This document shows, one piece after another, positions 1-64,000 of a stretch of 64,000 bases of DNA. Under the pieces are notes generated by a model that did no database searches, had not been told where the DNA came from, and was given only the letters and a program-made list of their open reading frames with translations. This stretch comes from Acidobacteria bacterium RIFCSPLOWO2_12_FULL_65_11 (GTDB lineage: Bacteria > Acidobacteriota > Vicinamibacteria > Vicinamibacterales > CAVVIG01), in NCBI GenBank assembly GCA_001767495.1, contig MELA01000141.1, forward strand, positions 933-64,932, given 5' to 3'. The first letter of the stretch is position 1, and the number at the start of each line of letters is the position of its first letter. The translations under genes were made by a program, and so were the position numbers.

Positions 1-266
1 CACAGCCCGACATACGACCCGCCACGCCGCATTCACCGCGACCTCACATCACGCCATGTCGATTCTAGCCCTTCCGCATCTGCCGAAAGACCTTGGCAGC
101 GGAGCAATCGCTGTACCGGCGAATTACCGGCGCGAAGGCGGAAAGCCGCGGAATTCTTCCCTCACTTCCGTAAATTTCCCGCGACTGCCGGCGCGACAGC
201 GTATGCGCTTCCATGAAGAGGTGCAGGCACGATGCTTGCGGCGTCTTGCTCTGGAGGGGGTAGGGT

Positions 267-737
267 ATGAAGTCTCCGCAACGACCGGGCATGATCGGTG
301 TGGCCATGGCGAGCCTCGTCCTGACGGCATCCACTTCACTCGGCCAGGCATTGCCCCAGCGCGTCGAGATTCCGCCTGCCACGACGACGCTCGAAGGCGT
401 CCCGACGGTGAGGATCGATTCGGCTGAAGGACGTACGACGCGACGTGTGCTGAGCTCGGCCGAGGCTGACAGTCAGCGTCTGATGATTCGCGTCGTCGAT
501 GGACGGTTCTACTGGGCGAGTCGAGACAATCGTCCGCTTCAGTTGAGCTCGTCGGGAGAATTCACGTACTTTTCGTCCGAACCCGGCAGGTACATCAGGC
601 TCACACGGCTCAACGACAAGATCTCGTATGTCGAGCACGTGGACGCTGCGCTGTTGTCCCCGACCGCGCGTTCGACCCCCTTGCCGTTTGGGACCGTCAC
701 TTGGTGGGGAGAACTGAGGATGGTCCTGGGGAAGTGA
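267..737 (+). CDS. hypothetical secreted protein
   Basis: ATG preceded by GGAGGGGG RBS. Signal-like N-terminus MIGVAMASLVLTASTSLGQA. No family recognised. Confidence 0.5.
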   Translation: MKSPQRPGMIGVAMASLVLTASTSLGQALPQRVEIPPATTTLEGVPTVRIDSAEGRTTRRVLSSAEADSQRLMIRVVDGRFYWASRDNRPLQLSSSGEFTYFSSEPGRYIRLTRLNDKISYVEHVDAALLSPTARSTPLPFGTVTWWGELRMVLGK

Positions 738-1791
738 CGGGGCGCTCGCCCTCGCCAGGCTCGAAGGTCGTGAACGTTTTCAGAAGGCCGACGCCCATCG
801 CCAGCAGCGTCGGCCCCAGCACGAGACCGAGTGAGCCGAACACGCGCAACCCGCCAAGCAGGCCGACAAAGACCAGCAGGCCGTTGAGGCCCGCGCGGCC
901 GCTGAGGAGCATCGGGCGCAGCACGTTGTCGACGGCGCTCACGGCGCCGAGTCCGAACCCTGCGAGGATGACGCCGCGCCACAGGTCTCCGCCCGCGACG
1001 AGGAGCACCGCGGCCGGCAGCCACACGATCCAGGCGCCAAAGGGCAGCAGGCAGAAAAACGCCATGACGACGCCCCAGAAGATGGGGGCGCCGATCCCGA
1101 GCACCGCAAACGCCAGGCCCCCGAGCAGACCCTGCACGGCCGCGACCACGCCCGCCGACACGACGCTGGCCGACACCAGGTCGGCCGTCTGCGCGATCAG
1201 CCGCTCCCGGAGCTGCTCGTCGAGCGGCAGGGCTTTTCGTATCCCATCCATGATGGCGTCCCGGTCGCGGAACAGGAAAAATGTGGTGAACAGCGTGGCC
1301 GCGAGATTGAACAGGAATAGGGCGATGTTCTGCAGCAGGTTGCCGGCCTGGGTGGCCAGCGCGGCGGCCATCCGCCGCGCGATGTCGACCGCTGTCGCAG
1401 CGATATCGAACTGCTGCGCGCCTGAAGTACGCTGCTGAAGCCAGGCCCATGCTCGTTCGAACCACACGAGACGGCCTTCGGCAAAGGCACGTTGAACGTC
1501 GCCGGCCGCCTGCACCGCTTCCCGCACGAAGGCGGTCAGCACGATCACCAGGGGCACGACCACGATGAGCGCCACGGCGGCCGTGCTCAGGATCGCGGCG
1601 CGAGACCGGCCCCACCGTCGTTCGAGCCGCACGTGCGCCGGGTGGAACACGATGACGAGCACGGCGGCCCAGCCGAGCGGCACGAGAAACGGCTGGAAGA
1701 CGAGGTAGATGAGGTAGCCGAGGAGCCCGGCCAACAGGAAGAAGAGACCCGTGGTGAGACGTTCGCGGTCAGCCTGTCGCCTGATGAGCAT
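697..1791 (-). CDS. AI-2E family transporter (PerM/YhhT-like permease)
   Basis: Multi-TM protein with APIFWGVVMAFFCLLPFGAWIVWLPAAV and DNVLRPML segments typical of AI-2E/UPF0118. Start moved to ATG 1791 (MLIRRQ) because codons upstream lie in the heptad repeat element. Confidence 0.85.
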   Translation of the reverse strand: MLIRRQADRERLTTGLFFLLAGLLGYLIYLVFQPFLVPLGWAAVLVIVFHPAHVRLERRWGRSRAAILSTAAVALIVVVPLVIVLTAFVREAVQAAGDVQRAFAEGRLVWFERAWAWLQQRTSGAQQFDIAATAVDIARRMAAALATQAGNLLQNIALFLFNLAATLFTTFFLFRDRDAIMDGIRKALPLDEQLRERLIAQTADLVSASVVSAGVVAAVQGLLGGLAFAVLGIGAPIFWGVVMAFFCLLPFGAWIVWLPAAVLLVAGGDLWRGVILAGFGLGAVSAVDNVLRPMLLSGRAGLNGLLVFVGLLGGLRVFGSLGLVLGPTLLAMGVGLLKTFTTFEPGEGERPVTSPGPSSVLPTK

Positions 1792-1802
1792 AGGGGAAGG
1801 CG

Positions 1803-1868
1803 CAAGTCTCAAGTCTGAAGTCTGAAGGCTCAACTGTGGCAGACTTCAGACTTGAAACTTGAGACTTG
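1803..1868. repeat. heptad-periodic palindromic intergenic element (SAAGTCT repeats facing AGACTTS repeats), copy 1
   Basis: CAAGTCT CAAGTCT GAAGTCT on the left and TTCAGAC TTGAAAC TTGAGAC on the right. Shares an identical 20-mer AAGTCTCAAGTCTGAAGTCT with 7657-7676. Confidence 0.8.
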
Positions 1869-1871
1869 ATT

Positions 1872-3182
1872 ATGCCTCGAAGCCTGGAAGACAACGTCAA
1901 TTTCTACTTCGATCGCGCCGCCGGTTCGAGCGGCCACCCCAAGGGACTGCTCGATCAGATTCGCGCCTGTAACGGCGTGCATGCGTTCCAGTTTCCCCTC
2001 CGCCATGCCGACGGACGGATCGAGGTCGTTCGCGCCTGGCGCGCCGAGCACAGCCACCACCGGCTGCCCACCAAGGGTGGGATCCGCTATAGCGCCGCTG
2101 TCGACGAATCGGAGGTGAAGGCGCTGGCGGCGCTGATGACCTACAAGTGCGCGGTGGTTGACGTCCCGTTTGGCGGCGCGAAGGGCGCCGTGCAGGTCGA
2201 TCCGCACGCCCGGAGCGTCGAGGAGCTGGAGCGCATCACGCGCCGCTACACGCACGAGCTGGCCAAGAGGAATCTCATCGGGCCGGGCCTCGACGTGCCC
2301 GCACCGGACGCCGGCACCGGCGAGCGGGAAATGGCCTGGGTCGCCGATACGTATGCGGCCTTCAATCCGGGACAGCTCGATGCGATGGCGTGTGTCACGG
2401 GCAAGCCCGTCACCGAAGGCGGCATCCGGGGCCGGAAGGAGGCCACCGGACGCGGGCTTGTGTACGCGCTCAAAGAGGCGTGCTCGCAAGCCGACGACAT
2501 GAAGGCGCTCGGGCTCCCGGTCGGTCTCGAGGGCAAACGCATTGTCGTCCAGGGGTTCGGCAACGTCGGGTACTACACGGCGAAGTTGTGTCGCGAGCAG
2601 GGCGCGCGGGTGATCGCCATCGCCGTCCCCGAAGGCGCCATCGTAGACGCCACGGGGCTCGACGAAGACGCCGTGATCGCGCACCGAAAGGCCACGCGAT
2701 CGATCCTCGGCTTTGCCGGCGCGACCTCTCTTGCCCGCAGCACCGATGCGCTCGAGATCGACTGCGACGTCCTGGTGCCGGCTGCGCTCGAGAATCAGCT
2801 GACGGCCGACAATGCGCCGCGGGTCAGGGCCCGGATCATCCTCGAGGGCGCCAACGGCCCGACCACGGCTGAAGCCGACGAGATCTTCCGGGCCAAGGGA
2901 ACGCTCGTGATCCCGGACATCTACGCCAACGCGGGCGGCGTGACGGTGTCCTATTTCGAGTGGCTCAAGAATCTCTCGCACGTTCGCTTTGGACGGCTGG
3001 AGGGTCCCGATGAGTTACGCACCGTGAACTCCGGGCTTGAACGAACCATGGCGATCGCCTATCAGGAGATTCGCGAGACGCTAGGCCGGCAGCCTGGGCT
3101 GCAGTATCTGCGGACGGCGGCGTTTCTGACGGCCATCAACAAGGTCGCGCGCGCCTACCTCGAACTCGGCATTTTTCCATGA
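1872..3182 (+). CDS. gdh: glutamate dehydrogenase (Glu/Leu/Phe/Val dehydrogenase family)
   Basis: [25 protein letters not shown] catalytic-Lys motif and GFGNVG Rossmann motif. ATG at 1872 chosen over the upstream TTG. Confidence 0.9.
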
Positions 3183-3189
3183 AACGCGG

Positions 3190-4929
3190 ATGAAGTTTTC
3201 GGCCCTGGCGCTCGACTACGACGGCACGATCGCCGGAAGCGGCGGCATCGATCCGGCGGTGCGGGCGGCCATTGCCGATGCCCGGCAACACGGGATTGTC
3301 GTCGTGCTGGTCACCGGGCGCCGGCTGCCCGATCTCCGCCGGGCTGCCGGCAACTTGTCCTGCTTCGACGTCGTCGTCGCCGAGAATGGCGCGGTCCTCG
3401 AGTTCCCGTCGAGCGGCCGCCACGTGCAGCTCGCCCACGCCCCGAACGAGACCGTCCTTGCCGAATTCGCACGACGACGCATCGACGTGGTGGTCGGTGA
3501 ATCGGTGGTAGAGGCGGACGCGACGCTGGCGGTCCCGATCCTTGACGTGATTCGCCGGCTGGAACAGCCGCTGATTCTCGCGTTCAATCGAAGCCGTCTG
3601 ATGATCCTGCCGCAGGCCGTCGCCAAGTCCACCGGACTGCGGCAGGCGCTTCGCGCCTTGCGCGTCTCGATCCACAACGCGGTCGGCATCGGCGATGCCG
3701 AAAACGATCACGATCTGCTCGACGCCTGCGAGGTGGGGGTCGCCGTCGAATGGGGCAGTCCGGCGCTGCGGGCGGTGGCCGACGAAATCATCCGTGGAAC
3801 GGGCCCGGCGGCCGTGGCCGACTACATCACGCGAATCGTCGGTCAGCCGAGGTTGTCCGCCGCCCAGATGGGCCGGCGCCGCCTGTTCCTGGGCCATCAA
3901 CTCGACGGCCAGCCGGTCAGCCTGGCCGTTCGCGGGCGCACGATGATCGTCGCGGGCGAACCCGGCACAGGAAAGTCGTGGCTCGCGGGACTGCTCTGCG
4001 AGCAGCTCATCCTGCAAGGCTACTGCGTCTGCATCCTCGATCCGGAAGGCGACTACCGGTCGCTCGAAGCGCTGCCGAGCGTGATCGTGCTGGGGGGAGA
4101 CGATCCGCCGCCGAGCCCGCGCGATCTCGAGCAGGCGCTGCGCTATTCCGACGTCAGCGTGATTGTCGATCTCTCGAAGGTCGCTCATCAGGAGAAGATC
4201 GAGTATCTGAGCTCGCTTCTACCCATGCTGATCCAGCTTCGACGCCGGACGGGATTGCCGCACAAGATTCTGCTCGACGAGGCCCATTACTTCCTGGGCA
4301 CCGGCAAGGCGCATCTACTCGATCCCGAGCTGGCCGGCTACATTCTCGTCACCTATCGGGTCTCTGCTCTGGATCCGTCCATTCGCGCCACCAGTGACGC
4401 GGTCGTCATGGTGACTCGCGAGACGACGGGCCAGGAGGCCGAGGCGTTGTGCGAGATGTGCAGGGCCGGTCGTGTCCTGGCGCCCGCGCCGGAGATCTTT
4501 CGCGATCTGCAGGCAACGGAGGCGGCACTCTTGCCAGGCAGCGAAGAGGCGCACGGCGAGGTACGCCGGTTCCAGCTGGCGCCGCGGCTGACGGGCCACG
4601 TCCGTCATCGGACGAAATACCTCGACATGCCGATCCGGCACTCTCAGGCGTTCGTGTTCACGCAAGACGGCGGATCCGGGCCGCGGGCTCACACCCTGCG
4701 GGCCTTTATGGGACTGCTCGCCGCGCTCCCGGCCGAGGCGCTGCGGGGACATCTCGTCCGGCACGATTTCTCCACGTGGATCGAAGAGGTCTTCCGCGAC
4801 CGGTCGCTCGCCGCCCACGTGCTCGACCTCGAGGAGCGCGCGGAGACGTTCGGCGTCCAGAACGCCACCGACGCCATCGCACAGGCCATCCGCGCGCGGT
4901 ACGACGTCACCGACGACACGAACGTGTGA
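3190..4929 (+). CDS. HAD-IIB-type phosphatase domain fused to a HerA/DUF87-like P-loop ATPase
   Basis: N-terminal LDYDGTIA (HAD motif I) and GDAENDHDLL (motif IV). Then Walker A GEPGTGKSW and Walker B ILLDEAHYF. C-terminal roughly 130 aa unassigned. Confidence 0.75.
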   Translation: MKFSALALDYDGTIAGSGGIDPAVRAAIADARQHGIVVVLVTGRRLPDLRRAAGNLSCFDVVVAENGAVLEFPSSGRHVQLAHAPNETVLAEFARRRIDVVVGESVVEADATLAVPILDVIRRLEQPLILAFNRSRLMILPQAVAKSTGLRQALRALRVSIHNAVGIGDAENDHDLLDACEVGVAVEWGSPALRAVADEIIRGTGPAAVADYITRIVGQPRLSAAQMGRRRLFLGHQLDGQPVSLAVRGRTMIVAGEPGTGKSWLAGLLCEQLILQGYCVCILDPEGDYRSLEALPSVIVLGGDDPPPSPRDLEQALRYSDVSVIVDLSKVAHQEKIEYLSSLLPMLIQLRRRTGLPHKILLDEAHYFLGTGKAHLLDPELAGYILVTYRVSALDPSIRATSDAVVMVTRETTGQEAEALCEMCRAGRVLAPAPEIFRDLQATEAALLPGSEEAHGEVRRFQLAPRLTGHVRHRTKYLDMPIRHSQAFVFTQDGGSGPRAHTLRAFMGLLAALPAEALRGHLVRHDFSTWIEEVFRDRSLAAHVLDLEERAETFGVQNATDAIAQAIRARYDVTDDTNV

Positions 4930-4958
4930 ATCCCGTGTCGAGCGATTTCAGAACGACT

Positions 4959-5345
4959 TTACCAGGCCGTGCGCACAACCGCGGATTCCTGCAGCCGCTC
5001 GTCTTTCGTAATGAGGAGTGCCGATTCCAGAATCGCCGTTGCGGCGATCAGCCGGTCGGCGGGATCGCCGGGAAAACGCGCCGGTAGCTCCGCCGCTTTG
5101 ACGGCGACCGCCGGCGTGAGCGTCAGCAGGTCGACGCGAGGGAGCGCCAGGGCGTCGCGCATCCATTGGAGCGGCGGCCGATCGAGACTGATGCGGCCGC
5201 GCGCAACGAGCGTGGCCAGCTCGAGACAGCACATCGCTGGGACACCAATTCTTTTTGCGCGATCGATTTCTCGCCGCGCGACCCGTCCCAGTGCGGCCGG
5301 CTCGCTCACCCACCAGATCCAGGCATGCGTATCGAGAACGATCAC
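4959..5345 (-). CDS. vapC: PIN-domain toxin VapC
   Basis: VLDTHAWIWW N-terminal PIN signature and C-terminal LITKDERL. GTG 5345 gives a GTGA overlap with the antitoxin stop. Confidence 0.85.
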   Translation of the reverse strand: MIVLDTHAWIWWVSEPAALGRVARREIDRAKRIGVPAMCCLELATLVARGRISLDRPPLQWMRDALALPRVDLLTLTPAVAVKAAELPARFPGDPADRLIAATAILESALLITKDERLQESAVVRTAW

Positions 5346-5566
5346 CGCTCGACATCCCACGAGTCGAGGACCGGACCGACGATATCACCATGAACGATGA
5401 CGCTTCGGCGAAGGGGCTTGACGTCCCGATCCCTCACCGGAACGATCTCGACGACCGGTCGTCCGCGCTTCGTGACGATGAAAGATTCCTCTGTTTCGGC
5501 CACCCGATCGATGAGCCCCAGGCATTCGGCTTTGAACTTCCCTGCCGGAATCGTCCGTTTCTTCAT
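5342..5566 (-). CDS. type II antitoxin (Phd/YefM-like, VapB partner)
   Basis: MKKRTIPAGKFKAECLGLIDRV..FIVTKRGRPVVEIVPV matches the Phd/YefM-type N-terminal fold. Sits directly upstream of and overlapping vapC. Confidence 0.8.
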   Translation of the reverse strand: MKKRTIPAGKFKAECLGLIDRVAETEESFIVTKRGRPVVEIVPVRDRDVKPLRRSVIVHGDIVGPVLDSWDVER

Positions 5567-5585
5567 GGTCACGATAGATGTGACC
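5567..5585. promoter_or_regulatory. perfect palindrome GGTCAC-N7-GTGACC abutting the antitoxin start (candidate TA operator)
   Basis: GGTCACGATAGATGTGACC read directly. Lies immediately 5' of ATG 5566 on the minus strand. Confidence 0.4.
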
Positions 5586-5634
5586 ATTTCACATGAGCGT
5601 CAAATGCCCGATGTCCCTTCTCTCGCAGGGCACA

Positions 5635-6201
5635 TTACCCGCCCGACTGCCAGCGGTGGATGAAGTCGAACTGATGGATGAAGTTCAGGATGTTGAGCGT
5701 CAGGTTGTCGCGGATAACGTAGGCGACCCACACCTCGAACACCACGGCCAGCGCAAAGGTCGCCCACACTGAGGACATCCGAGCCACGGCGAAGCCCAGC
5801 ATCATCGAGAACGTATCGAAGACCGAGTTGATGACACTGTCCCCCACGTAACCCTGCGCAAGGGCCTGCTGTCGATACGCCTGGATCACCCAGGGTGTGT
5901 TTTCCGCGATCTCCCATGCGATCTCGGCTCCCATCGCCAAGAGCAGCCGCGAGCCCAACGACCAGTGCGGGAAAAGCCACCACGAGACCGCATAAAAGAG
6001 GACCCCGTGGATGACATGCGAGAACGTGTACCAGTCGGTCAAGTGCTGTGCGGTGCCAGATGACAACACCACACCCTCCCACGCCTTCACGTATCCACAC
6101 GTGCAGATCACCGGCTGTCCCAACAGGAACAACACCGTTCCTTGAAGGAGCAGCAAGGCCGCCACACCGATCAGAACGTAGTGATCCCGAACTGCTCGCA
6201 T
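5635..6201 (-). CDS. DUF2585 (UPF0314) family membrane protein
   Basis: CTCGYVKAWEG, HLTDWYTFSHVIHG and EIAENTPWVI segments recalled from DUF2585. Start set to ATG 6201 (MRAVRD), because the longer ORF runs into the neighbouring gene. Confidence 0.75.
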   Translation of the reverse strand: MRAVRDHYVLIGVAALLLLQGTVLFLLGQPVICTCGYVKAWEGVVLSSGTAQHLTDWYTFSHVIHGVLFYAVSWWLFPHWSLGSRLLLAMGAEIAWEIAENTPWVIQAYRQQALAQGYVGDSVINSVFDTFSMMLGFAVARMSSVWATFALAVVFEVWVAYVIRDNLTLNILNFIHQFDFIHRWQSGG

Positions 6202-6266
6202 ACGAGGCTTCTCGGTCAGTCGTCGCTGGTCTTTCTCGGTGGTGACGGCTGGGCCGTCCGAGGTCT

Positions 6267-7640
6267 TCAGGCCTGGGCCGGCCGCTCGAGCTTGAATTTC
6301 TCGACACGATACCGGATCTGATCGCGATTGAGGCCGAGAAGGCCGGCCGCCTTGGTCTGGTTCCATCCGCTGCGATCGAGCGCCTGCACCACGAGCGACC
6401 GCTCCAATTGCTCGAGGTCAACGCCGCTCGCGGGCAACTCGAAGCCCTCGCTGATGCGGGCATGGCCGCCGCCGAGCAGGAACTGATCGACGCCGAGAAC
6501 TGGCTCCTCGTCGCTCAGCAGCATCGCTCGCTCGATGGCGTTCCGCAGCTCGCGCACGTTACCTGGCCACGTGTAGGCCTGAAGCCGGGCCATCGCATCG
6601 GGGGCGACGCCACGGACGCGCTTCTTGAACTCGCGATTGAAGATGTCGATGTAGTAGTTGACCAGCAGCGGCACATCATCAGCCTTGGCCCGCAAGGGCG
6701 GCAGCGCAATCGGCAGGACGTTCAGGCGATAGTACAAATCCTCCCGAAACTTCCCCTGGCGTACTTCGTCCTCGAGACGCTTGTTGGTGGCGGCAATCAC
6801 CCGGACGTCGACGTGGATGTCGGTGGACGCGCCCACACGCTTGAAGGTCTTCTCTTCGAGAAACCGCAGCAGCTTCGCCTGGAGCAATGGCATCATCTCG
6901 CCAATCTCGTCCAGAAACACCGTGCCGCCGTCGGCCGATTCGAGGAGTCCCCGCTTCTGGCGATCCGCGCCGGTGAACGCTCCGCGCTCGTGCCCGAACA
7001 GCTCGCTCTCGAGCAGCTGCTCGGGCAAGGCTGAACACGTGATGTTCATGAACGGCTTGCTCGCCCGGTCGCTCGCGTAGTGGATGATCTTCGCGGCCAG
7101 ATCCTTCCCGGTGCCGCTCTCTCCGGTCAGGAGCACGGTTGACGCGGGGCTCGCCGCCACCTTCTGCAGGAGCGCTCGCACCTCGACCATCGCCAGGCTG
7201 TCGCCGATCAGGCGATCGAGGCTGAACGGCTGGGCCTGCGTGGCCCGCAACGTGCGCACCTCGCGACGCAGCCGCGTCGTTTCGAGCGCCTTCTCGACGA
7301 GCAGAACGATCTCGTCGATATTGAACGGCTTGTTGAGGTAGTGATAGGCACCCTGCTTCATCGCCTCGACGGCGGTCTCCACGCTCACATGGGCAGTGAG
7401 CAGAATGACCAGCGTGTCGGGGTCGTGCTCCTTGATTTTCTTGAGGACCGCCAGGCCGTCCGCATCGGGCAGCCGGTAATCGAGCAGGACGAGGTCGACG
7501 CCCTCCCGCATCCGATCGAGCGCTGCGGCGGCCGTATCGGCCTCGAGGACGTAGTACCCCTCCTCGCCCAGACGCGTGGTCAAGGACCAGCGAATGAGCG
7601 GTTCGTCGTCAACGACAAGGATGGTCGGCGCAGACATCAA
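6267..7640 (-). CDS. sigma-54-dependent response regulator (NtrC family: REC + AAA+ + Fis-type HTH)
   Basis: Receiver [16 protein letters not shown], Walker [15 protein letters not shown] sigma-54 contact loop, C-terminal [23 protein letters not shown]. Confidence 0.95.
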
Positions 7641-7654
7641 CGGTAGTATATGCA

Positions 7655-7711
7655 GGAAGTCTCAAGTCTGAAGTCTCAAGTCTGCCAGACTTCACACCTC
7701 AGACTTGAGAC
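7655..7711. repeat. heptad-periodic palindromic intergenic element, copy 2
   Basis: GAAGTCT CAAGTCT GAAGTCT CAAGTCT followed by CAGACTT..CAGACTTGAGAC. Homologous to 1803-1868 and also ends in TTGATT. Confidence 0.8.
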
Positions 7712-7724
7712 GTTGATTCTCGCG

Positions 7725-8117
7725 CTAATGCGGGCGGGCGGCGTGGGCCTGGAGGACGAGCGCGGCCATCTCGTGCATTTCGAAGGGCTTGGGCACGACA
7801 CGATAGGCGCCCAGATTCAAGGCGCTGGTCATGACTTCCGGTGTCCCGAAGGCCGTCATCATGATGATCTGACTGAACGGCGCGAGGCGCCGCAGCGTCG
7901 ACAGCAAGGTCAGATCGTTTGAATCCGGCAGACGATAGTCGAGCACGATGACATCCACGAGTTCCTTGCCCTCAGAGAGAGTGCGAATAGCCGTTTCGCC
8001 ATCGCACGCCTCAATCACGGTATGACCAGAGGCCGAGAGCGTCTCGGCCAGCGACCACCGAATGAGCGGCTCGTCGTCAATGACGAGGACGTGTAACGAT
8101 GGGGATTTTTTCGCCAT
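7725..8117 (-). CDS. stand-alone response-regulator receiver protein
   Basis: [34 protein letters not shown] receiver motifs with no output domain. Start set to ATG 8117 (MAKKSP), because upstream ORF codons are REP-encoded. Confidence 0.85.
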   Translation of the reverse strand: MAKKSPSLHVLVIDDEPLIRWSLAETLSASGHTVIEACDGETAIRTLSEGKELVDVIVLDYRLPDSNDLTLLSTLRRLAPFSQIIMMTAFGTPEVMTSALNLGAYRVVPKPFEMHEMAALVLQAHAARPH

Positions 8118-8250
8118 GTGGGAATTTTTCGGCGGGCCTACTGGCTCGGCCGCTCCTCCCTTCGCGCCCGTCCGACCGGTGGTCCGTATAACCTCTCCAC
8201 TCACACTGCAAGGGCACTTCAAGAGTCGGGCCAACGTTTTTTTCGACCTG

Positions 8251-8311
8251 TGGTGTCCGCCTTCAGGCGGACCGTGGCTCGCGGGGGTCCGGCTGAAACC
8301 GGACACTACAG
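8251..8311. repeat. REP-like hairpin dimer (Q forward + P reverse)
   Basis: GTGTCCGCCTTCAGGCGGAC ... GTCCGGCTGAAACCGGACACTAC. The terminal CTA (8306-8308) is the kinase stop codon (TAG on the minus strand). Confidence 0.9.
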
Positions 8312-9772
8312 AGAAGTGCGAAGAGGCAGGCGCACGGTAATTGTGGTACCTCCGCCAACCGGGCAATCGACCGTGATCGTCCCTCCGTGCGCCTCGACGA
8401 ACTGCTTCGTCGTCGGCAGGCCGAGCCCGGTGCCTTTCGACTTGGTCGTGAAGAACGGCGTGAAAATTTTCTCCCGCACGTCGGGAGGAATCCCCGGACC
8501 GGAATCGACAATGACGATCTCGCAGCTGTTCTCAATCGAGGTCACAGATGTGCCGATCACACCCTTGCCGCGCATCGCCTGGGCGCTGTTGAGCAGCAGG
8601 TTCTCAAAGACGACGCCCAACAGACTGGCATCGGCCATGACGGGAGGGACAGCGCCCGAGATCTCCACGCGCAGATCCTTGAACGACGCGTCCTTCCGGA
8701 GCAGATCGGCGGTCGTCTCGAGCAGGGACACCACATCGAGTGGCGTCGGCTTGGGCTGAGGCGGCCGCGCGAACAGCAGCAGATCCCTCATCAGGTCGTT
8801 CAATCCATCGACGCGCCGGATGACTTCCTCCATCACCGCCTTATCCCGGCTGCCTGCTGGCAACCGGCCGGCGATCACTTGAACGGCGCCTCGCACGGCG
8901 GCGAGCGGATTCTTCACCTCGTGGGCGAGGACGGCCGCCATTTCGCCGAGCCTGGCGAGCCCCGCCTGCTCACGAAGCTGTTCTTCCAACTGCACCCGAG
9001 ACGTCAGGTCGTGGATGATCCCCGAAAACTTGCGCTCGCCGCCGACGGTCATCTCGCCGACCGACAGATGGATGGGGAAGGTCGTTCCGTCCTTGCGGCG
9101 GCCGAACACCGCGCGGCCGATGCCGATGATCTTTCGTACGCCCGTCGCCAGGTACCGCTCGATGTATCGGTCGTGTTCCTCGCGATATGGCGACGGCATC
9201 AGGATGTTCACGCGCTGGCCCAACACCTCCTCTTCCGTGTATCCGAACAATCGTTGAGCCGCCGGATTGAAGGCTTCGACCCGGCCGCGCGCATCGATCA
9301 GGACGATGCCATCGACGGCGGACTCGACGACAGCCCGCCAGCGGGCTTCGCTGTCGCGCAGTTGCTCCTCTAGCTGGACCCGAGTGGTGAGATCGTGAAT
9401 GATCCCCGTGAACTTGCGCTCGCCGCCGACCGACATCTCGCCGACGGAGAGATGGATGGGGAACGTGCGACCGTCCTTGCGACGGGCGATGACCTCCCGA
9501 CCGAGGCCGATGATCCTGGGCACGCCCGTGGTCAGGTATCGCTCGATGTACCCGTCGTGCTCGTCGTGATACGGCGCCGGCATCAGCATGCTGACGTTAC
9601 GGCCCATCACGTCGGCCGCGGCGTAACCGAACAAGCGCTCCGCGGCCGGATTGAAGGCTTCGATGCGACCGCGAGCATCGATGACGACAATGCCGTCGAC
9701 GGCGGATTCTACGATGGCCGCCAGAACGCGAGCCGCGTTCTCTCCCAGCTTGAGATTCGTGGGGTCTGACAT
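8306..9772 (-). CDS. cytoplasmic PAS-PAS sensor histidine kinase
   Basis: Two near-duplicate PAS modules (VESAVDGIV.IDARGR.EAFNPAA.RLFGY). HisKA H-box LAHEVKNPL. HATPase motifs DSGPGIP and GTGLGL. Confidence 0.92.
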   Translation of the reverse strand: MSDPTNLKLGENAARVLAAIVESAVDGIVVIDARGRIEAFNPAAERLFGYAAADVMGRNVSMLMPAPYHDEHDGYIERYLTTGVPRIIGLGREVIARRKDGRTFPIHLSVGEMSVGGERKFTGIIHDLTTRVQLEEQLRDSEARWRAVVESAVDGIVLIDARGRVEAFNPAAQRLFGYTEEEVLGQRVNILMPSPYREEHDRYIERYLATGVRKIIGIGRAVFGRRKDGTTFPIHLSVGEMTVGGERKFSGIIHDLTSRVQLEEQLREQAGLARLGEMAAVLAHEVKNPLAAVRGAVQVIAGRLPAGSRDKAVMEEVIRRVDGLNDLMRDLLLFARPPQPKPTPLDVVSLLETTADLLRKDASFKDLRVEISGAVPPVMADASLLGVVFENLLLNSAQAMRGKGVIGTSVTSIENSCEIVIVDSGPGIPPDVREKIFTPFFTTKSKGTGLGLPTTKQFVEAHGGTITVDCPVGGGTTITVRLPLRTSL

Positions 9773-9873
9773 CTCCGAGGAGGCGCCTCCGAGCGCTCGC
9801 CGACGAGCTTATCTCAGCTCGTAGCCCTGCGACGCGGGCTTTCGCGATTATTTCGGCCTGCCGACGGTCGCCG

Positions 9874-9889
9874 TGGCACGGAGTGTGCT
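9874..9889 (+). promoter_or_regulatory. candidate sigma-54 promoter (-24/-12)
   Basis: TGGCACGGAGTGTGCT versus consensus TGGCACG-N4-TTGCW. GG-N10-GC spacing is exact, with one mismatch (G for T at -14). Divergent from the kinase operon. Confidence 0.45.
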
Positions 9890-9901
9890 CTCCGCTCGGC
9901 C

Positions 9902-10249
9902 GTGCACGCCGCCACATCCGCCGCCAGGACGATCGCGGAGCGCATCGCTTCTGCAGACACGGGCTCCGCATTGGACCGGGCGGTTGCCGAGTTTGCGGAT
10001 GTATTGAGAGGCGTCCCTAACCAGGGTGTGGCCGAATTCACCCCAGCCGATCACGAGGCGCTCAAGGCGCTTGCAGAGCGCGTCATCGACCGAATCGAGG
10101 ACCGCCTGGCCGCGCACCACGATCGCGCATCGATTCAGCAGGACCTTGCCGGCGCCATCTACCGGATCCGTCGAGAGCTGGAGGAGATCGATCGCTGGCA
10201 GCGTCATTACCAGGGAACGGAGGGGCCGGCTTCCGGGAGGGCATCATGA
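9902..10249 (+). CDS. hypothetical helical protein
   Basis: High GC3 ORF whose TGA overlaps the next ATG (ATGA), suggesting coupling to the usp gene. GTG start is uncertain because it sits about at the predicted sigma-54 transcription start. Confidence 0.45.
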   Translation: MHAATSAARTIAERIASADTGSALDRAVAEFADVLRGVPNQGVAEFTPADHEALKALAERVIDRIEDRLAAHHDRASIQQDLAGAIYRIRRELEEIDRWQRHYQGTEGPASGRAS

Positions 10250-10749
10250 TTCAGATGAAGAACATTCTCGTGGCCACCGACTTTGGCGAAGCGGCCGACG
10301 CCGCGCTGGCCTACGGCCGCACGTTGGCGCGCACCTTCGGCGCCACGCTGCACGTGATCCACGTGGCCGAGAATGTGATCATGAGAAACGCGGGTCTGGG
10401 TGGCGAGAGCTACATCACGCTGCTGCCGGATCTGCAGCGCGACATCGAAGCGTCGGCGCGCAAGCAGCTCGACGAGCGGCTCATTGACGACGACCGGCCC
10501 GCGATCCCGACCAAGAGCAGCATCGTCACATCGATCGTGCCGGCACGATCGATCGTCGAGTACGCGAAGAACGCCGGCATCGATCTGGTCGTGATCGGGA
10601 CGCACGGCCGGGGCGGCCTCACTCGCCTGTTCATGGGGAGCGTGGCCGAGCGGGTCGTCCGCACCTCGCCGTGCCCGGTGCTGACCGTGCATCATCCGGA
10701 GCGCGAGTTCGTACTGCCGGATGCGCTGGTGGCCACGACCAAGGCCTGA
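10246..10749 (+). CDS. universal stress protein (UspA family)
   Basis: ILVATDFGEAADAAL..LHVIHV..DLVVIGTHGRGGLTRLFMGSVAERVVRTSPCPVLTV is a canonical Usp ATP-binding motif. Confidence 0.9.
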   Translation: MIQMKNILVATDFGEAADAALAYGRTLARTFGATLHVIHVAENVIMRNAGLGGESYITLLPDLQRDIEASARKQLDERLIDDDRPAIPTKSSIVTSIVPARSIVEYAKNAGIDLVVIGTHGRGGLTRLFMGSVAERVVRTSPCPVLTVHHPEREFVLPDALVATTKA

Positions 10750-10750
10750 C

Positions 10751-11701
10751 GTGAAGCGCAACGTGTTGCGGGTCTTGTGCCCGGTTGATTTCTCAGAGTC
10801 CTCGCGTCGGGCGCTCAGGTATGCCGCCGCGGTGGCCGGCCTGTATGGCGGGCGATTGACGGTGCTCTTCGTGGAGGACGCCCTGCTCGTGTCGGCTGCC
10901 GCGGCTGGCTACGACCCACGCGTCCTCGCGAAAGCCTCGATGAGAGAACTGCGCCGGTTCGTCAGCCAGGCGATTGGACGAGCGCGTGCACGGTCGGTCG
11001 AGTGCGCGGTGTCGCTCGGCGTCCCAGCCCGCGAGATCGAGAAGGTCGCCACGCGGCTTCGCGCCCACCTGATCGTGATGGGCACGCACGGTCTCCGCGG
11101 TCCGAAGCGGCTCTTCTTCGGGTCGACGACGCGTGACGTGCTGAGGCGCGCCACGGTGCCCGTGTTGGCGGTGCCGCGGGCCGCCGCGCGCCGGCCGCCG
11201 GCGTCATGGCCCGGCGATCGCTTTCTCGCGGGCATCGAGCTCGGCAGCAACGCCCGGACCGACGCGCGGGCCGCCGCGACATTCGCCCGCGGCTTCGGCG
11301 CGGCCTTGCTCCTGGTCCACGTCCTGCCCGACCTTCAGGCGCCGTCCTGGGTCCGCGCACGTCCGGGCGAGCCCGAGAGCCGCCGCGTGGCCAAGGCCCG
11401 GATGCAGCTCAAACGCGTCATGGCGGGGCTCGGCCCTCGAGTCCACGCGGAGCCGTGCGTGCTCGTCGGAAACCCCGCCGACACGATCTCGGCCGAGGCC
11501 GCCCGCCTGCGAATTGGACTGATCGTGCTTGTTCTGCGAGGTGCCCGCGGCGTGTTCGGCGCGCGTCCCGGGTCGATCGCTTATCAGGTGCTCTGCCAGG
11601 GGCTGGTGCCGGTGGCCGCCTTGCCGAGCCGCTTTCGCCCCCGTGGTCCATCAGTAGTCAAAGCGGCCCTCCGCGCGCTTGGGTCGACGACGTTTCTCTA
11701 G
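10751..11701 (+). CDS. tandem-domain universal stress protein
   Basis: First Usp domain has LIVMGTHGLRGPKRLFFGSTTRDVLRRATVPVLAV. A second, degenerate Usp domain follows. GTG 10751 preferred over the overlapping upstream start. Confidence 0.8.
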   Translation: MKRNVLRVLCPVDFSESSRRALRYAAAVAGLYGGRLTVLFVEDALLVSAAAAGYDPRVLAKASMRELRRFVSQAIGRARARSVECAVSLGVPAREIEKVATRLRAHLIVMGTHGLRGPKRLFFGSTTRDVLRRATVPVLAVPRAAARRPPASWPGDRFLAGIELGSNARTDARAAATFARGFGAALLLVHVLPDLQAPSWVRARPGEPESRRVAKARMQLKRVMAGLGPRVHAEPCVLVGNPADTISAEAARLRIGLIVLVLRGARGVFGARPGSIAYQVLCQGLVPVAALPSRFRPRGPSVVKAALRALGSTTFL

Positions 11702-11780
11702 ACTACTGCGTCACCCTCACGACCATAAGACATACGTGTACCGCAGTGCTGTCTCGTCGCTGGTCAGAACGCCTGGGGCG

Positions 11781-13625
11781 TTAACTCTCGAAGTCGGGCC
11801 CTCTTGACGGCCGCGTCATGCGCAGGGCGTTGAGAACGGCAAACAGATCGATCGCCTCTTGAAACACCGCTCCGGCCACAGGTGAGAGCAGGCCGAAGGC
11901 GGCCAACATCATTCCGGCCCCGCTCAGCGCCATGCCGCCAATCGCGCTTTGCAGCGCCACGCGCCGGAGACGAAGACTGAGGTGGATGAGCTCATCGACC
12001 TTCGACAACGAGCTGTCGATGATGACCACGCGCGCGGCTTCAGTGGTCACGTCGCTGTGCAAGCCGAACGCGATCCCCACGGTGGCCGCCATCAAGGCCG
12101 GCGCGTCGTTGATGCCGTCACCCACGAACAGCGTCCCCGCCCGCTCGGTTTCCCTGCGGACGATCGCGACTTTCTCCTCCGGCGACGTTCCGGCGTGGAT
12201 CTGAGCAATCGCCATCAGGTCGGCCAGCCGCCTGACCTCCGCCTCGCGATCGCCGGAGACGACGAGCACGCGGGTAAACCCGTGTTTTGGTCCCAGGTGA
12301 TCGACAAATCCCCGACTGTCCGGCCGGGGCAGGTCATGGAACCTGAAAATCGCCGCATAGCGATCGTCGATGATGACGACGCACTCGAGGCCCGTCGGCT
12401 GGCTCGGTGGCAACTCGAACCGGTTGACCGCATTCGACCGGTTGGTGATTAAGACGGAGAAATCGCCCACCTTCCCGCGCAAGCCCACCCCGGGTTCCTC
12501 GCGAATCCACGCCACGTCCGGCAACGGGTATCGAGCATCAGCGGCCGCCTGGGCGATGGCGGCGGCGAGCGGATGACGGCTGTACTGCTCCATCGCCGCC
12601 ACGACCGGGAGGACGGTATCTCGGGTGAACGGCGGCGCGTACAGCTCGTCGCTCAGGCTCGGACGGCCCAAGGTCAGCGTCCCTGTCTTGTCGAAAATCA
12701 TCGTGTGACAGCGCCCCAGCTGCTCGAGGGCAGCCGGGTCTTTCACGATGACGCTCCGCCGCGCGGCCGTGGAAATGGCGCCGATGATGGCGACCGGAAT
12801 GGCAATGAGCAGCGGACACGGCGTCGCCACCACGACGACGCTCAGGAACCGAGTGGGGCTTCCAGACCACCACCACGCGCCCGCCGCCAGTCCAAGGGCC
12901 ACCGGCGTGTACCAGGCGCCAAGCTGGTCGCCGATTCGACGGAGCTTCGGACGTCGCTCGTCGGCCTCCTGCATGACCTGCATGATGCGCGCATAGCGGC
13001 TGTCGGCAGCGATGCGAGTGGCGCGAATCGCAAGCGACGTCTCGCCATTGACGGCACCAGAGAGGACCGAGGCGCCCGGTCCCTTGGAGATCGTGAACGG
13101 CTCGCCCGTCAGGTACGACTCGTCCATCGTCCCGTGGCCTTGAATCACTTCGCCGTCCACCGGGCAGATTTCATGAGGGAGGACAGAGAGCTCTTCGCCG
13201 ACCGCGATCTCGGCAACCGGCACATCCTCGAACCCGCTCCCGCGCCGGCGATGCGCGAGCGTGGGGACGCGGCGCGCCAGCGCGCGCAATACCGAGGTGG
13301 CCTCGGCGACCGCATAGCTCTCGAGCGTCTCCCCGCCGGCCAGCATCAGCACCACGATCGCGCCCGCGAGGTACTCGTCGAGCACAACGGAAGCCACGAT
13401 CGAGATCCCAGCGAGGTGATCGGAGCCAAACTGACCGTGCGCGCCCCGCCAGGCCAGGCGCAACACCAGAGGGAGACCTCCGCCGGCCAGCACGATGAGC
13501 AGCGGCAGATTCGCGGCTTGACCGAGCGAGCCGCCTGAGACGAGGTACCGCAGAGTGAGGTAAACAAGGATGCCGGCGAGGCTCAGGAGGGCAATCAGCG
13601 CGTTGGTGTCCCTCCAGAACCTCAT
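11781..13625 (-). CDS. P1B-type heavy-metal P-type ATPase with TPCP transmembrane motif (P1B-5-like), no N-terminal metal-binding domain
   Basis: [17 protein letters not shown] and TGEP motifs. TM motif VATPCPLLIAIP. Start set to ATG 13625 (MRFWRD). Confidence 0.88.
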   Translation of the reverse strand: MRFWRDTNALIALLSLAGILVYLTLRYLVSGGSLGQAANLPLLIVLAGGGLPLVLRLAWRGAHGQFGSDHLAGISIVASVVLDEYLAGAIVVLMLAGGETLESYAVAEATSVLRALARRVPTLAHRRRGSGFEDVPVAEIAVGEELSVLPHEICPVDGEVIQGHGTMDESYLTGEPFTISKGPGASVLSGAVNGETSLAIRATRIAADSRYARIMQVMQEADERRPKLRRIGDQLGAWYTPVALGLAAGAWWWSGSPTRFLSVVVVATPCPLLIAIPVAIIGAISTAARRSVIVKDPAALEQLGRCHTMIFDKTGTLTLGRPSLSDELYAPPFTRDTVLPVVAAMEQYSRHPLAAAIAQAAADARYPLPDVAWIREEPGVGLRGKVGDFSVLITNRSNAVNRFELPPSQPTGLECVVIIDDRYAAIFRFHDLPRPDSRGFVDHLGPKHGFTRVLVVSGDREAEVRRLADLMAIAQIHAGTSPEEKVAIVRRETERAGTLFVGDGINDAPALMAATVGIAFGLHSDVTTEAARVVIIDSSLSKVDELIHLSLRLRRVALQSAIGGMALSGAGMMLAAFGLLSPVAGAVFQEAIDLFAVLNALRMTRPSRGPDFES

Positions 13626-13846
13626 CGGCAGGGAGCTTAACACTGGTCGTCGAGAACACCGGCAGAGACCGCCGCCGGCGCGACATCGGTGGGGGTTCTG
13701 GGAGATTGGTCGAGAGTGGGCGGCTTCAGACAGGAAGTTTTTCCGGACGTGTGGGAAAAACCTCCGCTTCATAACCACTGGGCCGGCTAATTGCCGGCGG
13801 GTCAAGTGTTTTCGGCCTGATCTTCGCCATCACGGCCAGCCGATGC

Positions 13847-13862
13847 TGGCATCGTCGTTGCC
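13847..13862 (+). promoter_or_regulatory. candidate sigma-54 promoter (-24/-12)
   Basis: TGGCATCGTCGTTGCC matches TGGCAY-N5-TTGC with exact spacing. Lies 80 nt upstream of ORF 13942. A 12-bp inverted repeat (13733-13765) sits about 100 bp upstream. Confidence 0.55.
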
Positions 13863-13876
13863 CTGTAATCCAACCA

Positions 13877-13929
13877 AATGTAGTGTCCGGCTTCAACACT
13901 AAATGTAGTGTCCGGCTTGAGCCGGACCT
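13877..13929 (+). repeat. REP-like unit P with partial tandem duplication
   Basis: AAATGTAGTGTCCGGCTTCA / ACACT / AAATGTAGTGTCCGGCTTGAGCCGGACC. Confidence 0.85.
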
Positions 13930-13941
13930 GGTGGACAAGTC

Positions 13942-14349
13942 ATGACATCAGCCACGCTCGACACACCGGCGGCCATCCACAATCTCTCGCAGATGAACGG
14001 CCCGATGATTCGCCTCCTCAGGACCGAGTCTCTTGGGGGGAATGCCGGCCGGGTGAAGTTGGGCGGCCGGTACTATTCGTGCGCGGCGGCCCACGGTTAC
14101 GCCGATCCACGGTCTGGCCGGATCGTGGCATTCGGCAACGTCCAAGATGTCCCGCCAGAAATTAGAAAAGGGAACGCGGAATTCATCTTGAAAGTCGCCT
14201 TCGGTGGACTCCGCTTTTTCAGGATCGTCCAACTCTTCGCCAACGACGGACCGGACGGCAGACAGCTGTCTCTCGACGCGCGAGAAGTCCTTGAGGAATC
14301 TGTACAGAGATGGAACGAGGCACCCGAGAGAGGAACGACACCATGTTGA
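13942..14349 (+). CDS. hypothetical protein (strand assignment tentative)
   Basis: Lower-GC patch. The plus frame has higher third-position GC than the antisense ORF 13948-14361, and its TGA overlaps the next gene's ATG. No family recognised. Confidence 0.35.
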   Translation: MTSATLDTPAAIHNLSQMNGPMIRLLRTESLGGNAGRVKLGGRYYSCAAAHGYADPRSGRIVAFGNVQDVPPEIRKGNAEFILKVAFGGLRFFRIVQLFANDGPDGRQLSLDAREVLEESVQRWNEAPERGTTPC

Positions 14350-14879
14350 AAGAGAATTCACACAATGCCTGGGTCCATAAGGTCACGCTGGCGGTGACGA
14401 TGTTGATCGCGGCCGGTTTCGCACTGACGCAGACGAGCGCGGCAGTCCAGCAACAAACGCCGCCACAGCCGAACGCGGCGCGAGGCCAGGCGATAGGCCC
14501 GGCCGCGGGTCAGATGATGGTGAACGAGGGCCAGGCCAGCGCGATGATGGCCGAGCGCCAGCAGATGATGGCCAACATGAAGGCCATGGACAAGAAGCTG
14601 GATGACCTCGTCGCGAAAATGACTGCGGCGCGCGGGACCGACAAGGTTGACGCCATCGCCGCCGTCGTCAAAGAGATCGTGGCGCAGCGGACTCAGATGG
14701 GCGACCAGATGACATTGATGGATGGCCGCATGATGGGACACATGATGGAGCACATGATGTCGATGCAGGGCGGCATGATGTCGATGATGGGGACCAGCGG
14801 TCAGGCAGGCACCACTCAGTCAATGGCGAACTGTCCGATGATGAAGGCTCTCGATCAGGAGGGCTCCGGGGCAAAGTAA
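14343..14879 (+). CDS. Met/His-rich periplasmic protein, putative Cu(I)/Ag(I)-binding
   Basis: Signal/anchor VTLAVTMLIAAGFALTQTSAA. Dense Met clusters MMGHMMEHMMSMQGGMMSMMG and MMAERQQMMANM. The metal role is inference. Confidence 0.7.
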   Translation: MLKENSHNAWVHKVTLAVTMLIAAGFALTQTSAAVQQQTPPQPNAARGQAIGPAAGQMMVNEGQASAMMAERQQMMANMKAMDKKLDDLVAKMTAARGTDKVDAIAAVVKEIVAQRTQMGDQMTLMDGRMMGHMMEHMMSMQGGMMSMMGTSGQAGTTQSMANCPMMKALDQEGSGAK

Positions 14880-14893
14880 TGGGGCGGTGTGAC

Positions 14894-15665
14894 ATGTTCG
14901 AGCTGATTGCTGAGACCACCGAACGACCGCTTCGGGAACGCTCACCCATCTCGAAGTTCGCCGCTCTCGGGCTGCACGTGGCTGTCGTCGCCGGCCTCGC
15001 GGGCGTTGCCACGCTGCAGGGCGTCAAGGTGTTGTCTTCGGTGCCCCCGATGACGGCCTTCGTTGTTCCGTCGCCCGTTCCACTGCTCATGCCACCGCCA
15101 CCGCCGGTGACGCGTCAGGCTCCACGCAAGGTCGAGCAATCCTCAAGGCGTGCCGCAGAATCGGCAGCGCCAGTTGAACTGCCCACCCCGGGCTCGGCCC
15201 GCGCCTGACGCCGGCCATGCCGACGCGGTCGCGGGTCTGGCGGGTGTCACGGGTGTCACAGGTGTCGAAGGCGGCGTTGAAGGCGGCATCTTAGGTGGAG
15301 CGATTAGCGACGTCGTTGGTGGCCTCGTCTCGGAGCCTGCGCCGCCGCCGCCGACCCGGGAGGCGCCCGTCCGAATCGGTGGTCAGATTCAGGCGCCGTC
15401 ACTCATACACCGTGTCGAGCCTGTCTATCCTGTCATTGCTTCAGTCGGGCAACTGACCGGGCTGGTCATTCTCGAAGCGGTTGTGGACGAGACAGGTCGG
15501 GTCGAGTCGGTCACGGTCTTGCGATCGCGTCATCCACTGCTCGATAACGCCGCCAGTGACGCGTTGAAGCAATGGCGCTACAAGCCGCTCGTGCTGAACC
15601 GTACGCCGACGATAGGAAACATTGCACTAACCCGCTTCGCGGGAGGCGGTAGCCCGACGTTCTGA
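14894..15665 (+). pseudogene. tonB: TonB-family energy transducer, apparent frameshift between N-terminal anchor/Pro-rich part and C-terminal domain
   Basis: Frame 1 (to 15208) has MFELIAET..TM..PPPPPVT. Frame 2 (from at or before 15150) has GVEGGVEGGILGG plus the TonB C-terminal domain (VEPVYP..DNAASDALKQWRYKP). Confidence 0.6.
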
Positions 15666-15774
15666 TCCTTGTCTCGCGCGTCCGGATTCTCCCACCGAGT
15701 CGATCCTCAATCCTCGCATACGCTCCCGTGCGACCGCCTGGAATGGGCCAGGCGCGTGCACAGAGGAGCCGTCG

Positions 15775-16656
15775 ATGACCCCACTTCGGCAGCGCATGCT
15801 CGAGGACATGGAGGTGCGGAATCTCTCCCCGCACACGCAACGGGCCTACATCGAGAATGTCGCCCGGTTCGCTCGTCACTTCGATCGGTCCCCCGTCGAA
15901 TTGGGCCCCGAGGAGATTCGCGCCTATCAGGTGTACTTGGTCCGCGAACGACAACTGGCCCCCAGTTCGCTCGGCATTGCGGTCTGCGCCCTGCGCTTCC
16001 TCTATAAAGTCACCCTCAAGCAGCCGTGGGCCTTCGACGACCTGATTCCCGCCCCGAACAAGCCGCGGCGCTTGCCGGTCGTCCTCAGCCCCGACGAAGT
16101 CGCCCGCTTTCTGGCGTGCGTCACGCACCCCGAGCACCGCGCCATCCTGACGACGTGCTACGCGGCGGGCTTGCGCGTGTCAGAGGTGGTCCACCTGCGA
16201 CCCACGGATGTCGACAGCCGCCGGATGGTGATCCGCGTCGAGCAAGGGAAAGGCCAGCGCGATCGCTACGTCATGCTCTCCCCGACGCTCCTCGAACTGT
16301 TGCGCGAGTGGTGGCGCGCCCACCGGCCGACCGCGTGGCTGTTTCCCGGCCAGCATCCTGACCAGCCGATCACGAGTCACGCCGTCCGCGAGGCGTGTCA
16401 GCGCGTGCATCGTCGATCGCGTCTCACCAAACCGGTCACTCCGCACGCGCTCCGCCATGCGTTCGCGGTCCATCTCCTCGAAGCCGGGACCGACGTGCGC
16501 ACGATTCAACGGCTCCTGGGCCATCGCAGTCTGGAGACCACCGCCCGCTATCTGCGGATCGCCACGACGCAGGTCTGTGCGACCGCGAGTCCACTCGACC
16601 TGCTCCCACGGCCGGTGCCGCTCTCGTCGACGTCCACCACGCCGCCCACCTGCTGA
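15775..16656 (+). CDS. tyrosine recombinase / phage-integrase-family protein associated with IS91-type element
   Basis: N-terminal SAM-like core-binding domain. Catalytic ..GLRVSE..HALRHAFAVHLLEAGTDVRTIQRLLGHRSLETTARYLRI. Confidence 0.9.
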   Translation: MTPLRQRMLEDMEVRNLSPHTQRAYIENVARFARHFDRSPVELGPEEIRAYQVYLVRERQLAPSSLGIAVCALRFLYKVTLKQPWAFDDLIPAPNKPRRLPVVLSPDEVARFLACVTHPEHRAILTTCYAAGLRVSEVVHLRPTDVDSRRMVIRVEQGKGQRDRYVMLSPTLLELLREWWRAHRPTAWLFPGQHPDQPITSHAVREACQRVHRRSRLTKPVTPHALRHAFAVHLLEAGTDVRTIQRLLGHRSLETTARYLRIATTQVCATASPLDLLPRPVPLSSTSTTPPTC

Positions 16657-16665
16657 CGCGCGCTC

Positions 16666-17877
16666 GTGGATCGTCCGACGCTGGAGGTGGCGGACATCTT
16701 CCGTCGCTACGGCGACACCTATCGGGACGCGGCCGGTTCCTCACTCTCGACCGCTCAGCGGCGGGTGATGACCGCGATCGAGACATGCCGCACCGCCGCC
16801 CTCGGCGGGCACGTCGAGCAGTGCGACACGTGTGGCCACCAGCGCATCGCCTACAACTCGTGTCGGAATCGCCACTGTCCGAAAGGCCAATCGCTTGCTC
16901 GCGCCGCGTGGATCGAGCCGCGCACGGCCGAAGTGCTCGAGTGCGCATACGTTCACGTCGTCTTCACGATCCCTGCGTCGATCGCCGCCATTGCGCTCCC
17001 GAACAAAGCGGTCGTGTACCGGATCCTCTTTCGCGCGACGGCCGAGACCCTCCGGACCATTGCGGCTGACCCCCGGCATCTCGGCGCACAAATCGGGTTC
17101 TTCGCTGTGCTTCATACGTGGGGCCAGACGCTGGTCCATCATCCGCATCTGCACTGCGTCGTGCCGGGCGGCGGTCTCTCGTCCGATGGCACCCGCTGGA
17201 TCGCCTGTCGCCCGGGGTTCTTGCTGCCCGCCCGGGTGCTGTCACGCCTCTTCCGCCGGGTATTCCTGCAACAACTTCAGGCGGCGTTCACGGTCGGCCC
17301 GCTCACCCTGACGGGCTCGCTTCAGGCGCTCCGCGATCCGGACGCCTGGGCGCGCTATCTGGCACCGGTGCGGCAGACCGAGTGGGTCATCTACGCCAAG
17401 CGGCCTTTTGCCGGCCCGTCACCGGTCCTCGACTATGTCGGTCGGTACACGCATCGGGTCGCCATCTCGAACGATCGGATCCGGGAGATCGACGACGATG
17501 ACGTCCGCTTTACCGATAAGGACTACCGGGCGAGTCCCGCGCAGTCCGTGAAACCGATCACGCTTGCCGCCACCGAATTCATTCGCCGCTTTCTGTTACA
17601 CGTGCTGCCTTGGGGCTTTCACCGGATTCGGTATGACGGCTTCCTCGGTCCTCGCCATCGGGCCGAGAAGCTCTCACGCTGCCGCCAGCGTTTGGCGTCC
17701 ACCCCGACGCCCGCCACCTCGCCGGCCACCGTGACCGCCGCCGCTGACCCGCCGCGCCTTGCTGTCCGGGCACGCGTCTCGATGCGCCTATGCCCGGCCT
17801 GTGGGCGAGGTCACCTGATCGTGCTCGACCAACTGCCGCCCACCGCCCGTCCCTCGCTCATCCCGGATACGTCGTGA
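16666..17877 (+). CDS. IS91-family (Y2 HUH, rolling-circle) transposase
   Basis: N-terminal Zn-binding CDTCGH..CRNRHCPKG. HUH region LHTWGQTLVHHPHLHCVV. Tyr motif YVGRYTHRVAISNDRI. C-terminal CPACG. Confidence 0.9.
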   Translation: MDRPTLEVADIFRRYGDTYRDAAGSSLSTAQRRVMTAIETCRTAALGGHVEQCDTCGHQRIAYNSCRNRHCPKGQSLARAAWIEPRTAEVLECAYVHVVFTIPASIAAIALPNKAVVYRILFRATAETLRTIAADPRHLGAQIGFFAVLHTWGQTLVHHPHLHCVVPGGGLSSDGTRWIACRPGFLLPARVLSRLFRRVFLQQLQAAFTVGPLTLTGSLQALRDPDAWARYLAPVRQTEWVIYAKRPFAGPSPVLDYVGRYTHRVAISNDRIREIDDDDVRFTDKDYRASPAQSVKPITLAATEFIRRFLLHVLPWGFHRIRYDGFLGPRHRAEKLSRCRQRLASTPTPATSPATVTAAADPPRLAVRARVSMRLCPACGRGHLIVLDQLPPTARPSLIPDTS

Positions 17878-18410
17878 CATCCCCCATCCTCACTCACGGG
17901 CGTGCGTCACACGCGCCACTGCCGCGTCACGCATCTCGTGTGTCTCGATCAGGACTCGCCGTGCGTGCCACCGCCACCCCACACGATCCGATTGCGTCGC
18001 GGCGCACTTCTGCGCCCCTCCTCTCCACATCGCCCTCTGGCTCCCACGTCTCTGCTCGATGTCCAGTCCTTCGCCGAGGTCCCACGTCATTCAATGCCCA
18101 TAGCCGACGCATCCGGCTAGCGGTTTCGTCCCATCCGTTTTTCAGTCACCGGCGCGGCGAGCGCACACCTCTCCACCTCCCAACGCTCTCGCGCCGCGCC
18201 GCCGACCGAAAAACGCTCTGGATTAGGACCGTCTGGGAGTTAGCATAACGCCCGTTCTCAGATCCGCTCCCCCTCCGACAGCGCGGATTGGCTGTCCCTG
18301 AAGCGCCGATTGTGAGACTCCCGCGAGGGATCGTCAAGCACCAGAAGCCTCGTGTGAGGCGTGGCGGCGCCCACGGGCACACCTCCGGCGCGCTGACGCG
18401 TCCGCCATCG

Positions 18411-19502
18411 TCAGGAGCACGGGTCGAACATCGGGGTCTCGTCGCCTACAAGGTCGGCATCCCGCGCGGTGAGCGGCGGCGCGCGGGCAGGACGCGGCGC
18501 GGGAATCTCGGCGGGCAGATCCAGATGATGCAGGATCCGCTCGATCACCGCCGCCTGCTCGATGAGCGCCACCAGGCGCAGCCGGCCGCCGCACCGCGGG
18601 CAGGCCAGCACGTCGAACCCGAACGTCCGGCTCATCAAGTCGGCCCACAGCCGGTTGTGCCCAGGGCCCCGAGCCGCCGTCGGCGTGTCGCGCGGACCGT
18701 GTGGCGTCGGACGAGACGCGATCGCCCCGGCGTCACGACCTGTCGCGGTCGTGTGCGTGACGACCGCCGACCGCCACGCCGCCCGCGGCGCCAGGACGCC
18801 GTGATAGAGAATCAGATTGATCCGCGGCCGCGGCACAAGCACCGCCAGGCGTCCCAGAAAGTCGAGCGGATCCCCCTCCAGGTGCGTCGTGCCATCCGCC
18901 CACCGATGCCGGAGCTGAAGCCGCACGCGCCCGTCGACCGTCACGCTGAGCCGTTCTCGCGCCACGGGCGGACGCAACGCATAGCGACACACCGCCTCGA
19001 GCCGCGCCCGCTGCCCGGCCGGCACCGGCGCTTCGGCCGCCCAGGCGTCCTCCTCGCTGGCCTCGTCGCGATCCCCGAGCCCGCGCCGATCGAGCACGCG
19101 CCTGATCCCCGGCTCTACCGTGGCCAGCACCTCCGCCACATCCAGATCCGTGAGGCGAGGCGCCGGGTGAAACGCCAGAGCACCCGCTTCGTCCCTCGCG
19201 AAGACGCCGTCCACCACGAGCGCGTGGATGTGCACGTTGAGATTGAGCGCGCCCCCGAACCGCTGGACGATCGCGACCGCGCCCCCGCGGCCGTCCTGCA
19301 CGCCGTCCCATCGCGCGCGGCCGCGCAGCCAGCCGCACCGCAGAAAGGATCGGAACTCCTGCTCGACAAATCGCGGCAGCCCGTCCCCGTCGCGCAGACT
19401 CGCGGCCTGCACGCGGAAGGTCTCGAACTGCTCCCGCACGACCTGGTACAGCACGCTCCCGGCAGGACTCCGCGGTTCGTAGCGGACCGATGGCAGCGCC
19501 AC
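18411..19502 (-). pseudogene. second, divergent IS91-family transposase with internal deletion of the Zn-binding segment
   Basis: Retains FLRCG, NLNVHIHALVVDGV (HUH), CRYALRPPVARERL and C-terminal ACPRCGG..ILHHLDLP. The sequence jumps from FLRCGWLRG directly to AVAIVQRFG. Confidence 0.6.
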
Positions 19503-19658
19503 GCGCCGCGCTGTGGCGAGCGGCGTGCCAACGAGTGACGGCCGGAATCGCTGGACTTCCGGACGATCGGGTCCGCGAAGGTGGCAGTTTCTGCGTACGC
19601 GAACATGGTGGCGTCGGCAGATTCTCTGGCGACAACGCTGGAGCCGTCGTACGGGACA

Positions 19659-22013
19659 ATGATGAGGATGGCTTCAAAGGACCCTGTGTGTGGGATGAGC
19701 GTCAGGCCGGACAGTCCCCACCGGCTCGAGTACGCGGGCGATACCTATCTTTTCTGCTGCGCCGGGTGTCTGGCGAAATTCCGCGACAACCCGACACGGT
19801 ACTTGGAAACGGTTTCGCACCACGTGGGGGCCGGCTTCAGCCGGACCGAAGTCCGCCTGAAGGCGGACGCCACGATAGCTTCGAAACTCTCTGCCGGGAT
19901 GACCTACACATGCCCGATGCACCCCGAGATCGTCCGCAGCGCCCCCGGCCCATGTCCCCTCTGCGGGATGGCGCTCGAGCCCCGCACGGTGACAAGTGCA
20001 GCCGAGGAGCAGAATCCCGAGCTGCGGGACATGACGCGCCGCCTCTGGATCGCGACAGCCCTTACGGCACCGCTCCTGATCTCGGTGATGAGCGACATGC
20101 TGCCGGGAGCCGGGACGCTCTTTTCGATGTCCATGAGGACGCAGATGCTCCTCGACCTCGCTCTGGCCACACCGGTGTGCATCTGGGCCGCATGGCCCTT
20201 TTATGAACGTGCCGTGTCGTCGGTCGTCCACCGCAGCCTGAACATGTTCACGCTCATCGGGCTCGGCGTCAGCGTCGCGTACGTCTACAGCCTCGTCGCG
20301 ACCCTCTTTCCGGAGATCTTTCCGGATTCCTTCCGCGCGGAAGGCGAGGTTGCCGTCTACTTCGAGGCCGCCGCCGTCATCACGACGCTCATCCTCCTTG
20401 GCCAAGTGCTCGAGCTGCGCGCGAGAAGCCACACGAGCGCTGCGATCAGAGAGTTGCTAGGCCTGGCGCCGAAGACGGCGCGGCGGCTTCGCGAGGACGG
20501 ACTCGACGAGGACGTTCCGCTCGAGACGGTGCAGGTCGGCGACCGGTTGCGCGTGCGACCGGGCGAGAAGGTGCCGGTCGATGGCGTCGTCCTCGACGGA
20601 CACAGCCATGTGGACGAGTCGATGATCACCGGCGAGCCCATGCCCGTGGAGAAACAGTCGGGGGACCGCGTGGTCGGCGCGACGATGAACGGCACCGGCG
20701 GCCTGGTGATACGCGCGGAGAAGGTCGGGGCCGAGACGCTCCTGGCGCGCATCGTCGCCATGGTGGCCGAGGCACAGCGCAGCCGGGCACCGATTCAGAA
20801 GCTCGCGGACGTCGTCTCGGGCTACTTCGTGCCAATCGTCATCCTGACCGCCGTCGTCACGTTCGTCGTGTGGGGACTCGTCGGACCGGAGCCTCGAATG
20901 GCGCATGCGCTCATCAATGCCGTCGCGGTGCTCATCATCGCCTGCCCATGTGCGCTCGGACTGGCCACGCCGATGTCGATCATGGTGGCGACGGGCAAGG
21001 GCGCGACGATGGGTGTGCTCTTCAGGAACGCGGAGGCCATCGAGATCCTGCGCAAGGTGGACACGCTGGTGGTCGACAAGACGGGCACGCTCACCGAGGG
21101 CAAACCGAAGCTGGTGAGCGTCACGCCGGCCCCGGGCGTCAAAGAAGATGAACTACTTCGCCTGGCGGCCAGCCTCGAGCGAGGGAGCGAGCACCCACTC
21201 GCGGCCGCCATCGTCAGAGGCGCCGAGGCCAGAGGCCTCGAGCTGGCCGACGCCGAGCGATTCGAGTCGATCACTGGAAAGGGCGTGAAGGGACGCGTCG
21301 AGGGCCATGATGTGGCGCTCGGAAACAAGGCGTTGCTCGAAAGTCTCGGCATCGAGGCGCGACCGCTCGTGGAGCGCGCCGAAGAACTCCGGGCGGATGG
21401 GCAGACAGTCATGTTCGTCGCGATTGACCGCAGCGCGGCAGGCCTTCTGGGCGTGGCCGATCCCATCAAGGAGAGCACGCCCGACGCGATTGCGGCATTG
21501 CACAAAGACGGCGTCCGCCTGGTGATGCTGACGGGCGACAGCCAGACGACGGCCCAGGCGGTCGCCCGGAAGCTTGGCATAGACGAAGTGATGGCCGAGG
21601 TGCTGCCGGATCAGAAGGCCGACAAGGTCAAGCGCCTCCAAGCCGAGGGCCGGGTCGTCGCGATGGCGGGCGACGGCATCAACGATGCGCCGGCGCTCGC
21701 CCAGGCACACGTGGGCATTGCGATGGGCACCGGCACGGATGTCGCGATGGAAAGCGCGGGCGTGACGCTCGTGAAGGGCGACCTTCGTGGCATCGCACGG
21801 GCGCGCGGCCTCTCGCGACAGACGATGCGCAACATCAAGCAGAATCTGTTTTTCGCGTTCGTTTACAACACGGCGGGTGTGCCCATCGCCGCCGGTGTGC
21901 TCTATCCGGCGTTCGGCCTCCTTCTGAGCCCCATCATCGCTGCGGCCGCCATGAGCTTCAGCTCGTTGTCGGTGGTCGCCAACGCCCTCCGTCTTCGTCG
22001 AGCGGGCGTTTAG
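19659..22013 (+). CDS. copA: copper-translocating P1B-1 P-type ATPase with N-terminal TRASH/YHS and YTCPMHPE metal-binding modules
   Basis: [18 protein letters not shown] (TRASH), [21 protein letters not shown] motif ([13 protein letters not shown]), [17 protein letters not shown]. Start ATG 19659 is tentative. Confidence 0.92.
19829..19868 (+). repeat. REP-like P/Q hairpin dimer inside the copA reading frame
   Basis: GGCCGGCTTCAGCCGGACC GAA GTCCGCCTGAAGGCGGAC translated in frame as [14 protein letters not shown]. Confidence 0.85.
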
Positions 22014-22017
22014 CGCG

Positions 22018-22368
22018 TCACCTCCGGCGCCGGCGCTTGATTGGCGGATAGGTGACACTGGTCCACCGGTCTGTCACGTCGGCAATCGAGTCGAGCGCTT
22101 CCCGCACGCGCACCAACTCATGGCGCGACATCTGATATTCGGCCGGTTGCTGCTGTTGGGTTTCCGCCACGAGCATCGAGATTGGCACCGCGAGCGCCTT
22201 TGCCACGCGGTCGAGGGTCAGGATCGTCGGATTCGCGTCGCCCCGTTCGATTTCGCCGACGAACTTATAGCTGAGGCCGGATCGTTCGGCGAGCTGTTCC
22301 TGAGTGAGACGCCGCCGGGCGCGCAAAGCCTTGACGGCGGCGCCTACGTGTGTCCGGATATCGGTCAA
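22018..22368 (-). CDS. XRE-family helix-turn-helix transcriptional regulator
   Basis: LTQEQLAERSGLSYKFVGEIERGDANPTILTLDRVAKAL is a canonical Cro/C1 HTH. Confidence 0.85.
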   Translation of the reverse strand: MTDIRTHVGAAVKALRARRRLTQEQLAERSGLSYKFVGEIERGDANPTILTLDRVAKALAVPISMLVAETQQQQPAEYQMSRHELVRVREALDSIADVTDRWTSVTYPPIKRRRRR

Positions 22369-22444
22369 ATGGCAGGAGCCTCCCTCGTCGAATTATGGGA
22401 AGGCCCTCTGGCTATAAAACCCACTATACGTACTACATCGTAGG

Positions 22445-22711
22445 ATGTTTACGTGCTACACTCCGCGGGCGATGACCGCCGAGCAGAATCTCGCCGCACC
22501 GTCGTCGAACGCGCGTGAGTGGCAGGCCTTTGTCGACGCGCTCCAGGTGTTAGTCCTCGTCGCCGATGCGGCGGCGCGTCGACTTACGGAGCGCGCCGAG
22601 GTCGAGGCGTGCGGAGACGTCGTGGCCGCAACGAACCGCGTCCTGGAACTGACACCTCGCGTGCTGAAGACACTGCGAACTGCCGCTAGAGCGCCATCCC
22701 GGACAGCTTGA
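22445..22711 (+). CDS. hypothetical small protein divergent from the XRE regulator
   Basis: 88-codon ORF with high GC3. No family recognised. Its 3' end overlaps the cusA relic antisense. Confidence 0.4.
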   Translation: MFTCYTPRAMTAEQNLAAPSSNAREWQAFVDALQVLVLVADAAARRLTERAEVEACGDVVAATNRVLELTPRVLKTLRTAARAPSRTA

Positions 22712-22754
22712 GGGCGCCCTTCCTGAGCGCCCGCAGCTTCATGATGTAGAAAAT
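22686..22754 (-). pseudogene. relic of the 3' end of a cusA-like RND gene (22 codons plus stop)
   Basis: Reverse translation IFYIMKLRALRKGALKLSGMAL* versus the 35278-38429 C-terminus IFYIMKLRALRKGTLKVSGMA*. About 50/60 nt identical by eye, and similarity stops abruptly upstream. Confidence 0.7.
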
Positions 22755-22825
22755 GCGGTCGGCAACGCGAAGTGACGCTCGCGGTGGTGGATCCTTTGGA
22801 CCGGCGCGTGGTATAAGGAACGTCG

Positions 22826-23128
22826 ATGCGCCGATGGCTGTTGTTAGCCGTGCTCGCCTTGTTGATCGCCGATGCGGGTGGACTCACCGCCTTCGCGGAG
22901 ACAGAAGCGTGCGCCTTGACTTCAACAACCGATCGCGGCCCGGACGGAACCTGTCCGACGTTTTGCGTCCGTTGCGGTTGTTGCGCGACTCCCATCCTTC
23001 ACTCCGTTCTTGACGTCGTCGCCACGTTCATCCCACCCGTCGTCGCCCTGCCACAAGCGGCAACCACCGGGCTGCCGTCCGCTATGGGTTCTGAGATCCT
23101 TCACGTCCCCAAACTCCGTCTCGCGTAG
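22826..23128 (+). CDS. small secreted Cys-rich protein leading RND operon 1
   Basis: Signal peptide MRRWLLLAVLALLIADAGG. Six Cys in EACALTSTTDRGPDGTCPTFCVRCGCC. Tail TGLPSAMGSEILHVPKLRLA. Confidence 0.55.
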   Translation: MRRWLLLAVLALLIADAGGLTAFAETEACALTSTTDRGPDGTCPTFCVRCGCCATPILHSVLDVVATFIPPVVALPQAATTGLPSAMGSEILHVPKLRLA

Positions 23129-23130
23129 CT

Positions 23131-23230
23131 ACAGCGTTTTTCACAACGCCGTAGTACGTAGTGTCCGGCTTTAGCCGGACCAGCGGGCGGTCCGCCTGAA
23201 GGCGGACACTACAGCGTTGTGAAAAGCGCA
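23131..23230 (+). mobile_element. MITE-like element: REP P/Q hairpin pair between 19-nt terminal inverted repeats (copy A)
   Basis: Identical over all 100 nt to the reverse complement of 60686-60798, apart from a 13-nt duplication in that copy. Ends are GCGTTTTTCACAACGCCGT and ACAGCGTTGTGAAAAGCGC. Confidence 0.8.
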
Positions 23231-23280
23231 TTAGACACACACAGTTCGACCGTCTATCCGTTTTTTTCGCAAGGAGCAGT

Positions 23281-24504
23281 ATGTCCAGTCGCTGTGTATG
23301 GGCGGTGGGTGTGGCGGCGTTTGTCTGCGGTGGGACCGCTGCAAGCGGCCAGTCCACGCTGACCTATCAACAGGCTCTCACGATGGCGCGAGAACGCGCG
23401 CCGAGGGTCGCGATTGCCAGAGCGCGCATTGACGAAGCGCGAGGTCGAATTGTCGGCGCGCGGATGAGGTTTCGCGACAACCCGGTCCTCGATGTCTCTG
23501 CAGGCCCGCGGACACTGGAAAGCGAGACGGTGACCGACTTCGAGCTCGGTATCAATCAGATTGTCGAGCTCGGCAATCGTCGGACGGCTCGCATCGACGC
23601 GGCTGAAGCCTCGGTCGTGCGCGAAGCCGCGACATCGGACGCCACCATTCGCCAACTCATCCGTGATGTCGCGGTCAGCTTCGTCCGCGGGCAGCAGGCC
23701 CAGGCGCGGCTCGATGTCCTGCGTGCTGCGGAGTCGGTGGCGAAAGACGCCTTGGATGCAGCTGACCGCCGCTATCGGGCCGGCGACGTCGCCGTGCTTG
23801 ACGTCAACGTCGCCCGGGCCTCGGTGGCCCGCGCCACTGCACACGTGCGGGTCGCGGACGCAGACCGCGCAGCGGCGGTCGGTGAGCTGAAAGCACTGCT
23901 GGCGTGGACGGAGGGCGCGGATCCAGCGGTCGAAGGCGACCTGCGCGATCGCATTCGGGACGGACTCGCCGTGCAACTCCTGCCAGCCAACGAGCGGCCG
24001 GAAGTCAGGATGCTCCTGGCGGAAGCGGCGGAAGCGCAGGCTGACGTCAGGCTCGGACAAGGACTCAAGAAACCCGATCTGGGGTTTGGGCTGCGGTTCG
24101 AGCGTGAAGAAGGACATCGAGCTGCCGCCGCGGGTTTTTCAATCGGGCTTCCGCTCTTCAGCAAGGGCCAGGAGCAGATGGCGACCGGTCTGGCGCGGGC
24201 CAGCCGAGCGGAGCTGGAACGCGGCGTGGTCGTCACGGAGCTGGAGCTTCGAGCTCGGTCGGCACAGACGGTCTTTCAGATGCGTCTGGCCGCCGCCGAG
24301 CCACTCCAACGCGACGTCTTACCGGGTCTTGAGGAGAACGAGCGTCTGGCCCGACGCAGTTTTGAGGTAGGCGAACTGAGTCTGCCCGATCTACTCGTCA
24401 TTCGTCGTGAATTCGTCGACACGCGCCTGCAACTCGTGGATGCGCTCGCAGACGCCGCAATCGCGTCGATCGACCTGCAGGCCGCAGCGGGGGTACTCCG
24501 ATGA
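23281..24504 (+). CDS. TolC-family outer-membrane efflux protein (CzcC/CusC-like), operon 1
   Basis: AAGGAG RBS, signal peptide and two OEP repeats. ATGA overlap with the downstream adaptor. Confidence 0.85.
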   Translation: MSSRCVWAVGVAAFVCGGTAASGQSTLTYQQALTMARERAPRVAIARARIDEARGRIVGARMRFRDNPVLDVSAGPRTLESETVTDFELGINQIVELGNRRTARIDAAEASVVREAATSDATIRQLIRDVAVSFVRGQQAQARLDVLRAAESVAKDALDAADRRYRAGDVAVLDVNVARASVARATAHVRVADADRAAAVGELKALLAWTEGADPAVEGDLRDRIRDGLAVQLLPANERPEVRMLLAEAAEAQADVRLGQGLKKPDLGFGLRFEREEGHRAAAAGFSIGLPLFSKGQEQMATGLARASRAELERGVVVTELELRARSAQTVFQMRLAAAEPLQRDVLPGLEENERLARRSFEVGELSLPDLLVIRREFVDTRLQLVDALADAAIASIDLQAAAGVLR

Positions 24505-25694
24505 CAACACGACTCGCGGTTCACGTACTGCTGCTCCCGGCCGCACTGAGCGTCTGGGGCTGTCGATCCGACTCGCCCTCGGCCGAGCCGGGCCGTTCAG
24601 CGGCGGCCGCCGAAACGGCCGAGACGGCCAAGACAGCAAATCCTCTGTCGCTGCAGATCGACCGAGAAATGCTGCGGGATCTGCGGATCACCACGACGAA
24701 GACAGAGGTCCGGCCGGCCGGTGAAGCGATCAGTGTTCTGGGCGAGTTGCGTGTGGACGAGAGGCGTTATGCCGAAGTGGGCTCGCCCATCACCGCCCGA
24801 GCCGTCCGACTGCTCGCCTCCCTTGGTGACACCGTTATCGCAGGGCAAGCGCTTGTCGAGCTTCAGAGCGGCGACCTTGCCAAAGCTCGCGCCGATTTCG
24901 CGGTGGCGGCAAGTCGCGTCGAGCTCACGCGCCGCGTGCTGGTCAGAAGGCGTGATTTGGCCGCGGAACGAATTACGCCGGAACGCGAAGTTGAGGAGGC
25001 TGAATCGCAATTGTCGGTTGCCGAGGCTGAGCTGCGCTCAGCTCGCGCCGCGTTGCAGGCGCTCGGTGTCGCCGCCGACGAGCCGTCCGACGAGCCATCG
25101 CACTTCACACTGCGGACACCCATTGCAGGAACCGTCATCGAACGATCGCTCGCGATCGGCCAGATGGTCGATCCCGCCAAGCCGCTGTTCGAAATCGCCG
25201 ACTTGTCCCGATTGTGGCTGATCGTCCACGCCTTCGAGCGGGACGCCGTGCGGGTGAAGGTCGGCGCCGCTGCGCGCGTCACCCTACCGGCGATGCCCGG
25301 CCGCACGTTCGGCGGCACCGTCACGCTCGTCGGAAGCCGCGTGGACGCCGATTCTCGAACCGTTCCTGTCAGGCTCGAATTGGCGAACCCCGGTCAGACA
25401 TTGCGGCCCGGCATGTCAGCCACTGCGGCCATCCTGCTCTCGGAGACCGCGGGCAGAATTCTGACCGTGCCGGTCGCCGCCTTGCAGCGGGTGCAGGACC
25501 AGTGGGTGGTGTTCATCCCGCAGTCCGAAGGCGTGTTCGACATCCGGGCGGTCGGGCGTGGACGCGATCTGAACGGCGAGGTCGAGATTCTGACGGGCTT
25601 GCGGCCCGACGATACCGTCGTCGTCGACGGAGCGTTCCTCCTCAAGGCTGAAGCCGACAAAGCTCGCGGTGCCGGCGAACACGAGACGCACTGA
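24501..25694 (+). CDS. efflux RND periplasmic adaptor (HlyD/CzcB family), operon 1
   Basis: Lipoyl/barrel-sandwich signature (LVELQSGDLAKA, RTPIAGTVIERS), coiled-coil hairpin, C-terminal beta-barrel. Confidence 0.88.
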   Translation: MTTRLAVHVLLLPAALSVWGCRSDSPSAEPGRSAAAAETAETAKTANPLSLQIDREMLRDLRITTTKTEVRPAGEAISVLGELRVDERRYAEVGSPITARAVRLLASLGDTVIAGQALVELQSGDLAKARADFAVAASRVELTRRVLVRRRDLAAERITPEREVEEAESQLSVAEAELRSARAALQALGVAADEPSDEPSHFTLRTPIAGTVIERSLAIGQMVDPAKPLFEIADLSRLWLIVHAFERDAVRVKVGAAARVTLPAMPGRTFGGTVTLVGSRVDADSRTVPVRLELANPGQTLRPGMSATAAILLSETAGRILTVPVAALQRVQDQWVVFIPQSEGVFDIRAVGRGRDLNGEVEILTGLRPDDTVVVDGAFLLKAEADKARGAGEHETH

Positions 25695-25699
25695 CGACC

Positions 25700-28600
25700 A
25701 TGGTGAAACGTCTCATCGAGCAATCGTTCGCCAAGCCGGGGATGATCCTGTTGCTCGTCGGTGCCGCGATCCTTATCGGCGTCCTGCGGTTGCAGGACCT
25801 GCCGCGAGACGTCTTTCCGGATCTGGCGACACCGGTGTTCAACGTGATCGTCCAGAACCCGTCGATGGGTGCCGAGGAACTCGAAACCGGGATTGCGATC
25901 CCACTCGAAGTCGCGCTTGCGGGCCTGCCCGACGTGCGCCGCATCCGATCGAATTCGCAACTCGGCGTCGTGCAGGTCACCGTCGAGTTCGAGCCGGAGG
26001 CCGACTACTACCGCTCCCGTCAGTTCGTGGCCGAGCGCGTGACTCAGGCCGCCGGCCAGCTCCCGCAGGGAACCGACGCCCCGATGATTTCGAGCCTCAC
26101 CGGGCGCCTCAATGAGATCTTCGAGTTCACGCTGGAAGCCGAGCCGGGCCAGGCGGATCTCATGACGTTAAGAGATCTCGCCGAGTTCGAGGTCAAGAAT
26201 CGTCTGCTGGCCGTGCCCGGTGTAGCGGCGGTCGAGCGTCTTGGCGGCTATCTGCGGCAATTCCAAGTACAGGTCGATCCCGACCGGATGTCGGCTCGTC
26301 GCATCAGCCTCGACGATGTGCTGCACGCAGTCGAGGAGTCCAACCAGAATGCGGCGGGAGGCTTCGTGGCCCAGGGGCCGATGGAATGGAGCGTCCGCGC
26401 GGTCGGTCGCGTTCAAACGGTCGGAGACCTCCAGCAAACCGTCGTCGCCGTCAGAGGTGACGTGCCAGTCTTCCTCGCCGACGTGGCTGACGTGCGCGAA
26501 GCGCCGGCCATTCGTCGTGGCGTGGCCCACCGGCTCAAGGGCGAGGTCGTCAGTGCGCGCGTGATCAAGCAGTTCGGGGCCGACACGGTCAGCGTGGCCG
26601 CGGGCATTCGCGCGGCCGTTGCCGATCTGCAGCGTGCACTGCCGCCGGGCGTCCAGCTCCGCATCGTGTACGACCAGTCGGCCCTCGTGGGCTCGGCGCT
26701 GGGCGGGGTCGGCCGCGCCGTGCTCGTCGGCGCGATCTTTGTCGTGCTTGTGCTCTTCGGCCTGCTCGGCAACGTGCGCGCAGCCCTCATCGTCACGCTC
26801 ACGATTCCCGTGTCCATTGCGCTGTCCGGCGTCGTGCTGGAGCCTCTGGGCGTCGGGCTGAACACGATGACGCTCGGCGGCCTCGCCATCGCGGTCGGCC
26901 TGCTCGTAGACGCGGCCATCATCGTGACGGAGAACATCGTTCACCGGCTGACGACCCATCGTGAGGAGGACGCTCACGCCGTCGTGCAACGAGCGGCACA
27001 CGAAGTCGGGCGCCCCATCGCATTCGCGACGCTCATCATCATGGCCGTCTTCGTGCCGCTGTTCGGCATGAGCGGCATCGAAGGACGCATGTACCGGCCG
27101 CTCGCGGCGGCCGTGATCGCCGCCGTGGGCGCGGCTCTCGTGCTCGCCTTGACGGTCGTCCCGCTGGTCTCCCGCGCCCTCCTCCGCCCGACCCCGCCAC
27201 ACCGACCGGAAGACGTGGCGCTGCTGCGGGCGTTGAAACGCTGGTACGCCCCGTTGCTCGATTGGTGTCTGCGCCGTCCCTGGACCGTTATCGCGCTCGC
27301 CGGCGCGATCGCGGTCGCGGCCCTGGCCACGGCGCCTCTGCTCGGCACCGACTTCATGCCGCGTCTTGACGAGGGCGCCTATCTGCTTCAGACCGTGCTC
27401 CCACCGGAGGCGTCGCTCGATGAAGTCGATCGGTTGAATCACCGCGTGGAGGATCTGTTACGCGACGTGCCTGAGGTGGAAGATGTCGTGCGGCGGACTG
27501 GACGATCGGAGCGAACCGAGGATCCGATGCCTCACACGATTTCGGACGTGCTCGTCGTGCTCAGGCCATCGCGGAACAGGTCGAGCGATGCGATCGAGGA
27601 TGACATGCGGTCCCGCGTCGGCCACCTTCCGGGCGTCAGCGTGCTCTTTACGACGCCGCTCGGCATGCGGATCGACGAAGGACTCGGAGGCACACCGGCC
27701 GACCTGGCGCTGAAGGTCTTTGGCCCCGACCTCGACCAGCTGACGACATTGGCCGAGCAGGCCAGAAGAATCATGTCAGAAGTCCGCGGGGTCACCGACC
27801 TGCGAATGGAACAGGCCACCGGGCTGCCGCAATTGCGAATCACCGTCAATCGACAAGCCGCCGGCCGCGTAGGGCTGGCGCCGGGCGATGTCATTCGGGC
27901 CATTCGGGTCGGTCTTGTGGGACAGCAGGTGTCCGACGTCTGGCTTGGGCAACGACGCTTTGACTTGATCGTCCGACTCTCCGACGACCGTCGCGCCGAT
28001 TTCAACGCGATTCGGTCGCTTCTCGTGGATGGCCACGATGGCACCCGCATTCCGCTCGGGCAGCTCGCAGACATCGAACAGTCCTCTGGTCCGGGAGCCA
28101 TCCGTCGCGAGAGCGGCAGCCGACGCCTCGCGGTCGAGGCCACCGTGTCGGGACGCGACCTGGGAGGCACGGCTGCGGAGATTCGGGAACGGGTGGCACG
28201 TGAGATGCGACTTCCAACGGGTTATTTCTTCGACCTGGGCGGTCGCGTGGAGAATCAGGCGCGCGCGACCCGCTCGTTATTGATCGCCATCGGGCTCGCG
28301 TTGTTCGCCGTGTTCATCCTCCTGTACGGCGCTCTGGGGTCGGTCGGCGAGGCGGCCCTGATTCTCTCCACGGTGCCCATGGCCCTCATCGGCGGCGTCG
28401 TTGCGCTCTTCCTCGCTCGCGAGAGCTGGAATGTCTCCTCGCTGGTGGGGTTGATTGGACTCTTCGGGATCGCCGTGCAGAACAGCCTTGTGCTGATCAC
28501 GCAGACCCGAACGTTGATGGCTGAAGGCCACGAGTTTCGTCAGGCTCTGCGCGAGGCGAGTATCGGCCGCGTTCGGCCCAAGCTCATGACCGCCGGAACC

Positions 28601-28771
28601 GCGATTCTTGGCCTCATGCCGCTCCTGGTACTTCGCCTCCACGGAACGGAGATCGAGCGGCCGCTGGCCATCGTGATGATCGGAGGACTGGTGACGTCGA
28701 CGTTGTTCACGTTGCTCGTGCTGCCTGCGCTGTACGTGATGGCCATGCGATCTCGTTATCAAAGAGTCTGA
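25700..28771 (+). CDS. CusA/CzcA-family heavy-metal efflux RND permease, operon 1
   Basis: 1023 aa, 12-TM ACR_tran architecture. TM4 motif GGLAIAVGLLVDAAIIVTEN. Confidence 0.93.
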   Translation: MVKRLIEQSFAKPGMILLLVGAAILIGVLRLQDLPRDVFPDLATPVFNVIVQNPSMGAEELETGIAIPLEVALAGLPDVRRIRSNSQLGVVQVTVEFEPEADYYRSRQFVAERVTQAAGQLPQGTDAPMISSLTGRLNEIFEFTLEAEPGQADLMTLRDLAEFEVKNRLLAVPGVAAVERLGGYLRQFQVQVDPDRMSARRISLDDVLHAVEESNQNAAGGFVAQGPMEWSVRAVGRVQTVGDLQQTVVAVRGDVPVFLADVADVREAPAIRRGVAHRLKGEVVSARVIKQFGADTVSVAAGIRAAVADLQRALPPGVQLRIVYDQSALVGSALGGVGRAVLVGAIFVVLVLFGLLGNVRAALIVTLTIPVSIALSGVVLEPLGVGLNTMTLGGLAIAVGLLVDAAIIVTENIVHRLTTHREEDAHAVVQRAAHEVGRPIAFATLIIMAVFVPLFGMSGIEGRMYRPLAAAVIAAVGAALVLALTVVPLVSRALLRPTPPHRPEDVALLRALKRWYAPLLDWCLRRPWTVIALAGAIAVAALATAPLLGTDFMPRLDEGAYLLQTVLPPEASLDEVDRLNHRVEDLLRDVPEVEDVVRRTGRSERTEDPMPHTISDVLVVLRPSRNRSSDAIEDDMRSRVGHLPGVSVLFTTPLGMRIDEGLGGTPADLALKVFGPDLDQLTTLAEQARRIMSEVRGVTDLRMEQATGLPQLRITVNRQAAGRVGLAPGDVIRAIRVGLVGQQVSDVWLGQRRFDLIVRLSDDRRADFNAIRSLLVDGHDGTRIPLGQLADIEQSSGPGAIRRESGSRRLAVEATVSGRDLGGTAAEIRERVAREMRLPTGYFFDLGGRVENQARATRSLLIAIGLALFAVFILLYGALGSVGEAALILSTVPMALIGGVVALFLARESWNVSSLVGLIGLFGIAVQNSLVLITQTRTLMAEGHEFRQALREASIGRVRPKLMTAGTAILGLMPLLVLRLHGTEIERPLAIVMIGGLVTSTLFTLLVLPALYVMAMRSRYQRV

Positions 28772-28782
28772 AGCCGCGAGTT

Positions 28783-28804
28783 GTGAGCTGGCCTCTCAGC
28801 TCAC
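28783..28804. terminator. hairpin between the convergent RND genes (candidate bidirectional terminator)
   Basis: GTGAGCTG-GCCTCT-CAGCTCAC is a perfect 8-bp stem overlapping the stop codon of the minus-strand RND gene. No U-tract. Confidence 0.4.
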
Positions 28805-31800
28805 CGCATACGCGCAGGCTCGACCTTCCCGTATCGCAGGTACAAGGTCGGCACCACGATCATATTGAGCAACGTAGAGGTCGTGAGGCCGCAGAGGATC
28901 ACGATCGCCATCGGCGTCTGGATCTCGCTGCCGCTCCGGCCGCCACCGAGCGCGAGCGGAACGAGCGCCAGCCCCGCCGCCATCGAGGTCATGAGGATCG
29001 GCACGAGCCGCTCCTGAGCCCCCCGTTCCACAGCCTCGCGGACATTGGTGACGCCCTCCACCTCCATCAGATGCCGGATGTGCGAGACGAGCATGATGCC
29101 GTTGCGCGTGGCGATACCAAAGAGTGTGATGAAGCCGATCATCGACGCGACGCTCAGCACGCCCCCGGATAGAAACACGCCAGCGACACCGCCAATCAGC
29201 GCGAGCGGGAGGTTGATCATGATCAGCACGGCGTCGCGCGATCGCCCGAACGCGAGCACCAGCAGCATAAAGAGGCCCGCCACGACCCCGACGCCGAGCA
29301 CCAGCAGCCGTTGCGACGCACTCTGCTCGCTCTCGAACTGACCGCCGTACTCGACGCGATACCCGGCGGGCATCGGCACCGATTGCCCGACCGCCGTTCG
29401 GATGTCGTCCACGACGCTGCCCAGATCTCGGCCGGCGACGTTGCTCGAGACGACGATGCGGCGCTGGACGTTCTCGCGGAGAATCATGTTCGGGCCCTGC
29501 TCGCGCCTGACGTCGGCGAGCACGCGGACCGGCACCGGTACCCCAGCAGGCGTATCGATCGGTAAGTCGGCGATCCGCTCGAAGTCAACGCTGCTCGCCC
29601 CATCAAATTTTACGACCAGGTCGAAGGCTGTGCCGCGGTCGAAAATGCGTCCCACGGTGGCGCCCGCGAAGCTCGTCTCAACGGCTTGGGCGACATCGTC
29701 GGCCCGCAACCCGTAGCGCGCAATCGCCCCTCGATTGAGCACGAAGCGCACAAACGGCACGTCCATCTGTTGTTCGAGAGAGAGGTCCGCCACGCCCGGC
29801 ACCGCCGTCATCGCGCTCTGCACACGCTCGCCCAGCCGTCGCAGGGTGCCCAAGTCGTCGCCAAACACCTTCACGGCGATGTTGGCGCGCGTGCCCGAGA
29901 GCATGTGGTCGATGCGATGCGAGATCGGCTGGCCAATCGTGACGTTCGTCCCAGGCAACGTGGAGAATCCACGACGCAATTCCGCCAGCAGTTCCGCACG
30001 AGGACGACCTGTTTCGCGCAGACCGACGTCGATCTCGGCGGCTTCGACGCCCTGCACGTGCTCGTCGAATTCGGCGCGACCGGTCCGCCGCGCGGTCGCG
30101 ACGACCTCCGGCTGCGCCAGCAGAATCTGTTCGACGCGACCGCCAATCTCGTCCGCCTTGGCCAACGACGTTCCCGGCAGCGTGTTGGCCTGAATCGTCA
30201 GGCTGCCTTCGTGGAAGTCTGGGAGGAACGCCGTGCCCGCGCGCGTCATGGCAACGGCGGCTCCGACGAGCAGAACCGCCGCCACGGCTGTCACGGCGAA
30301 CGGGTGATCCAGAGCGAACGGGAGAACGCGCGCGAATCGGGTCTTCAGCGTGCGCGCCAGCCAGCCGTCGTGTCCGCGCGCGATGGATCGCGCCTTGGGT
30401 AGAAACGCGAACGACAGCGCGGGCGTGACGACGATGGCGACGATGAGCGACGCCAGGAGCGACACGATGTAGGCGAAGGCCAACGGCGCGAGCAGCCGTC
30501 CCTCGACTCCCGACAGTCCGAAAATGGGCAGAAACACGAGCACGATGATGATGGTCGCGAAGACAATCGATGTGCGGATCTCAATCGTGGCGTCTCGGAC
30601 GACGTCACGGCTCGGTCGCCGCTCGGCCTCGGGCCTCGCCTGATTCTCACGCAGGCGTCTCACGACGTTTTCCACGTCGATGATGGCGTCGTCGACCAGC
30701 GCGCCAATCGCGATGGCCATGCCCCCGAGCGTCATCGTGTTGATGGTGGCGCCAAAGGCGCGAAGCACGAGGATCGCGGCGGCCAGCGACAGAGGCATCG
30801 CCGTCAGCGTGATCGCGGCCGCGCGCATGTTGGCGAGAAACAGCAGGACGATCGCGACGACGAGCAGCCCGCCGTCACGGAGCGCGTTGACGACGTTGCG
30901 GACCGCGACCTCGATGAAGTCGGCCTGCCTGAAGATGCGACGGTCGATCGTCATGCCCTCAGGCAGCTCGCGCTGCAAGGCGTCGAGCTCGCGATCGAGG
31001 CGCGCGGTCAGCTCGAGCGTATTGGCGCCCGGCTGCTTCTGGACGCCGACGATCACCGCCGGCTTGCCGCTGCGGGATCCTTCACCCCGCTTGAGGGCGC
31101 CGCCTTCACGCACCTCCGCCACGTCGCGAATCAGGACCGACCGCGACCCGCGAAGGGCGACGACGCTGCCGCCGATCTCCTCCGGGCTGCGGACGCGTCC
31201 GATGGTTTGCAGGACGTACTCCTGCGGCCCCTCCGTGTAGATTCCGGCGGAGGTGTTCTGGCTTGCGCCGCGCGCCGCGTCCAACAACTCGGTCAGCGAG
31301 ATGCGGTTCGCCCGAAGCTGTTCTGGGTGCGCGATGATCTGAAATTGCCGTTCGGCGCCGCCGATTGGCGTCACTTGAGACACACCGGTGACGGCGAGGA
31401 GCCGCCGGCGCACGACGGTATCGGCGATCGTGCGAAGCGCCAGCGGATCGTCGGCGTCGGAGGAGATCGCAAAAAACAGGATTTCGCCCATGATCGAGGA
31501 GATGGGCGCCAGGATCGGCCGCTCGACCTGAGGCGGCAGGCTGCCGCTCACAAGCGTCAGCTTTTCGGCCACGACCTGCCGCGCGGCGAAGATGTCTGTC
31601 CCCCACTCAAACTCCACCCACACGACGGCGATGCCGACGGCCGTGGCCGACCGCACCCGACGCACGCCCGATGCGCCGTTGATGGCGCTCTCGAGCGGAA
31701 ATGTCACGAGCGACTCCATCTCGTCTGGCGCCATCCCGTGGCCTTCGGTGAGAATCGTCACCGTCGGCGCCGTCAGATCCGGAAAGACATCCACCGGCAT

Positions 31801-31896
31801 GTCGCGCGCCGTCCAGGCCCCACCGGCGAGCAGCAGGACCGAGAAGGCCAGCACCATCCAGTGATGATCGATCGACCATTGAATCAGTCGTTTCAT
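28801..31896 (-). CDS. CusA/CzcA-family heavy-metal efflux RND permease, operon 2
   Basis: 1031 aa. TM4 motif GGMAIAIGALVDDAIIDVEN differs from both the CusA-type VDAAIV and the CzcA-type DFG-DGA motifs. Confidence 0.93.
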   Translation of the reverse strand: MKRLIQWSIDHHWMVLAFSVLLLAGGAWTARDMPVDVFPDLTAPTVTILTEGHGMAPDEMESLVTFPLESAINGASGVRRVRSATAVGIAVVWVEFEWGTDIFAARQVVAEKLTLVSGSLPPQVERPILAPISSIMGEILFFAISSDADDPLALRTIADTVVRRRLLAVTGVSQVTPIGGAERQFQIIAHPEQLRANRISLTELLDAARGASQNTSAGIYTEGPQEYVLQTIGRVRSPEEIGGSVVALRGSRSVLIRDVAEVREGGALKRGEGSRSGKPAVIVGVQKQPGANTLELTARLDRELDALQRELPEGMTIDRRIFRQADFIEVAVRNVVNALRDGGLLVVAIVLLFLANMRAAAITLTAMPLSLAAAILVLRAFGATINTMTLGGMAIAIGALVDDAIIDVENVVRRLRENQARPEAERRPSRDVVRDATIEIRTSIVFATIIIVLVFLPIFGLSGVEGRLLAPLAFAYIVSLLASLIVAIVVTPALSFAFLPKARSIARGHDGWLARTLKTRFARVLPFALDHPFAVTAVAAVLLVGAAVAMTRAGTAFLPDFHEGSLTIQANTLPGTSLAKADEIGGRVEQILLAQPEVVATARRTGRAEFDEHVQGVEAAEIDVGLRETGRPRAELLAELRRGFSTLPGTNVTIGQPISHRIDHMLSGTRANIAVKVFGDDLGTLRRLGERVQSAMTAVPGVADLSLEQQMDVPFVRFVLNRGAIARYGLRADDVAQAVETSFAGATVGRIFDRGTAFDLVVKFDGASSVDFERIADLPIDTPAGVPVPVRVLADVRREQGPNMILRENVQRRIVVSSNVAGRDLGSVVDDIRTAVGQSVPMPAGYRVEYGGQFESEQSASQRLLVLGVGVVAGLFMLLVLAFGRSRDAVLIMINLPLALIGGVAGVFLSGGVLSVASMIGFITLFGIATRNGIMLVSHIRHLMEVEGVTNVREAVERGAQERLVPILMTSMAAGLALVPLALGGGRSGSEIQTPMAIVILCGLTTSTLLNMIVVPTLYLRYGKVEPARMR

Positions 31897-31918
31897 ATAT
31901 CGCCCGTCTGTTCGGCCC

Positions 31919-32044
31919 AGAGGTCCGGCTGAAGCCGGACACTACAACGTTATAGAGGTCCGGCTGAAGCCGGACACTACAACGTTATAGATGCAGTGTC
32001 CGGCTTCAGCCGGACCGGATGTAGTGTCCGGCTTTAGCCGGACC
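31919..32044. repeat. array of four REP-like P units (2 direct 35-nt repeats, then 2 inverted copies) between adaptor and pump genes
   Basis: AGAGGTCCGGCTGAAGCCGGACACTACAACGTTAT x2 (31919-31953, 31954-31988). Then GTGTCCGGCTTCAGCCGGACC (31996-32016) and GTAGTGTCCGGCTTTAGCCGGACC (32021-32044). Confidence 0.92.
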
Positions 32045-32048
32045 GTGA

Positions 32049-33605
32049 TCAGTGCACGTGGCCCTCGGCCGGCAGCCCCCTGGCCGCCGACGCCAGTTGG
32101 ATGTCGTAGGCGCCGCGCGTGACGACGCGGTCGCCGGTCCGCAGCCCGCTCTTCACGCCAATCCAATCTCCGTCTTGCGCCGCGATCTCCACGTAGCGAC
32201 GCGCGAATCGCTCGCCGCTCACGTGCACGAACACGTAGGGCCGGCCGGCTTCGATGAGCATTGCGGCTCTGGGGACCGCGGGTACGCGCTGACGCAGACG
32301 TTGATACAGCACGGCCGTGCCGGTCTGACCGACGAGCAACTGTCCCCGCGGATTGTCGACTTCGAACTGGATTGGCAGCGCGTGTGTCGCGGGATCGATG
32401 ACGCCGGCGTCGTGGATGTGATGAGGCTGAAGGACCAGCGCGTCGGCGCGGCCGGCAATCTCGAGCGCCAGCCCTGTGATGTCTCGTGCCAGGGACGCAT
32501 CGGCCGCCGGAACCTGCGCCTGGAGCGCGACGCGATCGGTCCGGACGATCCTGAAGAGCGGCGCGCCTTCCTCGTACGACGCGCCACGCGTGGCAAACAC
32601 CTCTGTCACGCGGCCGGCGATAGGCACTCGCAGGACAAAGGCGTTGCCGGCCGCGGCGCCCCCGCCCGTGCCGAGCGTCTCGTCCCGCTGGGCCAGTCGC
32701 GCCTCGGCCGCCCGCAGACGCGCCTCGGCCACCGCAACCGCCCGGCGCGCATCCTCGACCCGTCTGGCTGGGACCGCACGATCGGCGAGCAGGCGTTCGG
32801 CCCGTGCCTGTTCCGCCCGGGCGGCTTCGGTCGCGGCCTGCGCTTCGGTGACGGCCGCCGCCAGGGTCGCGCGATCGTCGCCGGCCGCCAGGCGCGGCTC
32901 GATGCGTCCAAGCGCCTGATCCGGGCGCACAGCGGCCCCGACCGACATCAACTCGTCGGCCATGAACCGGCCGGCAGCAGGCGCAGCGACAATCGCTTCG
33001 CCGCCGGTCAGCGGCTCGATCGCCGCAGGAACCCGGATGGCGGTTCGCAGCTCGACTTCGCGGACCAGTTCGGTCGCAAAGTCGTTGGTCCACTGCTGTT
33101 CCTTCAGATAGGCGATGGCGGTGGGGTCGTCGGCCGGCCGCTCGACGGCGTCCTCGTTGGCGGCGCGGTCGTCGGCAAACACGGTGACTGCACCAAGCTC
33201 GTGGCGATCCGACAGGCCGGGCGCCTCCACGATCACTCTCCAGCGATATCGGCCGGCCGCGGGCGGTGCGCCTTCGACGCGGAAGGCGCCGGGCCGGGAC
33301 GGCTCCAAGCCGTTCAGCACGACGGGGGGACCGCCGCCCTCCGGTGTGAACTCGATCCGTGACCGCCCGGCGCCCAGCGGCTTGAAGTCGCCGAGCATCG
33401 TCAGGTGCACGGCAAAGAGCGCGGGCCGATCGGCGACGAGCCGCGGATACTCCATGTAGAGCTCCGTCTTGTCCGTCCAAGCGGTCACGTTCAACGAGGC
33501 CGGCTCGGTTTCGACCGGTGCACTTCGCGGGCCGCACGCCACGTTCAATATGGTGGCGAAGATCGCAGCGGCGATCGTGGTGACAGGGGCGCGTTGTGTC
33601 GTCAT
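32049..33605 (-). CDS. efflux RND periplasmic adaptor with extra N-terminal beta-rich domain, operon 2
   Basis: ATG 33605 gives an ATGA overlap with the upstream OMF gene. About 170 aa of extra N-terminal sequence precede the HlyD-type core (PIAGRVTEVF, coiled coil). Confidence 0.85.
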   Translation of the reverse strand: MTTQRAPVTTIAAAIFATILNVACGPRSAPVETEPASLNVTAWTDKTELYMEYPRLVADRPALFAVHLTMLGDFKPLGAGRSRIEFTPEGGGPPVVLNGLEPSRPGAFRVEGAPPAAGRYRWRVIVEAPGLSDRHELGAVTVFADDRAANEDAVERPADDPTAIAYLKEQQWTNDFATELVREVELRTAIRVPAAIEPLTGGEAIVAAPAAGRFMADELMSVGAAVRPDQALGRIEPRLAAGDDRATLAAAVTEAQAATEAARAEQARAERLLADRAVPARRVEDARRAVAVAEARLRAAEARLAQRDETLGTGGGAAAGNAFVLRVPIAGRVTEVFATRGASYEEGAPLFRIVRTDRVALQAQVPAADASLARDITGLALEIAGRADALVLQPHHIHDAGVIDPATHALPIQFEVDNPRGQLLVGQTGTAVLYQRLRQRVPAVPRAAMLIEAGRPYVFVHVSGERFARRYVEIAAQDGDWIGVKSGLRTGDRVVTRGAYDIQLASAARGLPAEGHVH

Positions 33606-34828
33606 GAGGGAATCTCCCAACCGCTCAGAAACTCCAGTTCAATCTCCGCCTGCCGTGTCGCTGCATCGAGTGCGGCCTGACGGAGACGAGCAGAGGCGCC
33701 CGTTCGGTAGGCATCCAGCAGCTCGAGGATGCCGCGCTCGCCCGCGTCGTAGCTGACCTGCGCAATCCGCTCGATCCGATCGGCGCCGGCCACGGCCGCC
33801 GACCGATACCGTTCCGCTGCCTCGCGTCGTTCCACGACGACCGAGCGAAGTGCGGTGATCTCGGCCCGAAGGGCCACGCGGAAGGCCTCGACCCGTGCTT
33901 CGGCTTGTACGGCCTTGGCGCGCGCGAGGGCGCGTTCCGGGCGGGATCGGTCAAAGAGAGGAACAGTCGCCTGGATCATGACCACGCTTCCGAGGTCGCC
34001 GCCTCCAAGCGTCGACGACTTGGCCCCGGCCACGACCTCAGGATCGGGAATGCGCCGGCGCTCGGCGGCGCGTTCAGACAAGGACGCCGCGTCGATCTCC
34101 CTGCGCAGCGCGGCGAGCTCGCCGCGCCTCGATTCTGCCCGCTCCACCAGCGCCTCGATCGGCGGCAGAGACGGCCGCACGGTCGAGAGGTCCACCGCCT
34201 CGATCCGCGCAGCCTCGCGTGCATCCGCAAAGAAGCCGGCGAGAGCCGCCTGGGCCCACGCGCGATCCGTGGCGGCCACGGCGCGGTCGGCATCGAGGTC
34301 GAGCACCTCGCGCTCGGCGCGGAGCCGATCGAAGCCGGCCGCATCGCCGGCAGCCTCTCGCGTGGCGAGAACGCCGGCGAGGTCGCGCAACCGGTTCCGC
34401 GCCGCCGTCAGCTCGCGTTCGCGCACCTGCGCCGCGACGAGCTCGGCGAACGCCAGCCGCACGTCGGCTCGCGCGCGTCGGAGCTGGTCATCGACTCGGC
34501 TGGCGCTCGCTTCGGCCAGCGCGCCCGCGGCCTGAACCTGCAGCCCGCGATACCCGCTGATCGGCAGCGGCTGCGCCACCATCGTGATGGTTTCAGTGAC
34601 GCCGGTGACCGATTCTCGGTCGAACGTCACGCGCGGGTTCGGCCAGCGCCCCACCGTCAGGGCGTCGGCACGCGCGACGTCGACGACCGCGCGCATGGCC
34701 CGAACCCGCGGGCTGTTGGGGGAGAGCCGCGCCAGAACCTCGGATTCGGTCAGCGACAACGATTGGGCACCGGCCCTCGACGGCAGCCAGGCCGTCGCCA
34801 GCACGGCGCAGAGCACCACTGCGCGCAT
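33602..34828 (-). CDS. TolC-family outer-membrane efflux protein, operon 2
   Basis: Signal peptide MRAVVLCAVLATAWLPSRAGAQ. Two OEP repeats. Confidence 0.85.
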   Translation of the reverse strand: MRAVVLCAVLATAWLPSRAGAQSLSLTESEVLARLSPNSPRVRAMRAVVDVARADALTVGRWPNPRVTFDRESVTGVTETITMVAQPLPISGYRGLQVQAAGALAEASASRVDDQLRRARADVRLAFAELVAAQVRERELTAARNRLRDLAGVLATREAAGDAAGFDRLRAEREVLDLDADRAVAATDRAWAQAALAGFFADAREAARIEAVDLSTVRPSLPPIEALVERAESRRGELAALRREIDAASLSERAAERRRIPDPEVVAGAKSSTLGGGDLGSVVMIQATVPLFDRSRPERALARAKAVQAEARVEAFRVALRAEITALRSVVVERREAAERYRSAAVAGADRIERIAQVSYDAGERGILELLDAYRTGASARLRQAALDAATRQAEIELEFLSGWEIPS

Positions 34829-34880
34829 AACACCTCGGAATGAACGTGAACGACGACAGACGACGGGTGAGCCCGTCAGA

Positions 34881-35267
34881 TCAGATCAGGCGGGAAGGCG
34901 GCGGAGGAGCGCGTGACGATACGTGTCGGCGCGGGGGGCCGTGCGGCGGCGGCGCGTCGATGCTGGATATCGCGATACAGCCGCGCGGCTCAGGAAGGGT
35001 GTCGACCTCCACCGCGGCGATCGCCTGGACGAGGGAGAATTCATGCGTCGCCGGTTCGATGCCCACGTCGTCGAACCAGACGACCCGCCCTTCGCCGTGA
35101 GAGATTTCCGCCCCATCGCGATCGTGCGCCTCGAAATGCCGGTGGGCGACGGACCGCGGGTGGCCGGCATCGGCCTCGTGGAGATGTTCTGGCGGAGCGG
35201 CAGCGGACGAGAAGACGAGGGACGAAGCGAGTGCGAGAGCGAGCCGCGCGCGCCCCGGTGACGGCAT
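34881..35267 (-). CDS. small secreted His-rich protein leading RND operon 2
   Basis: Signal-like ARLALALASSLVFSSAAA. Seven His in PPEHLHEADAGHPRSVAHRHFEAHDRDGAEISH. Pro-rich tail HGPPRRHVSSRAPPPPSRLI. Competing antisense ORFs exist. Confidence 0.5.
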   Translation of the reverse strand: MPSPGRARLALALASSLVFSSAAAPPEHLHEADAGHPRSVAHRHFEAHDRDGAEISHGEGRVVWFDDVGIEPATHEFSLVQAIAAVEVDTLPEPRGCIAISSIDAPPPHGPPRRHVSSRAPPPPSRLI

Positions 35268-35277
35268 GACCTCCAGA

Positions 35278-38429
<3,152 letters not shown>

Positions 38430-38456
38430 GGTTCGTTTCTCGCGGGGACGAGCACG

Positions 38457-40010
38457 TCATCGCGCCACGACGGCGAGTTGTCTGCTTCCGAGGCGCTGGC
38501 CGCCGCGTGTGACCGTGACGGTCGTCTCCCACCGGCCGGGCGTCATCAGCTGGCCTCTGCCTCGATACACCCCGCCGCCCGCCGGCGACAGCTTCACCTC
38601 AGTGCTCATTGCCGGCATGTTCATGGCCGGCATCGCCGGCATGAGGAACTGCACGCTGACGTCCGCGCCATCGACGGGTGCGCCCGCCGGATCCTTCACC
38701 GTCACCTCGAGCTGGTTGTCGCCCGCCCTGGGCGGATCGGGTTGACTGCGAAGCGCGATGTCGAGACGCTCGCGCGAGCTTGCATCGGGCGCGGCCGGAG
38801 AAGCATCGAATCCCCGCAGCGACGCGCGAAGCTGGCTCTCCGAGTCGAGGAAGAACGTGGCGCCGGTCGCGACCTGCTCTCCGGCCTCGAGACCCTCGAG
38901 AATGTGAACGTCAGACGCCATGCGTTGGCCGGCTTTGACGCGTCGAGGCTCGAAGTACCCGTCGCCCTTCGCGACGAACACAATCTGCTCGGCTCCCGAG
39001 TCAAGAACGGCGTCGGTGGGCACGACAATGCCCGTGCCCGGCGCGGTGGTGATCTCGACATTCGCGTACATGCCGGGCTTGAGCCGGCCGTCGCCGTTCA
39101 TGAACGCGAAGCGGACCTTGTTGGTGCGCGTCTTTTCGTCAACGTAGGGGTAGATATAGAGGACCTCGCCGGAGAAGCGCTCGCCCGGGTAGGCATTGAG
39201 CGTCACGGCGGCGTGGCCGCCGACCTTGACGAGCGGCAGCTCGGCTTCATACACGTCCGCCTCGATCCACACGATCGAGAGGTCGGCGATCGTGTACAAG
39301 CGCTGTCCGGCCATCACCCGCGACCCCTTGAGCACCTGCTTGTCCATCACGACGCCGTCTGCCGGAGACCGGAACGTGAGCGTGTCGGGAGCTTCGCGCC
39401 GCTCGTCAAGGGCTGCGAGTGTCTCGGGGGGGAAATCCCACAGCTGGAGCCGGCGCCGAGCGGCCGCGACGAGCTGGTCCGCCCGCTCCCGGGCATCCGA
39501 AATCTGCGAGGATTGCATCTGGTCGCGGGTCTTGAGGGCCAGCAAATACTCGTTGGCCGCCGCCAGCAGATCGGGACTGTAGAGCGAAAACAGTGGATCG
39601 CCCTTCTTCACGGCCTGTCCGGTGTAATCGACGTAGAGATCGCGAATCCACCCATCGACCTTGAGGTTGACGTCGGCGAGTCGCGTTTCGTCGGCGCGGA
39701 CGAGCCCAATCAGCCGGACCTGCCGGGCGAGCGTCGCGCGCCGGGCGGCCGCAGTCCGGACGCCAATCAGCTGCTGCCGCCGCGGGTCGATGGCGATCTC
39801 GGCGCGAAGTGTGGAGGTGGAGGACGAGGTCGAGGCCGCGGGCGCATCGGTGCTCGGCGACCCGGAGGCCGGCATCCCTTGGCTGCTGGATCGGCCGGTG
39901 AAGTCAGTCACGCGAGCTACGAGAGGATCCAGCCATCTCGATCGGGAGGCATAGCCGCCGACTGCGGCTGCCACGATGGTGACGGCGATCACGATGGCCG
40001 TGCGCTTCAT
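38457..40010 (-). CDS. cusB: CusB-like RND adaptor with C-terminal Met-rich YtkA/FixH-like domain
   Basis: HlyD core (LFSLYSPDLLAA, coiled coil, beta-barrel) plus a roughly 110-aa C-terminal extension containing MPAMPAMNMPAM. Confidence 0.85.
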   Translation of the reverse strand: MKRTAIVIAVTIVAAAVGGYASRSRWLDPLVARVTDFTGRSSSQGMPASGSPSTDAPAASTSSSTSTLRAEIAIDPRRQQLIGVRTAAARRATLARQVRLIGLVRADETRLADVNLKVDGWIRDLYVDYTGQAVKKGDPLFSLYSPDLLAAANEYLLALKTRDQMQSSQISDARERADQLVAAARRRLQLWDFPPETLAALDERREAPDTLTFRSPADGVVMDKQVLKGSRVMAGQRLYTIADLSIVWIEADVYEAELPLVKVGGHAAVTLNAYPGERFSGEVLYIYPYVDEKTRTNKVRFAFMNGDGRLKPGMYANVEITTAPGTGIVVPTDAVLDSGAEQIVFVAKGDGYFEPRRVKAGQRMASDVHILEGLEAGEQVATGATFFLDSESQLRASLRGFDASPAAPDASSRERLDIALRSQPDPPRAGDNQLEVTVKDPAGAPVDGADVSVQFLMPAMPAMNMPAMSTEVKLSPAGGGVYRGRGQLMTPGRWETTVTVTRGGQRLGSRQLAVVAR

Positions 40011-41323
40011 TGGTTCACCCCGCTTGTGTCGACCTCGGCCAGCATCGCCGGTGCGAGCTCGGTCCCGACCGCCTGCTCGAGATCCGCGGTCGCTCGCTCG
40101 AGGTCGCTGAGGCTTCTCGAGTAGTCCAATTCCACCGTCAGCAAGACCCGTTCACTATCGACGACGCCGAGAGCGTCAAGCCGATCGGTTTGATACGCAA
40201 TGCGCGAAACCTCGAGCGCCTGGCGGGACTGCGGCAGCAGGGTCGTTCTCAAGAGCGCCACGCGCTGCTCGGTGGCCTTCACCCGGATGAACGCGTCCTG
40301 CACCGCCAGCCGCACGGCGCTCTCCATCGCACGAAGCTGGGCTTTGGCGGCATCGATCCTGGCGTTGGCCTCGCCGACTCGGGTATCGATGGCGCCGCGC
40401 GACCACGGCGCTCGTGGCCATGTGATGCCGACTCTTGCGAGCCAGCCGTCCGTCATGTTGGGTGTCAGCATGTAGCCCGCCTGCACCGAGTAGTCCGGCT
40501 TGTAGTCCTGGCGGGTCAGGGCGAGGTCGGTCTGCAGCCGCTCGATCTCGACGCGCATGCGCGCGAGCTCGGGCTGCTGCTCGAGGGCCAGGCGTTGCAG
40601 ATCCGCGACCTGCGCCAGTAACGTCCGGTCGCGCGGTTCGGTCATCTGTCCGACCGGCGCTTCCGGTGCGCGATCGAGCAGCGTATTGAGTCGCGCCGAC
40701 GCAAGGTCGGCCTGCAAGTCCAGCACGATGAGGTCGTCATGGAGGCGTGACAGTTCCACGACGCTCTTCAGGACGTCCTGCTGCGAGCTCCGCCCGGTTG
40801 CGTACTTGGCCTGGGAGAAGTCCGCGATTTGTCGGAGCACGCCGGCGTTCGCGCGAAGAACCTCGATGGCCCGGCGAGCAAGGAACAGTTCCGTGTATTG
40901 CTGTTTGACCTCGTTGAGGATTTGCTGCGCGCGTACGGCGATGTCCGCCTCGGCGACCTGAGATTCCTTCTGCGCAGCCTCGGCCCGCAGGGGGCGCTTG
41001 CCGCGGCCGGGAAACTCCTGCGTGGCCATGAACATGTACATGTTGGTGTTGGTCGGGTTGAGCGTGTTCACCGGCCAGTGCCAGATCTGGGTTTCGAGCA
41101 TCGGCGGGCTCAGAAAGCGCTGCTCGGCTGTCTTGAACTTCGTGCTGTCGAACTGACGCCGCAGGGCGATGAGTGTTGGATTCTTCTCGCCGGCCTCTCG
41201 GAGTGCCGCCGGCAAAGAAAGGGGCGGGCCTTCATAGACCCGCGGCCGATCGAGCTCATGCTGTTGGGCCGAGAGACTTTGGGCGCCGACGACGACAAAG
41301 ACACAAGCAAAGAGCTTCCGCAT
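40007..41323 (-). CDS. cusC: TolC-family outer-membrane efflux protein (CusC-like), operon 3
   Basis: Signal peptide MRKLFACVFVVVGAQSLSAQ. OEP repeats. ATGA overlap with cusB. Confidence 0.85.
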   Translation of the reverse strand: MRKLFACVFVVVGAQSLSAQQHELDRPRVYEGPPLSLPAALREAGEKNPTLIALRRQFDSTKFKTAEQRFLSPPMLETQIWHWPVNTLNPTNTNMYMFMATQEFPGRGKRPLRAEAAQKESQVAEADIAVRAQQILNEVKQQYTELFLARRAIEVLRANAGVLRQIADFSQAKYATGRSSQQDVLKSVVELSRLHDDLIVLDLQADLASARLNTLLDRAPEAPVGQMTEPRDRTLLAQVADLQRLALEQQPELARMRVEIERLQTDLALTRQDYKPDYSVQAGYMLTPNMTDGWLARVGITWPRAPWSRGAIDTRVGEANARIDAAKAQLRAMESAVRLAVQDAFIRVKATEQRVALLRTTLLPQSRQALEVSRIAYQTDRLDALGVVDSERVLLTVELDYSRSLSDLERATADLEQAVGTELAPAMLAEVDTSGVNQ

Positions 41324-41414
41324 GACACGCTGCCTTTCCTTGAGATAGCCGCCACACGCCGCACTGCGGCGCGACGCCGATCGATTCGGACGCGTGGTGA
41401 CGTAGCGTAGTGAC

Positions 41415-41442
41415 GTACGTAGTGTCCGGCTTCAGCCGGACC
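41415..41442 (+). repeat. REP-like unit P (forward)
   Basis: GTACGTAGTGTCCGGCTTCAGCCGGACC, lying between the small leader ORF and cusC. Confidence 0.9.
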
Positions 41443-41454
41443 AGGCAGCGAACG

Positions 41455-41862
41455 CTAGATCAGAAAGACGGAGAGGACGATGTGCCGGCGTGTTGGAGAG
41501 AAGGGAGGTCCGGTGTCAGTCGAAGAGACCAGCCGCACGCGAGCCGGTGCAACAGGAATCGCCGCCGCCACGACGGCCGAAAATGGAACAGCCGATGGGA
41601 GGGCAATCCGCTCCTGCTTCGCCGCGACAAAACCATGTGATTGTTGAAGCTGCCCGTCCTCGCAGCATGGCGCCGCTTTGGCTCCTGCCGGGCATGACGA
41701 GTCGTGGTGGCCACTGGCGCAGCAGGCCATCTGGGCGTCGGCCCCGTCGAGAGCCGCCACGCAATCTGCCAGCGATCCCCCAGCGAGGACGATCGCCAAC
41801 ACGATCGGCACACCGCGAACGCGCAAGCGGGTCACGAAGGACATTGGGGGTGATTGTCCCAT
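41455..41862 (-). CDS. small secreted Cys-rich protein leading RND operon 3
   Basis: Signal/anchor VPIVLAIVLAGGSLA. Six Cys plus HH in DCVAALDGADAQMACCASGHHDSSCPAGAKAAPCC. Tail TGPPFSPTRRHIVLSVFLI. Start may be the second ATG (41844). Confidence 0.55.
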   Translation of the reverse strand: MGQSPPMSFVTRLRVRGVPIVLAIVLAGGSLADCVAALDGADAQMACCASGHHDSSCPAGAKAAPCCEDGQLQQSHGFVAAKQERIALPSAVPFSAVVAAAIPVAPARVRLVSSTDTGPPFSPTRRHIVLSVFLI

Positions 41863-41896
41863 CGAACGCCGGGCCTGTCAAAATCAGGCCGGATTT

Positions 41897-41964
41897 GGTC
41901 CGCCTCAAGGCGGACGCTACATCAAGAGCCGGTCCGCCTGAAGGCGGACACTACACCAAGAGCG
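41897..41964. repeat. two tandem 34-nt REP-like Q units
   Basis: GGTCCGCCTCAAGGCGGACGCTACATCAAGAGCC / GGTCCGCCTGAAGGCGGACACTACACCAAGAGCG. The M23 peptidase stop codon (41922-41924) lies inside copy 1. Confidence 0.9.
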
Positions 41965-43163
41965 GCCATCGCACGATCGCGAACGGCGGCAAACGCCGCC
42001 ATCTGATCGGCAGGAACCGGAGCGGCCGGTGGTGTGTCGCGCACGGCCGTCAGCGGGTTGACGAACACGCCATTCTTCTTCACGCGGTAGTCGAGGTGCG
42101 GGCCGGTCGCGAGCCCGGTGGCGCCCACGCGGCCGATGAGGTCGCCCTGCGCGACGCGCGCGCCGGCACGCACGTCGATCGAGGACAGGTGCAGGTACTC
42201 GGTCTCGAAGCCGTTCCCGTGTCGCAGGTGGACCATCCGTCCCGACGCGCCGTTAGCGCCCGCCTGCACCACCACGCCGTCGGCCACGGCCACGACCGGC
42301 GCGCCCACCGGCGCCCGGTAATCGACACCGAGGTGCGCGCGCCGCTCGTGAAGGACCGGGTGCAGGCGGCTGCGGGAAAAACCCGACGAGACGGTCGGCT
42401 GAAACTTCAGCGGTGAGCGCAGCAGAAAGCGCCGCACCGACACGCCGCGCTCGTCGAAGTAGGCCGGCGAGCCACCCTCGGGGACAAAGCGCACGGCACG
42501 CAAGCGGCGACCGTCGTTGTTGAACTCGGCGGCCTGCAGGGGCCCGTAGCCCGCAAAGACATGCTGCTCGCGGAACTCGGTGTCGACCAGCACCCCGAAG
42601 GTGTCGCCGGGCTGAAGCTCGGTATTGAAGTCGATCTGACCGCTGAGGACGTCGGCAAGCGCGATCGCCAGCTCGGCTCTCCCCCCGCCGGCGCCTATCG
42701 CGCCGAAGAGCGAAGGGACGCTCGGCGTAATGATCCCCTGCACGACCTCGACGCTGATGGTCTTCGGGATCGGCAGCACTTCGGCCAGAAGCGCCGCGTC
42801 GCCGGTCGGGCGGCTCACCCGCAGGAAACGATCCTGGTCGATCTCGTACTCGAAACTCTTCAATCGACCGCCGGCCGCCCACCGCTCGATGCGGTAGGGT
42901 CGATCGGCGTGGACCTTCCGCACGTCGAACACCGCCTGCGCCCGCGCGAGGAGATCCGCGATTTCCTCGTCTGCCACGCGGCCGGCGTGCAGGAGCCCGC
43001 CGAGCGTCGCCCCCGCCGCGACGCGCGCCGAGACCGCGCGCATATCGGCCCTGAGATCGATGTCCTCGAGGTCACCGCGGGTCGCGCGCATACCGCGGTC
43101 GCCGGCCGGTCCGACGCAACCGGTTGCGGCCATACACATGACGATCAGGATTGAGTACCGCAT
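41922..43163 (-). CDS. M23-family metallopeptidase (possible lipoprotein)
   Basis: HLGVDYRAPVGAPV..GRMVHLRHGNGFETEYLHLSS HxxxD/HxH motifs. MRYSILIVMCMAATGC signal. The last 14 codons are REP-encoded. Confidence 0.88.
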   Translation of the reverse strand: MRYSILIVMCMAATGCVGPAGDRGMRATRGDLEDIDLRADMRAVSARVAAGATLGGLLHAGRVADEEIADLLARAQAVFDVRKVHADRPYRIERWAAGGRLKSFEYEIDQDRFLRVSRPTGDAALLAEVLPIPKTISVEVVQGIITPSVPSLFGAIGAGGGRAELAIALADVLSGQIDFNTELQPGDTFGVLVDTEFREQHVFAGYGPLQAAEFNNDGRRLRAVRFVPEGGSPAYFDERGVSVRRFLLRSPLKFQPTVSSGFSRSRLHPVLHERRAHLGVDYRAPVGAPVVAVADGVVVQAGANGASGRMVHLRHGNGFETEYLHLSSIDVRAGARVAQGDLIGRVGATGLATGPHLDYRVKKNGVFVNPLTAVRDTPPAAPVPADQMAAFAAVRDRAMAALGVVSAFRRTGS

Positions 43164-43215
43164 ACTCCCCAACCTATCGGACGCAGGCTCGCTCAAGCGT
43201 AGGCTCCCGGTGATT

Positions 43216-44799
43216 CTACAGGCGGTGGTAGGTGGCCGCCCAGCGCCGAAGCGCTTCTCGCCGCTCGCATGCCTCCGGGATCTCGTCCAGACGGTCGGAC
43301 GGCCACGGCAAGCGGTAGGTCCAGTTGACGTCGTTCACCGTCGCCGGTTCGTTGATGCGTTCACTTGTGCCGAAGACGTCTTGGATCGGGAGCATCAACA
43401 GATTGGATCCAGAGGCGAAGAGCGCCGCGACCAGGGCGTCACGGATCGTGGGATTAAAGGGCGCATCGCTCGCGGCATCGTTTGATCCCGTCAGCCGCTG
43501 TATCGCAGGCACCTCGCCCACCTTCCGGCGCTCGTCAGCCGACAGGTGTTCCCACCAGCAGGCGAGCGGCTCGGTGTCGTGCGTGCCGGAGGTCGCGACC
43601 GAAGTGGGCGGATACTCCACCGGATCGATGAACGGCTGTCCCGCCATGCCCCACCGGCGTTCCCAGCGGAACACGCGGAAGCCGGACACGCCGAGTCGCG
43701 CGAGTGAGGCGCGCACGAAATCGGGCACGACGCCGAGATCCTCCGCGACGATCGTCGAGCCGGTCGCCCGGAAGATGCCGAGCAGCCGCTCGCCGAGCGC
43801 CGTCTGTGTCGGCTCGTCAGCGGGCGTGAAGAACGGCGGGCTGCCGTCTGTCGGCCACGCGAAGGTTCGATAGAACCCGACGAGGTGGTCGATGCGGTAG
43901 CCGTCGTAGAGGTCGGCGGCCCGCCGCGCCCGTTCGCGAAGCCACAAGAAGTCTCCGACGGCCATCACGTCCCAGCGATAGAGCGGCATCCCCCAGTTCT
44001 GGCCCGCGGCGCTGAAGGCATCCGGGGGCGCGCCTATCGACACATCGAGGCGGAACTGCTGCTGCCTGGCCCACACATCGGCGCTGTCGCCGTCGACCAT
44101 AAACGGCAGGTCGCCGAAGATCGCCACTTCGTGCGCCTGCCGGCGGGCCTCTCGCCACTGAGACATGGCCAGCCACTGCAGGTACTGATAGAAGAGGACC
44201 TCGGTCGCCAATTCCCGGCGGGTGCGATCGATGTCGGCCGGCTCTCGCCGCGCCAGCGCGGCCGGCCACTCGGTCCACGGCCGCTCGCCCTCGCGCGCGT
44301 GAATGGCGCGAAAGAGCGCATAGTCCTCGACCCACCAGGCCTGCTCGCTGACGAAGCTCCGGAAGGCCCGCGCACGGGCGGTGTCGCGGCGCCACTCGGT
44401 GTTCCAGAACCACTCGAACGCCACGCGAAGCGACGCGTGTTTCAGCCGCCACACGCTCGCGTACTCGATCCGCGGTGCCCTCCGTACCCGCCCGAGCAGC
44501 TCCCGGTCGCCGCTCCCGAGCGAGGCCTCGCCGCCCATCGCGGCGAACTCGGGCACGTCGGGCAGGCGGAGGAAAATCGGATCGATCGCCATGGCGCTGA
44601 TGGCCGAGTACGGCGACTGTTGCCCAGGCGCCATCTCGTTGATCGGCAGAATCTGCAGCACGCGCTGGCCGGCGGCGGCCAGCCACGCCGTCATGGGCAC
44701 CAGGTCGCCGATGTCGCCGATGCCCCAGCTCGTCGAGGACGGGAAGGAGAACAACGGGATGAGGAGACCCGCGCGGCGGCAGAGGGCGGCATCAGTCAT
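43216..44799 (-). CDS. malQ: 4-alpha-glucanotransferase (amylomaltase, GH77)
   Basis: WGIGDIGDL, SPYSAISAMAI, YRIDHLVGF, GDLPFMV and EDLGVVP motifs of GH77. Confidence 0.9.
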   Translation of the reverse strand: MTDAALCRRAGLLIPLFSFPSSTSWGIGDIGDLVPMTAWLAAAGQRVLQILPINEMAPGQQSPYSAISAMAIDPIFLRLPDVPEFAAMGGEASLGSGDRELLGRVRRAPRIEYASVWRLKHASLRVAFEWFWNTEWRRDTARARAFRSFVSEQAWWVEDYALFRAIHAREGERPWTEWPAALARREPADIDRTRRELATEVLFYQYLQWLAMSQWREARRQAHEVAIFGDLPFMVDGDSADVWARQQQFRLDVSIGAPPDAFSAAGQNWGMPLYRWDVMAVGDFLWLRERARRAADLYDGYRIDHLVGFYRTFAWPTDGSPPFFTPADEPTQTALGERLLGIFRATGSTIVAEDLGVVPDFVRASLARLGVSGFRVFRWERRWGMAGQPFIDPVEYPPTSVATSGTHDTEPLACWWEHLSADERRKVGEVPAIQRLTGSNDAASDAPFNPTIRDALVAALFASGSNLLMLPIQDVFGTSERINEPATVNDVNWTYRLPWPSDRLDEIPEACERREALRRWAATYHRL

Positions 44800-44814
44800 G
44801 ACACATCGGCACGG

Positions 44815-45996
44815 TCAGCGCGCCGCCGGGCAATCGACATGCCGCAACACTCGGCCGATCCCGTCGGCGAACAGATCCTCCCGCACGAGCAGGCTGACGA
44901 TGAGATACGACTCGCGAGGAAAATCAAAGAAGTATCCGGGGTGTACTAAGACGCCGTTGGCTTGAAGAAGGTTGACGACCAAGTCTTCTTCGGAGTCGAG
45001 CGAGGGCACCTGCAGTACTGCGTACCATCCGCCCTCGCTCGTCAGGACGTGGCATGCCGGAACCGACCGTGCCTGCTCCCGCAGCCGGCGGCTGTTGGCG
45101 GCCACGCGACGCGCGACCTGGCTGCGCACCATGGCTCCGCGCGCTAACAGCTCGGCGGCCGCGAGCTGCACCGGCGTTGACACCGACAAATATGTGTCGC
45201 ACAAAAGCTCCAGCCGATCGAGCGCGGCCTCGACGATCCGATCGGGGCCGGCGGCGGCGATCCACCCCAGCTTCACCTGGGGAAGGCCGACCGACTTCGA
45301 CAATCCGCCGAGCGAAAAGACGAGCGTGTCGCGCCGGTCGAGCATCCGCCCGGCCGAGGCTGGCGCGCCCGGTGTCAGCTCGTAGTCCGCAAAGACTTCG
45401 TCGGCGATGAGGGCCAGATCGCGATCCTGGCAGATCGCCGCCAGCCGATCCAGCTCGTCGGGCCTGACAAACGATCCTGTCGGATTGTTTGGAGACACGA
45501 CAAGAACGGCCCGCGAGCGCCCGGTGACCGCGCGCTCGACCGAAGCCATGTCAATCGACCAGGCGCCGTGGTATTCGAGCTCGTAGGAGCGCGTCGAGAC
45601 GACGTCGAGCCGCGTCAGGTGATCGAAGAGCGGATAGCTCGGCCGAGGGACGAGGACCTCGTCTCCGGGATCGGCCAGCAGCTTGAACAGCAACCCGTAC
45701 GCCTCGCTCGTGCTCGTCGTCAGCACGATGCGCTCTGGCGCGACGTCGAGCCCGCGTCGAGCGTAGTCGGCCGCGACGGCCCGGCGTGCTTCGATGGTCC
45801 CGAACGGGCTTGGTGTGTACGTCAGCCCGCGTGGATGGCCGAGCGACGCGAGCAGATCGGGAGGGTAATCGAATCCTGCGCGCGTCGGATTGGACTCCGT
45901 GAGATCAATGAAGGGCCGCCCCGCCGCCCTCACCGCCTCGAGGGCCAGCGTCAGGCGGTTTGGCGTCAGGCTCGAGGGCGTTCGATTCGAGAACAC
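44815..45996 (-). CDS. PLP-dependent aminotransferase, class I/II
   Basis: SPNNPTG, SLGGLSKS (PLP Lys) and NPTRAGF motifs. Substrate not assignable. Confidence 0.85.
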   Translation of the reverse strand: MFSNRTPSSLTPNRLTLALEAVRAAGRPFIDLTESNPTRAGFDYPPDLLASLGHPRGLTYTPSPFGTIEARRAVAADYARRGLDVAPERIVLTTSTSEAYGLLFKLLADPGDEVLVPRPSYPLFDHLTRLDVVSTRSYELEYHGAWSIDMASVERAVTGRSRAVLVVSPNNPTGSFVRPDELDRLAAICQDRDLALIADEVFADYELTPGAPASAGRMLDRRDTLVFSLGGLSKSVGLPQVKLGWIAAAGPDRIVEAALDRLELLCDTYLSVSTPVQLAAAELLARGAMVRSQVARRVAANSRRLREQARSVPACHVLTSEGGWYAVLQVPSLDSEEDLVVNLLQANGVLVHPGYFFDFPRESYLIVSLLVREDLFADGIGRVLRHVDCPAAR

Positions 45997-46077
45997 GGAA
46001 CGATACTATGCCACGACGACCGGCAACTTCCCGCTTGGCACTCGCATTTCCAGGTACTACACTCTTGGTGGTAAGGA

Positions 46078-46494
46078 ATGAGCCGGACGATGATGAAAAA
46101 GAAGTCTTTCGCGTTTCTGTGTCTCGCCGCGGCCCTCAGCCTCGGTGGTCTTGTGGCGGCCCAGCAGAAGATTGCTGTGTACGTCGGTGAGATTAAGGGG
46201 CCTGATGAGTTCGTCAGCGAGCGGATCAGGCTGCTCTTCATGGAGGAGTTCTCGAAGATCAAGATGCTCGAGGTGGTGGACTCCAAGGACAAGGCACAGC
46301 TCATCCTCGATGGCATCGGACGGCCCGAGTCTGCTCAGCAAGGCGCGCTTCTGTCCGTGAAGCTGTTAGAGCAAGGCTCCGGTCGCATCATCTTTGCCGG
46401 CAACAAGACCGAGTCCGGGAGCGCCAGCGGCGCCACCAAGAACGCGGTGCTCTTCGTCGTCAAGGATATGAAGAGGGTGCTCAAGTGGAAGTGA
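46078..46494 (+). CDS. hypothetical secreted protein
   Basis: GGTAAGGA RBS. Signal peptide KKKSFAFLCLAAALSLGGLVAAQQ. Lower GC than neighbours. Confidence 0.6.
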   Translation: MSRTMMKKKSFAFLCLAAALSLGGLVAAQQKIAVYVGEIKGPDEFVSERIRLLFMEEFSKIKMLEVVDSKDKAQLILDGIGRPESAQQGALLSVKLLEQGSGRIIFAGNKTESGSASGATKNAVLFVVKDMKRVLKWK

Positions 46495-46498
46495 GTGT

Positions 46499-47458
46499 TT
46501 GATCCCATGCAACCTCTGCGGATCGTCTGACGCGGAGCAGATTCGTTCCAAGGATCGCCACGGCGGCTTCCTGCGGTCGGTCATCTGCCGCCGCTGCGGG
46601 CTGGTCTGGACCGATCCTCGCCCGACGCCGGACGCGATGCGGACGTTCTACGCGCGCGACTATCGCCTCGATTACAAGCGCGCCTACCAGCCCAAGCCGA
46701 GGCACATCTACCGAGCAGGAAAGGTCGCCGTCTATCGATTCCTGCGGATTCAGCCGCTCCTCCGGCCCGGCTTCCGGGTGTTCGACCTGGGCGCGGGCGG
46801 TGGCGAGGTCGTGTACGTCCTGCGCGCGATGGGCTACGCCGCCTCGGGTGTCGAGCCGAGCGAGGGGTACGCGCGCTACGCCGCCGATCGTCTTGACGTG
46901 CCGGTGACCCAAGGGTTCTGGCAGGACGCCGGCGTCGCCCCCGCGTCACAGGATCTCGTGACGATGTTCCACACCATGGAGCACTTGGAGGACCCGCTGG
47001 GCGCTCTGCGGCGTGCCTCCCAGTGGCTCACGCCGCAGGGGCTGTTGTTCATCGAGGTGCCCAACGTCGAGGCGACCTACAACCAGCCGCATCAGCAGTT
47101 CCATCGCGGCCACCTGTACCACTTCAACATGGCGACGCTCCAGACGATGGGGAGGCGCGCCGGCTATGCGGCGATCGGCGAGTCGAGGTCGTCTGACGGC
47201 GGCATCATCTCCGTCGTTTTCCAGAAGACGGACGCGACACCGCCCCCATCGGGCGAGATAGTTGGGAATTACGAGCAGGTCGCGTCGATTCTTCGCCGCC
47301 ATACCACGGCGTCGCATGTCTTCTCCCGTTATCCTTACGTCCGGCCGTTCCAGAAACTCAAGGCGTGGGTCGAGGAGCAGCGGAACGCGCGGTTACACCA
47401 GTCGCCGACAGCGGTATTGGACGGATTGATCGAGACTCTGTTGGTCGTTGGTCGCTAG
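46499..47458 (+). CDS. class I SAM-dependent methyltransferase with N-terminal Zn-ribbon
   Basis: CNLCGS..CRRCG pair followed by VFDLGAGGGEVV (motif I). TTG start. Confidence 0.8.
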   Translation: MIPCNLCGSSDAEQIRSKDRHGGFLRSVICRRCGLVWTDPRPTPDAMRTFYARDYRLDYKRAYQPKPRHIYRAGKVAVYRFLRIQPLLRPGFRVFDLGAGGGEVVYVLRAMGYAASGVEPSEGYARYAADRLDVPVTQGFWQDAGVAPASQDLVTMFHTMEHLEDPLGALRRASQWLTPQGLLFIEVPNVEATYNQPHQQFHRGHLYHFNMATLQTMGRRAGYAAIGESRSSDGGIISVVFQKTDATPPPSGEIVGNYEQVASILRRHTTASHVFSRYPYVRPFQKLKAWVEEQRNARLHQSPTAVLDGLIETLLVVGR

Positions 47459-47516
47459 CGAACTGCGCTGCGGCGTCTTTCCCCGACGGGGTGACCGCTA
47501 TAGCCCGCGGATCCCG

Positions 47517-49553
47517 TCACTGCCGGAACGCGCGTGTCGCGGCCGAGTACTCCAGCATCTGCTTCGTGAAGTCCAGCGGATAGGAAATCTTCACATCCGC
47601 GATCTCGCCCGCGAGGTTCGTCACCGGCTCCAGCTTCGGCATCACGAACCCGGTATAGGACGGGAGGCGCAGCCGCTCCACGCGTGCGACGACTTCGTCT
47701 CGCAGTTTCGAATCGAAGTGGACGCCGTGGGTCTCGAACAACTGCTTCGCCACCGCGTAATCGCCCTCCCCTTTGATGCGCTGGACCTCGGCGAGCAGAC
47801 GACCGACGCCGTCGTGGAACGCATCCTTGTCGGTCATCACGTAGTACGTCTTCCCGTCGCGCGTCCGCACGTCGATGGCCTTGGTGTTCGCCATCAGCCA
47901 GTGCACGATCATCTGGCGGTTCCGCATGTGGTCTTCCTCGATCTGCGTGCCCTGGCGGATGCGGCGGAGCTGGACGATCGCATTGCGCGTGTAGCCCTCG
48001 AACTCGGCCGCCACGATCTCGTCGTGATCCTCCTTCGCCAGGATGCCGAGCTCGACCAGCTTGGGATTGGGCAGGAAGTACAGCGCGACGAGATCCGCGC
48101 GCGCCTCTTCGAGCGCCGAGAACTGCTCTTTGAGGGCCGCCTGCGGGTTGCCGGCCAGCCTCTCGGCCACCTTTCCTGACGCATGCCCGATGACTTCGTG
48201 CATGTTGGTCGTCAGCTCGCCGGCAAACGCCGCCCACTTCGACGCGCGGGCGGCCTCCTCGGGCGTCCACGTGAACTCGGTCCGAAACTCTGGCAGTGTG
48301 GACTTGTCGTAGGCCTCATTCACGTTCGAGAGTGACACCGACTTGCTGCCGTACTGCTCGCGAACCGCTTGATCGTTTGGCAGGTTGATCCCGACCGGCG
48401 TCACCGGCCCCGAATCGCCCGTCTCGATGACGACGTCGATGGCGTTGGCGGTGATGCCCTGGACGCCCTGCTTCTTGTACTTGGCGTCCCACGGCATCCG
48501 GTCCTCGAACCACTGCGCGTTGGCCGCGATCGTCTGGATGTTGGACGTCTTCTCGCGGTTCACGTAGAAGACGAGCCCCTCCCAGGCGCCCTTGATGCTG
48601 CGGGCGTCGAGATACACTTCGATGAAGCCGTTGATCGTATCGACCGGCGAGGCCTTGTCTTTCACCCAGGCGATGTCGTACCCCTCTCGGTCTTTCGTCT
48701 CGCCCGTCTTGTAGAACGTGATGAGCGCGCGAATCGCCTCCGCCATCGGCTCGGTCGCGTACGGAATGGCGTCCTGGAGATGCTTGACGATGGCTGAGAT
48801 CTGCGAACCGTATCGGCCGCCGATTCGGTACACCTCTTCGACGATGGCGCCGTTGCTCTTCACCAGTCGAGAGTTGAGCGGACTGCTCTCGCGAAAGCCC
48901 TCCAGATCCTTCATCGACAGGCCGACGTACAGATTGTTCGAGCTCGCCGTCAGGATGTCCTTGCCGGCCGGTGGCGTCTTGTTCGTGACGATGGGATCGA
49001 CGTTCGGATCGAAAAACGCCGGCCGCAGCCGCGCGAGCAAGGCATCGAGCGTTTCGCCGCTCCTCAGCGGGAACTTCGCACCGGCCTTTTCCGCTGCGTG
49101 CGCCGCGGCGGCAAATGCCTCGGGCGTGCACTGGAGAACGAACTTGCGCGCCGTCAGGTTATTGTGCGGGCCGTTGTTGATCCAAAAGAGCTTCGTGTAG
49201 CGCGTGACTTCGGCCAGTGTCGGCCCGTCGATCCCGCTTGCCTGAGTGATGATGGCCTCGAGCACGTCGCGCATCTCGAGGCTCGGTGCGTACTTCTGGT
49301 CGTAGAAGATGTCGCGGCCGGAGAGCGCCGCCTGATACAGGTGCCAGACAAGCGTTTTCTCCCTGAGCGACAGCGCCGCAAACCCATCGGCGTATATCTG
49401 CACGACCGCGGCGTCGTCTACGCGCTCGAGGAGATACGTGCGCTCCGCGGCTGGCGCCGCAGCAGGCGTTGGAGTCGTCGTGTTCGCAGTGTCGCCGCTT
49501 CCGCAGGCGACGGTTCCGACAATGGTCATGACGAAGGCAAGCCTTTTCAACAT
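47517..49553 (-). CDS. peptidase family M49 (dipeptidyl-peptidase III-like)
   Basis: HEVIGHASG and EEARADLVALYF Zn-binding motifs (HExxGH / EExxAxD). N-terminal signal peptide. Confidence 0.85.
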   Translation of the reverse strand: MLKRLAFVMTIVGTVACGSGDTANTTTPTPAAAPAAERTYLLERVDDAAVVQIYADGFAALSLREKTLVWHLYQAALSGRDIFYDQKYAPSLEMRDVLEAIITQASGIDGPTLAEVTRYTKLFWINNGPHNNLTARKFVLQCTPEAFAAAAHAAEKAGAKFPLRSGETLDALLARLRPAFFDPNVDPIVTNKTPPAGKDILTASSNNLYVGLSMKDLEGFRESSPLNSRLVKSNGAIVEEVYRIGGRYGSQISAIVKHLQDAIPYATEPMAEAIRALITFYKTGETKDREGYDIAWVKDKASPVDTINGFIEVYLDARSIKGAWEGLVFYVNREKTSNIQTIAANAQWFEDRMPWDAKYKKQGVQGITANAIDVVIETGDSGPVTPVGINLPNDQAVREQYGSKSVSLSNVNEAYDKSTLPEFRTEFTWTPEEAARASKWAAFAGELTTNMHEVIGHASGKVAERLAGNPQAALKEQFSALEEARADLVALYFLPNPKLVELGILAKEDHDEIVAAEFEGYTRNAIVQLRRIRQGTQIEEDHMRNRQMIVHWLMANTKAIDVRTRDGKTYYVMTDKDAFHDGVGRLLAEVQRIKGEGDYAVAKQLFETHGVHFDSKLRDEVVARVERLRLPSYTGFVMPKLEPVTNLAGEIADVKISYPLDFTKQMLEYSAATRAFRQ

Positions 49554-49557
49554 ACAC

Positions 49558-49585
49558 GGTCCGGCTGAAGCCGGACACTACGTAC
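49558..49585 (-). repeat. REP-like unit P (reverse)
   Basis: GGTCCGGCTGAAGCCGGACACTACGTAC fills the 33-nt gap between two minus-strand genes. Confidence 0.9.
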
Positions 49586-49586
49586 T

Positions 49587-51035
49587 TTACTTCAGCTCGA
49601 CCTGTTCGAGATGTTTGGCAATGTGCACGGGCCAGCCTTTGGCCTGGATTCGAGCGGCGAGCGCCTCGAGCGCCACCGCCTCGCCATGCACGAGATGGGT
49701 CATCGACGGCGCCCGGGAAAAGCCTGACAGCCAGCGCACGATCTCGCCCGCATCGGCGTGCGCCGACATCGAGTCCAGCCGCTCGATCCGTGCCGCCACC
49801 GGCACCATCCGCCCGTGCATCTTGACCTGCGTGGCTCCGTCGCACAGATGGCGACCGCGCGTGCCGGCGGCCTGATAGCCGACAAACATGACGGTGGTTC
49901 GAGCGTCGGGCAGCGCCGCCTCCAGGTGATGGAGCACGCGACCGCCGGTGGCCATCCCGCTCGCGGCGATGACAATGGATGGCGTATGTGATGCCGTAAG
50001 CGCTTTGGACTGCTCGACGGAGGCAACGGTCGTCATGCGGCGCGTGCAAAACGCATCGAGATCTCGAGCGGCAGCTCGCGTTGCCATAGTCCGGCGAGAG
50101 CCGGACACGACATCGGCAGGATCGGAGAGAGCGGGATGGCGGTCTGGGGCGTCGAGCTCGGACGAGCGGCGCCGGTAGAACTCCAGAGCCGCGGCGGCCA
50201 TCGGGCTGTCGACGTACACCGGCAGGGTGGGAATACTCCCGGCCTCCTCGAGCCGCTTGAGCCAGTACAGCACCTCTGCGACGCGCCCTATGGCGAACGA
50301 CGGGATGATGAGCTTGCCGCCACGGGCGAACGTCTCACCGACAATGTCCGCCAGTCGCCTTCCTTCGTCATCCGGCAGATGCAAACGATCGCCGTAGGTC
50401 GATTCAAGCAGCAGCACGTCCGCCTCGTCGACCGGCGACGGATCGGGTAGGACCGGCCGGCCGTAGCGTCCGAGGTCGCCGCCGAAGAGAATCGTCCGGC
50501 CGCCGACCTTGACGCGTGCGTACGCCGAGCCGAGCAAATGGCCGGCGTTGATGAACTCGACCTCGACGCCAGCCGCCACGGGAACGGGCCGGTTGTAGCC
50601 GACCGGCTGCAACTGGGCGAGCGCGCGCGCGGCGTCGGCCGACGTGTAGAGCGGCTCGGCCGGATGGTGCTTCGAGTAGCCGTGCTTGTTGGACTGTCGA
50701 GCGTCCTCTTCTTGAAGGCGCGCGGAATCGGGCAGCACGAGCGTGCACAGATCGCGCGTGCCGGGCGTGCAGAAGATGCGGCCGCGAAAGCCTTGCGCGA
50801 CCAGGCGCGGCAGCTGACCGCAGTGATCGAGATGCGCGTGCGTGAGGATCACCGCACCGATGCTCGCAGGATCGAGGGGAAACGGGGCCCAGTTGCGGAG
50901 CCGCAGCTCCTTGAGCCCCTGAAACATGCCGCAGTCGACGAGGATCCGGCGGTCGCCGAGATCGAGCAGGTGTTTCGATCCGGTGACGGTACCGGCGGCT
51001 CCGAGAAACGTCAGCGACGCCATCGAACTACGCAT
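49587..51035 (-). CDS. MBL-fold metallo-hydrolase with beta-CASP / RNA-specificity domain
   Basis: LTHAHLDHCG motif, beta-CASP segment and C-terminal HLVHGE. An alternative ATG at 51023 is possible. Confidence 0.85.
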   Translation of the reverse strand: MRSSMASLTFLGAAGTVTGSKHLLDLGDRRILVDCGMFQGLKELRLRNWAPFPLDPASIGAVILTHAHLDHCGQLPRLVAQGFRGRIFCTPGTRDLCTLVLPDSARLQEEDARQSNKHGYSKHHPAEPLYTSADAARALAQLQPVGYNRPVPVAAGVEVEFINAGHLLGSAYARVKVGGRTILFGGDLGRYGRPVLPDPSPVDEADVLLLESTYGDRLHLPDDEGRRLADIVGETFARGGKLIIPSFAIGRVAEVLYWLKRLEEAGSIPTLPVYVDSPMAAAALEFYRRRSSELDAPDRHPALSDPADVVSGSRRTMATRAAARDLDAFCTRRMTTVASVEQSKALTASHTPSIVIAASGMATGGRVLHHLEAALPDARTTVMFVGYQAAGTRGRHLCDGATQVKMHGRMVPVAARIERLDSMSAHADAGEIVRWLSGFSRAPSMTHLVHGEAVALEALAARIQAKGWPVHIAKHLEQVELK

Positions 51036-51892
51036 TGTATAGTGACAGCGTGACTGATCTCTTGACGGCGCTTCGTTCTGGTACGTCTGTCTTCGGGGCG
51101 GAACTGCGGCCGCCGCGGGCCGAGCTCGCGATGGCCGAAGGGATGGACGCCTGGATCGACACGTATCACGCCGTGCGGCGTCTCACGCACCAGCGCCGGT
51201 TCGTGTTCCTGACCGACAACGCCGTCGGCGCCGAGGAGGAAAACAACCTGCGACACCTGGTGACCAATCTCGGCGACGACGCCCCTCGGGAGCGCGTCGT
51301 GCCGTTTCTGACGACGAAGCATTCGGTGGAGTACTGCCTGTCGTACGCCGAGCGCGCGCACCAGAGCGGCTTTTCAGCCCTGGTCGTCCTCGGCGGCGAT
51401 CAGACGGTGGGCCCGCCCCGATGCGTCGAGCACGCCTGGCAACTCCGGCAGATGCTGCGCGAGCACGATCAGACGATTACACTCGGTGGCTGGGCGAACC
51501 CGCACGCCGATCCCGAACGTCAGGTGGATTATCTCGGGTCACCGAACGTCCATGCCGAGTTCTTCCTGACGCAGATCGTCAGCCACCACCACACCGGGGC
51601 GGTCGCGCGGTTTGTCGAGACGGCCGAGCGGCGCGGGCTGACGCTCCCCGGCGTGTTCGGCGTGTTCTTCTACCGCAGCGCGAACCGCCGCACGCTCGAC
51701 GCGCTCCAGAGTTTTCTGCCGGTACCGGTTGACGAGCTGTCGCGGGAGTTCGCGGCCGGCGCGACGGCCGAAGAGATCTGCGCCCGAACGATTCGCGCGC
51801 TGAAGGAGGCCGGCGCGCGGCATTTCTACATCAGCAATCTACCCATCGGCCGGGCCCAGAACGTGCTGGCGACGATCCTGGACAGAATCTAA
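51035..51892 (+). CDS. methylenetetrahydrofolate reductase-like (MTHFR family) protein
   Basis: AELRPP, LVVLGGD, FFLTQIV and HFYISNLP segments recalled from the MTHFR fold. The start (TTG 51035 or GTG 51050) is uncertain. Confidence 0.6.
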   Translation: MYSDSVTDLLTALRSGTSVFGAELRPPRAELAMAEGMDAWIDTYHAVRRLTHQRRFVFLTDNAVGAEEENNLRHLVTNLGDDAPRERVVPFLTTKHSVEYCLSYAERAHQSGFSALVVLGGDQTVGPPRCVEHAWQLRQMLREHDQTITLGGWANPHADPERQVDYLGSPNVHAEFFLTQIVSHHHTGAVARFVETAERRGLTLPGVFGVFFYRSANRRTLDALQSFLPVPVDELSREFAAGATAEEICARTIRALKEAGARHFYISNLPIGRAQNVLATILDRI

Positions 51893-51899
51893 GAGCTTA

Positions 51900-51963
51900 T
51901 TCACAACCGTAGTGTCCGGCTTCAGCCGGACCTGGAAGTCCGCCTAAAGGCGGACACTACAGG
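51900..51963. repeat. REP-like P/Q dimer with a partial left MITE arm (TTCACAACCGTAG)
   Basis: GTAGTGTCCGGCTTCAGCCGGACC TGGAA GTCCGCCTAAAGGCGGACACTAC. Confidence 0.9.
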
Positions 51964-51972
51964 TTATGGCGC

Positions 51973-52713
51973 TCACTTCACGTGACGGCCGCCGTCGACG
52001 CGCAGCGTCTCGCCGGTCATGAAGTCGCCGTCGAGAAGCGCGAGGACCATCTTGGCGATCTCGATCTCGCCTCCCCAGCGGCCCAGCGGGGTCGCCTGCT
52101 CGACCGCCCGAGATTCTTCGTCGGTCGTACCTGGCGGCGCCAGGATAGGCCCAGGGGCGATGGCATTGACGAGGATCTTGTCGGACGCGAGCTCGAGTGC
52201 CAGCGCCTCGGTCAACGCGATCACGCCGGCTTTGGCGACGTAGTACGGCAGGTAGCCTCGATAGCGTGGGCGGCCGCTCTTCGCCGTCCAGTCGCTGAAA
52301 TTGATGATGCGGCCGCCGCCCTGCTTGCGCATGTGCGGCACGGCGCTACGCGCGCAGAGAAAGGCGGCGCGCAGATCGACATCCACCGTCGTGTCCCAGT
52401 CGGCGGCCGTCAGCGCGTCGAACGGCCGCTCGATGAAGACCGACGCCATGTTGATCAGGATGTCGAGCCGGCCGAGCGCCTCGATCGCGGCAGAGACGAG
52501 ACCCTCGCACCCTTCAGGCCGCGAGAGGTCGGCTTGAAGAACGGCCGCCCGCCGGCCTGCCGCGCGCACGTGCGCGGCCGCCTGCTCGGCTTCGGCCCGC
52601 GAGCGCGCGTAGGCCAGCGCGACATCGACACCGCGCGCGGCAAGCTCGCCAGCGACGACCATCCCGATGCGCCTGCCACCGGTGATCAGCGCGACTTTGT
52701 TGGTGAGGTCCAC
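51973..52713 (-). CDS. SDR-family oxidoreductase
   Basis: KVALITGGRRIG (TGxxxG), NMAS and YYVAKAG (YxxxK). Start set to GTG 52713. Confidence 0.88.
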   Translation of the reverse strand: MDLTNKVALITGGRRIGMVVAGELAARGVDVALAYARSRAEAEQAAAHVRAAGRRAAVLQADLSRPEGCEGLVSAAIEALGRLDILINMASVFIERPFDALTAADWDTTVDVDLRAAFLCARSAVPHMRKQGGGRIINFSDWTAKSGRPRYRGYLPYYVAKAGVIALTEALALELASDKILVNAIAPGPILAPPGTTDEESRAVEQATPLGRWGGEIEIAKMVLALLDGDFMTGETLRVDGGRHVK

Positions 52714-52728
52714 AAGACCAAATGCAAC

Positions 52729-52752
52729 CACGAAAACACGAAAACACGAAAA
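52729..52752. repeat. tandem octamer CACGAAAA x3 in a divergent promoter region
   Basis: Read directly, 16 nt upstream of the proposed SDR start. Confidence 0.85.
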
Positions 52753-52904
52753 GGAATCTGCAATATAATCAGCGCCTCGGCGGTGGAGTCCGCCATTAAC
52801 CGTCACGCTCCTTCGTGTGGCCAATGACTCCTGCGGGCGGCACGTCCCGTGGGAATCCCCTCCCGGCCGCATCAGCCTGCAAAAATGCACAGCGAAGGAG
52901 GGCC

Positions 52905-54074
52905 ATGCCTGATTTGGCGACAGCGACGATCCTCGCCGCACTCATCCTGGCTGCCTCGATTGTCTCGGTGGAATTCGGCATTTCTGTCGCGGTCATCGAG
53001 ATCGGCCTGGGCGTGGTTGGGGCGAGTCTGTTCGGCCTCCGGCCGACGCCGTGGATTGATTTTATCGGCAGCTTCGCGGGCATCGTCCTGACCTTCCTAG
53101 CCGGCGCGGAAGTCGATCGGACGCTGCTTCGGCGCGAGTGGAAACCCGCGCTTCTGATTGGAGGCTTGTCCTTCCTGTTGCCGTTCGTGGGCGTCGCGTT
53201 GTTCGCACGACTGGTCGCCGGCTGGAAGATGGATCAGGCATTGATTGCGGGCATCGCGTTGTCGACGACCTCGCTTGCCGTTGTCTATGCCGTCCTCATC
53301 GAAACGAGACTCGCCGCGACCGAACTGGGCAAGATCCTCATGGCCGCGACGTTTGTCACGGATTTCGGGACGGCGCTTGCGCTTTCCGTGCTGTTCGTGC
53401 AACCGACACCCTCTCTCGCCCTCTTCATCGTCGTCTCGATCGCGATCGTTGGCGTCATGGTCGCCTTCGAGCGGCCCTTCTTCGCGCGGTACGGCGCACG
53501 TGTCATCGAACCGGAAATCAAGGGCGCGTTTCTCGCCCTGTTTGTCCTCATGTGGACGGCGGACCTGGCCAAGTCGCATGCGGTGCTCCCCGCCTTCCTC
53601 CTCGGCCTGGCGGTCGCCGATGTATTCAAACGCCATCCCGAGGAGCAGCGCCGTTTCCGGATCGTGTCGTTCGCCTTCCTGACACCGATGTTCTTCCTAA
53701 AGGGCGGCCTCAACGTCGACGTGAGGCAACTGGCTGCGGGCGGATGGCTGCTGCTGGGGTTTCTCGTTGTGAAGATCGCGACCAAGTTCATCGGCGTGCT
53801 GCCGGCGGCCCGGCGCTACGTCCAGCCGTACGCGGTGTTCACGACACTGCTGATGAGTACAGGGCTCACCTTCGGCACCATTTCATCCCTCTACGGTCTC
53901 AATGCGGGGATCATCGACCGGCAGCAGTTCACGATTCTCATCGGCGCGGTCATCGGTTCGGCCATCGTCCCGACGATCATCGCCCAGCGATGGTTTGCAC
54001 CGCCCGTGCACGTCCTGAGCGCCGACGAGATGGCGGACGCCGAAGACGAAGAATTCGAGCCGCGGTCGCGTTAG
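52905..54074 (+). CDS. cation:proton antiporter (Na+/H+ exchanger family)
   Basis: GAAGGAGG RBS before ATG 52905. About 12 TM segments. GIVLTFLAGAEVD motif. Confidence 0.85.
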   Translation: MPDLATATILAALILAASIVSVEFGISVAVIEIGLGVVGASLFGLRPTPWIDFIGSFAGIVLTFLAGAEVDRTLLRREWKPALLIGGLSFLLPFVGVALFARLVAGWKMDQALIAGIALSTTSLAVVYAVLIETRLAATELGKILMAATFVTDFGTALALSVLFVQPTPSLALFIVVSIAIVGVMVAFERPFFARYGARVIEPEIKGAFLALFVLMWTADLAKSHAVLPAFLLGLAVADVFKRHPEEQRRFRIVSFAFLTPMFFLKGGLNVDVRQLAAGGWLLLGFLVVKIATKFIGVLPAARRYVQPYAVFTTLLMSTGLTFGTISSLYGLNAGIIDRQQFTILIGAVIGSAIVPTIIAQRWFAPPVHVLSADEMADAEDEEFEPRSR

Positions 54075-54076
54075 GA

Positions 54077-54100
54077 ATGGCAGGATGGCAGGATTGCAGG
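54077..54100. repeat. tandem octamers ATGGCAGG ATGGCAGG ATTGCAGG at a convergent gene junction
   Basis: Reverse complement of the CCTGCCAT array at 62063-62094. Confidence 0.85.
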
Positions 54101-54104
54101 GGCC

Positions 54105-54488
54105 TCAGACCCCAGCGGCTGCTGCAGCGCGCTGTGCATCGTCGACGCCGAGGACGACCATCGCCATGGGACTGCCTTCGGCCGCGCCGCCGTACGCGTA
54201 TTCAACGTTGATGTTCGCGTCGCCGACCAGCCGCAACGCGGGCGCGAGCGAGCCGGGGGTATTGGAGATCGTCATCACGATGACGTCGCGCTCGGTGACC
54301 TGATGATGCCGGTCGCGCAGCACCGCCGCGCCGTGGACGTGATTGTCGACCACGAGACGCAGGTGGCCGGCGGTGTCGAGCGACAGGGCCAGGATGCCCA
54401 CCCGTTCGTCGGAGAGAAGCCGGCACACGCCCGAGAGCGCGCCGGGACTGTTTGGAAGCCGCAGATTGAGCTCGGTACGGATCGCCAT
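54105..54488 (-). CDS. tandem ACT-domain protein
   Basis: LNLRLPNSPGALSGVCRLL and a second ISNTPGSLAPALRLV ACT-type beta-alpha-beta start. Start set to ATG 54488. Confidence 0.7.
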   Translation of the reverse strand: MAIRTELNLRLPNSPGALSGVCRLLSDERVGILALSLDTAGHLRLVVDNHVHGAAVLRDRHHQVTERDVIVMTISNTPGSLAPALRLVGDANINVEYAYGGAAEGSPMAMVVLGVDDAQRAAAAAGV

Positions 54489-54520
54489 GCCGAAGAGACT
54501 AGCAGGAGAACTGAAAATGA

Positions 54521-54613
54521 AAAAGGTAAAAGGCAAAAGGACAATGAATGCCCTCTTGCCTCTTACCTTTGCTCTCTACTTCTAAGTTTCGACTTTTGCC
54601 TTTTAACTTTCTA
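54521..54613. repeat. A/T-rich spacer with tandem heptamers AAAAGGN x3 and two inverted arrays (CCTCTTN x3, CTTTTNN x3)
   Basis: AAAAGGT AAAAGGC AAAAGGA; CCTCTTG CCTCTTA CCTTTGC; CTTTTGC CTTTTAA CTTTCTA. Confidence 0.75.
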
Positions 54614-55312
54614 CGCGAGTACTTTGATCACGACTCGCCGATTCTGGGCGCGGCCTTCCTTCGTGGTGTTCGGCGCGACCGGCTTCTCGTCGGCGTAGCT
54701 GATGACGTTCATCTTGTGCAGCGGGATCTGGTACTGCTGGTACAGATAGCGCTTCGTCGCTTCGGCGCGCTCGAGACCGACCCGCTCGTTGACTTCCTTG
54801 GGACCGACGTTGTCGGTGTGCCCTTCGATCTCGATAAAGACGTTCTTCGGATCCTGCTTGAGCTGCTGCACGATCCCGTCGAGCTTCTGCTTGACCTCGT
54901 CGGGCAGGCTCGCCTGACCGAACTTGAAGTTGCCGTTCTCCGAGTTCAGGACCACCTCGTACACCAGGCGGCGGTTCGACTTGTCGAGCACGTCGACCTT
55001 GGTGTTGACATCGGTTGCCGCCGTGCGCGCTGCCGCCGCCGCCGTGCCCGCCGCCGCCGCCGCCGTGTTGGCCTGCTGCGCCGACTGCGTAGCGGCGTTG
55101 GCCTTCTGATCGACTTCGCTGATGCGGCCCTCGTTGGTCCGCGTGCGCTCCTGCGTTTCCTCAATCGACCGGCCGAGCGAGTCGACCTTGGTGTTGAGCT
55201 CGGTACCGAGCTCGCCGACGCTGGTTTTCACAAACCCCTTGGACGCGCAGGCGGTCGAACCGCCAATCGCCAAGGCCGCAACTGGAACTGCTACAAAAAG
55301 CTTCCGCCACAT
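54611..55312 (-). CDS. OmpA-family protein with N-terminal coiled-coil/Ala-rich region
   Basis: C-terminal OmpA-like domain (IEGHTDNVGP..NRRVVIKV). Signal peptide. Confidence 0.88.
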   Translation of the reverse strand: MWRKLFVAVPVAALAIGGSTACASKGFVKTSVGELGTELNTKVDSLGRSIEETQERTRTNEGRISEVDQKANAATQSAQQANTAAAAAGTAAAAARTAATDVNTKVDVLDKSNRRLVYEVVLNSENGNFKFGQASLPDEVKQKLDGIVQQLKQDPKNVFIEIEGHTDNVGPKEVNERVGLERAEATKRYLYQQYQIPLHKMNVISYADEKPVAPNTTKEGRAQNRRVVIKVLA

Positions 55313-55323
55313 GATGGATCCTC

Positions 55324-56271
55324 CTAGCCCCTTCTGGGGCGAGATTGCCCCGCGTAATAACCCGTCCGGGTTCGAACAACCAGGTCCTTGTCCCGTGCAC
55401 GGACCACGAGCGGATGCCAGCCCGGTCTGGCGGTCGACTCGAACGCGATGAGATATTGATGCCTGAGCTCGTCAACGAGGTACCGTGCCGCCGCCTTGCG
55501 CTGGGCGGATGTGCCCGTCACGAACACCTGCCCGCCGGTACCCGTCGCCATGTCGCTCAACCGGCCGGCAAACGCGGGGTGGCCGGGCTCGTCGCCGGCG
55601 ACCGGGACTTCGGCCAGTGCAGTGTTGCTCGACCACACCAAACCGAAAATGTAGACCGGCACGTCGATCGTGCTGGCGGCCGACTGCACCTCACCCGGAC
55701 TCAGCCGGCTGGCGTTGTCGTCGCCATCGGTAAAGACGATGACGGCGCGGCGCCGACTGTCTTCGCGCGCGCCGAGGCGTTCGGCCACCTGAAAAATCGC
55801 GTCGTACAGCGATGTCTTGCCGAAGGGCTTGACACCCGACAACGTCTCGGGAAGCGCTCCCAGGTCGGTCCGGAACGACGCGACTTCCTGCAGCTGTGTG
55901 TCGAATGCAAAGATGGCGGTTTCGTCTCGCGAGGATTCCAGTAAGCCCAGCACCTCGACCGCCGCTTCGCGCGCGTGGGCGAACTCGGCCTCCATGCTCC
56001 CGCTCGTGTCGAACAGCAGCGCCACGCTCAGGCCGGCCGCATCGCGCCTGAGATGGGTGATCGTCCGCGGCAACCCTGAATCGCGGACCTCGAAGTCGCT
56101 TGCCGACAGGTTTTCGACGAACCGGCCGGCACGGTCTCGCACGACCGCTGAGATCTGCACGGCGGTCACGCTCGACCGGAACGTCACGACCGGCGCCTCT
56201 TGGCTCGCCCCGACTGTCGGCCATACGCTGAGCGCGGTCACGACGAGCGTCGTCGCCCAGATGAGCCTCAT
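55324..56271 (-). CDS. VWA-domain protein (VWFA-related acidobacterial domain type)
   Basis: Signal peptide MRLIWATTLVVTALSVWPTVGA, then TFRSSV..DFEVRD, then MIDAS-like LLFDTSGSM. The upstream 233 codons of the ORF are rejected (antisense of the aminotransferase). Confidence 0.85.
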   Translation of the reverse strand: MRLIWATTLVVTALSVWPTVGASQEAPVVTFRSSVTAVQISAVVRDRAGRFVENLSASDFEVRDSGLPRTITHLRRDAAGLSVALLFDTSGSMEAEFAHAREAAVEVLGLLESSRDETAIFAFDTQLQEVASFRTDLGALPETLSGVKPFGKTSLYDAIFQVAERLGAREDSRRRAVIVFTDGDDNASRLSPGEVQSAASTIDVPVYIFGLVWSSNTALAEVPVAGDEPGHPAFAGRLSDMATGTGGQVFVTGTSAQRKAAARYLVDELRHQYLIAFESTARPGWHPLVVRARDKDLVVRTRTGYYAGQSRPRRG

Positions 56272-56396
56272 TGCGTGTGGATGAATAAGCAATTGTACTG
56301 CCATCTGTATCGGCTCGTAGTACCAAGCACTTAAGAGAATCACTCGCCGATGAGCATGGGAGTCCAACAACGGTGGGTGGCAGGAATGACACGGTG

Positions 56397-56424
56397 ACCA
56401 GTCGGCAGTCACCAGTCGGCAGTC
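56397..56424 (+). repeat. direct repeat ACCAGTCGGCAGTC x2
   Basis: Read directly. Same GTCGGCA core as the array at 57692-57730. Confidence 0.85.
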
Positions 56425-56472
56425 ATGCGCTGATGCGCTCGATCGCCAGGGGTCTCGCGGTAAGATGCCGAG

Positions 56473-57693
56473 GTGGCTCCGCTCAAGGCTTCCGCCGACG
56501 CGATTGCTGTCGCCGCCCGCGTCAGTCGCTTCACGTATGCCATCCGCAACATCGTCGCGGAGGCGAAGAAGGTCGAGGCGGCGGGCCTGCGCGTGCGGTA
56601 TCTCAATATCGGAGACCCGGTGGCCTTCGGGTTCAAGACGCCACCCCATCTCATCGCCGCCGTCGAGCGCGCCTTGCGGGACGGGCACAACGGGTACGGT
56701 CCCTCGCCCGGTATTGAGCCCGCGCGCGAAGCGGTGGCCGCCGAGTACACCGCGCGCGGGTTCCCGGCATCGGCAGACCGCGTGTTCCTGACGGCCGGGA
56801 CCTCCGAAGGCATCGATCTCGCGCTCGGCGCACTGGTCGACGAGGGCAGCGAGGTGCTGGTCCCGATGCCGACCTATCCTCTCTATACAGCCGTCATCGC
56901 CCGGTTCGGCGCCCGCGCTCTGTACTACCGCACCGACCCAGAGAGAGGCTGGGCGCCGGATCTCGATCACCTCCGGAGCCTCGTGACACCGTCCACGCGG
57001 GTGCTCGTCGTCATCGATCCGAACAATCCGACCGGCGCGTCGTACTCGGTGGCGACGCGACGCGCGCTGCTTGAGGTCGCCGATCGCTACGGGCTCGCGA
57101 TTCTCGCCGATGAGGTCTACGGCGACCTCGGATTCGACGGCCAGGTGGCCCCGCTCGGCAGCCTCGAGCCGGATGCACCGATCGTCTCGCTTTCCAGTCT
57201 GTCGAAGGCGTATCTCGCGCCGGGCTGGCGCACCGGCTGGATGACCGTCGGCCGCTCGCCTCGGCTCAATGACGTTGTGAAGGCGGTCGCCAAGCTGGCC
57301 GACGGCCGCCTTTGCAGCACCGTGCCGATGCAGTACGCGGTGGCTGCCGCGCTGACCGGCGATCGGTCACATCAAGTGTTATTCCGCGCGGCACTGCGGG
57401 AACGGGCCGCGTTGACCGTCGAGCGGTTGAACGCCATGCCGGGCGTGACGTGCGTGGCTCCCACTGCGGCCTTCTACGTGATGCCGCGGGTGGCCCTGCC
57501 GCCCGGGCGCACCGACCAGGACTACGTCCACGCGCTGCTTGGCGCGACGGGCGTGCTCACCGTCTACGGCTCGGGATTTGGCACCGCTCCCGAGGACGGA
57601 TACCTCCGCATCGTGTACCTCGCCCCTCCCGAGGAGCTCGGCGAGATCTACGACCTCATGGCCGAATTCACCGCGGAGTATCTGAGGGGTTAG
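56473..57693 (+). CDS. PLP-dependent aminotransferase, class I (alanine/aspartate aminotransferase-like)
   Basis: YAIRNIV, LNIGDP, DPNNPTG and SLSKAY (PLP Lys). GTG start. Confidence 0.88.
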   Translation: MAPLKASADAIAVAARVSRFTYAIRNIVAEAKKVEAAGLRVRYLNIGDPVAFGFKTPPHLIAAVERALRDGHNGYGPSPGIEPAREAVAAEYTARGFPASADRVFLTAGTSEGIDLALGALVDEGSEVLVPMPTYPLYTAVIARFGARALYYRTDPERGWAPDLDHLRSLVTPSTRVLVVIDPNNPTGASYSVATRRALLEVADRYGLAILADEVYGDLGFDGQVAPLGSLEPDAPIVSLSSLSKAYLAPGWRTGWMTVGRSPRLNDVVKAVAKLADGRLCSTVPMQYAVAAALTGDRSHQVLFRAALRERAALTVERLNAMPGVTCVAPTAAFYVMPRVALPPGRTDQDYVHALLGATGVLTVYGSGFGTAPEDGYLRIVYLAPPEELGEIYDLMAEFTAEYLRG

Positions 57694-57730
57694 TCGGCAG
57701 TCGGCAGTCGGCAGTCAGCGGTCGGCAGTC
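57692..57730 (+). repeat. tandem heptamer AGTCGGC x5.5
   Basis: AGTCGGC AGTCGGC AGTCGGC AGTCAGC GGTCGGC AGTC fills the whole 39-nt spacer between two genes. Confidence 0.9.
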
Positions 57731-57732
57731 AA

Positions 57733-58914
57733 ATGCGTCGCGATCCGCTCGCCTATCTCTCCGCCGAACTCGACGCGCTCAAAGATCGGGGCCTTTACCG
57801 GCGCCTGCGCGTACTTCAGGGCGAGCAGCGGGCGCAGGCGATCGTCGATGACCGCCAGGTCGTCAACCTCTCCTCGAACAACTATCTCGGCCTGACCACC
57901 CACCCGAAGCTGCGCGAACGGGCGCTCGACGCGACGCGCCAGCTCGGTGTGGGTTCGGGATCGGTCCGCACCATCGCCGGTACGATGGCGATCCACATGG
58001 AGCTCGAGCGGCGGCTGGCGGCGTTCAAGAAGACCGAGGCCGCGGTCGTGTTCCAGAGCGGGTTCGCGGCCAACGCCGGCACCGTCGCGGCCGTGCTCAC
58101 CAAGGACGATGTCGTCGTCTCCGACGAGCTCAATCACGCGAGCATCATCGATGGGTGCCGGCTGAGCCGTGCGGCCATCAGGGTGTTTCCGCACAAAGAC
58201 GTCGACGCCGCGCGGAAGATCCTCCGCGAGCTTCCCTCACGCGGGCGCACGCTCCTCATCACCGACGGCGTCTTCAGCATGGACGGTGACCTCGGCGCGT
58301 TGCCAGACCTCTGCGCACTCGCCGAAGCATTCGGCGCCGTCATGATGGTCGACGATGCCCATGCGAGCGGCGTGTTTGGAAAGAACGGTCGGGGGACGAT
58401 CGATCACTTCGGCCTGCACGGCGGCGTCGACATCCAGGTGGGCACGCTGTCAAAGGCCATCGGCGTGCTCGGCGGGTACGTCGCCGGCAGTCGAGCGCTC
58501 ATCGAGTTTCTGTACCACCGGGCCCGGCCGTTTCTCTTCTCGACATCACATCCGCCGGCTGTGGCCGCCGCGTGCATCGCGGCGCTCGACGTGCTCGAGG
58601 AAGAACCGCAGATCATCGACCGGCTGTGGGACAACACACGGTTCTTCAAGGCCGGCCTCACCTCGCTCGGCTTCAACACCGGCTTGAGCGAGAGCCCGAT
58701 CACGCCGGTCGTCGTGGGCGACGGCACCGTGGCCATGAAGCTGTCGGACCGCTTGTTCGCCGAAGGCGTGTTTGCGCAGGGGATTGCGTTTCCGACGGTG
58801 GCCCAAGGCCAGGCGCGCGTCCGCACGATCGTCACGGCCACCCATACGCGCGACGAGCTGCAATTTGCTCTCGACATCTTCGAGAAAGTGGGTAAAAAGC
58901 TCCAACTCATTTGA
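57733..58914 (+). CDS. kbl: glycine C-acetyltransferase (2-amino-3-ketobutyrate CoA ligase), alpha-oxoamine synthase family
   Basis: NNYLGL, NHASIIDG, GVFSMDGD, VDDAHA, GTLSKA and GQARVRT, colinear with E. coli Kbl as recalled. Confidence 0.8.
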   Translation: MRRDPLAYLSAELDALKDRGLYRRLRVLQGEQRAQAIVDDRQVVNLSSNNYLGLTTHPKLRERALDATRQLGVGSGSVRTIAGTMAIHMELERRLAAFKKTEAAVVFQSGFAANAGTVAAVLTKDDVVVSDELNHASIIDGCRLSRAAIRVFPHKDVDAARKILRELPSRGRTLLITDGVFSMDGDLGALPDLCALAEAFGAVMMVDDAHASGVFGKNGRGTIDHFGLHGGVDIQVGTLSKAIGVLGGYVAGSRALIEFLYHRARPFLFSTSHPPAVAAACIAALDVLEEEPQIIDRLWDNTRFFKAGLTSLGFNTGLSESPITPVVVGDGTVAMKLSDRLFAEGVFAQGIAFPTVAQGQARVRTIVTATHTRDELQFALDIFEKVGKKLQLI

Positions 58915-58939
58915 GGGTTCTAGCGGTTATGATCACCCT

Positions 58940-60685
58940 GTGAGGCTTCGCACCCCTTGGCTGGTCCTAGGGCTTTGGTCCCTGGTGTCGTGGGGCGCCA
59001 GCGCACAGCTCCGCGCTCCAGCGGCCAGCGTCGCACCTATTGTCGAAGGCGAGGCCGCCGCCGGCGGCACGGTTCGCGCCGCGCTCCTCGTCACTCTCCC
59101 AGAAGGCTTTCACGTCCAATCGAACAAGCCCCGCGATCCGTTGCTCGTCGCGACCGAGCTGACCTTCGATCCGACAGAAGGTGTGTCGGTCGAGGAGATC
59201 GTCTTTCCAACTCCGATCGAGCTGAAACTGAATATCGCCGGGTTCGACGAGCCGCTGGCCGTATTCGAGCGTGATTTCTCGATTGGCGTTCGCTTCGCCA
59301 TCGCCTCGACGGTCGCAGGCGGCGAGATTGTCGTCCCGGCCCATCTGCGCTACCAGGCGTGCAACGACACGGTGTGCTTTGCCCCGAAGAACGTGGACGT
59401 GCAGTGGACCGTGCGCGTCGTGCCCGCAGGGACGGCTATCGCGCGTCAGCCCGGCGACGTGCTCGATCGCATCGCCTTCGGCCGTGGCGAAGCACCTGCG
59501 CAAGCGGCCATATCCATCGCCCCGCGCATCTCGTCTCTGTCTGGACCTGATGGTGCGGCGGCCGAGCTCGCCTCGCTCGACAATTTCACCGTCCTCGGAA
59601 CCACGGGCGGCTACCTCGGCAGCGACGACTTTCTGACGTTCATCCACAACGCCGAGAATGGCGTGAGAGAAGCGGGCCTCTTTGAAGGCCGCGGCCCTCT
59701 CGCCATCCTGCTCATCGTCTTCCTCGGCGGCCTGGCGCTCAACCTGACTCCGTGCGTGCTCCCGATGATCCCCATCAACCTGGCGATCATCGGCGCCGGC
59801 ACGCGGGCCGGGTCGCGCGGCCGCGGGTTCCTGCTCGGCGGCGCCTACGGCGCCGCGATGGCATTGGTATACGGCGTCCTCGGTCTGGTGGTGATCCTGA
59901 CGGCCGGTACGTTTGGCACGATCAACGCCTCGCCCTGGTTCAATCTGGGCATCGCCATGCTCTTCGTCGCCCTCGCGCTCGCGATGTTCGACGTCATCAC
60001 GATCGACTTCTCGCGATTCTCGAGTGGTATCGGCGCCGGGGCCACCGGAGGCGGATCGTTCCTGCTCGCCTTCAGCATGGGCGCGGTGGCCGCGCTCCTG
60101 GCGGGCGCATGCGTCGCGCCGGTGGTGATTCAGGTCGTGCTGTTCTCGAGCAACCTCTACGCGGCCGGCACGACCATCGCGCTCGCGCTGCCCTTCTTTC
60201 TCGGAGTCGGCATGGCCGTGCCGTGGCCCATCGCGGGCGCCGGTCTGGCGGCGCTGCCCAAGCCGGGCGCCTGGATGGTACAGGTCAAGCAGGTCTTCGG
60301 CGTCTTCATCCTGGCCACGGCCGTCTATTACGGGTACGTCGCCTACGGCCTGTTCTCGGACCGGTGGGTTGACGCTTCCGAGGTCAACGCGAGCGTCCAG
60401 GAGAAGCTGTTGGCCGGATGGCACCCTTCGCTCGCCGAGGGCCTCGCGACGGCCACGCGCGAGAGCAAACCGGTGCTCATTGACATGTGGGCGACCTGGT
60501 GCAAGAACTGCCTCACCATGGACAAGACGACGCTGAAGGATCCGGCGGTGAGGGCGGCACTCGATGGTTATGTGAAGATCAAGTTTCAGGCCGAGGATCC
60601 GGATCGCCAGCCCGCCAGGGCCGTCATGCAACGCTTCGACGCGATCGGCTTGCCGGCTTACGTCATTCTGAAACCCGAAAACTAG
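58940..60685 (+). CDS. dsbD: thiol:disulfide interchange protein DsbD-like
   Basis: N-terminal DsbD-alpha-like domain, TM core with CVLPMIP, C-terminal thioredoxin WATWCKNC. GTG 58940 start with signal peptide. Confidence 0.85.
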   Translation: MRLRTPWLVLGLWSLVSWGASAQLRAPAASVAPIVEGEAAAGGTVRAALLVTLPEGFHVQSNKPRDPLLVATELTFDPTEGVSVEEIVFPTPIELKLNIAGFDEPLAVFERDFSIGVRFAIASTVAGGEIVVPAHLRYQACNDTVCFAPKNVDVQWTVRVVPAGTAIARQPGDVLDRIAFGRGEAPAQAAISIAPRISSLSGPDGAAAELASLDNFTVLGTTGGYLGSDDFLTFIHNAENGVREAGLFEGRGPLAILLIVFLGGLALNLTPCVLPMIPINLAIIGAGTRAGSRGRGFLLGGAYGAAMALVYGVLGLVVILTAGTFGTINASPWFNLGIAMLFVALALAMFDVITIDFSRFSSGIGAGATGGGSFLLAFSMGAVAALLAGACVAPVVIQVVLFSSNLYAAGTTIALALPFFLGVGMAVPWPIAGAGLAALPKPGAWMVQVKQVFGVFILATAVYYGYVAYGLFSDRWVDASEVNASVQEKLLAGWHPSLAEGLATATRESKPVLIDMWATWCKNCLTMDKTTLKDPAVRAALDGYVKIKFQAEDPDRQPARAVMQRFDAIGLPAYVILKPEN

Positions 60686-60798
60686 TGCGCTTTTCACAAC
60701 GCTGTAGTGTCCGCCTTCAGGCGGACCGCCCGCTGGTCCGGCTAAAGCCGGACACTACGTACTACGGCTACGTACTACGGCGTTGTGAAAAACGCTGT
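60686..60798 (-). mobile_element. MITE-like element copy B (inverted relative to 23131-23230, with a 13-nt tandem duplication)
   Basis: The reverse complement equals copy A nucleotide for nucleotide, except for a duplicated GCCGTAGTACGTA. Confidence 0.85.
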
Positions 60799-60826
60799 AA
60801 GGATCAAGAACGAAGGACCAAGGACA
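60799..60826 (+). repeat. tandem heptamer AAGGANC x4
   Basis: AAGGATC AAGAACG AAGGACC AAGGACA, immediately after the MITE. Confidence 0.7.
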
Positions 60827-60866
60827 ACAGCTTGATGAGAGCTAGACTAGTACCTCTGGAACCTCT

Positions 60867-62060
60867 GTGGTACTCTGGCCGTCGATGCGCTCTCGGACGG
60901 CGAGACTGGCAGTAGCCGCGGTCGCCTGGATGGCTCTCGCAGCCGGTGCATTCTTCGCCATCCGGTTCGAACGGCAGATCGCGACGCGCGCCGCCGACTT
61001 GCGAGCCTTTGACCTCGCCGCGCGCGAAGCCAGCGACGGACTCTCCGATCTGCTGACCGCCGCGCAGGCGTACGTGGCTGTCGGCCAGGGCGTCGGCTTC
61101 TGGTTGCCGAAGGTCACGCAGTCGCTCAACGCCACGACCGGGACGATCGCGTCGCTGCGGCGGTCGGCCGTGAGCCTCGGCGCGCGTTCCGCGCTCGATG
61201 AGGCCGCCGCCGCCGTGATGGAGTTCGGCAGCCTGGACAGGCGCGCGCGCGATTTTCTGACGTCAGGCCAACCGTTCATGGCCAGCAATGTCATCTTCGC
61301 CGAAGGCCATCGCACGGTGACGACCGCCAGCGATGAGGTCGAGGTCGCGCGAGCGGCCGAACGCCAGGCGTTCGACGCCGCCTATACGGCGTTGCGGGGG
61401 CGTCAGGCCGTCGCGCTGGCGGCTTGCGGGACCGTCGCCGCACTGGTCGTCTTCGTGCTTGGCCTGACAGGAGCCGCGAGTTCCCAGTGCAACGATGAAC
61501 CGATCTCGCTCACCGGATCGCAGATAGGAACGTCCGACGGATCGGTGCTCGAGCAGGCGGCGCCACCGCTTCGCGCGGCCTCACCGGCGCTCGGTACGGC
61601 CGCGCGCCTGTGCACCGACTTCGGGCGCGTGCGCAACCTCGACGATCTGACCACGCTTCTCGCGCGCGCGGCCGACGCGATGGATGCCACAGGGCTCATT
61701 GTCTGGCTTGGCAGCGCGGCCGGCGCAGACCTTCAGCCCGTCCTCGCACACGGATACAGCCAGCAGGCCCTGTCACGAATGCCGCCGGTCGTCCGGTCCA
61801 GCAACAACGCCGCCGCCGCCGCGTACCGCACCGGTGAAGTACAAATCGTGGTGTCGCGGCCAGGCTCGTCCGACGGCGCCATTGTCGCGCCCATTCTGTC
61901 GGCGGACGGATGTATCGGAGCACTCTCCGCTGAAATCCGCCATGGCGGCGAGGGATCGGAAAGCGTCCAGGCGCTCGCATCGATTGTCGCCGCCGGGCTC
62001 GCTGGAACCCTGACGGCCTCGGTGACGGAGACCGCGACCGCTAGAGACAAGACCGCTTAA
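60867..62060 (+). CDS. membrane sensor-like protein: two TM segments flanking a helical extracytoplasmic region, plus a C-terminal GAF-like domain and no output domain
   Basis: TM1 LAVAAVAWMALAAGAFFAI and TM2 AVALAACGTVAALVVFVLGL. C-terminal LDDLTTLLARAADAMDATGLIVWL..GALSAE is GAF-like. Start is GTG 60867 or ATG 60885. Confidence 0.6.
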   Translation: MVLWPSMRSRTARLAVAAVAWMALAAGAFFAIRFERQIATRAADLRAFDLAAREASDGLSDLLTAAQAYVAVGQGVGFWLPKVTQSLNATTGTIASLRRSAVSLGARSALDEAAAAVMEFGSLDRRARDFLTSGQPFMASNVIFAEGHRTVTTASDEVEVARAAERQAFDAAYTALRGRQAVALAACGTVAALVVFVLGLTGAASSQCNDEPISLTGSQIGTSDGSVLEQAAPPLRAASPALGTAARLCTDFGRVRNLDDLTTLLARAADAMDATGLIVWLGSAAGADLQPVLAHGYSQQALSRMPPVVRSSNNAAAAAYRTGEVQIVVSRPGSSDGAIVAPILSADGCIGALSAEIRHGGEGSESVQALASIVAAGLAGTLTASVTETATARDKTA

Positions 62061-62062
62061 AT

Positions 62063-62094
62063 TCTGCCATCCTGCCATCCTGCCATCCTGCAAT
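62063..62094. repeat. tandem octamers TCTGCCAT CCTGCCAT CCTGCCAT CCTGCAAT at a convergent gene junction
   Basis: Fills the spacer between stop 62060 and stop 62095. Inverse of 54077-54100. Confidence 0.9.
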
Positions 62095-63879
62095 TCACGT
62101 GGTGATCTTCACGACCACCGCCGTCATGTCGTCGTTTGGCGCCCTGTCACCGCGGAATTGCTGCACGGCGGCAAAGATCCGGTCGACCAGCTCCTGTGCC
62201 GGCCGGCGGGTCGCTTCTTCGATCACCTTCAGGAGGCGTGCGACGCCAAACTCCTCATTGAGCGCGTTGGTCGCCTCGAACACGCCGTCGGTACAAAACA
62301 CAAAGACGTCGCCTGGCGCGAGCGCGAAGACCGCTTCGTCGTAGGTCGAGCCGGCAAACACACCGAGAGGGACACCGGGCAGCTTGACTTGCGACAGCTC
62401 GGCGCCGCTCGACCGAATGGGATACGGCAAGCCGGAGTTGGCCATGGTGACCGAGCGGCGCTTGAAATCGAACACCGCATAACAGAGCGTGCAGTAGTAC
62501 TCCTCGAGCTGCCGCTCGTGCAGGATGGTGTTGGTCGAAGCCAGCACGCCCGCCGGCACGACGCGCTCGGGGCCGTGACGCCGGCGGAACGTGCGCGACC
62601 GCACGAGCTCGCCCGCAAACGCGCCGTACAGGGCGGCCGGCACGCCCTTGCCCGATACGTCGCCAACCGCCACGACCAGACTGTGAGGTTCCGGCGTGAG
62701 AAAGTCGTAGAGGTCGCCGCCAAGCTCGCGCGCCGGCGCCAGCCGCGCCGCCACCTGGGCGCCCTTGAGCCGCGTCGGCAGGTCGGGCAGAAACGCCGCC
62801 TGCACGCGCTCGGCGAACCGAAGCTCCCGCTCCAGCCGGATCTCGTTGGTGCGAATGGTCTGGTAGAGCCGCGCATTCTCGATCGCAACCGCCGCCTGGC
62901 TCGCGAGCAGCGTGAGGATCTCGACATGCGCCTTGGTGAAGGCATCGACCTCGGGGCTCTCGAGGTCGAACACGCCAATGCAGCGTTCTTTGACCAGGAG
63001 CGGAATCACCAGCTCGGACCGCGTATCGTCCACCGCCTTCAGATAGCGCGGATCGGCGAAGACGTCTGGCACCAGGACCGGCGTCTTGTGGAGCGCCGCA
63101 TGGCCGACCAGCCCGTCGCCGATTTTCACACGCGGAATCCGCATCTTGCCGCTTTCAGACACGGAAACCTTCACCTCGAGGTGCTCGCCTTCTTCATCGA
63201 CGAGCAGGATGGCGAACGTGCGATAGTCGATGACCCGGCGCGTGAGGCTGGCGATTCTCCTGAGCAGCTCGTCCAGGTTGAGGATGGCGCCACACTCGCG
63301 GGCGATCTCGGTCAACGTTTCGAGCGTGCTTGTGTGCTCACGCTCGTGTTCGAAGAGCCTGGCGTTCTCGATCGCAACGGCCACATGGGCGGCGAACTGG
63401 CGCAGAATCGCTTCATCGGCCTCGGTGAACTGGCCCGGGGTGTCGCTGAGCAGGTTGAGGGCGCCGATCGCGCGCCCCTTGCGGCGGAGCGGCACGACCA
63501 GCTCGGCGCGGGATCCGGGAACCGCATCTACATACCGGGGATCGTCGCGAACGTCGTTGACGAGAATCGGCTCTCCCTTGGCCACTGCGGCGCCGACCAG
63601 ACCCTGACCGACCTTCACGCGGAGCGTGCGCGCGACCTCATCGGCGTACCCGACCGAGTACGCGATGCGCAGGTCGTCGCGCGTCGCGTCGAGCAGGTAC
63701 ACCGCAAAGGCCTGAAATCTCATCAACCGCGCGATGAGCTGCGGGATCTTCGGCAGCAGTTCGTCGAGGTCGAGGACCGACGTCACCTCCCGCCCGAGCG
63801 CGAACAGCGTCGTCAGCTGCTCGGCGGACGTCGCCGGGGCCGTCGCGGGCGTGGCGCGAGACGTCACGGAATCAGTCAT
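62095..63879 (-). CDS. GAF-GAF-PP2C (SpoIIE/RsbU-type) serine phosphatase
   Basis: Two GAF domains (both ending VAIENARL) followed by PP2C motifs GGDLYDF, VGDVSGKG and DGVFEA..NDDMTAVVV. Confidence 0.9.
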   Translation of the reverse strand: MTDSVTSRATPATAPATSAEQLTTLFALGREVTSVLDLDELLPKIPQLIARLMRFQAFAVYLLDATRDDLRIAYSVGYADEVARTLRVKVGQGLVGAAVAKGEPILVNDVRDDPRYVDAVPGSRAELVVPLRRKGRAIGALNLLSDTPGQFTEADEAILRQFAAHVAVAIENARLFEHEREHTSTLETLTEIARECGAILNLDELLRRIASLTRRVIDYRTFAILLVDEEGEHLEVKVSVSESGKMRIPRVKIGDGLVGHAALHKTPVLVPDVFADPRYLKAVDDTRSELVIPLLVKERCIGVFDLESPEVDAFTKAHVEILTLLASQAAVAIENARLYQTIRTNEIRLERELRFAERVQAAFLPDLPTRLKGAQVAARLAPARELGGDLYDFLTPEPHSLVVAVGDVSGKGVPAALYGAFAGELVRSRTFRRRHGPERVVPAGVLASTNTILHERQLEEYYCTLCYAVFDFKRRSVTMANSGLPYPIRSSGAELSQVKLPGVPLGVFAGSTYDEAVFALAPGDVFVFCTDGVFEATNALNEEFGVARLLKVIEEATRRPAQELVDRIFAAVQQFRGDRAPNDDMTAVVVKITT

Positions 63880-63908
63880 GGATGAATCTTGATAGTATAG
63901 TTTCTCTC

Positions 63909-64000
63909 GTGGACCTGACGCTGCCGCTCGACTACGCCGCGATCGAACGGATCCTCCGGCACCGCTTTCCCTTCCTGCTCGTCGATCGCATCACCGAGCT
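63909..64000 (+). CDS. fabZ: 3-hydroxyacyl-ACP dehydratase FabZ, N-terminal fragment (runs off the window)
   Basis: IERILRHRFPFLLVDRITE matches the FabZ N-terminal ILPHRYPFLLVDR signature. Confidence 0.75.
   Translation, partial: MDLTLPLDYAAIERILRHRFPFLLVDRITE

Follow-up and report, generated by a model that had tools for sequence, protein, structure and literature searches.

HAD-IIB phosphatases such as PH1421 (1wr8), TA0175 (1kyt), YidA, sucrose-6-phosphate phosphatase (SPP) and trehalose-6-phosphate phosphatase (TPP) have four catalytic motifs and a C2B-type cap in common, and the C2B-capped enzymes characteristically work on small molecules. The classical role of HerA/FtsK ATPases is to translocate DNA or protein rather than to regulate allosterically, and HerA-type motors are usually tied to DNA end resection, conjugation, virus packaging or anti-phage defence. 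The HAS-barrel of HerA forms its substrate-entry and partner-binding face. OrfY of Thermoproteus tenax (4cso) is a stand-alone protein of 216 residues built from two modules. Its depositors label the entry "OrfY protein, transcription factor"; a literature search found no paper that backs this label, nor any published function of OrfY or DUF5752. The orfY gene is presumably part of the treT (trehalose synthase) operon.

The window analysed here, a stretch of 64,000 nucleotides from Acidobacteria bacterium RIFCSPLOWO2_12_FULL_65_11, encodes a protein in which relatives of all three are covalently joined. The ORF at 3190..4929 (+) begins with ATG and specifies a three-domain protein of 579 residues. 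The literature search found no paper on the combination of HAD-IIB, HerA-like and OrfY-like domains, and the fusion of the phosphatase to an ATPase and an OrfY-like domain sets the protein apart from the described HAD-IIB enzymes. The combination represents a large, widespread and uncharacterised bacterial family, whose members are annotated in databases merely as "HAD family hydrolase" or "hypothetical".

Domain architecture of the protein and its family

The features of the gene are as follows.

3190..4929, + strand: whole gene; HAD-IIB phosphatase, compact HerA-like ATPase and OrfY/DUF5752-like domain (full-length homologues, AlphaFold2 model)
3190..3834, + strand: HAD-IIB phosphatase domain with small C2B-type cap, residues 1-215 (Pfam, NCBIfam, PDB profiles, Foldseek)
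3214-3228, + strand: HAD motif I, D9-x-D11-G-T13
around T42, + strand: HAD motif II, T42-G-R
K146, + strand: HAD motif III (family alignment)
3691-3714, + strand: HAD motif IV, G168-DAENDHD175
3835..3939, + strand: linker and beta-hairpin ahead of Walker A, residues 216-250 (strands 231-237 and 242-246 in the model)
3940..4539, + strand: compact FtsK/HerA-superfamily ATPase core, residues 251-450 (profile A5 against the PDB, Foldseek)
3955-3978, + strand: Walker A, G256-x-P-x-x-G261-K-S263
4039-4056, + strand: DPEGDY, residues 284-289
4276-4287, + strand: Walker B DEAH, D363-E-A-H-Y367
inside 3940..4539, + strand: T-Y389-R390, aligned with HerA SQRP, putative arginine finger, at least 90% conserved
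4585..4626, + strand: basic loop R466-x-T-x-H-V-R-H-x-x-K-Y-x-D479, invariant columns, joining the ATPase to the C-terminal domain
4651..4914, + strand: OrfY/DUF5752-like domain, one copy, residues 488-575, a beta-hairpin and then five helices

The 579-residue protein has more than 4000 matches in the databases (E<=1e-3), and the best 120 of these are full-length with 68-99% identity; the ORF is therefore a real gene and not a high-GC artefact. Sequence identity is 50-70% across the classes of Acidobacteriota and about 30-34% between phyla, with the full-length architecture invariant. Forms of the ATPase module of "440 residues" proved to be gene calls that are cut off and start inside the HAD domain. 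Forms of 355-375 residues, candidate stand-alone proteins, also occur among the family matches, and a single metagenomic sequence of 855 residues (P0175) carries a transmembrane/periplasmic sensor-like N-terminus ahead of the HAD-ATPase-DUF5752 unit. Conservation was judged in family alignments of 75, 34 and 90 sequences. The last of these yielded an AlphaFold2 model of the monomer (pLDDT 88.6, pTM 0.77), which superseded an unusable single-sequence model (pLDDT 37.5).

In the three alignments, residues D9, D11, T13, T42, K146 and G168-D169...D173 show either no variation or conservation of at least 90%; judged by these residues, the domain is a HAD-IIB phosphatase with its catalytic machinery intact. 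Pfam Hydrolase_3 matches the window protein with an E-value of 3.4e-21 (76.6 bits, cut-off 20.9), NCBIfam TIGR01484 (HAD-SF-IIB) scores 54.0 bits, above its cut-off of 41.8, and the family profile finds YidA (1rkq, 3e-29) and PH1421 (1wr8, 5e-26) in the PDB. The C2B cap is an alpha/beta insertion at residues about 80-135 of the AlphaFold2 model, between motifs II and III. Foldseek places the model on 1wr8 with a TM-score of 0.83 on the target, the top matches being HAD-IIB proteins. By sequence and fold, the nearest relatives are PH1421-type, sucrose-6-phosphate and trehalose-6-phosphate phosphatases, together with phosphoglycolate phosphatases. The cut-offs of the characterised NCBIfam equivalogs, among them the phosphoglycolate, sucrose-6-phosphate, trehalose-6-phosphate and mannosyl-3-phosphoglycerate phosphatases, Cof and YidA, were not reached (best scores: Cof-subfamily 70.9 against 137; Pglycolate_arch 67.6 against 122.75; SPP-subfamily 48.1 against 107).

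The best 50 matches of the whole model in the PDB are HAD entries, with 8wiv_A, named as a HerA-domain protein, at rank 50, and the whole-model search is therefore barely informative on the ATPase and on the C-terminus. These parts were accordingly judged by sequence profiles and, for the ATPase, by Foldseek against viral structures. Of the HHpred-, Foldseek- and AlphaFold-type checks proposed in the initial annotation, profiles and model thus assigned all three domains, and the whole-model Foldseek search of the PDB returned almost only the phosphatase.

Pfam DUF87/HerA-central covers residues 250-294 only (32.7 bits, cut-off 23.2). The diverse-family profile A5 reaches further: it matches 9x1l (7.8e-10), archaeal HerA 4d2i (2.9e-8), bacterial HerA 8j4u (3.8e-6), E. 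coli YjgR 11kk (4.3e-6), FtsK 4nh0 (8e-5) and STIV B204 (8e-4), in alignments that span Walker A, DPEGDY, Walker B and TYRP as far as an L..GEA motif. The segment before Walker A (residues 216-250) aligns with the same region of 8j4u and 11kk, and the viral structures found with the model are PRD1/A32-type packaging ATPases, HerA-like and FtsK proteins. By profile and motif, residues about 230-450 are an ATPase of the FtsK-HerA superfamily with an ASCE P-loop core. The initial annotation had described one polypeptide with a HAD-IIB phosphatase, a HerA-like P-loop ATPase and a set of HAD, Walker A and DEAH motifs, and had called the combination uncharacterised. The ORF and the profile scores agree with this description; every motif is present, with little or no variation across the 75-member alignment, HerA structures are matched well beyond Walker A, and both the literature search and the generic database names are in keeping with an uncharacterised combination.

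The ATPase has in common with HerA 4d2i, 8j4u, YjgR 11kk and STIV B204 the RecA-like ASCE core, the beta-hairpin, DP(E/H)GDY, DEAH, (S/T)-x-R-P and L..GEA. In contrast to HerA, the HAS-barrel is missing: residues 1-215 are HAD, and just a two-strand hairpin (231-246) precedes Walker A. In 4d2i, ~125 residues lie between the DPEGDY-equivalent strand (~182) and the next aligned strand (~309), whereas the window family has ~30 (profile positions 78-109); from the alignment, the longer stretch is taken to be the HerA helical insertion, which would be much reduced here. A further difference from HerA is the OrfY-like domain added at the C-terminus. The conserved arginine aligned with HerA SQRP is compatible with ring assembly but no proof of it. 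We also note that the basic loop is the sole internal stretch of low confidence in the model, with pLDDT <50 at residues 471-476.

The closest solved ATPases being HerA helicases, FtsK and viral genome-packaging ATPases, the ring might instead translocate DNA, RNA or a polypeptide while the HAD domain strips phosphate from the threaded substrate, in repair or in ribosome/RNA maintenance during dormancy. Polynucleotide kinase-phosphatases, themselves fusions of a HAD-type 3'-phosphatase with a P-loop domain, offer an analogy. The invariant basic residues of the loop (R466, H470, R472, H473, K476) could bind nucleic acid, and the genomic neighbours include a ribosome hibernation factor, a YbaK-like protein, baeRF and a LigD Prim-Pol. 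However, C2B-capped HAD-IIB enzymes typically take small molecules, and the nearest relatives here are sugar-phosphate and phosphoglycolate phosphatases; the face by which HerA admits substrates and binds partners is lacking; and nuclease, NurA, ligase and Ku are not conserved partners in the top neighbour clusters. Such a nucleic-acid or protein machine is unlikely.

The C-terminal 90-100 residues share with OrfY the signature F.F...A.TL.EF...H..R.DFS.W...F.D..LA. Family profile A1 matches 4cso_A with an E-value of 3.3e-15, and profile A4 (7.2e-9) matches both of its repeats, at residues 57-109 and 116-197; here a single module ends a 579-residue enzyme. Some homologues match Pfam DUF5752 (PF19027) with 23.1 and 28.3 bits (cut-off 23), and for several the match is precomputed. 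The window protein alone has no PF19027 match listed at E<=0.1, so that DUF5752 membership applies at the level of the family and to a single repeat only. The last ~130 residues, which had first been said to match nothing that could be named, are thereby given a relative of solved structure. No stand-alone DUF5752 genes were found on annotated plasmids.

Gene neighbourhood in the window and in related loci

The genes around the 579-residue protein in the window are listed below.

1866..3182, + strand: gdh, ending 7 nt before the start codon of the 579-residue gene
4959..5360, - strand: PIN toxin of a VapBC pair
5342..5587, - strand: Phd/YefM antitoxin of the VapBC pair
6267..7640, - strand: NtrC-type sigma54 activator (Pfam)
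7725..8366, - strand: response regulator (Pfam)
8306..9772, - strand: PAS-PAS histidine kinase (Pfam); the regulator block as a whole is 6267..9772 (-)
10246..10701, + strand: single-domain universal stress protein (USP) (Pfam Usp, E 2.3e-33)
10721..11701, + strand: tandem USP (Pfam Usp, E 1.6e-39)
11781..13805, - strand: P-type cation ATPase (Pfam E1-E2_ATPase and Hydrolase)

Annotation confirms that the gene directly follows gdh and adjoins a toxin-antitoxin module, the two circumstances from which a metabolic role and a role in conflict had initially been derived. Neither lead survived the survey of 80 related loci. A glutamate-pathway metabolite as substrate of a nitrogen or amino-acid enzyme is suggested by the start of the gene just 7 nt behind the gdh stop, both being on one strand, an arrangement common to the two closest relatives (L001 and L002). 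Adjacency to gdh is limited to these two among the 80 loci, a third gdh match lying about 0.9 kb upstream in a 24%-identical relative, and no other nitrogen-metabolism gene recurs as a neighbour; this largely refutes the proposal, which is now scarcely credible. The gene is probably co-transcribed with gdh in the window by local accident. The neighbourhoods of the homologues hold no metabolic operon of known substrate that is conserved across the family.

The VapBC pair is likewise local. No PIN/Phd genes lie near the gene in any of the 80 related loci, and window positions 4916-5636, which bear the pair, have a counterpart of just 15 bp in L001, a relative with 84% identity; VapBC is therefore a lineage-specific indel of 720 bp, an unrelated cassette. 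This bears on the proposal that a HAD effector, coupled to a HerA-type ATPase, responds to phage attack by depleting nucleotides or some other metabolite, perhaps in cooperation with VapBC. Known defence systems do pair HerA ATPases with effectors, the PDB matches include the bacterial defence-type HerA 8j4u, and PADLOC gives weak matches to its mad8 (1.6e-7) and HerA (8e-4) models. HAD domains can be anti-phage effectors that deplete dNTPs, according to a preprint (bioRxiv 10.64898/2026.01.15.699771). The PADLOC matches, however, are local, confined to the Walker A region (residues about 231-302). Moreover, the gene is chromosomal and well conserved, its identity within and between phyla being high for a defence gene; no phage homologues were found, the plasmid matches are exclusively on large non-mobilisable replicons, and what is conserved around the gene is a set of stress genes rather than defence genes or mobile elements. 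A part in conflict is disfavoured and appears improbable.

The neighbours that do recur belong to stress and dormancy. A USP lies within 6 kb of the gene in 45 of the 80 related loci, and immediately upstream on the same strand in seven; of the 71 USP ORFs, 27 are within 1 kb; this enrichment is set against a rough expectation, USPs being well under 1% of genes, and not against a matched genomic control. M. tuberculosis, for comparison, has 10 USPs (PMC2914252). At least one core stress gene is found in 65 of the 80 loci and at least two types in 44, with P-type ATPases (20/80), ribosome hibernation factors (18/80), PAS-sigma54 activators (16/80) and YbaK-like tRNA-editing proteins (13/80) nearby; Hsp20 small heat-shock proteins also recur. 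The window holds this set of neighbours as well, with the USPs located 5 kb downstream of the gene. Order and orientation of the neighbours vary between loci, and the link is therefore one of a shared island with no fixed operon. Unlike HerA, which is accompanied by repair or defence genes, the family has stress genes as neighbours: NurA, Sir2, DUF4297 or any other nuclease-type partner is absent from the 25 commonest neighbour clusters of the 80 loci, and no HerA-type partner effector genes were found in the annotated loci of other phyla.

The sigma54 promoter TGGCAC-N5-TTGCW is not enriched upstream of family members, matches of at least 9/11 occurring in 12% of sense, 15% of antisense and 5.7% of random regions. 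A few sites are well placed, for example that of locus L020 at -55. The acidobacterium A. capsulatum strongly induces usp genes, and also a sensor kinase, as oxygen drops (PMC11636273); the supplement of this low-oxygen transcriptome lists usp genes and no HAD/HerA gene.

Occurrence in other phyla and the sugar-phosphate lead

The gene is found in stress/dormancy islands in Acidobacteriota, Proteobacteria, Cyanobacteria and an actinobacterial-like clade. In Agrobacterium, a tandem USP is directly upstream on the same strand, accompanied by CBS proteins and two P-type ATPases. The neighbours are Dps, BON, hemerythrin, rubredoxin, GlsB and an ECF sigma factor in Synechococcus PCC 7502; cydAB, hemerythrin, Mn-catalase and Hmp in Paraburkholderia; and USP, CBS, baeRF, NAPRTase, Zn-ADH and a HAD+GH65 protein in the distant actinobacterial-like clade. 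Regulators of the oxygen/redox type and CBS proteins are further members of the islands across clades.

Coupling to tandem USPs that is tight and on the same strand could also mean that the HAD domain removes phosphate from a signalling nucleotide or from a protein, the adjacent USPs for example, the ATPase and OrfY-like module serving as sensor or scaffold, so that the protein would be an island regulator and no metabolic enzyme. USPs are nucleotide-binding proteins, the 855-residue variant has a receptor-like arrangement, and the depositor label of 4cso names a transcription factor. Nevertheless, the sensor-fused form is one metagenomic sequence, USPs are not known to be phosphoproteins in these organisms, the label has no supporting paper in the literature search, and the capped HAD-IIB architecture points to small substrates. 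We consider this signalling function quite unlikely.

The neighbour set resembles the mycobacterial DosR and alphaproteobacterial EcfG/RpoE2 regulons, with tandem USPs, a small heat-shock protein, a ribosome hibernation factor, a P-type ATPase and CBS proteins and, further, a phosphoribosyltransferase/dienelactone-hydrolase protein and a HAD+GH65 protein. Apart from the ribosome factor and the phosphoribosyltransferase, these are correspondences that we take to hold, and Rv2004c of the M. tuberculosis DosR regulon may be a homologue. In contrast to both regulons, the nearby regulators in Acidobacteriota are PAS-sigma54 activators, and any control of the gene by DosR or EcfG is hypothetical. 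The DosR blocks are described with Rv0079 as the ribosome factor and Rv0571c as the phosphoribosyltransferase (PMC5309233). In S. meliloti, an exact EcfG/RpoE2-type general-stress promoter (GGAAC-N16-CGTT) precedes the start codon by 104 nt, and Aminobacter has a near-match. Searching by promoter sequence, neither a locus tag of S. meliloti 1021 nor membership in the RpoE2 regulon was found in the supplements of PMC3616915 and PMC6180224.

Three proteobacterial loci provide a lead to the substrate. Caballeronia has a tight GT4-GT4-gene operon, an orthologous GT4 is nearby in Paraburkholderia, and the Aminobacter locus has a divergent GT4, an amylo-1,6-glucosidase and an OtsA-type trehalose-6-phosphate synthase (TPS) without a phosphatase domain of its own. 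Trehalose synthesis by a GT4-type TPS with a HAD-type TPP is documented (PMC7688234). Neither the window nor any of the 80 acidobacterial-type loci has a GT4 or TPS gene within 8 kb. As a general rule the linkage is thus rejected for Acidobacteriota, and the sugar-phosphate link rests on the three proteobacterial loci.

Proposed function and its meaning for stress islands

The 579-residue protein is most likely a stress-response enzyme, because its gene sits among universal-stress and dormancy genes and not among toxin-antitoxin or anti-phage genes. The literature search found no experimental work on any member of the family; oligomeric state, ATP dependence and substrate are what we infer. 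Our leading reading, held tentatively at somewhat less than an even chance, is a hexameric, ATP-gated stress-response phosphatase that possibly makes a protective sugar. By analogy with other HerA/FtsK ATPases, the ATPase would assemble into a ring, probably a hexamer, and six HAD domains would sit on the ring face that carries the HAS-barrel in HerA. Binding or hydrolysis of ATP in the ring would read out the energy state and gate the phosphatase, perhaps with a contribution from the OrfY-like domain and from the invariant basic loop. The substrate would most likely be a small phospho-metabolite; the leading candidate is a phospho-sugar on the way to a protective solute (trehalose-6-phosphate-like), and the enzyme would be switched on in the response to hypoxia, starvation or desiccation. 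Substrates besides phospho-sugars are possible because no equivalog threshold was reached and some Cof-type HAD-IIB enzymes are nucleotidases.

A bolder form of the proposal, which we regard as rather doubtful, is that a HerA-type ring, domesticated outside repair and defence, serves as energy-sensing engine in a hexameric phosphatase, a dormancy/stress switch found across phyla, whose six ATP-gated HAD sites would release a protective sugar or drain a pool of phospho-metabolites or nucleotides. If this were true, the protein would be a core, unnoticed component of USP islands, possibly including the mycobacterial DosR regulon; and if the gating is true, the control of a small-molecule phosphatase joins the known tasks of HerA-type motors.

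Few parts of bacterial stress and dormancy physiology are as widespread, and as poorly understood, as USPs and the gene islands that hold them, and soil Acidobacteriota, which are abundant and hard to culture, carry such islands. OrfY/DUF5752, a domain of solved structure, gains its first functional context. The family is a conserved enzyme at the centre of these islands in at least four phyla, with two testable predicted activities, and thus a biochemical entry point to USP islands, with Agrobacterium tumefaciens, Aminobacter aminovorans, Caballeronia, Synechococcus PCC 7502 and S. meliloti Ak57 as cultured, tractable carriers.

The three-domain gene and its adjacent genes

The gene lies between a glutamate dehydrogenase gene and a VapBC-type pair:

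1866..3182, + strand: glutamate dehydrogenase (gdh), stop codon 7 nt before the start of the 579-aa ORF
3190..4929, + strand: three-domain gene, 579-aa ORF (ORF call)
4959..5360, - strand: PIN toxin of the VapBC-type pair, convergent with the 579-aa ORF and 30 nt beyond its end
5342..5587, - strand: Phd/YefM antitoxin of the same pair

The genome has a GC content of 66%, at which spurious long ORFs are possible. The 579-aa ORF matches more than 4000 database proteins, the best 120 of which are full length with 68-99% identity, and every motif quoted in the initial annotation is found in it; it is therefore a real gene. The 350-aa antisense ORF across its first half (window 3136-4188, - strand) and the further long ORFs over neighbouring genes are typical high-GC shadow ORFs with no sign of coding.

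The initial annotation had taken both neighbours as leads to function; neither survives comparison with related loci. PIN and Phd genes occur in none of 80 related loci, which are acidobacterial-type gene neighbourhoods of family members, and the VapBC cassette (window 4916-5636) is an indel of ~720 bp that is reduced to 15 bp in L001, the otherwise colinear locus of a close relative (L001 9727-9741). Defence-system models do not match the gene product beyond the P-loop, and a role in defence is very unlikely. The gdh adjacency is confined to the two closest relatives among the 80 loci, and a gdh-linked metabolic enzyme is extremely improbable.

Domain architecture and distribution

Residues 1-215 form a HAD-IIB phosphatase domain (Pfam Hydrolase_3, E 3.4e-21). 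The gene product scores above the cut-off of NCBIfam HAD-SF-IIB, and the domain reaches no characterised NCBIfam equivalog. The family profile matches YidA, YhaX and PH1421 at 1e-26 to 3e-29. An alignment-based AlphaFold2 model (pLDDT 88.6, pTM 0.77) superposes on PH1421 (1wr8) with a TM of 0.83 on the target, followed by sucrose-6-P and trehalose-6-P phosphatases. The protein is thus a bona fide HAD-IIB member, as had been proposed from its motifs.

On its own, the window protein matches Pfam DUF87 only in the vicinity of Walker A. A profile built from diverse members of the family reaches 9x1l (7.8e-10), archaeal HerA 4d2i (2.9e-8), bacterial HerA 8j4u (3.8e-6) and E. coli YjgR (4.3e-6), as well as FtsK and STIV B204. 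These alignments span the pre-Walker-A hairpin, DPEGDY, Walker B, a TYRP motif that aligns with SQRP of HerA, and the terminal L..GEA motif, and Foldseek against viral structures retrieved PRD1/A32-type packaging ATPases, a HerA-like protein and FtsK. Residues ~230-450 are therefore a compact, bona fide ATPase of the FtsK-HerA superfamily, and the earlier HerA-like assignment holds well past Walker A. Unlike HerA proper, the family has no HAS-barrel, whose place is occupied by the HAD domain, has a helical insertion of ~30 rather than ~125 residues, and has no conserved partner effector gene. A translocase coupled to an end-processing or polymer-directed phosphatase would fit the kinship with FtsK and packaging ATPases; we regard this reading as unlikely.

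The catalytic residues of both enzymes are intact, being invariant or nearly so in a 75-member alignment with which two further alignments agree. They comprise D9-x-D11-G-T13, T42, K146 and G168-DAENDHD175 in the HAD domain, and G256-x-P-x-x-GKS263, DPEGDY (284-289), G355-LPH and D363-EAHY367 in the ATPase.

The C-terminus, which had matched nothing nameable on first reading, is a single-repeat member of the OrfY/DUF5752 family. Residues ~488-575 are one copy of a module of which Thermoproteus tenax OrfY has two (PDB 4cso; family profiles, E 3.3e-15 and 7.2e-9), and several homologues match Pfam DUF5752. An invariant basic loop, R466.T.HVRH..KY.D479, lies between ATPase and module, and is the sole internal low-confidence segment of the AlphaFold2 model.

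A search with the ATPase and C-terminal module retrieved 2090 representative clusters at E<=1e-3; a cut-off of E<=1e-30 leaves 283. Most are ~580 aa long and have a HAD domain in front, and no phage carries the ATPase/C-terminal module. Apparent 440-aa forms were rejected as a separate variant, being truncated gene calls. A single 855-aa metagenomic sequence (P0175) carries ~280 extra residues before the HAD-ATPase-DUF5752 unit, with two hydrophobic segments around a periplasmic sensor-like region and then a coiled coil, resembling receptor proteins. Genome matches are mainly in Acidobacteriota (Vicinamibacteria, Terriglobia), and also in Verrucomicrobiota, Eremiobacterota, Binatota and others; the closest relatives place the window in a Vicinamibacteria genome. 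Agrobacterium, Aminobacter, Sinorhizobium, Paraburkholderia, Caballeronia, Synechococcus PCC 7502 and Nonomuraea carry full-length homologues of ~31-34% identity, in every case on large non-mobilisable replicons. We also note that some acidobacterial genomes hold two paralogues, each amid its own stress-gene surroundings: L012 and L030 (~50 kb apart on contig CAVWSQ010000002.1), L004/L010 (JBGPKK) and L009/L060 (CAVRVJ).

Stress-island context

Flanking ORFs of the 80 related loci were clustered de novo and Pfam-checked, which gave a consistent picture distinct from both earlier leads.

Neighbours within 6 kb of the gene (loci out of 80)
Tandem universal stress protein (USP): 45
P-type cation ATPase: 20
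Hsp20: 20
Ribosome hibernation factor: 18
Phosphoribosyltransferase/dienelactone-hydrolase protein: 17
PAS-sigma54 activator: 16
YbaK-like editing protein: 13
Zn alcohol dehydrogenase: 12
GroEL: 9
Acyl-CoA synthetase-GNAT: 9

At least one core stress gene is present in 65 of the 80 loci and at least two kinds in 44. USP ORFs lie less than 1 kb from the gene in 27 of 71 cases, and in seven loci a USP is directly upstream on the same strand. USP ORFs make up ~8% of gene-equivalents in the flanks, whereas in typical genomes USPs account for well below 1% of genes (10 in M. tuberculosis, PMC2914252); the comparison is rough rather than matched. A signalling phosphatase acting with the USPs would account for this proximity; we consider it distinctly unlikely.

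The window fits the same pattern. Downstream of the gene are an NtrC-type sigma54 activator, a response regulator, a PAS-PAS histidine kinase, a USP, a tandem USP and a P-type ATPase. ORFs in this stretch include:

5635-6366, - strand: DUF2585 ORF
6267-7640, - strand: sigma54-activator ORF, NtrC-type
7725-8366, - strand: response-regulator ORF
8306-9772, - strand: PAS-PAS histidine-kinase ORF

The DUF2585 ORF shares 100 nt with the activator ORF upstream of it, and Pfam matches it only from residue 79 on, so its true start is probably well downstream of the listed one. The TTG start listed for the response regulator is probably too far upstream: this ORF shares 61 nt with the kinase ORF, and its receiver domain begins at residue 93. 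Between the DUF2585 and activator genes L001 carries ~2.5 kb more than the window (L001 10308-12808), with a P-type ATPase-like ORF that the window lacks. At 15775-17877 and 19581-22013 (both + strand), a tyrosine recombinase (Phage_integrase) and an IS91-family (Y2) transposase adjoin a heavy-metal P-type ATPase that has YHS and HMBD domains. The likely explanation is a mobile insertion for metal resistance at the border of the stress island. A 416-aa ORF (18288-19538) has no Pfam match. Vicinamibacterales loci (L016, L019, L020, L021, L023, L024, L026, L029, L044) repeatedly contain a conserved ORF of 81 aa that Pfam does not match (e.g. L023 5868-6113) and, immediately downstream of the gene and on its strand, an ABC-type ATPase.

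The pattern recurs across other phyla. The Agrobacterium locus has a tandem USP directly upstream, CBS proteins and two P-type ATPases; that of Synechococcus has Dps, BON, hemerythrin, rubredoxin, GlsB, TspO and an ECF sigma factor; that of Paraburkholderia has cydAB, hemerythrin, Mn-catalase and Hmp. A distant actinobacterial-looking clade (L081-L083) has USP, CBS, baeRF, NAPRTase, Zn-ADH and a HAD+GH65 protein. In two of its three long contigs (L081, L082) a complete A/V-type ATPase operon lies beside the gene; DUF1918 recurs in L081 and L083, and a PCMT-type methyltransferase in L082 and L083.

The neighbour cohort resembles the mycobacterial DosR regulon, whose blocks and some of whose functions are documented (PMC5309233). 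In the acidobacterium A. capsulatum, a fall in O2 strongly induces usp genes along with a sensor kinase (PMC11636273).

In S. meliloti Ak57 an exact EcfG/RpoE2-type general-stress promoter motif, GGAAC-N16-CGTT, lies at -104 from the start codon (L084 8897-8921). We estimate the probability of such a match arising by chance at a fraction of a percent. Aminobacter (L086) has a near-match (GGTT) at -84. The S. meliloti homologue could not be tied to a published list of RpoE2-regulon genes. Sigma54-like -24/-12 elements are well placed in a subset of the family, namely L020 (-55, a perfect TGGCAC-N5-TTGCT), L014, L034, L070, L015 and L019 (-43 to -70), with no enrichment across the family as a whole.

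Source annotations of family members are generic, and a literature search found no paper on a HAD-HerA-OrfY fusion or on DUF5752. As far as we could find, the three-domain combination and its tie to USP islands are undescribed.

A clade-specific sugar link and a proposed mechanism

The Caballeronia gene is the third member of a GT4-GT4-gene operon and is separated by a 15-bp gap. The Aminobacter gene is divergent from a GT4, an amylo-1,6-glucosidase and an OtsA-type trehalose-6-P synthase without a phosphatase domain, and an orthologous GT4 lies near the gene in Paraburkholderia. A trehalose route that combines a GT4-type synthase with a HAD-type phosphatase is documented (PMC7688234). None of the 80 acidobacterial-type loci has this GT4, nor does the window, so the sugar link is clade-specific and cannot be generalised.

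We tentatively propose that the gene product would assemble into a ring, as in its HerA/FtsK relatives, with HAD domains in place of the HAS-barrel crown; the conserved Arg aligned with the SQRP motif of HerA is compatible with a trans-acting finger. The nucleotide state of the ATPase may gate the phosphatase, whose substrate would be a small phospho-metabolite, the leading candidate being a phospho-sugar precursor of a protective solute. So far its function is read from context alone, but the family is conserved and widely distributed, lends itself to enzymatic testing and occurs in tractable organisms.

Follow-up and report, generated by a model that had tools for sequence, protein, structure and literature searches.

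We conclude, with a probability that we put at roughly 85%, that the ten hairpin loci in the window (the whole 64-kb stretch of DNA analysed here) are copies of a GTAG-tagged Vicinamibacterales REP family, which serve as substrates of a cognate RAYT, keep their stem by pairing and form close pairs out of one P and one Q unit. The family is of an ordinary REP kind, that of the GTAG REPs and REPIN-RAYT systems, in Acidobacteriota; we found no published description of such REP elements for the Acidobacteria phylum. Each unit opens with GTAG and a single base, continues with a G+C-rich stem of 7 bp around a 4-nt loop (TTCA or TTTA), and closes with a C. Exact matches in the window number five for P and three for Q, against none expected from shuffles, and the 18-nt core with up to three mismatches gives 41 strand-hits against 0.45 expected. 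A both-strand catalogue of the window holds 19 complete 23-nt units, 12 of them P (G..C) and seven Q (C..G), with eight of the 19 matching the consensus exactly; a truncated P and a diverged in-gene candidate come in addition, and the copy density is 10 loci and 19-21 units per 64 kb. The original prediction had described a hairpin family in two variants at ten loci, differing at exactly two positions that are partners in the 7-bp stem, and both the catalogue and the folding bear this out. P and Q fold equally well (−8.0 kcal/mol as DNA, −13.2 as RNA) and more strongly than a G/G intermediate stem (−6.2 and −8.8 kcal/mol, respectively), with z-scores of −4 to −5 for the single hairpin. The pseudo-peptides SGFSRT, RLKPDTT and PAEAGHY, attributed earlier to read-through of the units, are reproduced by translating the unit on both strands: GTA GTG TCC GGC TTC AGC CGG ACC reads VVSGFSRT, and the other two come from the reverse strand. 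The units, together with the two composite elements that contain some of them, are as follows.

8250..8272, + strand: Q unit with a GTGG tag, left half of a P/Q pair with GTAG outward
8287..8309, − strand: P unit with T in place of the C that closes the stem, right partner of the Q at 8250
13880..13902, + strand: truncated P with 5′ tag, 5′ arm and loop only
13905..13927, + strand: P unit with loop TTGA that adjoins a P-type ATPase gene in a divergent intergenic region
19824..19873, + strand (units at 19824 and 19851): degenerate P(+)/Q(−) pair with GTGG tags and one stem mismatch, within ORF 19581..22013
23128..23232, + strand: composite element of ~105 bp, with an outer 17-bp inverted repeat (AGCGTTTTTCACAACGC), then CGTAGTAC, then a P/Q pair
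23158..23180, + strand: P unit with a TTTA loop, forming the left half of a P/Q pair
23190..23212, − strand: Q unit, right half of the P/Q pair with 23158
31923..31945, − strand: P unit, first in a four-unit cluster
31958..31980, − strand: P unit, 35-bp tandem partner of the P at 31923
31993..32015, + strand: P unit, tag GCAG
32021..32043, + strand: P unit, loop TTTA
41419..41441, + strand: lone P unit; a GTAG-containing tandem repeat of 13 nt (41392-41424) comes before it
41898..41920, − strand: Q unit in a direct Q-Q tandem; its tag is GTAGC and its loop TTGA
41932..41954, − strand: Q unit, coding for the terminal ..VVSAFRRTGS* of the M23 peptidase ORF 41922..43196(−)
49559..49581, − strand: single P unit, filling the 33-bp spacer from a beta-CASP/MBL RNase gene to an M49 peptidase gene
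50089..50111, − strand: weak candidate for a diverged unit, with a GTCG tag, a perfect P stem and loop TCTC, inside the beta-CASP gene
51909..51931, + strand: P unit on the left of a P/Q pair that lies between convergent MTHFR-like and SDR genes
51938..51960, − strand: Q unit with a TTTA loop, on the right of the pair with 51909
60684..60800, − strand: second composite copy, sharing spacer and outer repeats with the first and having a 13-bp duplication in addition
60704..60726, + strand: Q unit, half of a P/Q pair
60736..60758, − strand: P unit, loop TTTA, half of the P/Q pair with 60704

Nine of the ten loci fall between genes or at gene ends; the tenth is intragenic and in frame. The pair at 8250/8287 separates the genes of a PAS histidine kinase and a response regulator, and direct reading of the sequence shows that the GTAG of its P unit (8287..8309) provides the histidine-kinase ORF 8306..9772(−) with its TAG stop. 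The four-P cluster at 31923-32043 occupies a 152-bp spacer within an RND efflux operon, the composite at 23128..23232 lies upstream of an OEP-MFP-RND operon, and the one at 60684..60800 begins right at the TAG stop of a DsbD gene. The pair at 19824..19873, despite the 'extragenic' label of such elements, is an in-frame insertion of 18 aa between the YHS and HMBD domains of a metal P-type ATPase (ORF 19581..22013), as judged against a 69%-identical homologue, and the candidate at 50089..50111 falls in a stretch unaligned to the T. thermophilus homologue. The five loci previously described as head-to-head P/Q pairs all have GTAG facing outward (8250/8287, 19824/19851, 23158/23190, 51909/51938 and 60704/60736). 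Some details given earlier for the ten loci had to be revised, however: 31923-32043 consists of P units only, four in number (− − + +), the two Q units at 41898/41932 form a direct tandem, the repeat at 13877-13929 is made up of one full and one half unit, and the P/Q pair at 19824-19873 is degenerate and lies inside an ORF.

The stem is maintained through pairing, not sequence, and P and Q are its two common forms, related by a flip of G:C to C:G. Taken alone, P versus Q is weak proof of covariation because it amounts to a single compensated event in many copies. Among the units of the window the two variable positions are never G/G or C/C, and outside it, among the matches listed (at least 112 loci), 208 of 213 units have G..C or C..G and none has G/G or C/C; a looser catalogue has G/G in one of 211 units. 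When units were selected by head and loop alone, compensated double changes were found at six of the seven stem pairs, 92.5% of stem cells were paired as against 13-41% with the partner slid, and none of 500 shuffles did as well. Other compensated stems are GTCCACC, GTCTGGC, GTCCGAC, GTCCAGC, GCTCAGC and GCGCGGC. The GTAG foot is conserved at 90-99% per position in 224 units, its variants being chiefly GTGG. The primary sequence is also very strongly conserved, with identical 23-mers across many species, which qualifies the earlier statement that the hairpin rather than the sequence is conserved. Independent variation of the two positions, or confinement of the family to the window, had been named as outcomes that would speak against the original prediction. 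Neither came about: in other genomes the two positions covary, and the exact-pattern scan found at least 112 loci in ~65 species-level MAGs, nearly all Vicinamibacterales or Acidobacteriota, with further units in soil-metagenome contigs.

The link to a transposase comes from related genomes. Metagenomes were scanned for the codons of WQ-x19-Y[IV]xxNP followed by a REP core 91-151 nt downstream; at least 120 soil-metagenome contigs matched and, among the matches listed, all carry an ORF with the YFLTFCT, PDHVH, LWQRYG and RYILENPVRAGLV motifs. The ORF is 160-175 aa long, scores 108.5 and 98.4 bits with NCBIfam NF047646 (cutoff 80), is above cutoff for Pfam Y1_Tnp and has as its closest PDB match 4ER8, E. 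coli TnpAREP. A downstream REP was a condition of the scan, so that independent evidence of the association comes only from the upstream arrays and from the loci selected by protein. On the upstream side, which the scan did not demand, REPs are present in 67 of 69 loci, and at loci picked by the protein alone GTAG hairpins flank the gene in seven of seven, one of which (L233) has both P and Q. The units are oriented 146 + to 20 − upstream of the RAYT and 185 − to 21 + downstream, and this arrangement is a textbook REPtron. The neighbours of the RAYT are housekeeping genes, in at least four conserved contexts (NadR-gltX, HpcH/shikimate DH, DHH and GDH). Most RAYT ORFs end within the loop of the first downstream REP, the loop itself providing the TGA or TAA. 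The MAGs JACPTI01 and JABFSA01 each combine a RAYT with dispersed units in the same genome; the hairpins flanking the JABFSA01 RAYT have the stems GCTCAGC and GCGCGGC, not those of P or Q. The search proposed with the original prediction, for a RAYT flanked by these same units, was thus successful in related genomes and not in the window, where the stated absence of the gene was upheld by a regex and by tblastn with E. coli RayT and a Vicinamibacterales RAYT. Nor did one turn up in the 112 genome loci listed, or in contigs of near-identical strains that total ~21 kb.

We regard the units as probable DNA substrates of a REP-associated tyrosine transposase (RAYT, an HUH/Y1 enzyme), whose gene is set between inverted arrays of the same units in related genomes and forms with them the REPtron. 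By analogy with E. coli TnpAREP (4ER8), the RAYT would bind the folded hairpin and the GTAG foot on single-stranded DNA and would then cut and rejoin single-stranded REP DNA. The predicted outcome is that units and inverted pairs (REPINs) spread into intergenic spaces, and also that tandem arrays and occasional in-frame insertions arise. A RAYT is presumably present and active in the source genome itself. We consider it unlikely that the units are instead fossils of a REP-RAYT system whose transposase was lost or inactivated, as in Neisseria gonorrhoeae, and that they are kept by inheritance. Such a relic would fit with the lack of a RAYT in the 64-kb window and the strain contigs and with the degeneracy of several units (tags reading GTGG or GCAG, one truncation, one mismatched stem), but it sits poorly with the eight of 19 units that are exact consensus and with the gain or loss of a unit between ~99.9%-identical strains, one of which (L235) has one copy fewer of the 35-bp repeat that includes the 31958..31980 unit. 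It also sits poorly with the identical spacer and outer repeats of the two composite copies and with the abundance of RAYTs in related soil and groundwater populations, the same Rifle metagenomes included. The window is ~1% of the genome if ~6 Mb is assumed, and the absence of a RAYT from so small a fraction says little.

Two further explanations were considered. That the units are terminators or stabilisers of mRNA 3′ ends, spread by ordinary duplication with no link to a transposase, is very improbable in our judgement, even though most copies lie right after stop codons or between co-directional genes and the RNA hairpin is stable at −13.2 kcal/mol. There is no U-tract, the unpaired GTAG foot is conserved at 90-99% per position, the units occur in both orientations relative to genes, the arrays bracket the RAYT gene in a fixed inverted orientation, and one pair lies in frame inside a gene. 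The units were tried as intrinsic terminators and rejected, the 3′ flank not being T-rich and the terminator pattern occurring in one of the seven units of a 13-kb stretch. Transcribed units could act as RNA 3′-end protectors, and an RNA role may well coexist with mobility, without explaining the origin or spread of the family. Rfam covariance models gave no match on the units in the window, where the sole Rfam match is a fluoride riboswitch. Still less credible is a MITE of a DDE transposon, in which the mobile unit would be the ~105-bp element with 17-bp terminal inverted repeats and the hairpins mere cargo. The two composite copies with outer inverted repeats (23128-23232 and 60684-60800), which fold at −38.5 kcal/mol, are what suggests it. 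The outer 17-bp repeat, however, occurs at just these two loci of the window and in none of 252 other loci, the eight remaining window loci have units without it, and no target-site duplication is evident at either composite copy; membership in a DDE-type MITE family was rejected on these grounds.

Under the REP-RAYT reading, the composition of the inverted pairs calls for an explanation of its own. There are five such pairs in the window and 20 in other genomes, mostly with spacers of 3-14 nt. Closely spaced inverted pairs are P/Q in 23 cases and homotypic in one (binomial p=4e-8), whereas distant inverted pairs are evenly split, 10 hetero to 10 homo (Fisher p=9e-4), and direct tandems are mainly homotypic (3 hetero, 19 homo); these statistics are not fully independent because the cross-species counts may include orthologous sites. 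The predicted long hairpin has −21.5 kcal/mol for P/Q, with two mismatches, as against −31.2 for P/P and −32.4 for Q/Q, so P/Q pairing costs the long palindrome ~10 kcal/mol and leaves each small hairpin intact. A tight inverted pair of P and Q would in this way keep perfect small hairpins while placing two mismatches in the 24-bp palindrome of the P+P or Q+Q type. Probably, long palindromes that are perfect either disappear or fail to reach fixation, which we infer to be the reason for the heterotypy. We give a sizeable minority chance to descent from an ancestral P-spacer-Q REPIN master, with selection against perfect palindromes playing no part. REPINs are believed to replicate as entire pairs (PMC3116915), and the identical spacer of the two composite copies, along with some spacers that are alike between species (e.g. 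TTTC.., CTCAC..), is consistent with such replication, yet variable spacers, singletons and tandem arrays speak against a single master. Within the window the P/Q spacers differ in sequence and in length (4, 6, 9 and 14 nt), which is a poor fit with simple copying from one master, and the energy gap of ~10 kcal/mol likewise argues against descent alone. With distant pairs mixed and tandems homotypic, heterotypy goes with close inverted spacing, the pattern that an effect of palindrome strength would produce.

Heterotypic inverted REP pairs have been described before in other REP families, and Di Nocera et al. (2013) noted a preference for heterodimers and suggested protection from palindrome-processing enzymes (PMC3733652). 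It is conceivable, though we hold it doubtful, that Vicinamibacterales harbour a widespread and long-lived REPIN-RAYT partnership outside Proteobacteria, in which close pairs are obligatorily P+Q and the RAYT frame ends in the first downstream hairpin loop. If that were true, the obligatory P+Q composition would be direct evidence of bacterial genomes purging perfect short-spacer palindromes while the transposase substrate is kept, and the loop-ending frame could couple translation, transcript stability and enzyme binding as a self-limiting circuit.

Among known systems, the enterobacterial REP-BIMEs and E. coli RayT (TnpAREP, YafM; PDB 4ER8) share with the present family a 5′ GTAG foot with a hairpin, an extragenic location in high copy, a REPtron that holds both unit types, and the alternation of two types in inverted pairs, Y and Z there and P and Q here (23 of 24 close pairs). 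The HUH/Y1 enzyme has WQ, E/R and YxxxNP conserved in both E. coli RayT and the Vicinamibacterales RAYT (PMC6006769), but the match to E. coli TnpAREP is weak (E=4e-8 over ~125 residues) and the host here is an acidobacterium. The Vicinamibacterales hairpin is also short and perfect (7 bp, 4-nt loop, one base from GTAG to stem), whereas the enterobacterial stem is long and bulged, and P and Q differ in one flipped base pair, whereas the enterobacterial types differ in loop or bulge length. Enterobacterial BIMEs have defined linkers and are bound by IHF, gyrase and Pol I; defined linker motifs were looked for in the P/Q pairs and rejected, the spacers being short and variable in both length and sequence. 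The short REPs of Pseudomonas fluorescens and Stenotrophomonas, with Group 3 (subclass 2.5) RAYTs, resemble ours in that GTAG stands 1-2 nt away from the stem, inverted units pair up as REPINs, the RAYT has its own REPs as flanks, and both clusters and tandem arrays occur (PMC3116915, PMC6006769). The RAYT motifs are DHVH and YILENP here and DH[LF]H and YI[VI]ANP in subclass 2.5, and our pairs, unlike those REPINs, are heterotypic with variable spacers. Inverted dimers of different stems are likewise found in Pseudomonas aeruginosa GTAG-24 and other heterodimeric GTAG/CGTC families (PMC3733652), from which the present case differs in sequence family and phylum and in that the preference is quantified against spacing and orientation. 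The insertion at 19824-19873 recalls the Rickettsia RPEs and the intragenic REPs of Opitutus terrae, which are in-frame palindromes in gene linkers (PMC3733652), although the window has one clear intragenic case and most of its copies are extragenic.

The hairpins of the window form a GTAG-type repetitive extragenic palindrome (REP) family, with inverted pairs (REPINs) and a cognate REP-associated tyrosine transposase (RAYT), and the original prediction was essentially right in how it described and interpreted them. The two recurring 23-mers, P and Q, whose 7-bp stems are one flipped base pair apart (G..C in P, C..G in Q), are genuine repeats with counts far above chance. There are five exact copies of P and three of Q in the window and none in shuffles, and the 18-nt hairpin core gives 41 strand-hits at up to three mismatches against 0.45 expected (window G+C 65.8%). 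A both-strand catalogue of the window holds 19 complete units at ten loci, 12 P and seven Q. Five of these loci hold P/Q pairs whose GTAG ends face outward, as had been proposed, and G/G or C/C at the two variable positions is absent from every catalogued window unit. None of the Rfam families matches the P/Q units.

Other arrangements of P and Q units in the window
31923-32043: four P units
41898/41932: direct Q-Q tandem
41419 and 49559: single units
13880-13902: half unit, extra to the 19 complete units
50089-50111: diverged candidate unit in a gene, extra to the 19 complete units

The family extends well beyond the window. An exact-pattern scan with GTAGTGTCCGNCTTNAGNCGGAC over species-representative genomes returned at least 112 blocks (about 800 kb) from about 65 species-level assemblies, labelled almost entirely as Vicinamibacterales, Vicinamibacteria or Acidobacteriota. 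A few blocks lie in bins labelled Bifidobacterium breve, Acidimicrobiia, Gemmatimonadaceae or Gemmatimonadales (L019, L057, L062 and L101 in CALQBJ02; L058 and L069 in VFYY01; L008; L024). The G+C of these loci is 63-70%, and 67-70% for the B. breve-labelled ones; they are probably mis-binned acidobacterial contigs, and the P/Q REP could serve as a taxon tag that exposes such contigs. The units also account for the spurious peptides SGFSRT, RLKPDTT and PAEAGHY in acidobacterial metagenome-assembled genomes (MAGs), and probably explain contig breaks in them.

The absence of a RAYT gene from the window, noted in the original prediction, was confirmed by regex and tblastn searches, which found none in the 112 genome blocks either. 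ORF families recurring beside units in the 112 loci were only common ones (transporters, kinases, efflux pumps), with no transposase among them, and when proteins were searched with E. coli RayT the best 120 matches were all from Enterobacteriaceae, with no acidobacterial enzyme among them. A 135-aa ORF with units on either side (41455..41862) was rejected as a RAYT, being a small Cys-rich secreted-type protein. Metagenomes were scanned for codons of WQ-x19-Y[IV]xxNP followed 91-151 nt downstream by the hairpin core, a spacing modelled on E. coli TnpAREP, whose sequence was checked against PDB 4ER8. At least 120 contigs matched, mostly from soil, and each of the 120 listed carries an ORF of 160-175 aa with the motifs YFLTFCT, AYCFMPDHVHLL, RAKQxSGF, LWQRYGxE..LR and ARYILENPVRAGLV. 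This ORF scores 108.5 and 98.4 bits against NCBIfam NF047646, 'REP-associated tyrosine transposase' (cutoff 80), and passes Pfam Y1_Tnp; among solved structures its top match is E. coli TnpAREP. At E<=1e-10, a homologue search with one RAYT returned 2,835 or more protein clusters; those that have a name are called 'transposase [Acidobacteria bacterium]' or the JGI name 'REP element-mobilizing transposase RayT'. The motifs of the RAYT are intermediate between those of Quentin subclasses 2.5 and 2.7.

The metagenome scan itself required one downstream unit; the other figures for the REPtron architecture, a RAYT gene between inverted REP arrays, are independent of it. Units lie within 250 bp upstream in 67 of the 69 loci with enough upstream sequence, and orientation is strongly polarized, with 146 forward versus 20 reverse units upstream and 185 reverse versus 21 forward downstream. 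The arrays have a median of two units within 250 bp, and at most six upstream and nine downstream. Where RAYT loci were picked by protein identity alone, GTAG hairpins flank all seven, with P/Q cores in five, GTCCACC in one, and GCTCAGC and GCGCGGC in one. In two MAGs (JACPTI01 and JABFSA01) a RAYT contig occurs together with a separate contig of dispersed units. The RAYT genes have housekeeping genes as neighbours and lie in several distinct conserved settings. The possibility that P and Q each have a RAYT of their own was rejected as a rule, since both variants occur together at one RAYT locus (L233: Q and P upstream; P, Q, P, P downstream), as they do in many metagenome REPtrons; RAYT subclades correlate loosely with flank type. 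In 50 of 82 RAYT loci (L113-L232, L233, L240, L241, L244) the ORF ends in S-G-stop, and this stop (TGA or TAA) is formed by the first three loop bases of the first downstream REP hairpin, so that the transposase gene ends inside its own substrate. The -SG C-terminus is present in 95 of 120 protein homologues. A locus with 11 units in 8 kb (L071) was rejected as a REPtron; it is a higher-order tandem array (3090-3770, period about 198 bp, several P and Q units per period) between response-regulator and histidine-kinase genes, and its read-through gives a spurious 212-aa ORF.

The P/Q hairpins are no new kind of element. To our knowledge, REPIN-RAYT research is almost confined to Gammaproteobacteria and Neisseria, and we found no literature joining Vicinamibacter with repetitive extragenic palindromic sequences. 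Systems of the same kind have been described in enterobacteria, pseudomonads and other groups (PMC3733652, PMC6006769, PMC3116915). In the surveys consulted, the RAYT-like genes reported for Acidobacteria are all atypical, and the repeats that flank them are different ones (PMC3733652, PMC6006769). An abundant, canonical GTAG-REP/RAYT system in Vicinamibacterales would widen the known host range.

The claim that the two variable positions covary was upheld in the blocks from other genomes. Among 213 units of the 112 blocks, 148 have G..C, 60 have C..G, five have other combinations and none has G/G or C/C; a looser catalogue has a single G/G among 211 units. P and Q have isoenergetic hairpins; the G/G form, one step from each, folds less stably. 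The difference between them is a single compensated change, copied many times, and further compensated changes were therefore sought in units from RAYT flanks chosen by GTRG head and TTNA loop only (102 distinct sequences). In these, 92.5% of stem cells are paired, versus 13-41% with the partner column slid, and both-sided changes occur at six of the seven stem pairs (47 cells), values equalled in none of 500 shuffles. Further stems that are fully compensated include GTCCACC, GTCTGGC, GTCCGAC, GTCCAGC, GCTCAGC and GCGCGGC. The unpaired foot and the loop are also strongly conserved, with the extended consensus cgtaC-GTAGTG...GGAC-C.

Across the window and the 112 loci, inverted pairs with cores at most 14 nt apart are heterotypic (P+Q) in 23 cases and homotypic (P+P or Q+Q) in one (binomial p=4e-8 versus 42% expected). 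Inverted pairs further apart are evenly divided, ten to ten (Fisher p=9e-4 versus the close pairs), and direct tandems comprise three heterotypic and 19 homotypic cases (binomial p=0.004, a deficit of heterotypic cases relative to the 42% expected). The long hairpin formed by a natural P/Q pair has two 1x1 mismatches and an energy of -21.5 kcal/mol, whereas converting that pair to P/P or Q/Q makes the 24-bp stem perfect, at -31 to -32 kcal/mol, so heterotypy spares the substrate hairpins and breaks the long palindrome. Palindrome breaking has been suggested before, in work on other REP families (PMC3733652). The alternate explanation, that heterotypy reflects descent from a single P-spacer-Q master, is weakened by the presence of spacers of 4, 6, 9 and 14 nt inside this one genome. 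With the Vicinamibacterales system, the cause of heterotypy could be tested in many natural replicates that are independent of one another.

Genes of the window were called from near-identical contigs, GC3-filtered ORFs and Pfam; for the protein at 51035-51892 no exact database record was found. Units lie between co-directional genes: between histidine kinase and response regulator, within three RND efflux operons, and in the 33-bp spacer between a beta-CASP RNase gene and the M49 peptidase gene that follows it. The pair at 51909-51960 has convergent genes on either side, and the locus at 13880-13927 falls within a divergent region. In two cases a unit and a gene end overlap: the stop codon of a histidine-kinase gene is the TAG of a unit's GTAG, and an M23 peptidase ORF terminates within a Q unit. 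Identity of the units as intrinsic terminators was rejected by 3′ flank and terminator-pattern tests. A degenerate P/Q pair (19824-19873) lies within an 810-aa metal P-type ATPase ORF (19581-22013, +), with YHS/HMBD metal-binding domains on either side. Because a 69%-identical homologue (L040) lacks exactly those 18 residues, the segment is identified as an in-frame REP insertion. The 64-kb window holds three OEP-MFP-RND efflux operons that are paralogues of one another (23281-28771, 31896-35267 region, 36552-41323), along with two P-type ATPases for metals, and REP units take up several of their internal spacers. The 384-bp repeat (x1.9, 79% matches) in the histidine-kinase gene at 8990-9714 corresponds to its two PAS domains and is an ordinary domain duplication.

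Rifle aquifer data sets contain contigs 99.7-99.98% identical to the window (GCA_001767165.1, with contig MEKS01000058.1, 99.97%), and in one of these contigs the four-unit cluster is short of a single 35-bp P unit. The window also contains a composite element twice, in copies of about 105 and 118 bp that are oppositely oriented and separated by 37 kb.

Copies of the composite element, in which outer inverted repeats of 17 bp (AGCGTTTTTCACAACGC) enclose the identical P/Q pair and spacer
23128-23232 (+)
60684-60800 (-)

No further copy of the outer repeat was found in the window or 252 other loci. The pair at 51909-51960, with flank TTATTCACAACC, may be a decayed third copy. Tandem 13-nt repeats containing GTAG directly adjoin a unit, on its GTAG side, at 41392-41424 (GCGTAGTGACGTA x2.6) and 60755-60781 (CTACGTACTACGG x2.1), and may have arisen by slippage or be traces left by repeated rounds of cutting and rejoining.

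The GH77 (4-alpha-glucanotransferase) gene at 43216-44799 (-) is called at a length of 527, 550 or 573 aa in near-identical strains (L235, L236, L237), each length differing from the next by 23 aa (69 bp); another locus (L234) has offsetting indels in this region and no gene called. A fluoride riboswitch (52770-52840, +; Rfam RF01734, 36.6 bits against a gathering score of 34) immediately precedes a Na+/H+ exchanger-family gene (52815..54074) or, if the longest ORF is taken, overlaps its start, and is itself preceded by CACGAAAA x3 at 52729-52752. One 8-mer is tandemly arrayed on opposite strands at two intergenic spots, 54077-54100 (ATGGCAGG x3) and 62064-62091 (CTGCCATC x3.5). Heptamer arrays AAGTCTC/AGACTTG are present at 1803-1869 and 7656-7684, and AGTCGGC x5.6 at 57692-57730.

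Follow-up and report, generated by a model that had tools for sequence, protein, structure and literature searches.

A probable sigma-54 promoter with a putative upstream activator site ahead of a rare gene pair in an acidobacterial metal-resistance island

The region 13626-13941 of the 64-kb window (the whole stretch of DNA analysed here) is likely to be the form taken here by a control cassette that is common to Vicinamibacteria-like Acidobacteria, with a rightward promoter dependent on RpoN. According to the model we favour, a dimeric enhancer-binding protein would occupy the inverted repeat at 13733-13765, about 100 bp upstream of the promoter; the bound activator would reach the closed complex of sigma-54 holoenzyme via DNA looping, and ATP would be used for opening it. 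Transcription would begin near 13873, and the mRNA would start with a leader of 69 nt, nearly all of it tandem REP, whose hairpin immediately precedes the ribosome-binding site. The transcript would span a translationally coupled pair of genes, coding for a 135-aa protein and a Met-rich protein, and then a tonB pseudogene. In relatives, a central inverted repeat would serve two divergent sigma-54 promoters, one on the side of the 135-aa/Met-rich/tonB/DUF302/copA genes, and the other on the side of osmC or mgtC and a gene for a P1B-ATPase; in this genome, the leftward promoter appears to have decayed and osmC to have been lost. The motifs, their positions and conservation, and the REP family are what the sequences show, whereas sigma-54 dependence, binding of an activator to the repeat, the start site and metal responsiveness are inferred.

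The candidate promoter is a sigma-54-type -24/-12 element, TGGCAT-CGTCG-TTGCC (TGGCATCGTCGTTGCC), located on the plus strand at 13847-13862, with the GG at 13848-13849 and the GC at 13860-13861. The GG-to-GC spacing of exactly 10 nt is that of sigma-54 promoters, and the fit to TGGCAY-N5-TTGC with GG-N10-GC spacing, which had been claimed in a preliminary description of this DNA, is present exactly as described. It is the sole match to TGGCAY-N5-TTGC in 64 kb, where 0.1–0.2 matches would be expected. For intergenic, correctly oriented sites no more than 200 nt ahead of a gene start, which make up 3.3% of the oriented positions in the window, the expectation for the strict motif is about 0.003. 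An equal-weight match count over the 13 positions of YTGGCACGNNNNTTGCW assigns a score of 10/13 to the element, which is not above background, as 18 sites with a score of at least 10/13 were observed, compared to 19 in random sequence. This count is non-discriminating at the GC content of the window (65%), and strict-core counts together with position were used instead. With respect to the extended consensus TGGCAC-N5-TTGCW, 9/11 core positions match (a value from uncalibrated scoring that covers the 64 kb only); the deviations are a T for C at -21 and a C for A/T after the -12 GC. The -12 GC is located 81 nt from the ATG at 13942, and the orientation is correct for that gene. The pattern TGGCA-N6-TTGC has two matches in the window, both of them directly upstream of gene starts and correctly oriented; the second one, at 56304-56288 on the minus strand, is found 18 nt ahead of a gene coding for an acidobacterial VWFA protein (TIGR03436). 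As a side observation, the occurrence of this gene agrees with an acidobacterial origin of the DNA. Taken on its own, the promoter motif is suggestive and amounts to weak-to-moderate evidence; that the motifs are more than chance follows from their conservation in related loci.

Based on established sigma-54 promoter geometry, transcription is predicted to start at 13872-13874 on the plus strand, about 12 nt past the -12 GC. A scan of the leader did not reveal any terminator between the -12 GC and the ATG at 13942, and a sigma-70 consensus scan did not detect a -35/-10 promoter in the promoter region or the leader. Among the genes of the 64-kb window, rpoN was not found.

The inverted repeat at 13733-13765 (GGAAGTTTTTCC-N9-GGAAAAACCTCC) consists of two 12-bp arms separated by 9 bp. 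A 12-bp repeat, 11/12 complementary and about 100 bp upstream of the promoter, had been claimed, and it is indeed there; 99 bp lie between its centre and the -24 GG downstream, a distance within the 70–150 bp considered for activator sites. Its conserved core is AGTTTTTC-N11-GAAAAAC. We lean towards an enhancer role for this putative upstream activator sequence, a view which rests on position and on the sequence comparisons described below. Inverted repeats of comparable quality form 15 clusters in the 64 kb, compared to 4–10 (about 6) in random sequence. The single repeat differs from NtrC-type enhancers, which typically comprise at least two activator sites, and this was counted against the sigma-54 reading; a second copy of the dyad was not found in the 64-kb window, including the surroundings of 6267-7640. 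The repeat also lies 108-140 nt upstream of the start of the divergent ATPase gene. In L001, one of six near-identical assemblies, the conserved A5 tract of the repeat has a C in place of one A. An IHF site between the repeat and the promoter was considered and dropped, inspection having yielded just matches with three mismatches.

The position of the repeat relative to the ATPase gene, to which it could belong, is part of the case for a distinctly unlikely reading, namely that the likeness to sigma-54 promoters is coincidental, that transcription is due to a sigma-70/ECF-type promoter, and that the repeat is an ArsR/CsoR/MerR-like operator, possibly for the divergent ATPase gene. The crude consensus score at background level, the about six inverted repeats of such quality that occur by chance in 64 kb, and the lack of an adjacent activator gene fit such a coincidence. 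However, the consensus scan did not yield any sigma-70 -35/-10 pair, and in the loci compared the repeat is located 58–99 bp from the elements, which is the position of an activator site and not of an operator. Moreover, conservation falls on exactly the -24/-12 blocks, and not on their spacers, both in the related locus L012 and in four other divergent elements, each of which points to the gene that it would serve.

This comparison, which mainly carries the assignment of a sigma-54 promoter, involved loci whose closest representatives are found in metagenome-assembled genomes of Vicinamibacteria/Vicinamibacterales. Since the family of the 135-aa protein is rare, scanning of two contig collections yielded 6 loci in all. 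The comparison loci are few, and they are mutually related, with L012 as the one complete independent homolog that has the same repeat and promoter. Contigs L018, L026 and L027, which were retrieved by extra look-ups, end at the gene start. The upstream regions of L025, L028 and L013 are unrelated and lack the motif, which was counted against the sigma-54 reading; those of L019 and L021 are likewise unrelated and uninformative with respect to the promoter.

The 135-aa homolog of L012 is 69% identical to the protein encoded in the window, and its divergent neighbour is osmC, not the ATPase gene. The intergenic regions of L012 and the window align poorly apart from two blocks, which correspond to the repeat and the -24/-12 element. 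In the repeat block, GAGTTTTTC-GGCGTCGCTC-GGAAAAACC of L012 is aligned with AAGTTTTTC-CGGACGTGTG-GGAAAAACC of the window, the arms being identical and the spacer diverged. The promoter block, CTGGCA(C/T)CG..GTTGCCC, aligns CTGGCACCGATGTTGCCC with CTGGCATCGTCGTTGCCC; -24 and -12 motifs are identical, while the spacer varies. The -24/-12 element of L012 (TGGCACCGATGTTGCC) has the consensus C where the window has a T. Conservation of the arms and of the -24 and -12 motifs, combined with free spacers, is what a sigma-54 promoter and the binding site of a dimer would be expected to show. In the incomplete locus L018, which codes for a 75% identical protein, the -12 motif TTGCCC is retained. On the opposite strand of L012, CGGCATCGTGTTTGCC faces osmC, so that the repeat sits between two outward-facing elements.

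In a second lineage (L009/10/11, L022/23, L007/08/17), a different dyad, GGACTATCCCGC-N6-GCGGAATAGTCC, occupies the same place. It is flanked leftward by a near-consensus element, TGGCACATCG(A/C)TTGCC, which faces osmC or mgtC and the ATPase gene, and rightward by a weaker TGGC-N8-TGCA, which faces tonB or the gene of the 135-aa protein; the dyad and the two flanking elements are the main conserved blocks of this intergenic region. The rightward element ends 13 nt before the start codon, implying a nearly leaderless mRNA, which would be unusual, and this was counted against the sigma-54 reading. Over all elements compared, the distance from the -12 GC to the start codon ranges from 13 to 81 nt, and in every element TTGC is nearer than TGGCA to the gene that the element would serve. 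This constant orientation argues against a symmetric operator. The distance between the dyad centre and the -24 GG is 80 bp in L012, about 91 bp in the second lineage and 99 bp in the window, in steps of approximately one helical turn. In the relatives, the P1B ATPase gene follows osmC or mgtC, with the sigma-54-like element on the minus strand as its putative promoter; the corresponding leftward element of the window is degenerate (GGCAGAGAC--CGCCG, as compared to GGCAAACACGATGCCG), and osmC is absent from the window locus. We conclude from these alignments that the ancestral cassette presumably had sigma-54 promoters in both directions, which shared one upstream activator site.

The second lineage also bears on the suggestion that the T5/A5 repeat is mainly an intrinsic DNA bend, which aids looping in place of IHF, and that the true activator sites are elsewhere. 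The conserved core consists of T5 and A5 tracts, which are phased by 21 bp, i.e. two helical turns, and inspection did not reveal a convincing IHF consensus between repeat and promoter. Nevertheless, we regard this explanation as highly improbable: the flanking G/C bases are conserved as well (AG-T5-C, GG-A5-CC), and the dyad found at the same position in the second lineage is GC-rich and does not contain an A-tract, which is better accounted for by a protein-binding site.

The interpretation of 13847-13862 as an RpoN-dependent sigma-54 promoter is thus probably correct, chiefly on comparative grounds. As to the proposal made in the preliminary description, a sigma-54 promoter with a repeat at enhancer distance is still the best reading, as both elements are conserved in L012 and the layout recurs in a second lineage; the equal-weight score of the motif does not rise above background, and motif scoring thus neither bears out nor dispels the objection raised in advance there, a score no better than the genomic background.

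The three genes downstream of the promoter, which had been listed as ORF 13942, a Met/His-rich protein gene (14343) and tonB (14894), are present in this order. The first gene of the operon (13942-14349, plus strand) codes for a protein of 135 aa without a signal peptide, which contains the conserved sequence NESLGGNAGRV..YSCAAA.GYADP..G.IVAFGNVQD. The family is rare, with 15 homologs among 5.8 billion proteins, but motifs are strongly conserved at identities down to 48%. GC3 of this ORF is atypical (0.68, as compared to about 0.82 in neighbouring genes); the 15 homologs with their conserved motifs nevertheless indicate that it is a real gene. They back the plus-strand frame, ruling out an ORF on the minus strand (13948-14361) as a gene. 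Sequence-profile searches of Pfam, NCBIfam and PDB did not yield a match to the 135-aa protein, and its AF2 model, which is of reasonable confidence (pLDDT 79), did not retrieve any Foldseek match below E = 0.1, nor a PDB fold.

The second gene (14343-14879, plus strand), which overlaps the first one by 7 nt, codes for an exported or membrane-anchored protein of 178 aa with a C-terminal Met/His-rich tract, MMGHMMEHMMSMQGGMMSMMG. It is located directly downstream of the gene of the 135-aa protein in L012, L010, L024 and L026 as well, with Met tracts of varying length. Met-rich periplasmic binders of Cu(I)/Ag(I) include PcoE/SilE, CopM, CusF and the Met-rich tracts of CopB/PcoB. The Met-rich protein of the window resembles these in having a signal or anchor sequence followed by tracts of the MxxM/MMxHMM type, and in being encoded near copper ATPases and Cus-like RND systems. 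However, this is a likeness in composition only, as similarity to PcoE/SilE, CopM, CusF or CopB/PcoB was not detected at the level of sequence or profile, and matches in Pfam, NCBIfam or PDB were not found. The protein is predicted to be periplasmic and probably binds Cu(I)/Ag(I).

The tonB gene (14894-15665, plus strand) is disrupted. Its start at 14894 (MFEL...) is backed by homology with relatives, but its N-terminal part (14894-15208) and its TonB_C part (15150-15665) are in different frames due to a frameshift near 15150-15190, and where an integrase/IS91 element (15775-17877) adjoins, other sequence takes the place of the C-terminal end. The split of tonB is likewise called in independent assemblies. 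Near-identical contigs occur in five other assemblies, and all six share intact, identical genes for the 135-aa protein and the Met-rich protein. The Met-rich/tonB cluster that had been proposed is therefore located as claimed, but it is partly decayed, tonB being frameshifted and truncated at its 3' end by integrase/IS91 sequences. In related loci, the gene of the 135-aa protein is accompanied by tonB, by genes of DUF302 proteins and by YHS-CopA, and a role of the operon in the handling of copper-type metals is a reasonable inference from this gene context.

The surroundings of the operon form a metal-resistance island. The divergent neighbour (11781-13625, minus strand) codes for a P1B heavy-metal ATPase of 614 aa without an N-terminal metal-binding domain. 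Integrase/IS91 elements at 15775-19502 are followed by a gene for a CopA protein with YHS and HMBD domains (19581-22013) and by several HME-RND systems of the Cus/Czc type (23281-41323). Genes coding for GH77 and an aminotransferase, which directly follow the cluster in L012, are found at 43216-45996 in the window; their displacement indicates that about 28 kb of resistance genes and mobile DNA have accumulated there.

The predicted leader of 69 nt contains about 52 nt of REP sequence between the promoter and the first gene. A REP unit had been described at 13877-13929; with its GTAG head, its palindrome and about 17 intergenic copies, it is a true REP, but it begins one base earlier and comprises two copies, the first of which is incomplete. 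The region 13876-13929 contains two direct copies of AAATGTAGTGTCCGGCTT (13876-13893 and 13901-13918). Copy 1 (13876-13904, plus strand) has a GTAG head at 13880-13883 and the 5' arm TGTCCGGCTT, but lacks the 3' arm; a 6-bp dyad, TAGTGT/ACACTA, is located within it (13881-13886 and 13896-13901, plus strand). Copy 2 (13905-13929, plus strand) is complete, with a GTAG head at 13905-13908 and a hairpin, GTCCGGC-TTGA-GCCGGAC, at 13910-13927, which is present in both the MFE and the centroid fold. Since no T-run follows, the hairpin is not a terminator. A Shine-Dalgarno-like GGTGGA (13930-13935, plus strand) is located directly after the REP hairpin, 6 nt ahead of the ATG at 13942.

Searching the 64 kb for the REP core GTAGTGTCCGGCTT with up to two mismatches yielded 20 matches, 17 of which are intergenic, compared to an expectation of 0. 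In nearly all copies, including those at 13880 and 13905, GTAG precedes TGTCCGGCTTCAGCCGGAC. The full unit is GTAG followed by TGTCCGGCT-TCA-GCCGGAC(C), with a variant GTCCGCC/GGCGGAC. Inverted pairs occur at 8250/8296, 23158/23199, 51909/51947 and 60704/60745, and a cluster of four copies is found at 31932-32034. The same family is also represented in frame within the copA coding sequence. REP/REPIN/BIME elements are reportedly recognised by RAYT (TnpA-REP) transposases; a RAYT (Y1_Tnp) gene was not found among the genes of the 64-kb window. The family resembles RAYT-associated REPs in being a GTAG-headed, short and imperfect palindrome with many intergenic copies in inverted doublets or tandem arrays, whereas the pair in the leader differs from the usual ones in its direct tandem arrangement and in the lack of a 3' arm in the first unit.

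Among the relatives, L026 (77% identical protein) has a REP 3' arm directly before the start codon, L012 shows a degenerate hairpin where the window has REP, and L018 has about 20 nt from the -12 element to the ATG and no REP. This variable presence suggests that REP is a lineage-variable insertion between promoter and gene, outside the conserved control region. In the fold of 13872-13944 (z = -2.6), the orphan 5' arm UGUCCG of the first REP pairs with UGGACA at the Shine-Dalgarno sequence, a pairing which is lost when a longer stretch is folded. From these folding predictions, which are not robust, a stem-loop that stabilises the 5' end is conceivable, and so, with low probability, is masking of the Shine-Dalgarno sequence by the orphan arm. 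An Rfam scan of 13000-15000 returned a chance match to a snoRNA only, and no known leader or riboswitch. The REP of the leader is thus real but probably incidental.

The about 52 nt of REP lodged between promoter and gene might also be taken as one of several signs of decay, together with the frameshift in tonB and its truncation by integrase/IS91, the degenerate leftward partner promoter, the missing osmC, the T in the -24 element where L012 has the consensus C, and the A-to-C change in the A5 tract of the repeat in L001. The promoter would then be real by descent, but a relic of the bidirectional cassette that may be weak or silent in a decaying locus. This interpretation appears improbable to us, as the genes of the 135-aa and Met-rich proteins are intact and identical in six independent assemblies, and the -24/-12 core as well as both repeat arms are intact. 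REP in the leader, whose hairpin is not followed by a T-run, does not by itself block transcription.

The gene at 6267-7640 (minus strand), which had been claimed to code for a sigma-54 activator, does encode a response regulator of the NtrC/AtoC type with REC, Sigma54_activat and HTH_8 domains; the protein is intact, Walker A and GAFTGA motifs being present, and it is the only sigma-54 activator found in the 64-kb window. The link of this gene to the operon, which had also been proposed, did not find support. An activator gene adjoining the operon was not found in the window, the nearest one being 6 kb off in an operon of its own, which comprises genes of a single-domain REC protein (7725-8126) and of a FixL-like, soluble kinase with two PAS domains (8306-9772), with Usp genes adjoining. 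The kinase begins directly with its PAS domains (residues 21-255), which leaves no room for a periplasmic domain. A metal-sensing two-component system with a periplasmic-sensor kinase, as it adjoins the targets of CorSR and ZraSR, was thus not found at the locus. A second copy of the dyad does not occur near 6267-7640, and an activator gene was not found within about 5 kb of the related loci either. Close to the gene of the single-domain REC protein, TTTTTCG occurs at 8107, 8125 and 8239, but these motifs are in direct orientation and too weak to be taken as a link between repeat and activator. Action of the 6267-7640 activator on the repeat at 13733-13765 is possible, but doubtful.

The layout of the cassette has parallels in known systems. 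ZraSR-zraP of E. coli is a textbook case of metal and envelope-stress control by sigma-54, with a divergent layout in which the sigma-54 promoter or promoters lie in a single intergenic region and an NtrC-family regulator binds to a central inverted repeat; zraP and zraSR are the units that diverge, and the regulator thereby acts on its own gene. The bidirectional layout of L012, L009 and L007 is similar to that of ZraSR-zraP, but here it is structural genes that diverge, and in the window a single promoter is left of the two. The statement in the preliminary description that a sigma-54-controlled metal module would be unusual is overstated in view of the precedent of CorSR and curA in Myxococcus xanthus (PMC3707914), where CorSR, with an NtrC-type response regulator dependent on sigma-54, switches on the curA copper-tolerance cluster, to which a YHS-CopA belongs, through putative sigma-54 promoters. 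Putative TGGCAC-N5-TTGCW promoters precede several genes of the curA cluster, which also encodes periplasmic metal-binding proteins; experiments showed induction by copper and dependence on CorSR, and the genes of the kinase, a periplasmic sensor, and of the regulator are located inside the cluster (PMC3707914). Both curA and the window locus combine a YHS-CopA setting with a sigma-54-type promoter. However, the window locus, which is known from its sequence alone, lacks an adjacent activator gene, and its content differs from that of curA in comprising genes of a 135-aa protein, a Met-rich protein and TonB. Mechanistically, the promoter described here is probably a standard one of the sigma-54/enhancer type, and hence a new example of a known mode of control rather than a new mechanism.

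A more far-reaching combination of these elements would be a portable bidirectional cassette of Vicinamibacteria-type Acidobacteria which controls an undescribed copper module, centred on the 135-aa protein, for which no fold relative is recognisable, and its Met-rich partner. Lineages would have swapped the activator site, and with it the activator, within an unchanged architecture, and the REP leader of this genome would act as a cis-regulatory RNA switch via its orphan arm, which is complementary to the ribosome-binding region; as a whole, this joint reading is unlikely. Sigma-54 control of metal-related genes and REPs in transcribed leaders are already known, and the understanding of sigma-54 or of REP elements remains unchanged by the present analysis. 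If confirmed, the promoter and its repeat would be among the first pairs of promoter and enhancer to be defined, by footprinting alone, in Vicinamibacteria that are uncultured, and the AGTTTTTC-N11-GAAAAAC dyad would provide a sequence handle on the regulon and its activator. Confirmation would also link copper ATPases and TonB with the rare gene pair that codes for the Met-rich protein and its 135-aa partner, and would make this pair a reasonable target for functional studies.

The dyad, the 12-9-12 inverted repeat at 13733-13765 that forms the putative activator site of the predicted sigma-54 promoter at 13847-13862, varies naturally. In one of six near-identical assemblies (L001), the right repeat arm (GGAAAACCCTCC) carries an A-to-C exchange within the conserved A5 tract, at the position equivalent to 13759, and this is a natural variant within the putative activator site. 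Motifs resembling the left half-site of the dyad (GAGTTTTTCGGCG in the homologous locus L012) occur near the single-domain REC gene (7725-8126), which belongs to the same operon as the sigma-54 activator gene (6267-7640, minus strand). Three such TTTTTCG motifs, GGGGATTTTTTCGCC, GGGAATTTTTCGGCG and ACGTTTTTTTCGACC, are clustered around the start of the REC gene at 8091-8135 and 8239, in direct orientation and with one of them inside the coding sequence; as a link between the dyad and the two-component operon, they are a weak lead. At two intergenic sites (1813-1853 and 7655-7711), the window also contains a second family of palindromic repeats, GTCTGAAGTCT...AGACTTCAGAC; one of these sites lies directly upstream of the activator gene.

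A second strict sigma-54 core, ATGGCAGTACAATTGCT, is located on the minus strand at 56288-56304, upstream of an acidobacterial VWFA gene (TIGR03436; 55324-56271, minus strand) whose product carries a signal peptide. Since the ATG of this gene follows the -12 GC by just 18 nt, a nearly leaderless transcript is implied. About 100 nt upstream of the core, a tandem repeat comprising two copies of TGACTGCCGACTGG (approximately 56396-56423) could serve as an activator site. Leaderless sigma-54 transcripts would likewise be implied in the sister lineage (L007, L009 and L022, which carry a different dyad), where the start codon of MFD... is situated 13 nt past the end of a rightward TGGC-N8-TGCA element (L007 4198-4228, L022 1444-1474, L009 4973-5003). 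In L009 and L022, this MF(D/E) start, which resembles the N-terminus of TonB, is fused to the 135-aa gene, the first gene of the metal operon (13942-14349 in the window), which suggests that tonB has been deleted in these two loci.

Two further sigma-54-like sites, both on the plus strand, match 11 of 13 consensus positions. The site at 224-240 (CAGGCACGATGCTTGCG) shows the correct GG-N10-GC spacing and precedes by 27 nt the ATG (267) of a 156-aa ORF without Pfam match; it may represent a third sigma-54 promoter, its upstream region being cut by the window edge. The site at 9873-9889 (GTGGCACGGAGTGTGCT) has GTGC as its -12 element and sits within a called 119-aa minus-strand ORF without family match; the nearby usp gene starts about 370 nt further downstream, at 10246.

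A frameshift near 15150-15190 splits the tonB of the window (14894-15665), and the gene lacks its native C-terminal end where it abuts an element with a tyrosine integrase and IS91 (Y2 transposase) (15775-19502 region). A second, inverted Y2 transposase remnant (18411-19502) is found just upstream of copA (19581-22013). The copA coding sequence itself contains, in frame, a REPIN-like inverted doublet, GGCCGGCTTCAGCCGGACC-GAA-GTCCGCCTGAAGGCGGAC (19826-19872), encoding 14 residues of the linker that joins the YHS domain to the HMBD domain. The doublet is also kept in copA of a different lineage (L007 6170-6219) and looks like a doublet of REP, the GTAG-headed palindrome family, fixed within a gene.

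Distant members of the 135-aa family (45-48% identity) are encoded on AT-rich contigs (L013/L014/L015 and L021), in unrelated contexts with HicAB or an NYN domain, so that neither Acidobacteria nor metal clusters mark the limits of the family.

Follow-up and report, generated by a model that had tools for sequence, protein, structure and literature searches.

How a doublet of REP units came to lie within the reading frame of copA, between two metal-binding modules, and whether it has acquired a role there, are the questions raised by this locus. The DNA analyzed (hereafter the window) is a 64-kb stretch from an acidobacterial MAG. A preliminary description reported a REP P/Q doublet at positions 19829-19868 within copA. 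The sequence is as reported, and it matches a REP family of the window in sequence, architecture and tails.

The copA ORF (19581..22013, plus strand, 810 codons) is open from a GTG at 19581. A public gene call giving protein P0001 (802 aa) starts at 19605, while the NCBI record calls the CDS (P0002, 698 aa) from a Met 15 codons after T72, the last residue derived from the REPIN. The N-termini of copA orthologues align from the MM..DPVCGM region, and the likely start is the ATG at 19659. Pfam identifies E1-E2_ATPase (3.4e-56), Hydrolase (1.7e-34), YHS (4.2e-16) and HMBD (4.7e-13) domains, and the translation contains ACPCALG (CPC), DKTGTLT (DKTGT) and GDGINDAP. More than 100 homologues share 72–91% identity with the product, and their source records label many of them Cu+-exporting or heavy-metal-translocating ATPases. 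Judged from these sequence features, it is a CopA-like P1B-type ATPase with a YHS and HMBD N-terminus in frame with the core. In the window, copA adjoins an integrase and two IS91-family transposase genes.

The features of the locus are the following.
19659..22013, plus strand: copA, P1B-type heavy-metal ATPase, likely start ATG 19659
19677..19808, plus strand: YHS (TRASH-like) metal-binding domain (Pfam, aa 33-76; AF2 pLDDT 95-98)
19809..19904, plus strand: interdomain linker that hosts the element, between the Pfam domains (AF2 coil, pLDDT 49-61)
19822..19875 (approximate ends), plus strand: full REPIN-derived element, 54 nt, 18 codons, delimited against the intergenic doublets
19829..19846, plus strand: left REP unit (P), GGCCGGCTTCAGCCGGAC, one mismatch to the family
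19847..19850, plus strand: 4-nt spacer CGAA, loop of the predicted long hairpin
19851..19868, plus strand: right REP unit (Q), GTCCGCCTGAAGGCGGAC, exact family match
19905..19982, plus strand: HMBD (YTCPMHPE...CPLCGM) metal-binding domain (Pfam, aa 109-134; AF2 pLDDT 92-94)

The doublet was originally confined to the 40 nt of the two units and credited with 14 residues. This correctly locates the core, but the element is longer (about 19822-19875), and its 18 codons correspond to residues H55/V56 to T72 counting from the ATG at 19659. It consists, in order, of a degenerate 5' tag and tail (CGTGGGG), the P unit, the spacer, the Q unit, and a degenerate 3' tail (GCCACG); the canonical tails of the family are CGTAGTG and ACTACG. 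The P unit differs from the family motif GTCCGGCTTCAGCCGGAC only by a T to G change at 19830, the first-stem mismatch noted earlier, which breaks the second base pair of the unit's own stem. The spacers of the other doublets in the window measure 6–14 nt. The GTAG tag is not intact in the copA copy, reading GTGG at the 5' end and CCAC at the 3' end. This speaks against present mobility but not against a REP origin.

As originally described, the reading frame is preserved and the site lies between the YHS and HMBD modules. The insert occupies aa 82-96 in ORF numbering, in frame, and the Pfam boundaries (YHS to aa 76, HMBD from aa 109) therefore place it in the linker. The 54 nt are a multiple of three and contain no in-frame stop, so the element is predicted to be translated. 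In an AF2 model whose alignment comprised YHS-HMBD fragments from a protein search with the 127-aa N-terminus, both flanking domains are confidently folded (pLDDT 92–98). All that this search recovered was short, distantly related YHS-HMBD fragments, and none of them carries the REP peptide. Differences in the YHS domain between the window and its REP-bearing orthologue at locus L001 fall 3/2/13 across the three codon positions. This pattern reflects protein-level constraint maintained upstream of the element, and it indicates that the YHS domain has been under purifying selection, and coding, since the insertion.

The REP family is abundant in the window, with 20 units at 10 loci where shuffled sequence predicts none. 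Searches with the two family motifs, allowing up to two mismatches, gave 20 and 27 matches (0.00 expected in 100 shuffles). The units are GC-rich palindromes in dispersed copies with a terminal GTAG tag, and inverted pairs of them are predicted to fold as a larger hairpin. Intergenic copies appear with their flanks as GTAGTG-TCCGSC...GSCGGA-CACTAC or near variants, as do copies in metagenomes. The P-then-Q inverted layout of the copA copy is that of the intergenic doublets at 23163-23207 and 51914-51955. With gene boundaries taken from ORF lists, only a few of them checked with Pfam, the remaining nine loci lie between long ORFs, one of them overlapping an M23 peptidase gene and supplying its last 10 codons, and the copA copy alone is internal to a gene.

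The cognate RAYT (a Y1/HUH transposase) is usually flanked by REPs. A motif scan of the 64-kb window for an ORF with HUH...Y..NP found no RAYT gene, and for this reason the mobilizing enzyme is one that we infer. A REP-flanked segment, delimited as 41442-41897 or 41490-41960, has no Pfam match. An outer inverted repeat, AGCGTTTTTCACAACGC/GCGTTGTGAAAAGCGC, is present at 23118-23245 and 60676-60812. We rejected a larger inserted element bounded by such a repeat at copA, where alignment gave no convincing similarity in the flanks.

The proposed check by orthologue alignment identifies the residues as an insertion. We found the element in 1 of 80 species-level orthologue loci (L010/L001, protein P0004), a Vicinamibacterales MAG with 85% nucleotide identity across the gene. 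It is missing from P0003 (88–91% amino acid identity), which is as close to the window copA as P0004 is, and from 78 other species-level loci. The linker is hypervariable in length and sequence among 120 homologues, and its range of about 16 to more than 80 residues, together with the low-confidence coil predicted by AF2, bears out the earlier view that an insertion is tolerated here. The linkers of P0003 and all other REP-free orthologues are unrelated to that of the window. When every orthologue linker was locally aligned to the doublet consensus, with shuffles as control, the window and P0004 alleles scored z = 19–28 and the next best 4.1 (L074). The P0003 linker fell outside the top 25, and we rejected it as a decayed REP. 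No clean empty site was recovered among these loci; in P0003, the nearest orthologue free of the REP, the linker is not that of the window with 54 nt removed but a different one, so additional deletions or a replacement must be assumed.

Two broader searches around the linker yielded little. A HMMER search with 31 aa of linker against 1.84 billion representatives gave a single match (P0241, E = 7.8e-4), a repetitive surface protein in which a LDAGFSTTELRID motif occurs by chance, and is uninformative as to relationship. A pattern scan of metagenomes found no further copA copies with the element.

Could the residues simply be native linker that happens to look like a REP, or an assembly artefact? 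The preliminary description had held that the likeness would be coincidental if orthologues from genomes free of REPs carried the same residues. Formally P0004 is such a case, sharing the residues with no other REP in the 22 kb flanking its locus (Poisson P about 0.06). However, 39 of 40 nt match the family motifs, and together with the absence of any match in 100 shuffles this makes coincidence impossible. The copA copy also has the complete doublet architecture with its tails, and the element is missing from all orthologues other than P0004. An artefact is contradicted by the identical window allele in five independent assemblies (four metagenomes and one NCBI MAG). The coincidence or artefact reading is effectively refuted, and we give it next to no credence. 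The sharing with P0004 is better explained by shared ancestry or by transfer of a REP-bearing allele.

The two REP-bearing copies also support the original suggestion that the insertion is old. The second lineage, despite its divergence, carries the G mismatch and the GTGGGG tail as well, and over 51 aligned nucleotides the two copies differ at 3. The adjacent linker differs at 11 of 30 (Fisher P = 7e-4), and the disparity holds at the amino acid level (Fisher P = 0.004). Strict neutrality does not predict slower change in the REP part than in the linker beside it. At synonymous sites within the element, 2 of 16 have changed between the lineages, which is not significant (P = 0.10).

A different history would have the element begin as an intergenic repeat between a separate YHS gene and copA, drawn into the coding sequence by a fusion of the two genes. 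Gene junctions without a stop codon do hold doublets of this family, for example between PxpB and PxpC in metagenome loci L105, L113 and L111, copies to which the same history may extend, and REPs favour the 3' ends of genes (PMC3733652). However, the YHS-linker-HMBD-ATPase arrangement with an unbroken linker is the rule across many phyla in 61 fetched loci (a set that includes the window and duplicate copies of the window and P0004 alleles), and the REP-free P0003, as close as P0004, is fused as well. The fusion thus long predates the REP. Among the sampled orthologues there are no separate YHS and copA genes with a REP between them, and we regard this origin as very improbable.

The REP stems are 7 bp with a 4-nt loop. 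Each unit is predicted to fold alone (P, -9.1 kcal/mol; Q, like an intact unit, -12.4 kcal/mol). The proposed prediction of local mRNA structure gives a single imperfect long hairpin for the whole 54 nt (-35.6 kcal/mol, z = -4.5) rather than just two small ones. Its predicted shape is that of the intergenic doublets at 23156-23214 and 51907-51962. No U-run follows the hairpin in copA, the downstream sequence being GAUAGCUUCGAAAC, which rules out an intrinsic (Rho-independent) terminator. An Rfam scan found no matching family at the element.

A structure of this kind could have been taken over for a function as an intragenic RNA or ssDNA element. It might provide a translational pause, as the preliminary description suggested, so that the YHS and HMBD modules fold or load metal separately, affect mRNA stability, or favour an internal start giving a YHS-less isoform; the Met at which NCBI begins the CDS lies 15 codons past the last REPIN-derived codon. 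The predicted stability of the hairpin is consistent with co-option, as are the lack of structure in the orthologous P0003 linker (z = -0.4), the greater conservation of the REP part than of the flanking linker, and the fact that all three nucleotide differences between the REP-bearing lineages keep or improve pairing. However, every intergenic copy folds alike, so the fold is intrinsic to the element and does not testify to a function gained in copA. The element occurs in only two lineages, which precludes a covariation test, the synonymous-site comparison falls short of significance, and the 78 other orthologue loci function without it. Pair-preserving tails such as GTGGGG/CCCCAC (L110) and GTGGCG/CGCCAC (L128) are moreover natural intergenic REP subfamilies, so the tail changes need not be compensatory in situ. 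We consider co-option unlikely.

The same variants bear on how the tails arose. Metagenome copies have GTGGTG/CACCAC tails in addition to the two above, and with variant tails already in existence we set aside compensatory evolution within copA (GTAGTG/CACTAC to GTGGGG/C(G)CCAC). Descent of the copA tails from a variant subfamily would be the simpler account of these sequences.

In-frame intragenic REPs were originally called uncommon. This was an overstatement: dimers of this type are known in several species (PMC3733652), and the 54 metagenome matches include in-frame doublets in no fewer than seven further gene families. The host proteins are GltB, a PSD/DUF1592 protein, Thy1, PxpB-PxpC, an FG-GAP/UnbV protein, LigA (DNA ligase, in locus L125) and a porin. 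In these proteins the doublet lies in linkers, loops or termini, and several of the in-frame copies are common to diverged orthologues. It is conceivable, if rather doubtful, that REPINs repeatedly supply linker and loop peptides to housekeeping proteins of a soil acidobacterial lineage, persisting through speciation, and that the copA hairpin has perhaps been selected. CopA, GltB, LigA, PxpB-PxpC, the PSD-family protein, FG-GAP/UnbV, Thy1 and the porin may all be examples. The slower change of the REP part relative to the surrounding linker is the reason to think that selection may keep the copA hairpin, possibly as an intragenic RNA or DNA element such as a translational pause between the metal-binding modules.

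The best explanation, and in our judgment a highly probable one, is that the copA element is the fossil of a REPIN that was tolerated in a disordered linker and is now likely immobile. A REPIN, in which two GTAG-tagged REP units are paired in inverted orientation, would have entered the gene of a CopA-type P1B ATPase where it encodes the flexible linker joining the YHS and HMBD modules, presumably moved by a RAYT tyrosine transposase by analogy with characterized GTAG REPs (PMC3733652, PMC3116915). The insert would then have been read as about 18 additional linker residues. The pump probably continued to function because the linker is disordered and tolerant of large changes in length, making the insertion effectively neutral. 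The event would predate the split of the two copA lineages. With its tags changed from GTAG to GTGG and from CTAC to CCAC, and one stem base altered, the copy can probably no longer be mobilized. Its stable mRNA or ssDNA hairpin would be an inherited trait of the element rather than an acquired function.

The copA case provides a clean, datable instance of a selfish palindromic repeat that became part of a working protein, and it indicates that linkers between the domains of metal pumps can carry such insertions over long spans of time. The element also accounts for a mis-called start in public annotation, as the NCBI CDS begins beyond it and cuts the HMBD domain, and repeat masks that treat these sequences as extragenic may hide real coding sequence. 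The in-frame doublets of diverged orthologues offer natural material on neutrality versus selection of intragenic hairpins. The copA element opens no long-standing question, and its significance is modest.

Among known systems, the element most resembles the GTAG REPs (Di Nocera, De Gregorio and Rocco 2013, PMC3733652), short GC-rich palindromes with a terminal GTAG that are mostly extragenic and of which many units are paired in opposite orientation. A minority lie wholly inside ORFs, and more than half of those are dimers encoding 20–30 aa (PMC3733652). That paper emphasizes DNA replication and repair genes as hosts of the intragenic copies, and both a GTGG tag variant and a REP inside DNA ligase were already known from it. 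The family described here shares the palindrome, the GTAG-type tag, the mostly extragenic location, the inverted pairs and the intragenic dimers, and the L125 copy parallels the ligase case. It differs in its host, a Vicinamibacteria-type acidobacterial MAG, and in the gene, where the site is a P1B ATPase linker. That work defines 24 GTAG families (PMC3733652).

REPINs are REP doublets that form hairpins and are mobilized by RAYTs (Bertels and Rainey 2011, PMC3116915; PMC3337134), and they have been described as extragenic (PMC3116915; PMC3337134). The copA element likewise has two inverted units, a short spacer, a predicted long imperfect hairpin, and a dispersed within-genome population with variants. 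In contrast, it lies within a translated frame with both tags mutated, in a 64-kb window where the motif scan found no RAYT. With respect to its host, the order YHS, variable linker, HMBD and ATPase core is common to more than 100 homologues of the YHS-HMBD CopA-type ATPases, whereas the REP-derived linker segment occurs only in the window allele and P0004.

The Rickettsia palindromic elements (RPEs) also occur in frame in protein-coding genes (PMC10969869, PMC3733652). RPEs of ten families are about 150 bp (PMC10969869), and the intragenic RPE-4 and RPE-6 repeats are of the CGTC type (PMC3733652). Like the copA element, RPEs are in-frame palindromic selfish repeats that add a peptide at a structurally permissive site. 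However, the copA element is 54 nt and GTAG-type, and RPEs are probably unrelated to it in sequence and occur in a reduced intracellular genome. The likeness would be one of behavior and not of family membership, and the RPEs serve as an analogue only. With the in-frame doublets in other genes, the Rickettsia/Opitutus-type phenomenon also takes in the hosts of this REP family, one of them the window's acidobacterial MAG. The in-frame REP in copA is confirmed as real, but it is a further example of a phenomenon already known in other bacteria.

Window positions 19829-19868 read GGCCGGCTTCAGCCGGAC-CGAA-GTCCGCCTGAAGGCGGAC and, by conceptual translation, are in frame within an 810-codon ORF, 19581..22013(+), that encodes a CopA-type P1B ATPase (copA). 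A search of the window with both 18-mer motifs, allowing two mismatches, returned 20 and 27 matches, compared with 0.00 expected from 100 dinucleotide-preserving shuffles. With strands collapsed, the REP family consists of 20 units at 10 loci. Read with their flanks, the window copies share a canonical unit, GTAGTG-TCCGSCTTCAGSCGGA-CC, and the majority form head-to-head doublets (e.g. 23163-23207, 51914-51955, 8255-8304 and 60709-60753) of the form GTAGTGTCCGGC..GCCGGACC-spacer-GGTCCGCC..GGCGGACACTAC. The copA copy has the same architecture with degenerate tails, CGTGGGG...GACGCCACG. Family match, doublet architecture and ORF translation all bear out the preliminary description of a REP P/Q dimer in frame inside copA, and motif comparison bears out its mismatch in the first stem (G for T at 19830). 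However, the 40 nt and 14 residues originally assigned to the element are too short, because the tails extend it to approximately 19822-19875 (54 nt, 18 codons).

At the remaining nine loci the REPs are located between long ORFs, and no RAYT, the tyrosine transposase assumed to move REPs, was found in the 64-kb window. A second case of a REP contributing coding sequence occurs at the end of an M23 peptidase gene (minus-strand ORF 41922..43196, Pfam Peptidase_M23 at aa 287-381 of 424). Its last ten codons (VVSAFRRTGS*, 41922-41949) are supplied by the REP unit at 41932-41949, and the stop codon falls between this unit and that at 41898-41915. A longer composite element, a REP doublet within an outer inverted repeat (AGCGTTTTTCACAACGC / GCGTTGTGAAAAGCGC), is present in two near-identical copies at 23118-23245 and 60676-60812 (reverse complement), the latter containing an extra short tandem repeat (ACGTACTACGG) at 60754-60790; the outer arm is also found in a metagenome locus (L138). 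ORFs 28801..31896(-) and 32049..33620(-) are separated by a cluster of four REP units, two per orientation, which fills the space between them at 31923-32043. At 13880-13927 a truncated REP 5' half (GTAGTGTCCGGCTTCAAC) precedes a complete unit by 11 nt, an arrangement that points to partial duplication or to abortive copying.

The copA product matches Pfam E1-E2_ATPase (3.4e-56) and Hydrolase (1.7e-34), and contains the ATPase core motifs CPC, DKTGT and GDGINDAP. Residues encoded by the REP (81-98 when counted from GTG 19581, 55-72 from ATG 19659) fall in the linker joining the YHS (aa 33-76, 4.2e-16) and HMBD (aa 109-134, 4.7e-13) modules, in agreement with the originally proposed location between two metal-binding modules. 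AlphaFold2 was used to model the first 174 residues from an alignment of 80 homologous N-terminal fragments; pLDDT is 95-98 for YHS and 92-94 for HMBD, and residues 51-80 (pLDDT 49-61) are without secondary structure. The best explanation is that a REPIN, or REP doublet, inserted in frame into this disordered linker and is tolerated because the site is permissive.

Genes surrounding copA in the window
15775-16656, tyrosine integrase, upstream of copA
16666-17877, IS91-family transposase (Zn_Tnp_IS91 + Y2_Tnp), upstream of copA
18411-19502, minus strand, second, shorter Y2_Tnp gene, upstream of copA
22018-22368, minus strand, HTH regulator, downstream of copA
23281-28771, czcC/B/A-like genes (czcCBA), downstream of copA

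Given these neighbors (15775-19502 and 22018-28771), copA looks like part of a mobile metal-resistance island, and the integrase-transposase-copA-czc block is common to four metagenome contigs (L005-L008). Two database entries match the window protein at 100% identity, P0002 (NCBI, Acidobacteria bacterium RIFCSPLOWO2_12_FULL_65_11) and P0001, which is present on five metagenome contigs with the same gene context in the four read. The 698-aa P0002 starts at Met87 (counted from ATG 19659; window 19917), inside the HMBD CPMH motif and downstream of the REP element, leaving the YHS domain and the insert unannotated. This start is probably mis-called, since it cuts a Pfam domain and all orthologues disagree with it.

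Among the best 120 homologues the YHS-HMBD linker varies from ~16 to >80 residues with unrelated sequences, and some proteins have a second HMBD. The REP peptide is found in only one of these homologues, P0004 (87-89% amino acid identity); another orthologue, P0003 (88-91%), has EEPRAAAQPVVVVRKPQAAK in its place. With each species represented by a single genome, 1 of 80 orthologue loci contained the doublet, that of a Vicinamibacterales MAG (L010), which matches the P0004 locus (L001) at 99.996% identity. When the linker DNA of every orthologue was locally aligned to the doublet consensus, the window and P0004 alleles gave z = 19-28; the next best was 4.1, and the P0003 linker showed no similarity. 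The residues therefore behave as an insertion, as had been suggested. Searching with the N-terminal protein sequence yielded nothing beyond short, distant fragments, and the one match from a 31-aa search of a representative database was judged coincidental. In a Steroidobacter MAG (L047), a distant copA orthologue is flanked by a different family of palindromic repeats (GGCCGGCTTCAGCCGGCC, GTCAGGCTGAAGCCTGAC; 6553-6666, 15006, 18444, 18548) that share the loop and stem core of the window REP but differ in the outer stem bases.

The P0003 and P0004 loci have a common context (CoA-ligase, Usp, P-type ATPase and DUF302 genes) that differs from the window and contains no transposase genes. No other REPs or dispersed 14-mer repeats were identified in 22 kb around the P0004 gene, where 2.8 loci would be expected at window density (P of zero ~0.06). 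Coincidental similarity had been considered the likely reading if REP-free genomes carried the same residues. P0004 does carry them with no other REP in those 22 kb; however, a match at 39 of 40 nt to a family for which chance predicts no copies cannot be coincidence.

The G mismatch and GTGGGG tail are common to the window and L001 elements, whose alignment of 51 positions shows 3 differences. As the window, P0003 and P0004 genes are about equidistant (83-85% nucleotide identity), the simplest history is one insertion before the window and P0004 alleles diverged. Alternatively, an N-terminal segment may have been transferred between these two lineages, given that codons 30-90 are 86% identical between window and P0004 and 71% between either and P0003. 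The proposed old age is supported, as the same variant bases are shared across 85% nucleotide identity, and the copA copy is best regarded as a fossil REPIN. A clean empty site did not turn up: taking 54 nt out of the window linker does not give that of P0003, and further indels must be assumed, which is unsurprising in so variable a linker. Flank alignment did not favor insertion of a larger composite element.

No stop codon separates the two modules, and the window and L001 differ at 3, 2 and 13 sites at codon positions 1, 2 and 3 in YHS codons upstream of the element, and at 5, 2 and 10 in HMBD codons. These patterns show that, after the insertion, purifying selection continued to act on both modules at the protein level.

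Prediction of the local mRNA structure, proposed earlier as a check, gives a single long hairpin with imperfect pairing for the 54-nt element (-35.6 kcal/mol, z = -4.5). The L001 copy reaches -38.9 kcal/mol, and the same fold is predicted for the intergenic doublets at 23156-23214 (-40.0) and 51907-51962 (-32.6); no significant structure is predicted in the P0003 linker (z = -0.4). Folded separately, the units reach -9.1 (P, weakened by the mismatch) and -12.4 kcal/mol (Q). An intrinsic terminator can be dismissed because no U-run follows the hairpin, and an Rfam scan found no match at the element. The sole gathering-level Rfam match in the window is a fluoride riboswitch at 52770-52840 (+) (RF01734, 36.6 bits vs a gathering score of 34, E = 1.7e-6). 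Pairing is preserved by the tail changes in copA, but natural subfamilies in the metagenome scan have tails GTGGGG/CCCCAC, GTGGCG/CGCCAC and GTGGTG/CACCAC; descent from a variant therefore accounts for the tails, and compensatory evolution inside copA need not be invoked.

Between the window and L001, nucleotide differences in the REP part (3/51) are fewer than in the rest of the gene (15%, P = 0.037) or the adjacent 30-nt linker (11/30, Fisher P = 7e-4). Amino acid differences also separate the REP part from the adjacent linker (Fisher P = 0.004), and 2 of 16 conserved REP codons have synonymous changes (P = 0.10). With two lineages, selection on the hairpin is inseparable from more recent shared ancestry of the segment, so that this slower change is a weak lead and not evidence of function. 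That the hairpin influences translation or the fate of the mRNA is possible but improbable, its support being limited to the structure prediction and this two-lineage signal.

Metagenomic doublets with the same 4-nt spacing were translated and checked against Pfam. The scan identified 54 loci, none of them copA, and the in-frame copies are the most useful by-product of this analysis.

In-frame doublets in other genes
GltB, between GATase_2 and the central domain (L109)
PSD/DUF1592 (cytochrome) protein, between signal anchor and cytochrome c domain (L093, L102, L108, L136)
Thy1 protein, within the ORF, aa 97-110 (L104, L141)
PxpB-PxpC, at the junction (L105, L113, L111)
FG-GAP protein, directly ahead of the UnbV_ASPIC domain (L132, L133, L139)
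LigA, inside the adenylation domain (L125)
Porin_O_P protein, after the signal peptide (L092)
Rhomboid, directly ahead of the domain; candidate coding copy (L090)

Three of the six doublet reading frames are open throughout, all three are in use, and several inserts are common to diverged orthologues. These in-frame copies show the family as an apparently recurrent source of linker and loop peptides. The preliminary description was essentially right and its finding real. Its view that intragenic in-frame REPs are uncommon is overstated in light of the doublets in frame in other genes and the published precedents. GTAG-tagged REPs were defined by Di Nocera et al. (PMC3733652), who found that several species have REPs contained wholly within ORFs, the greater part of them dimers encoding 20-30 aa. 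The same work noted GTGG-variant tags and cited evidence that RAYT cleavage requires the GTAG motif; since both tags are mutated in copA, this REPIN is probably now unable to move. REP doublets have been described as mobile REPINs (PMC3116915, PMC3337134), and in-frame Rickettsia palindromic elements have been reviewed (PMC10969869). The phenomenon is thus already in the literature, and copA adds another instance.
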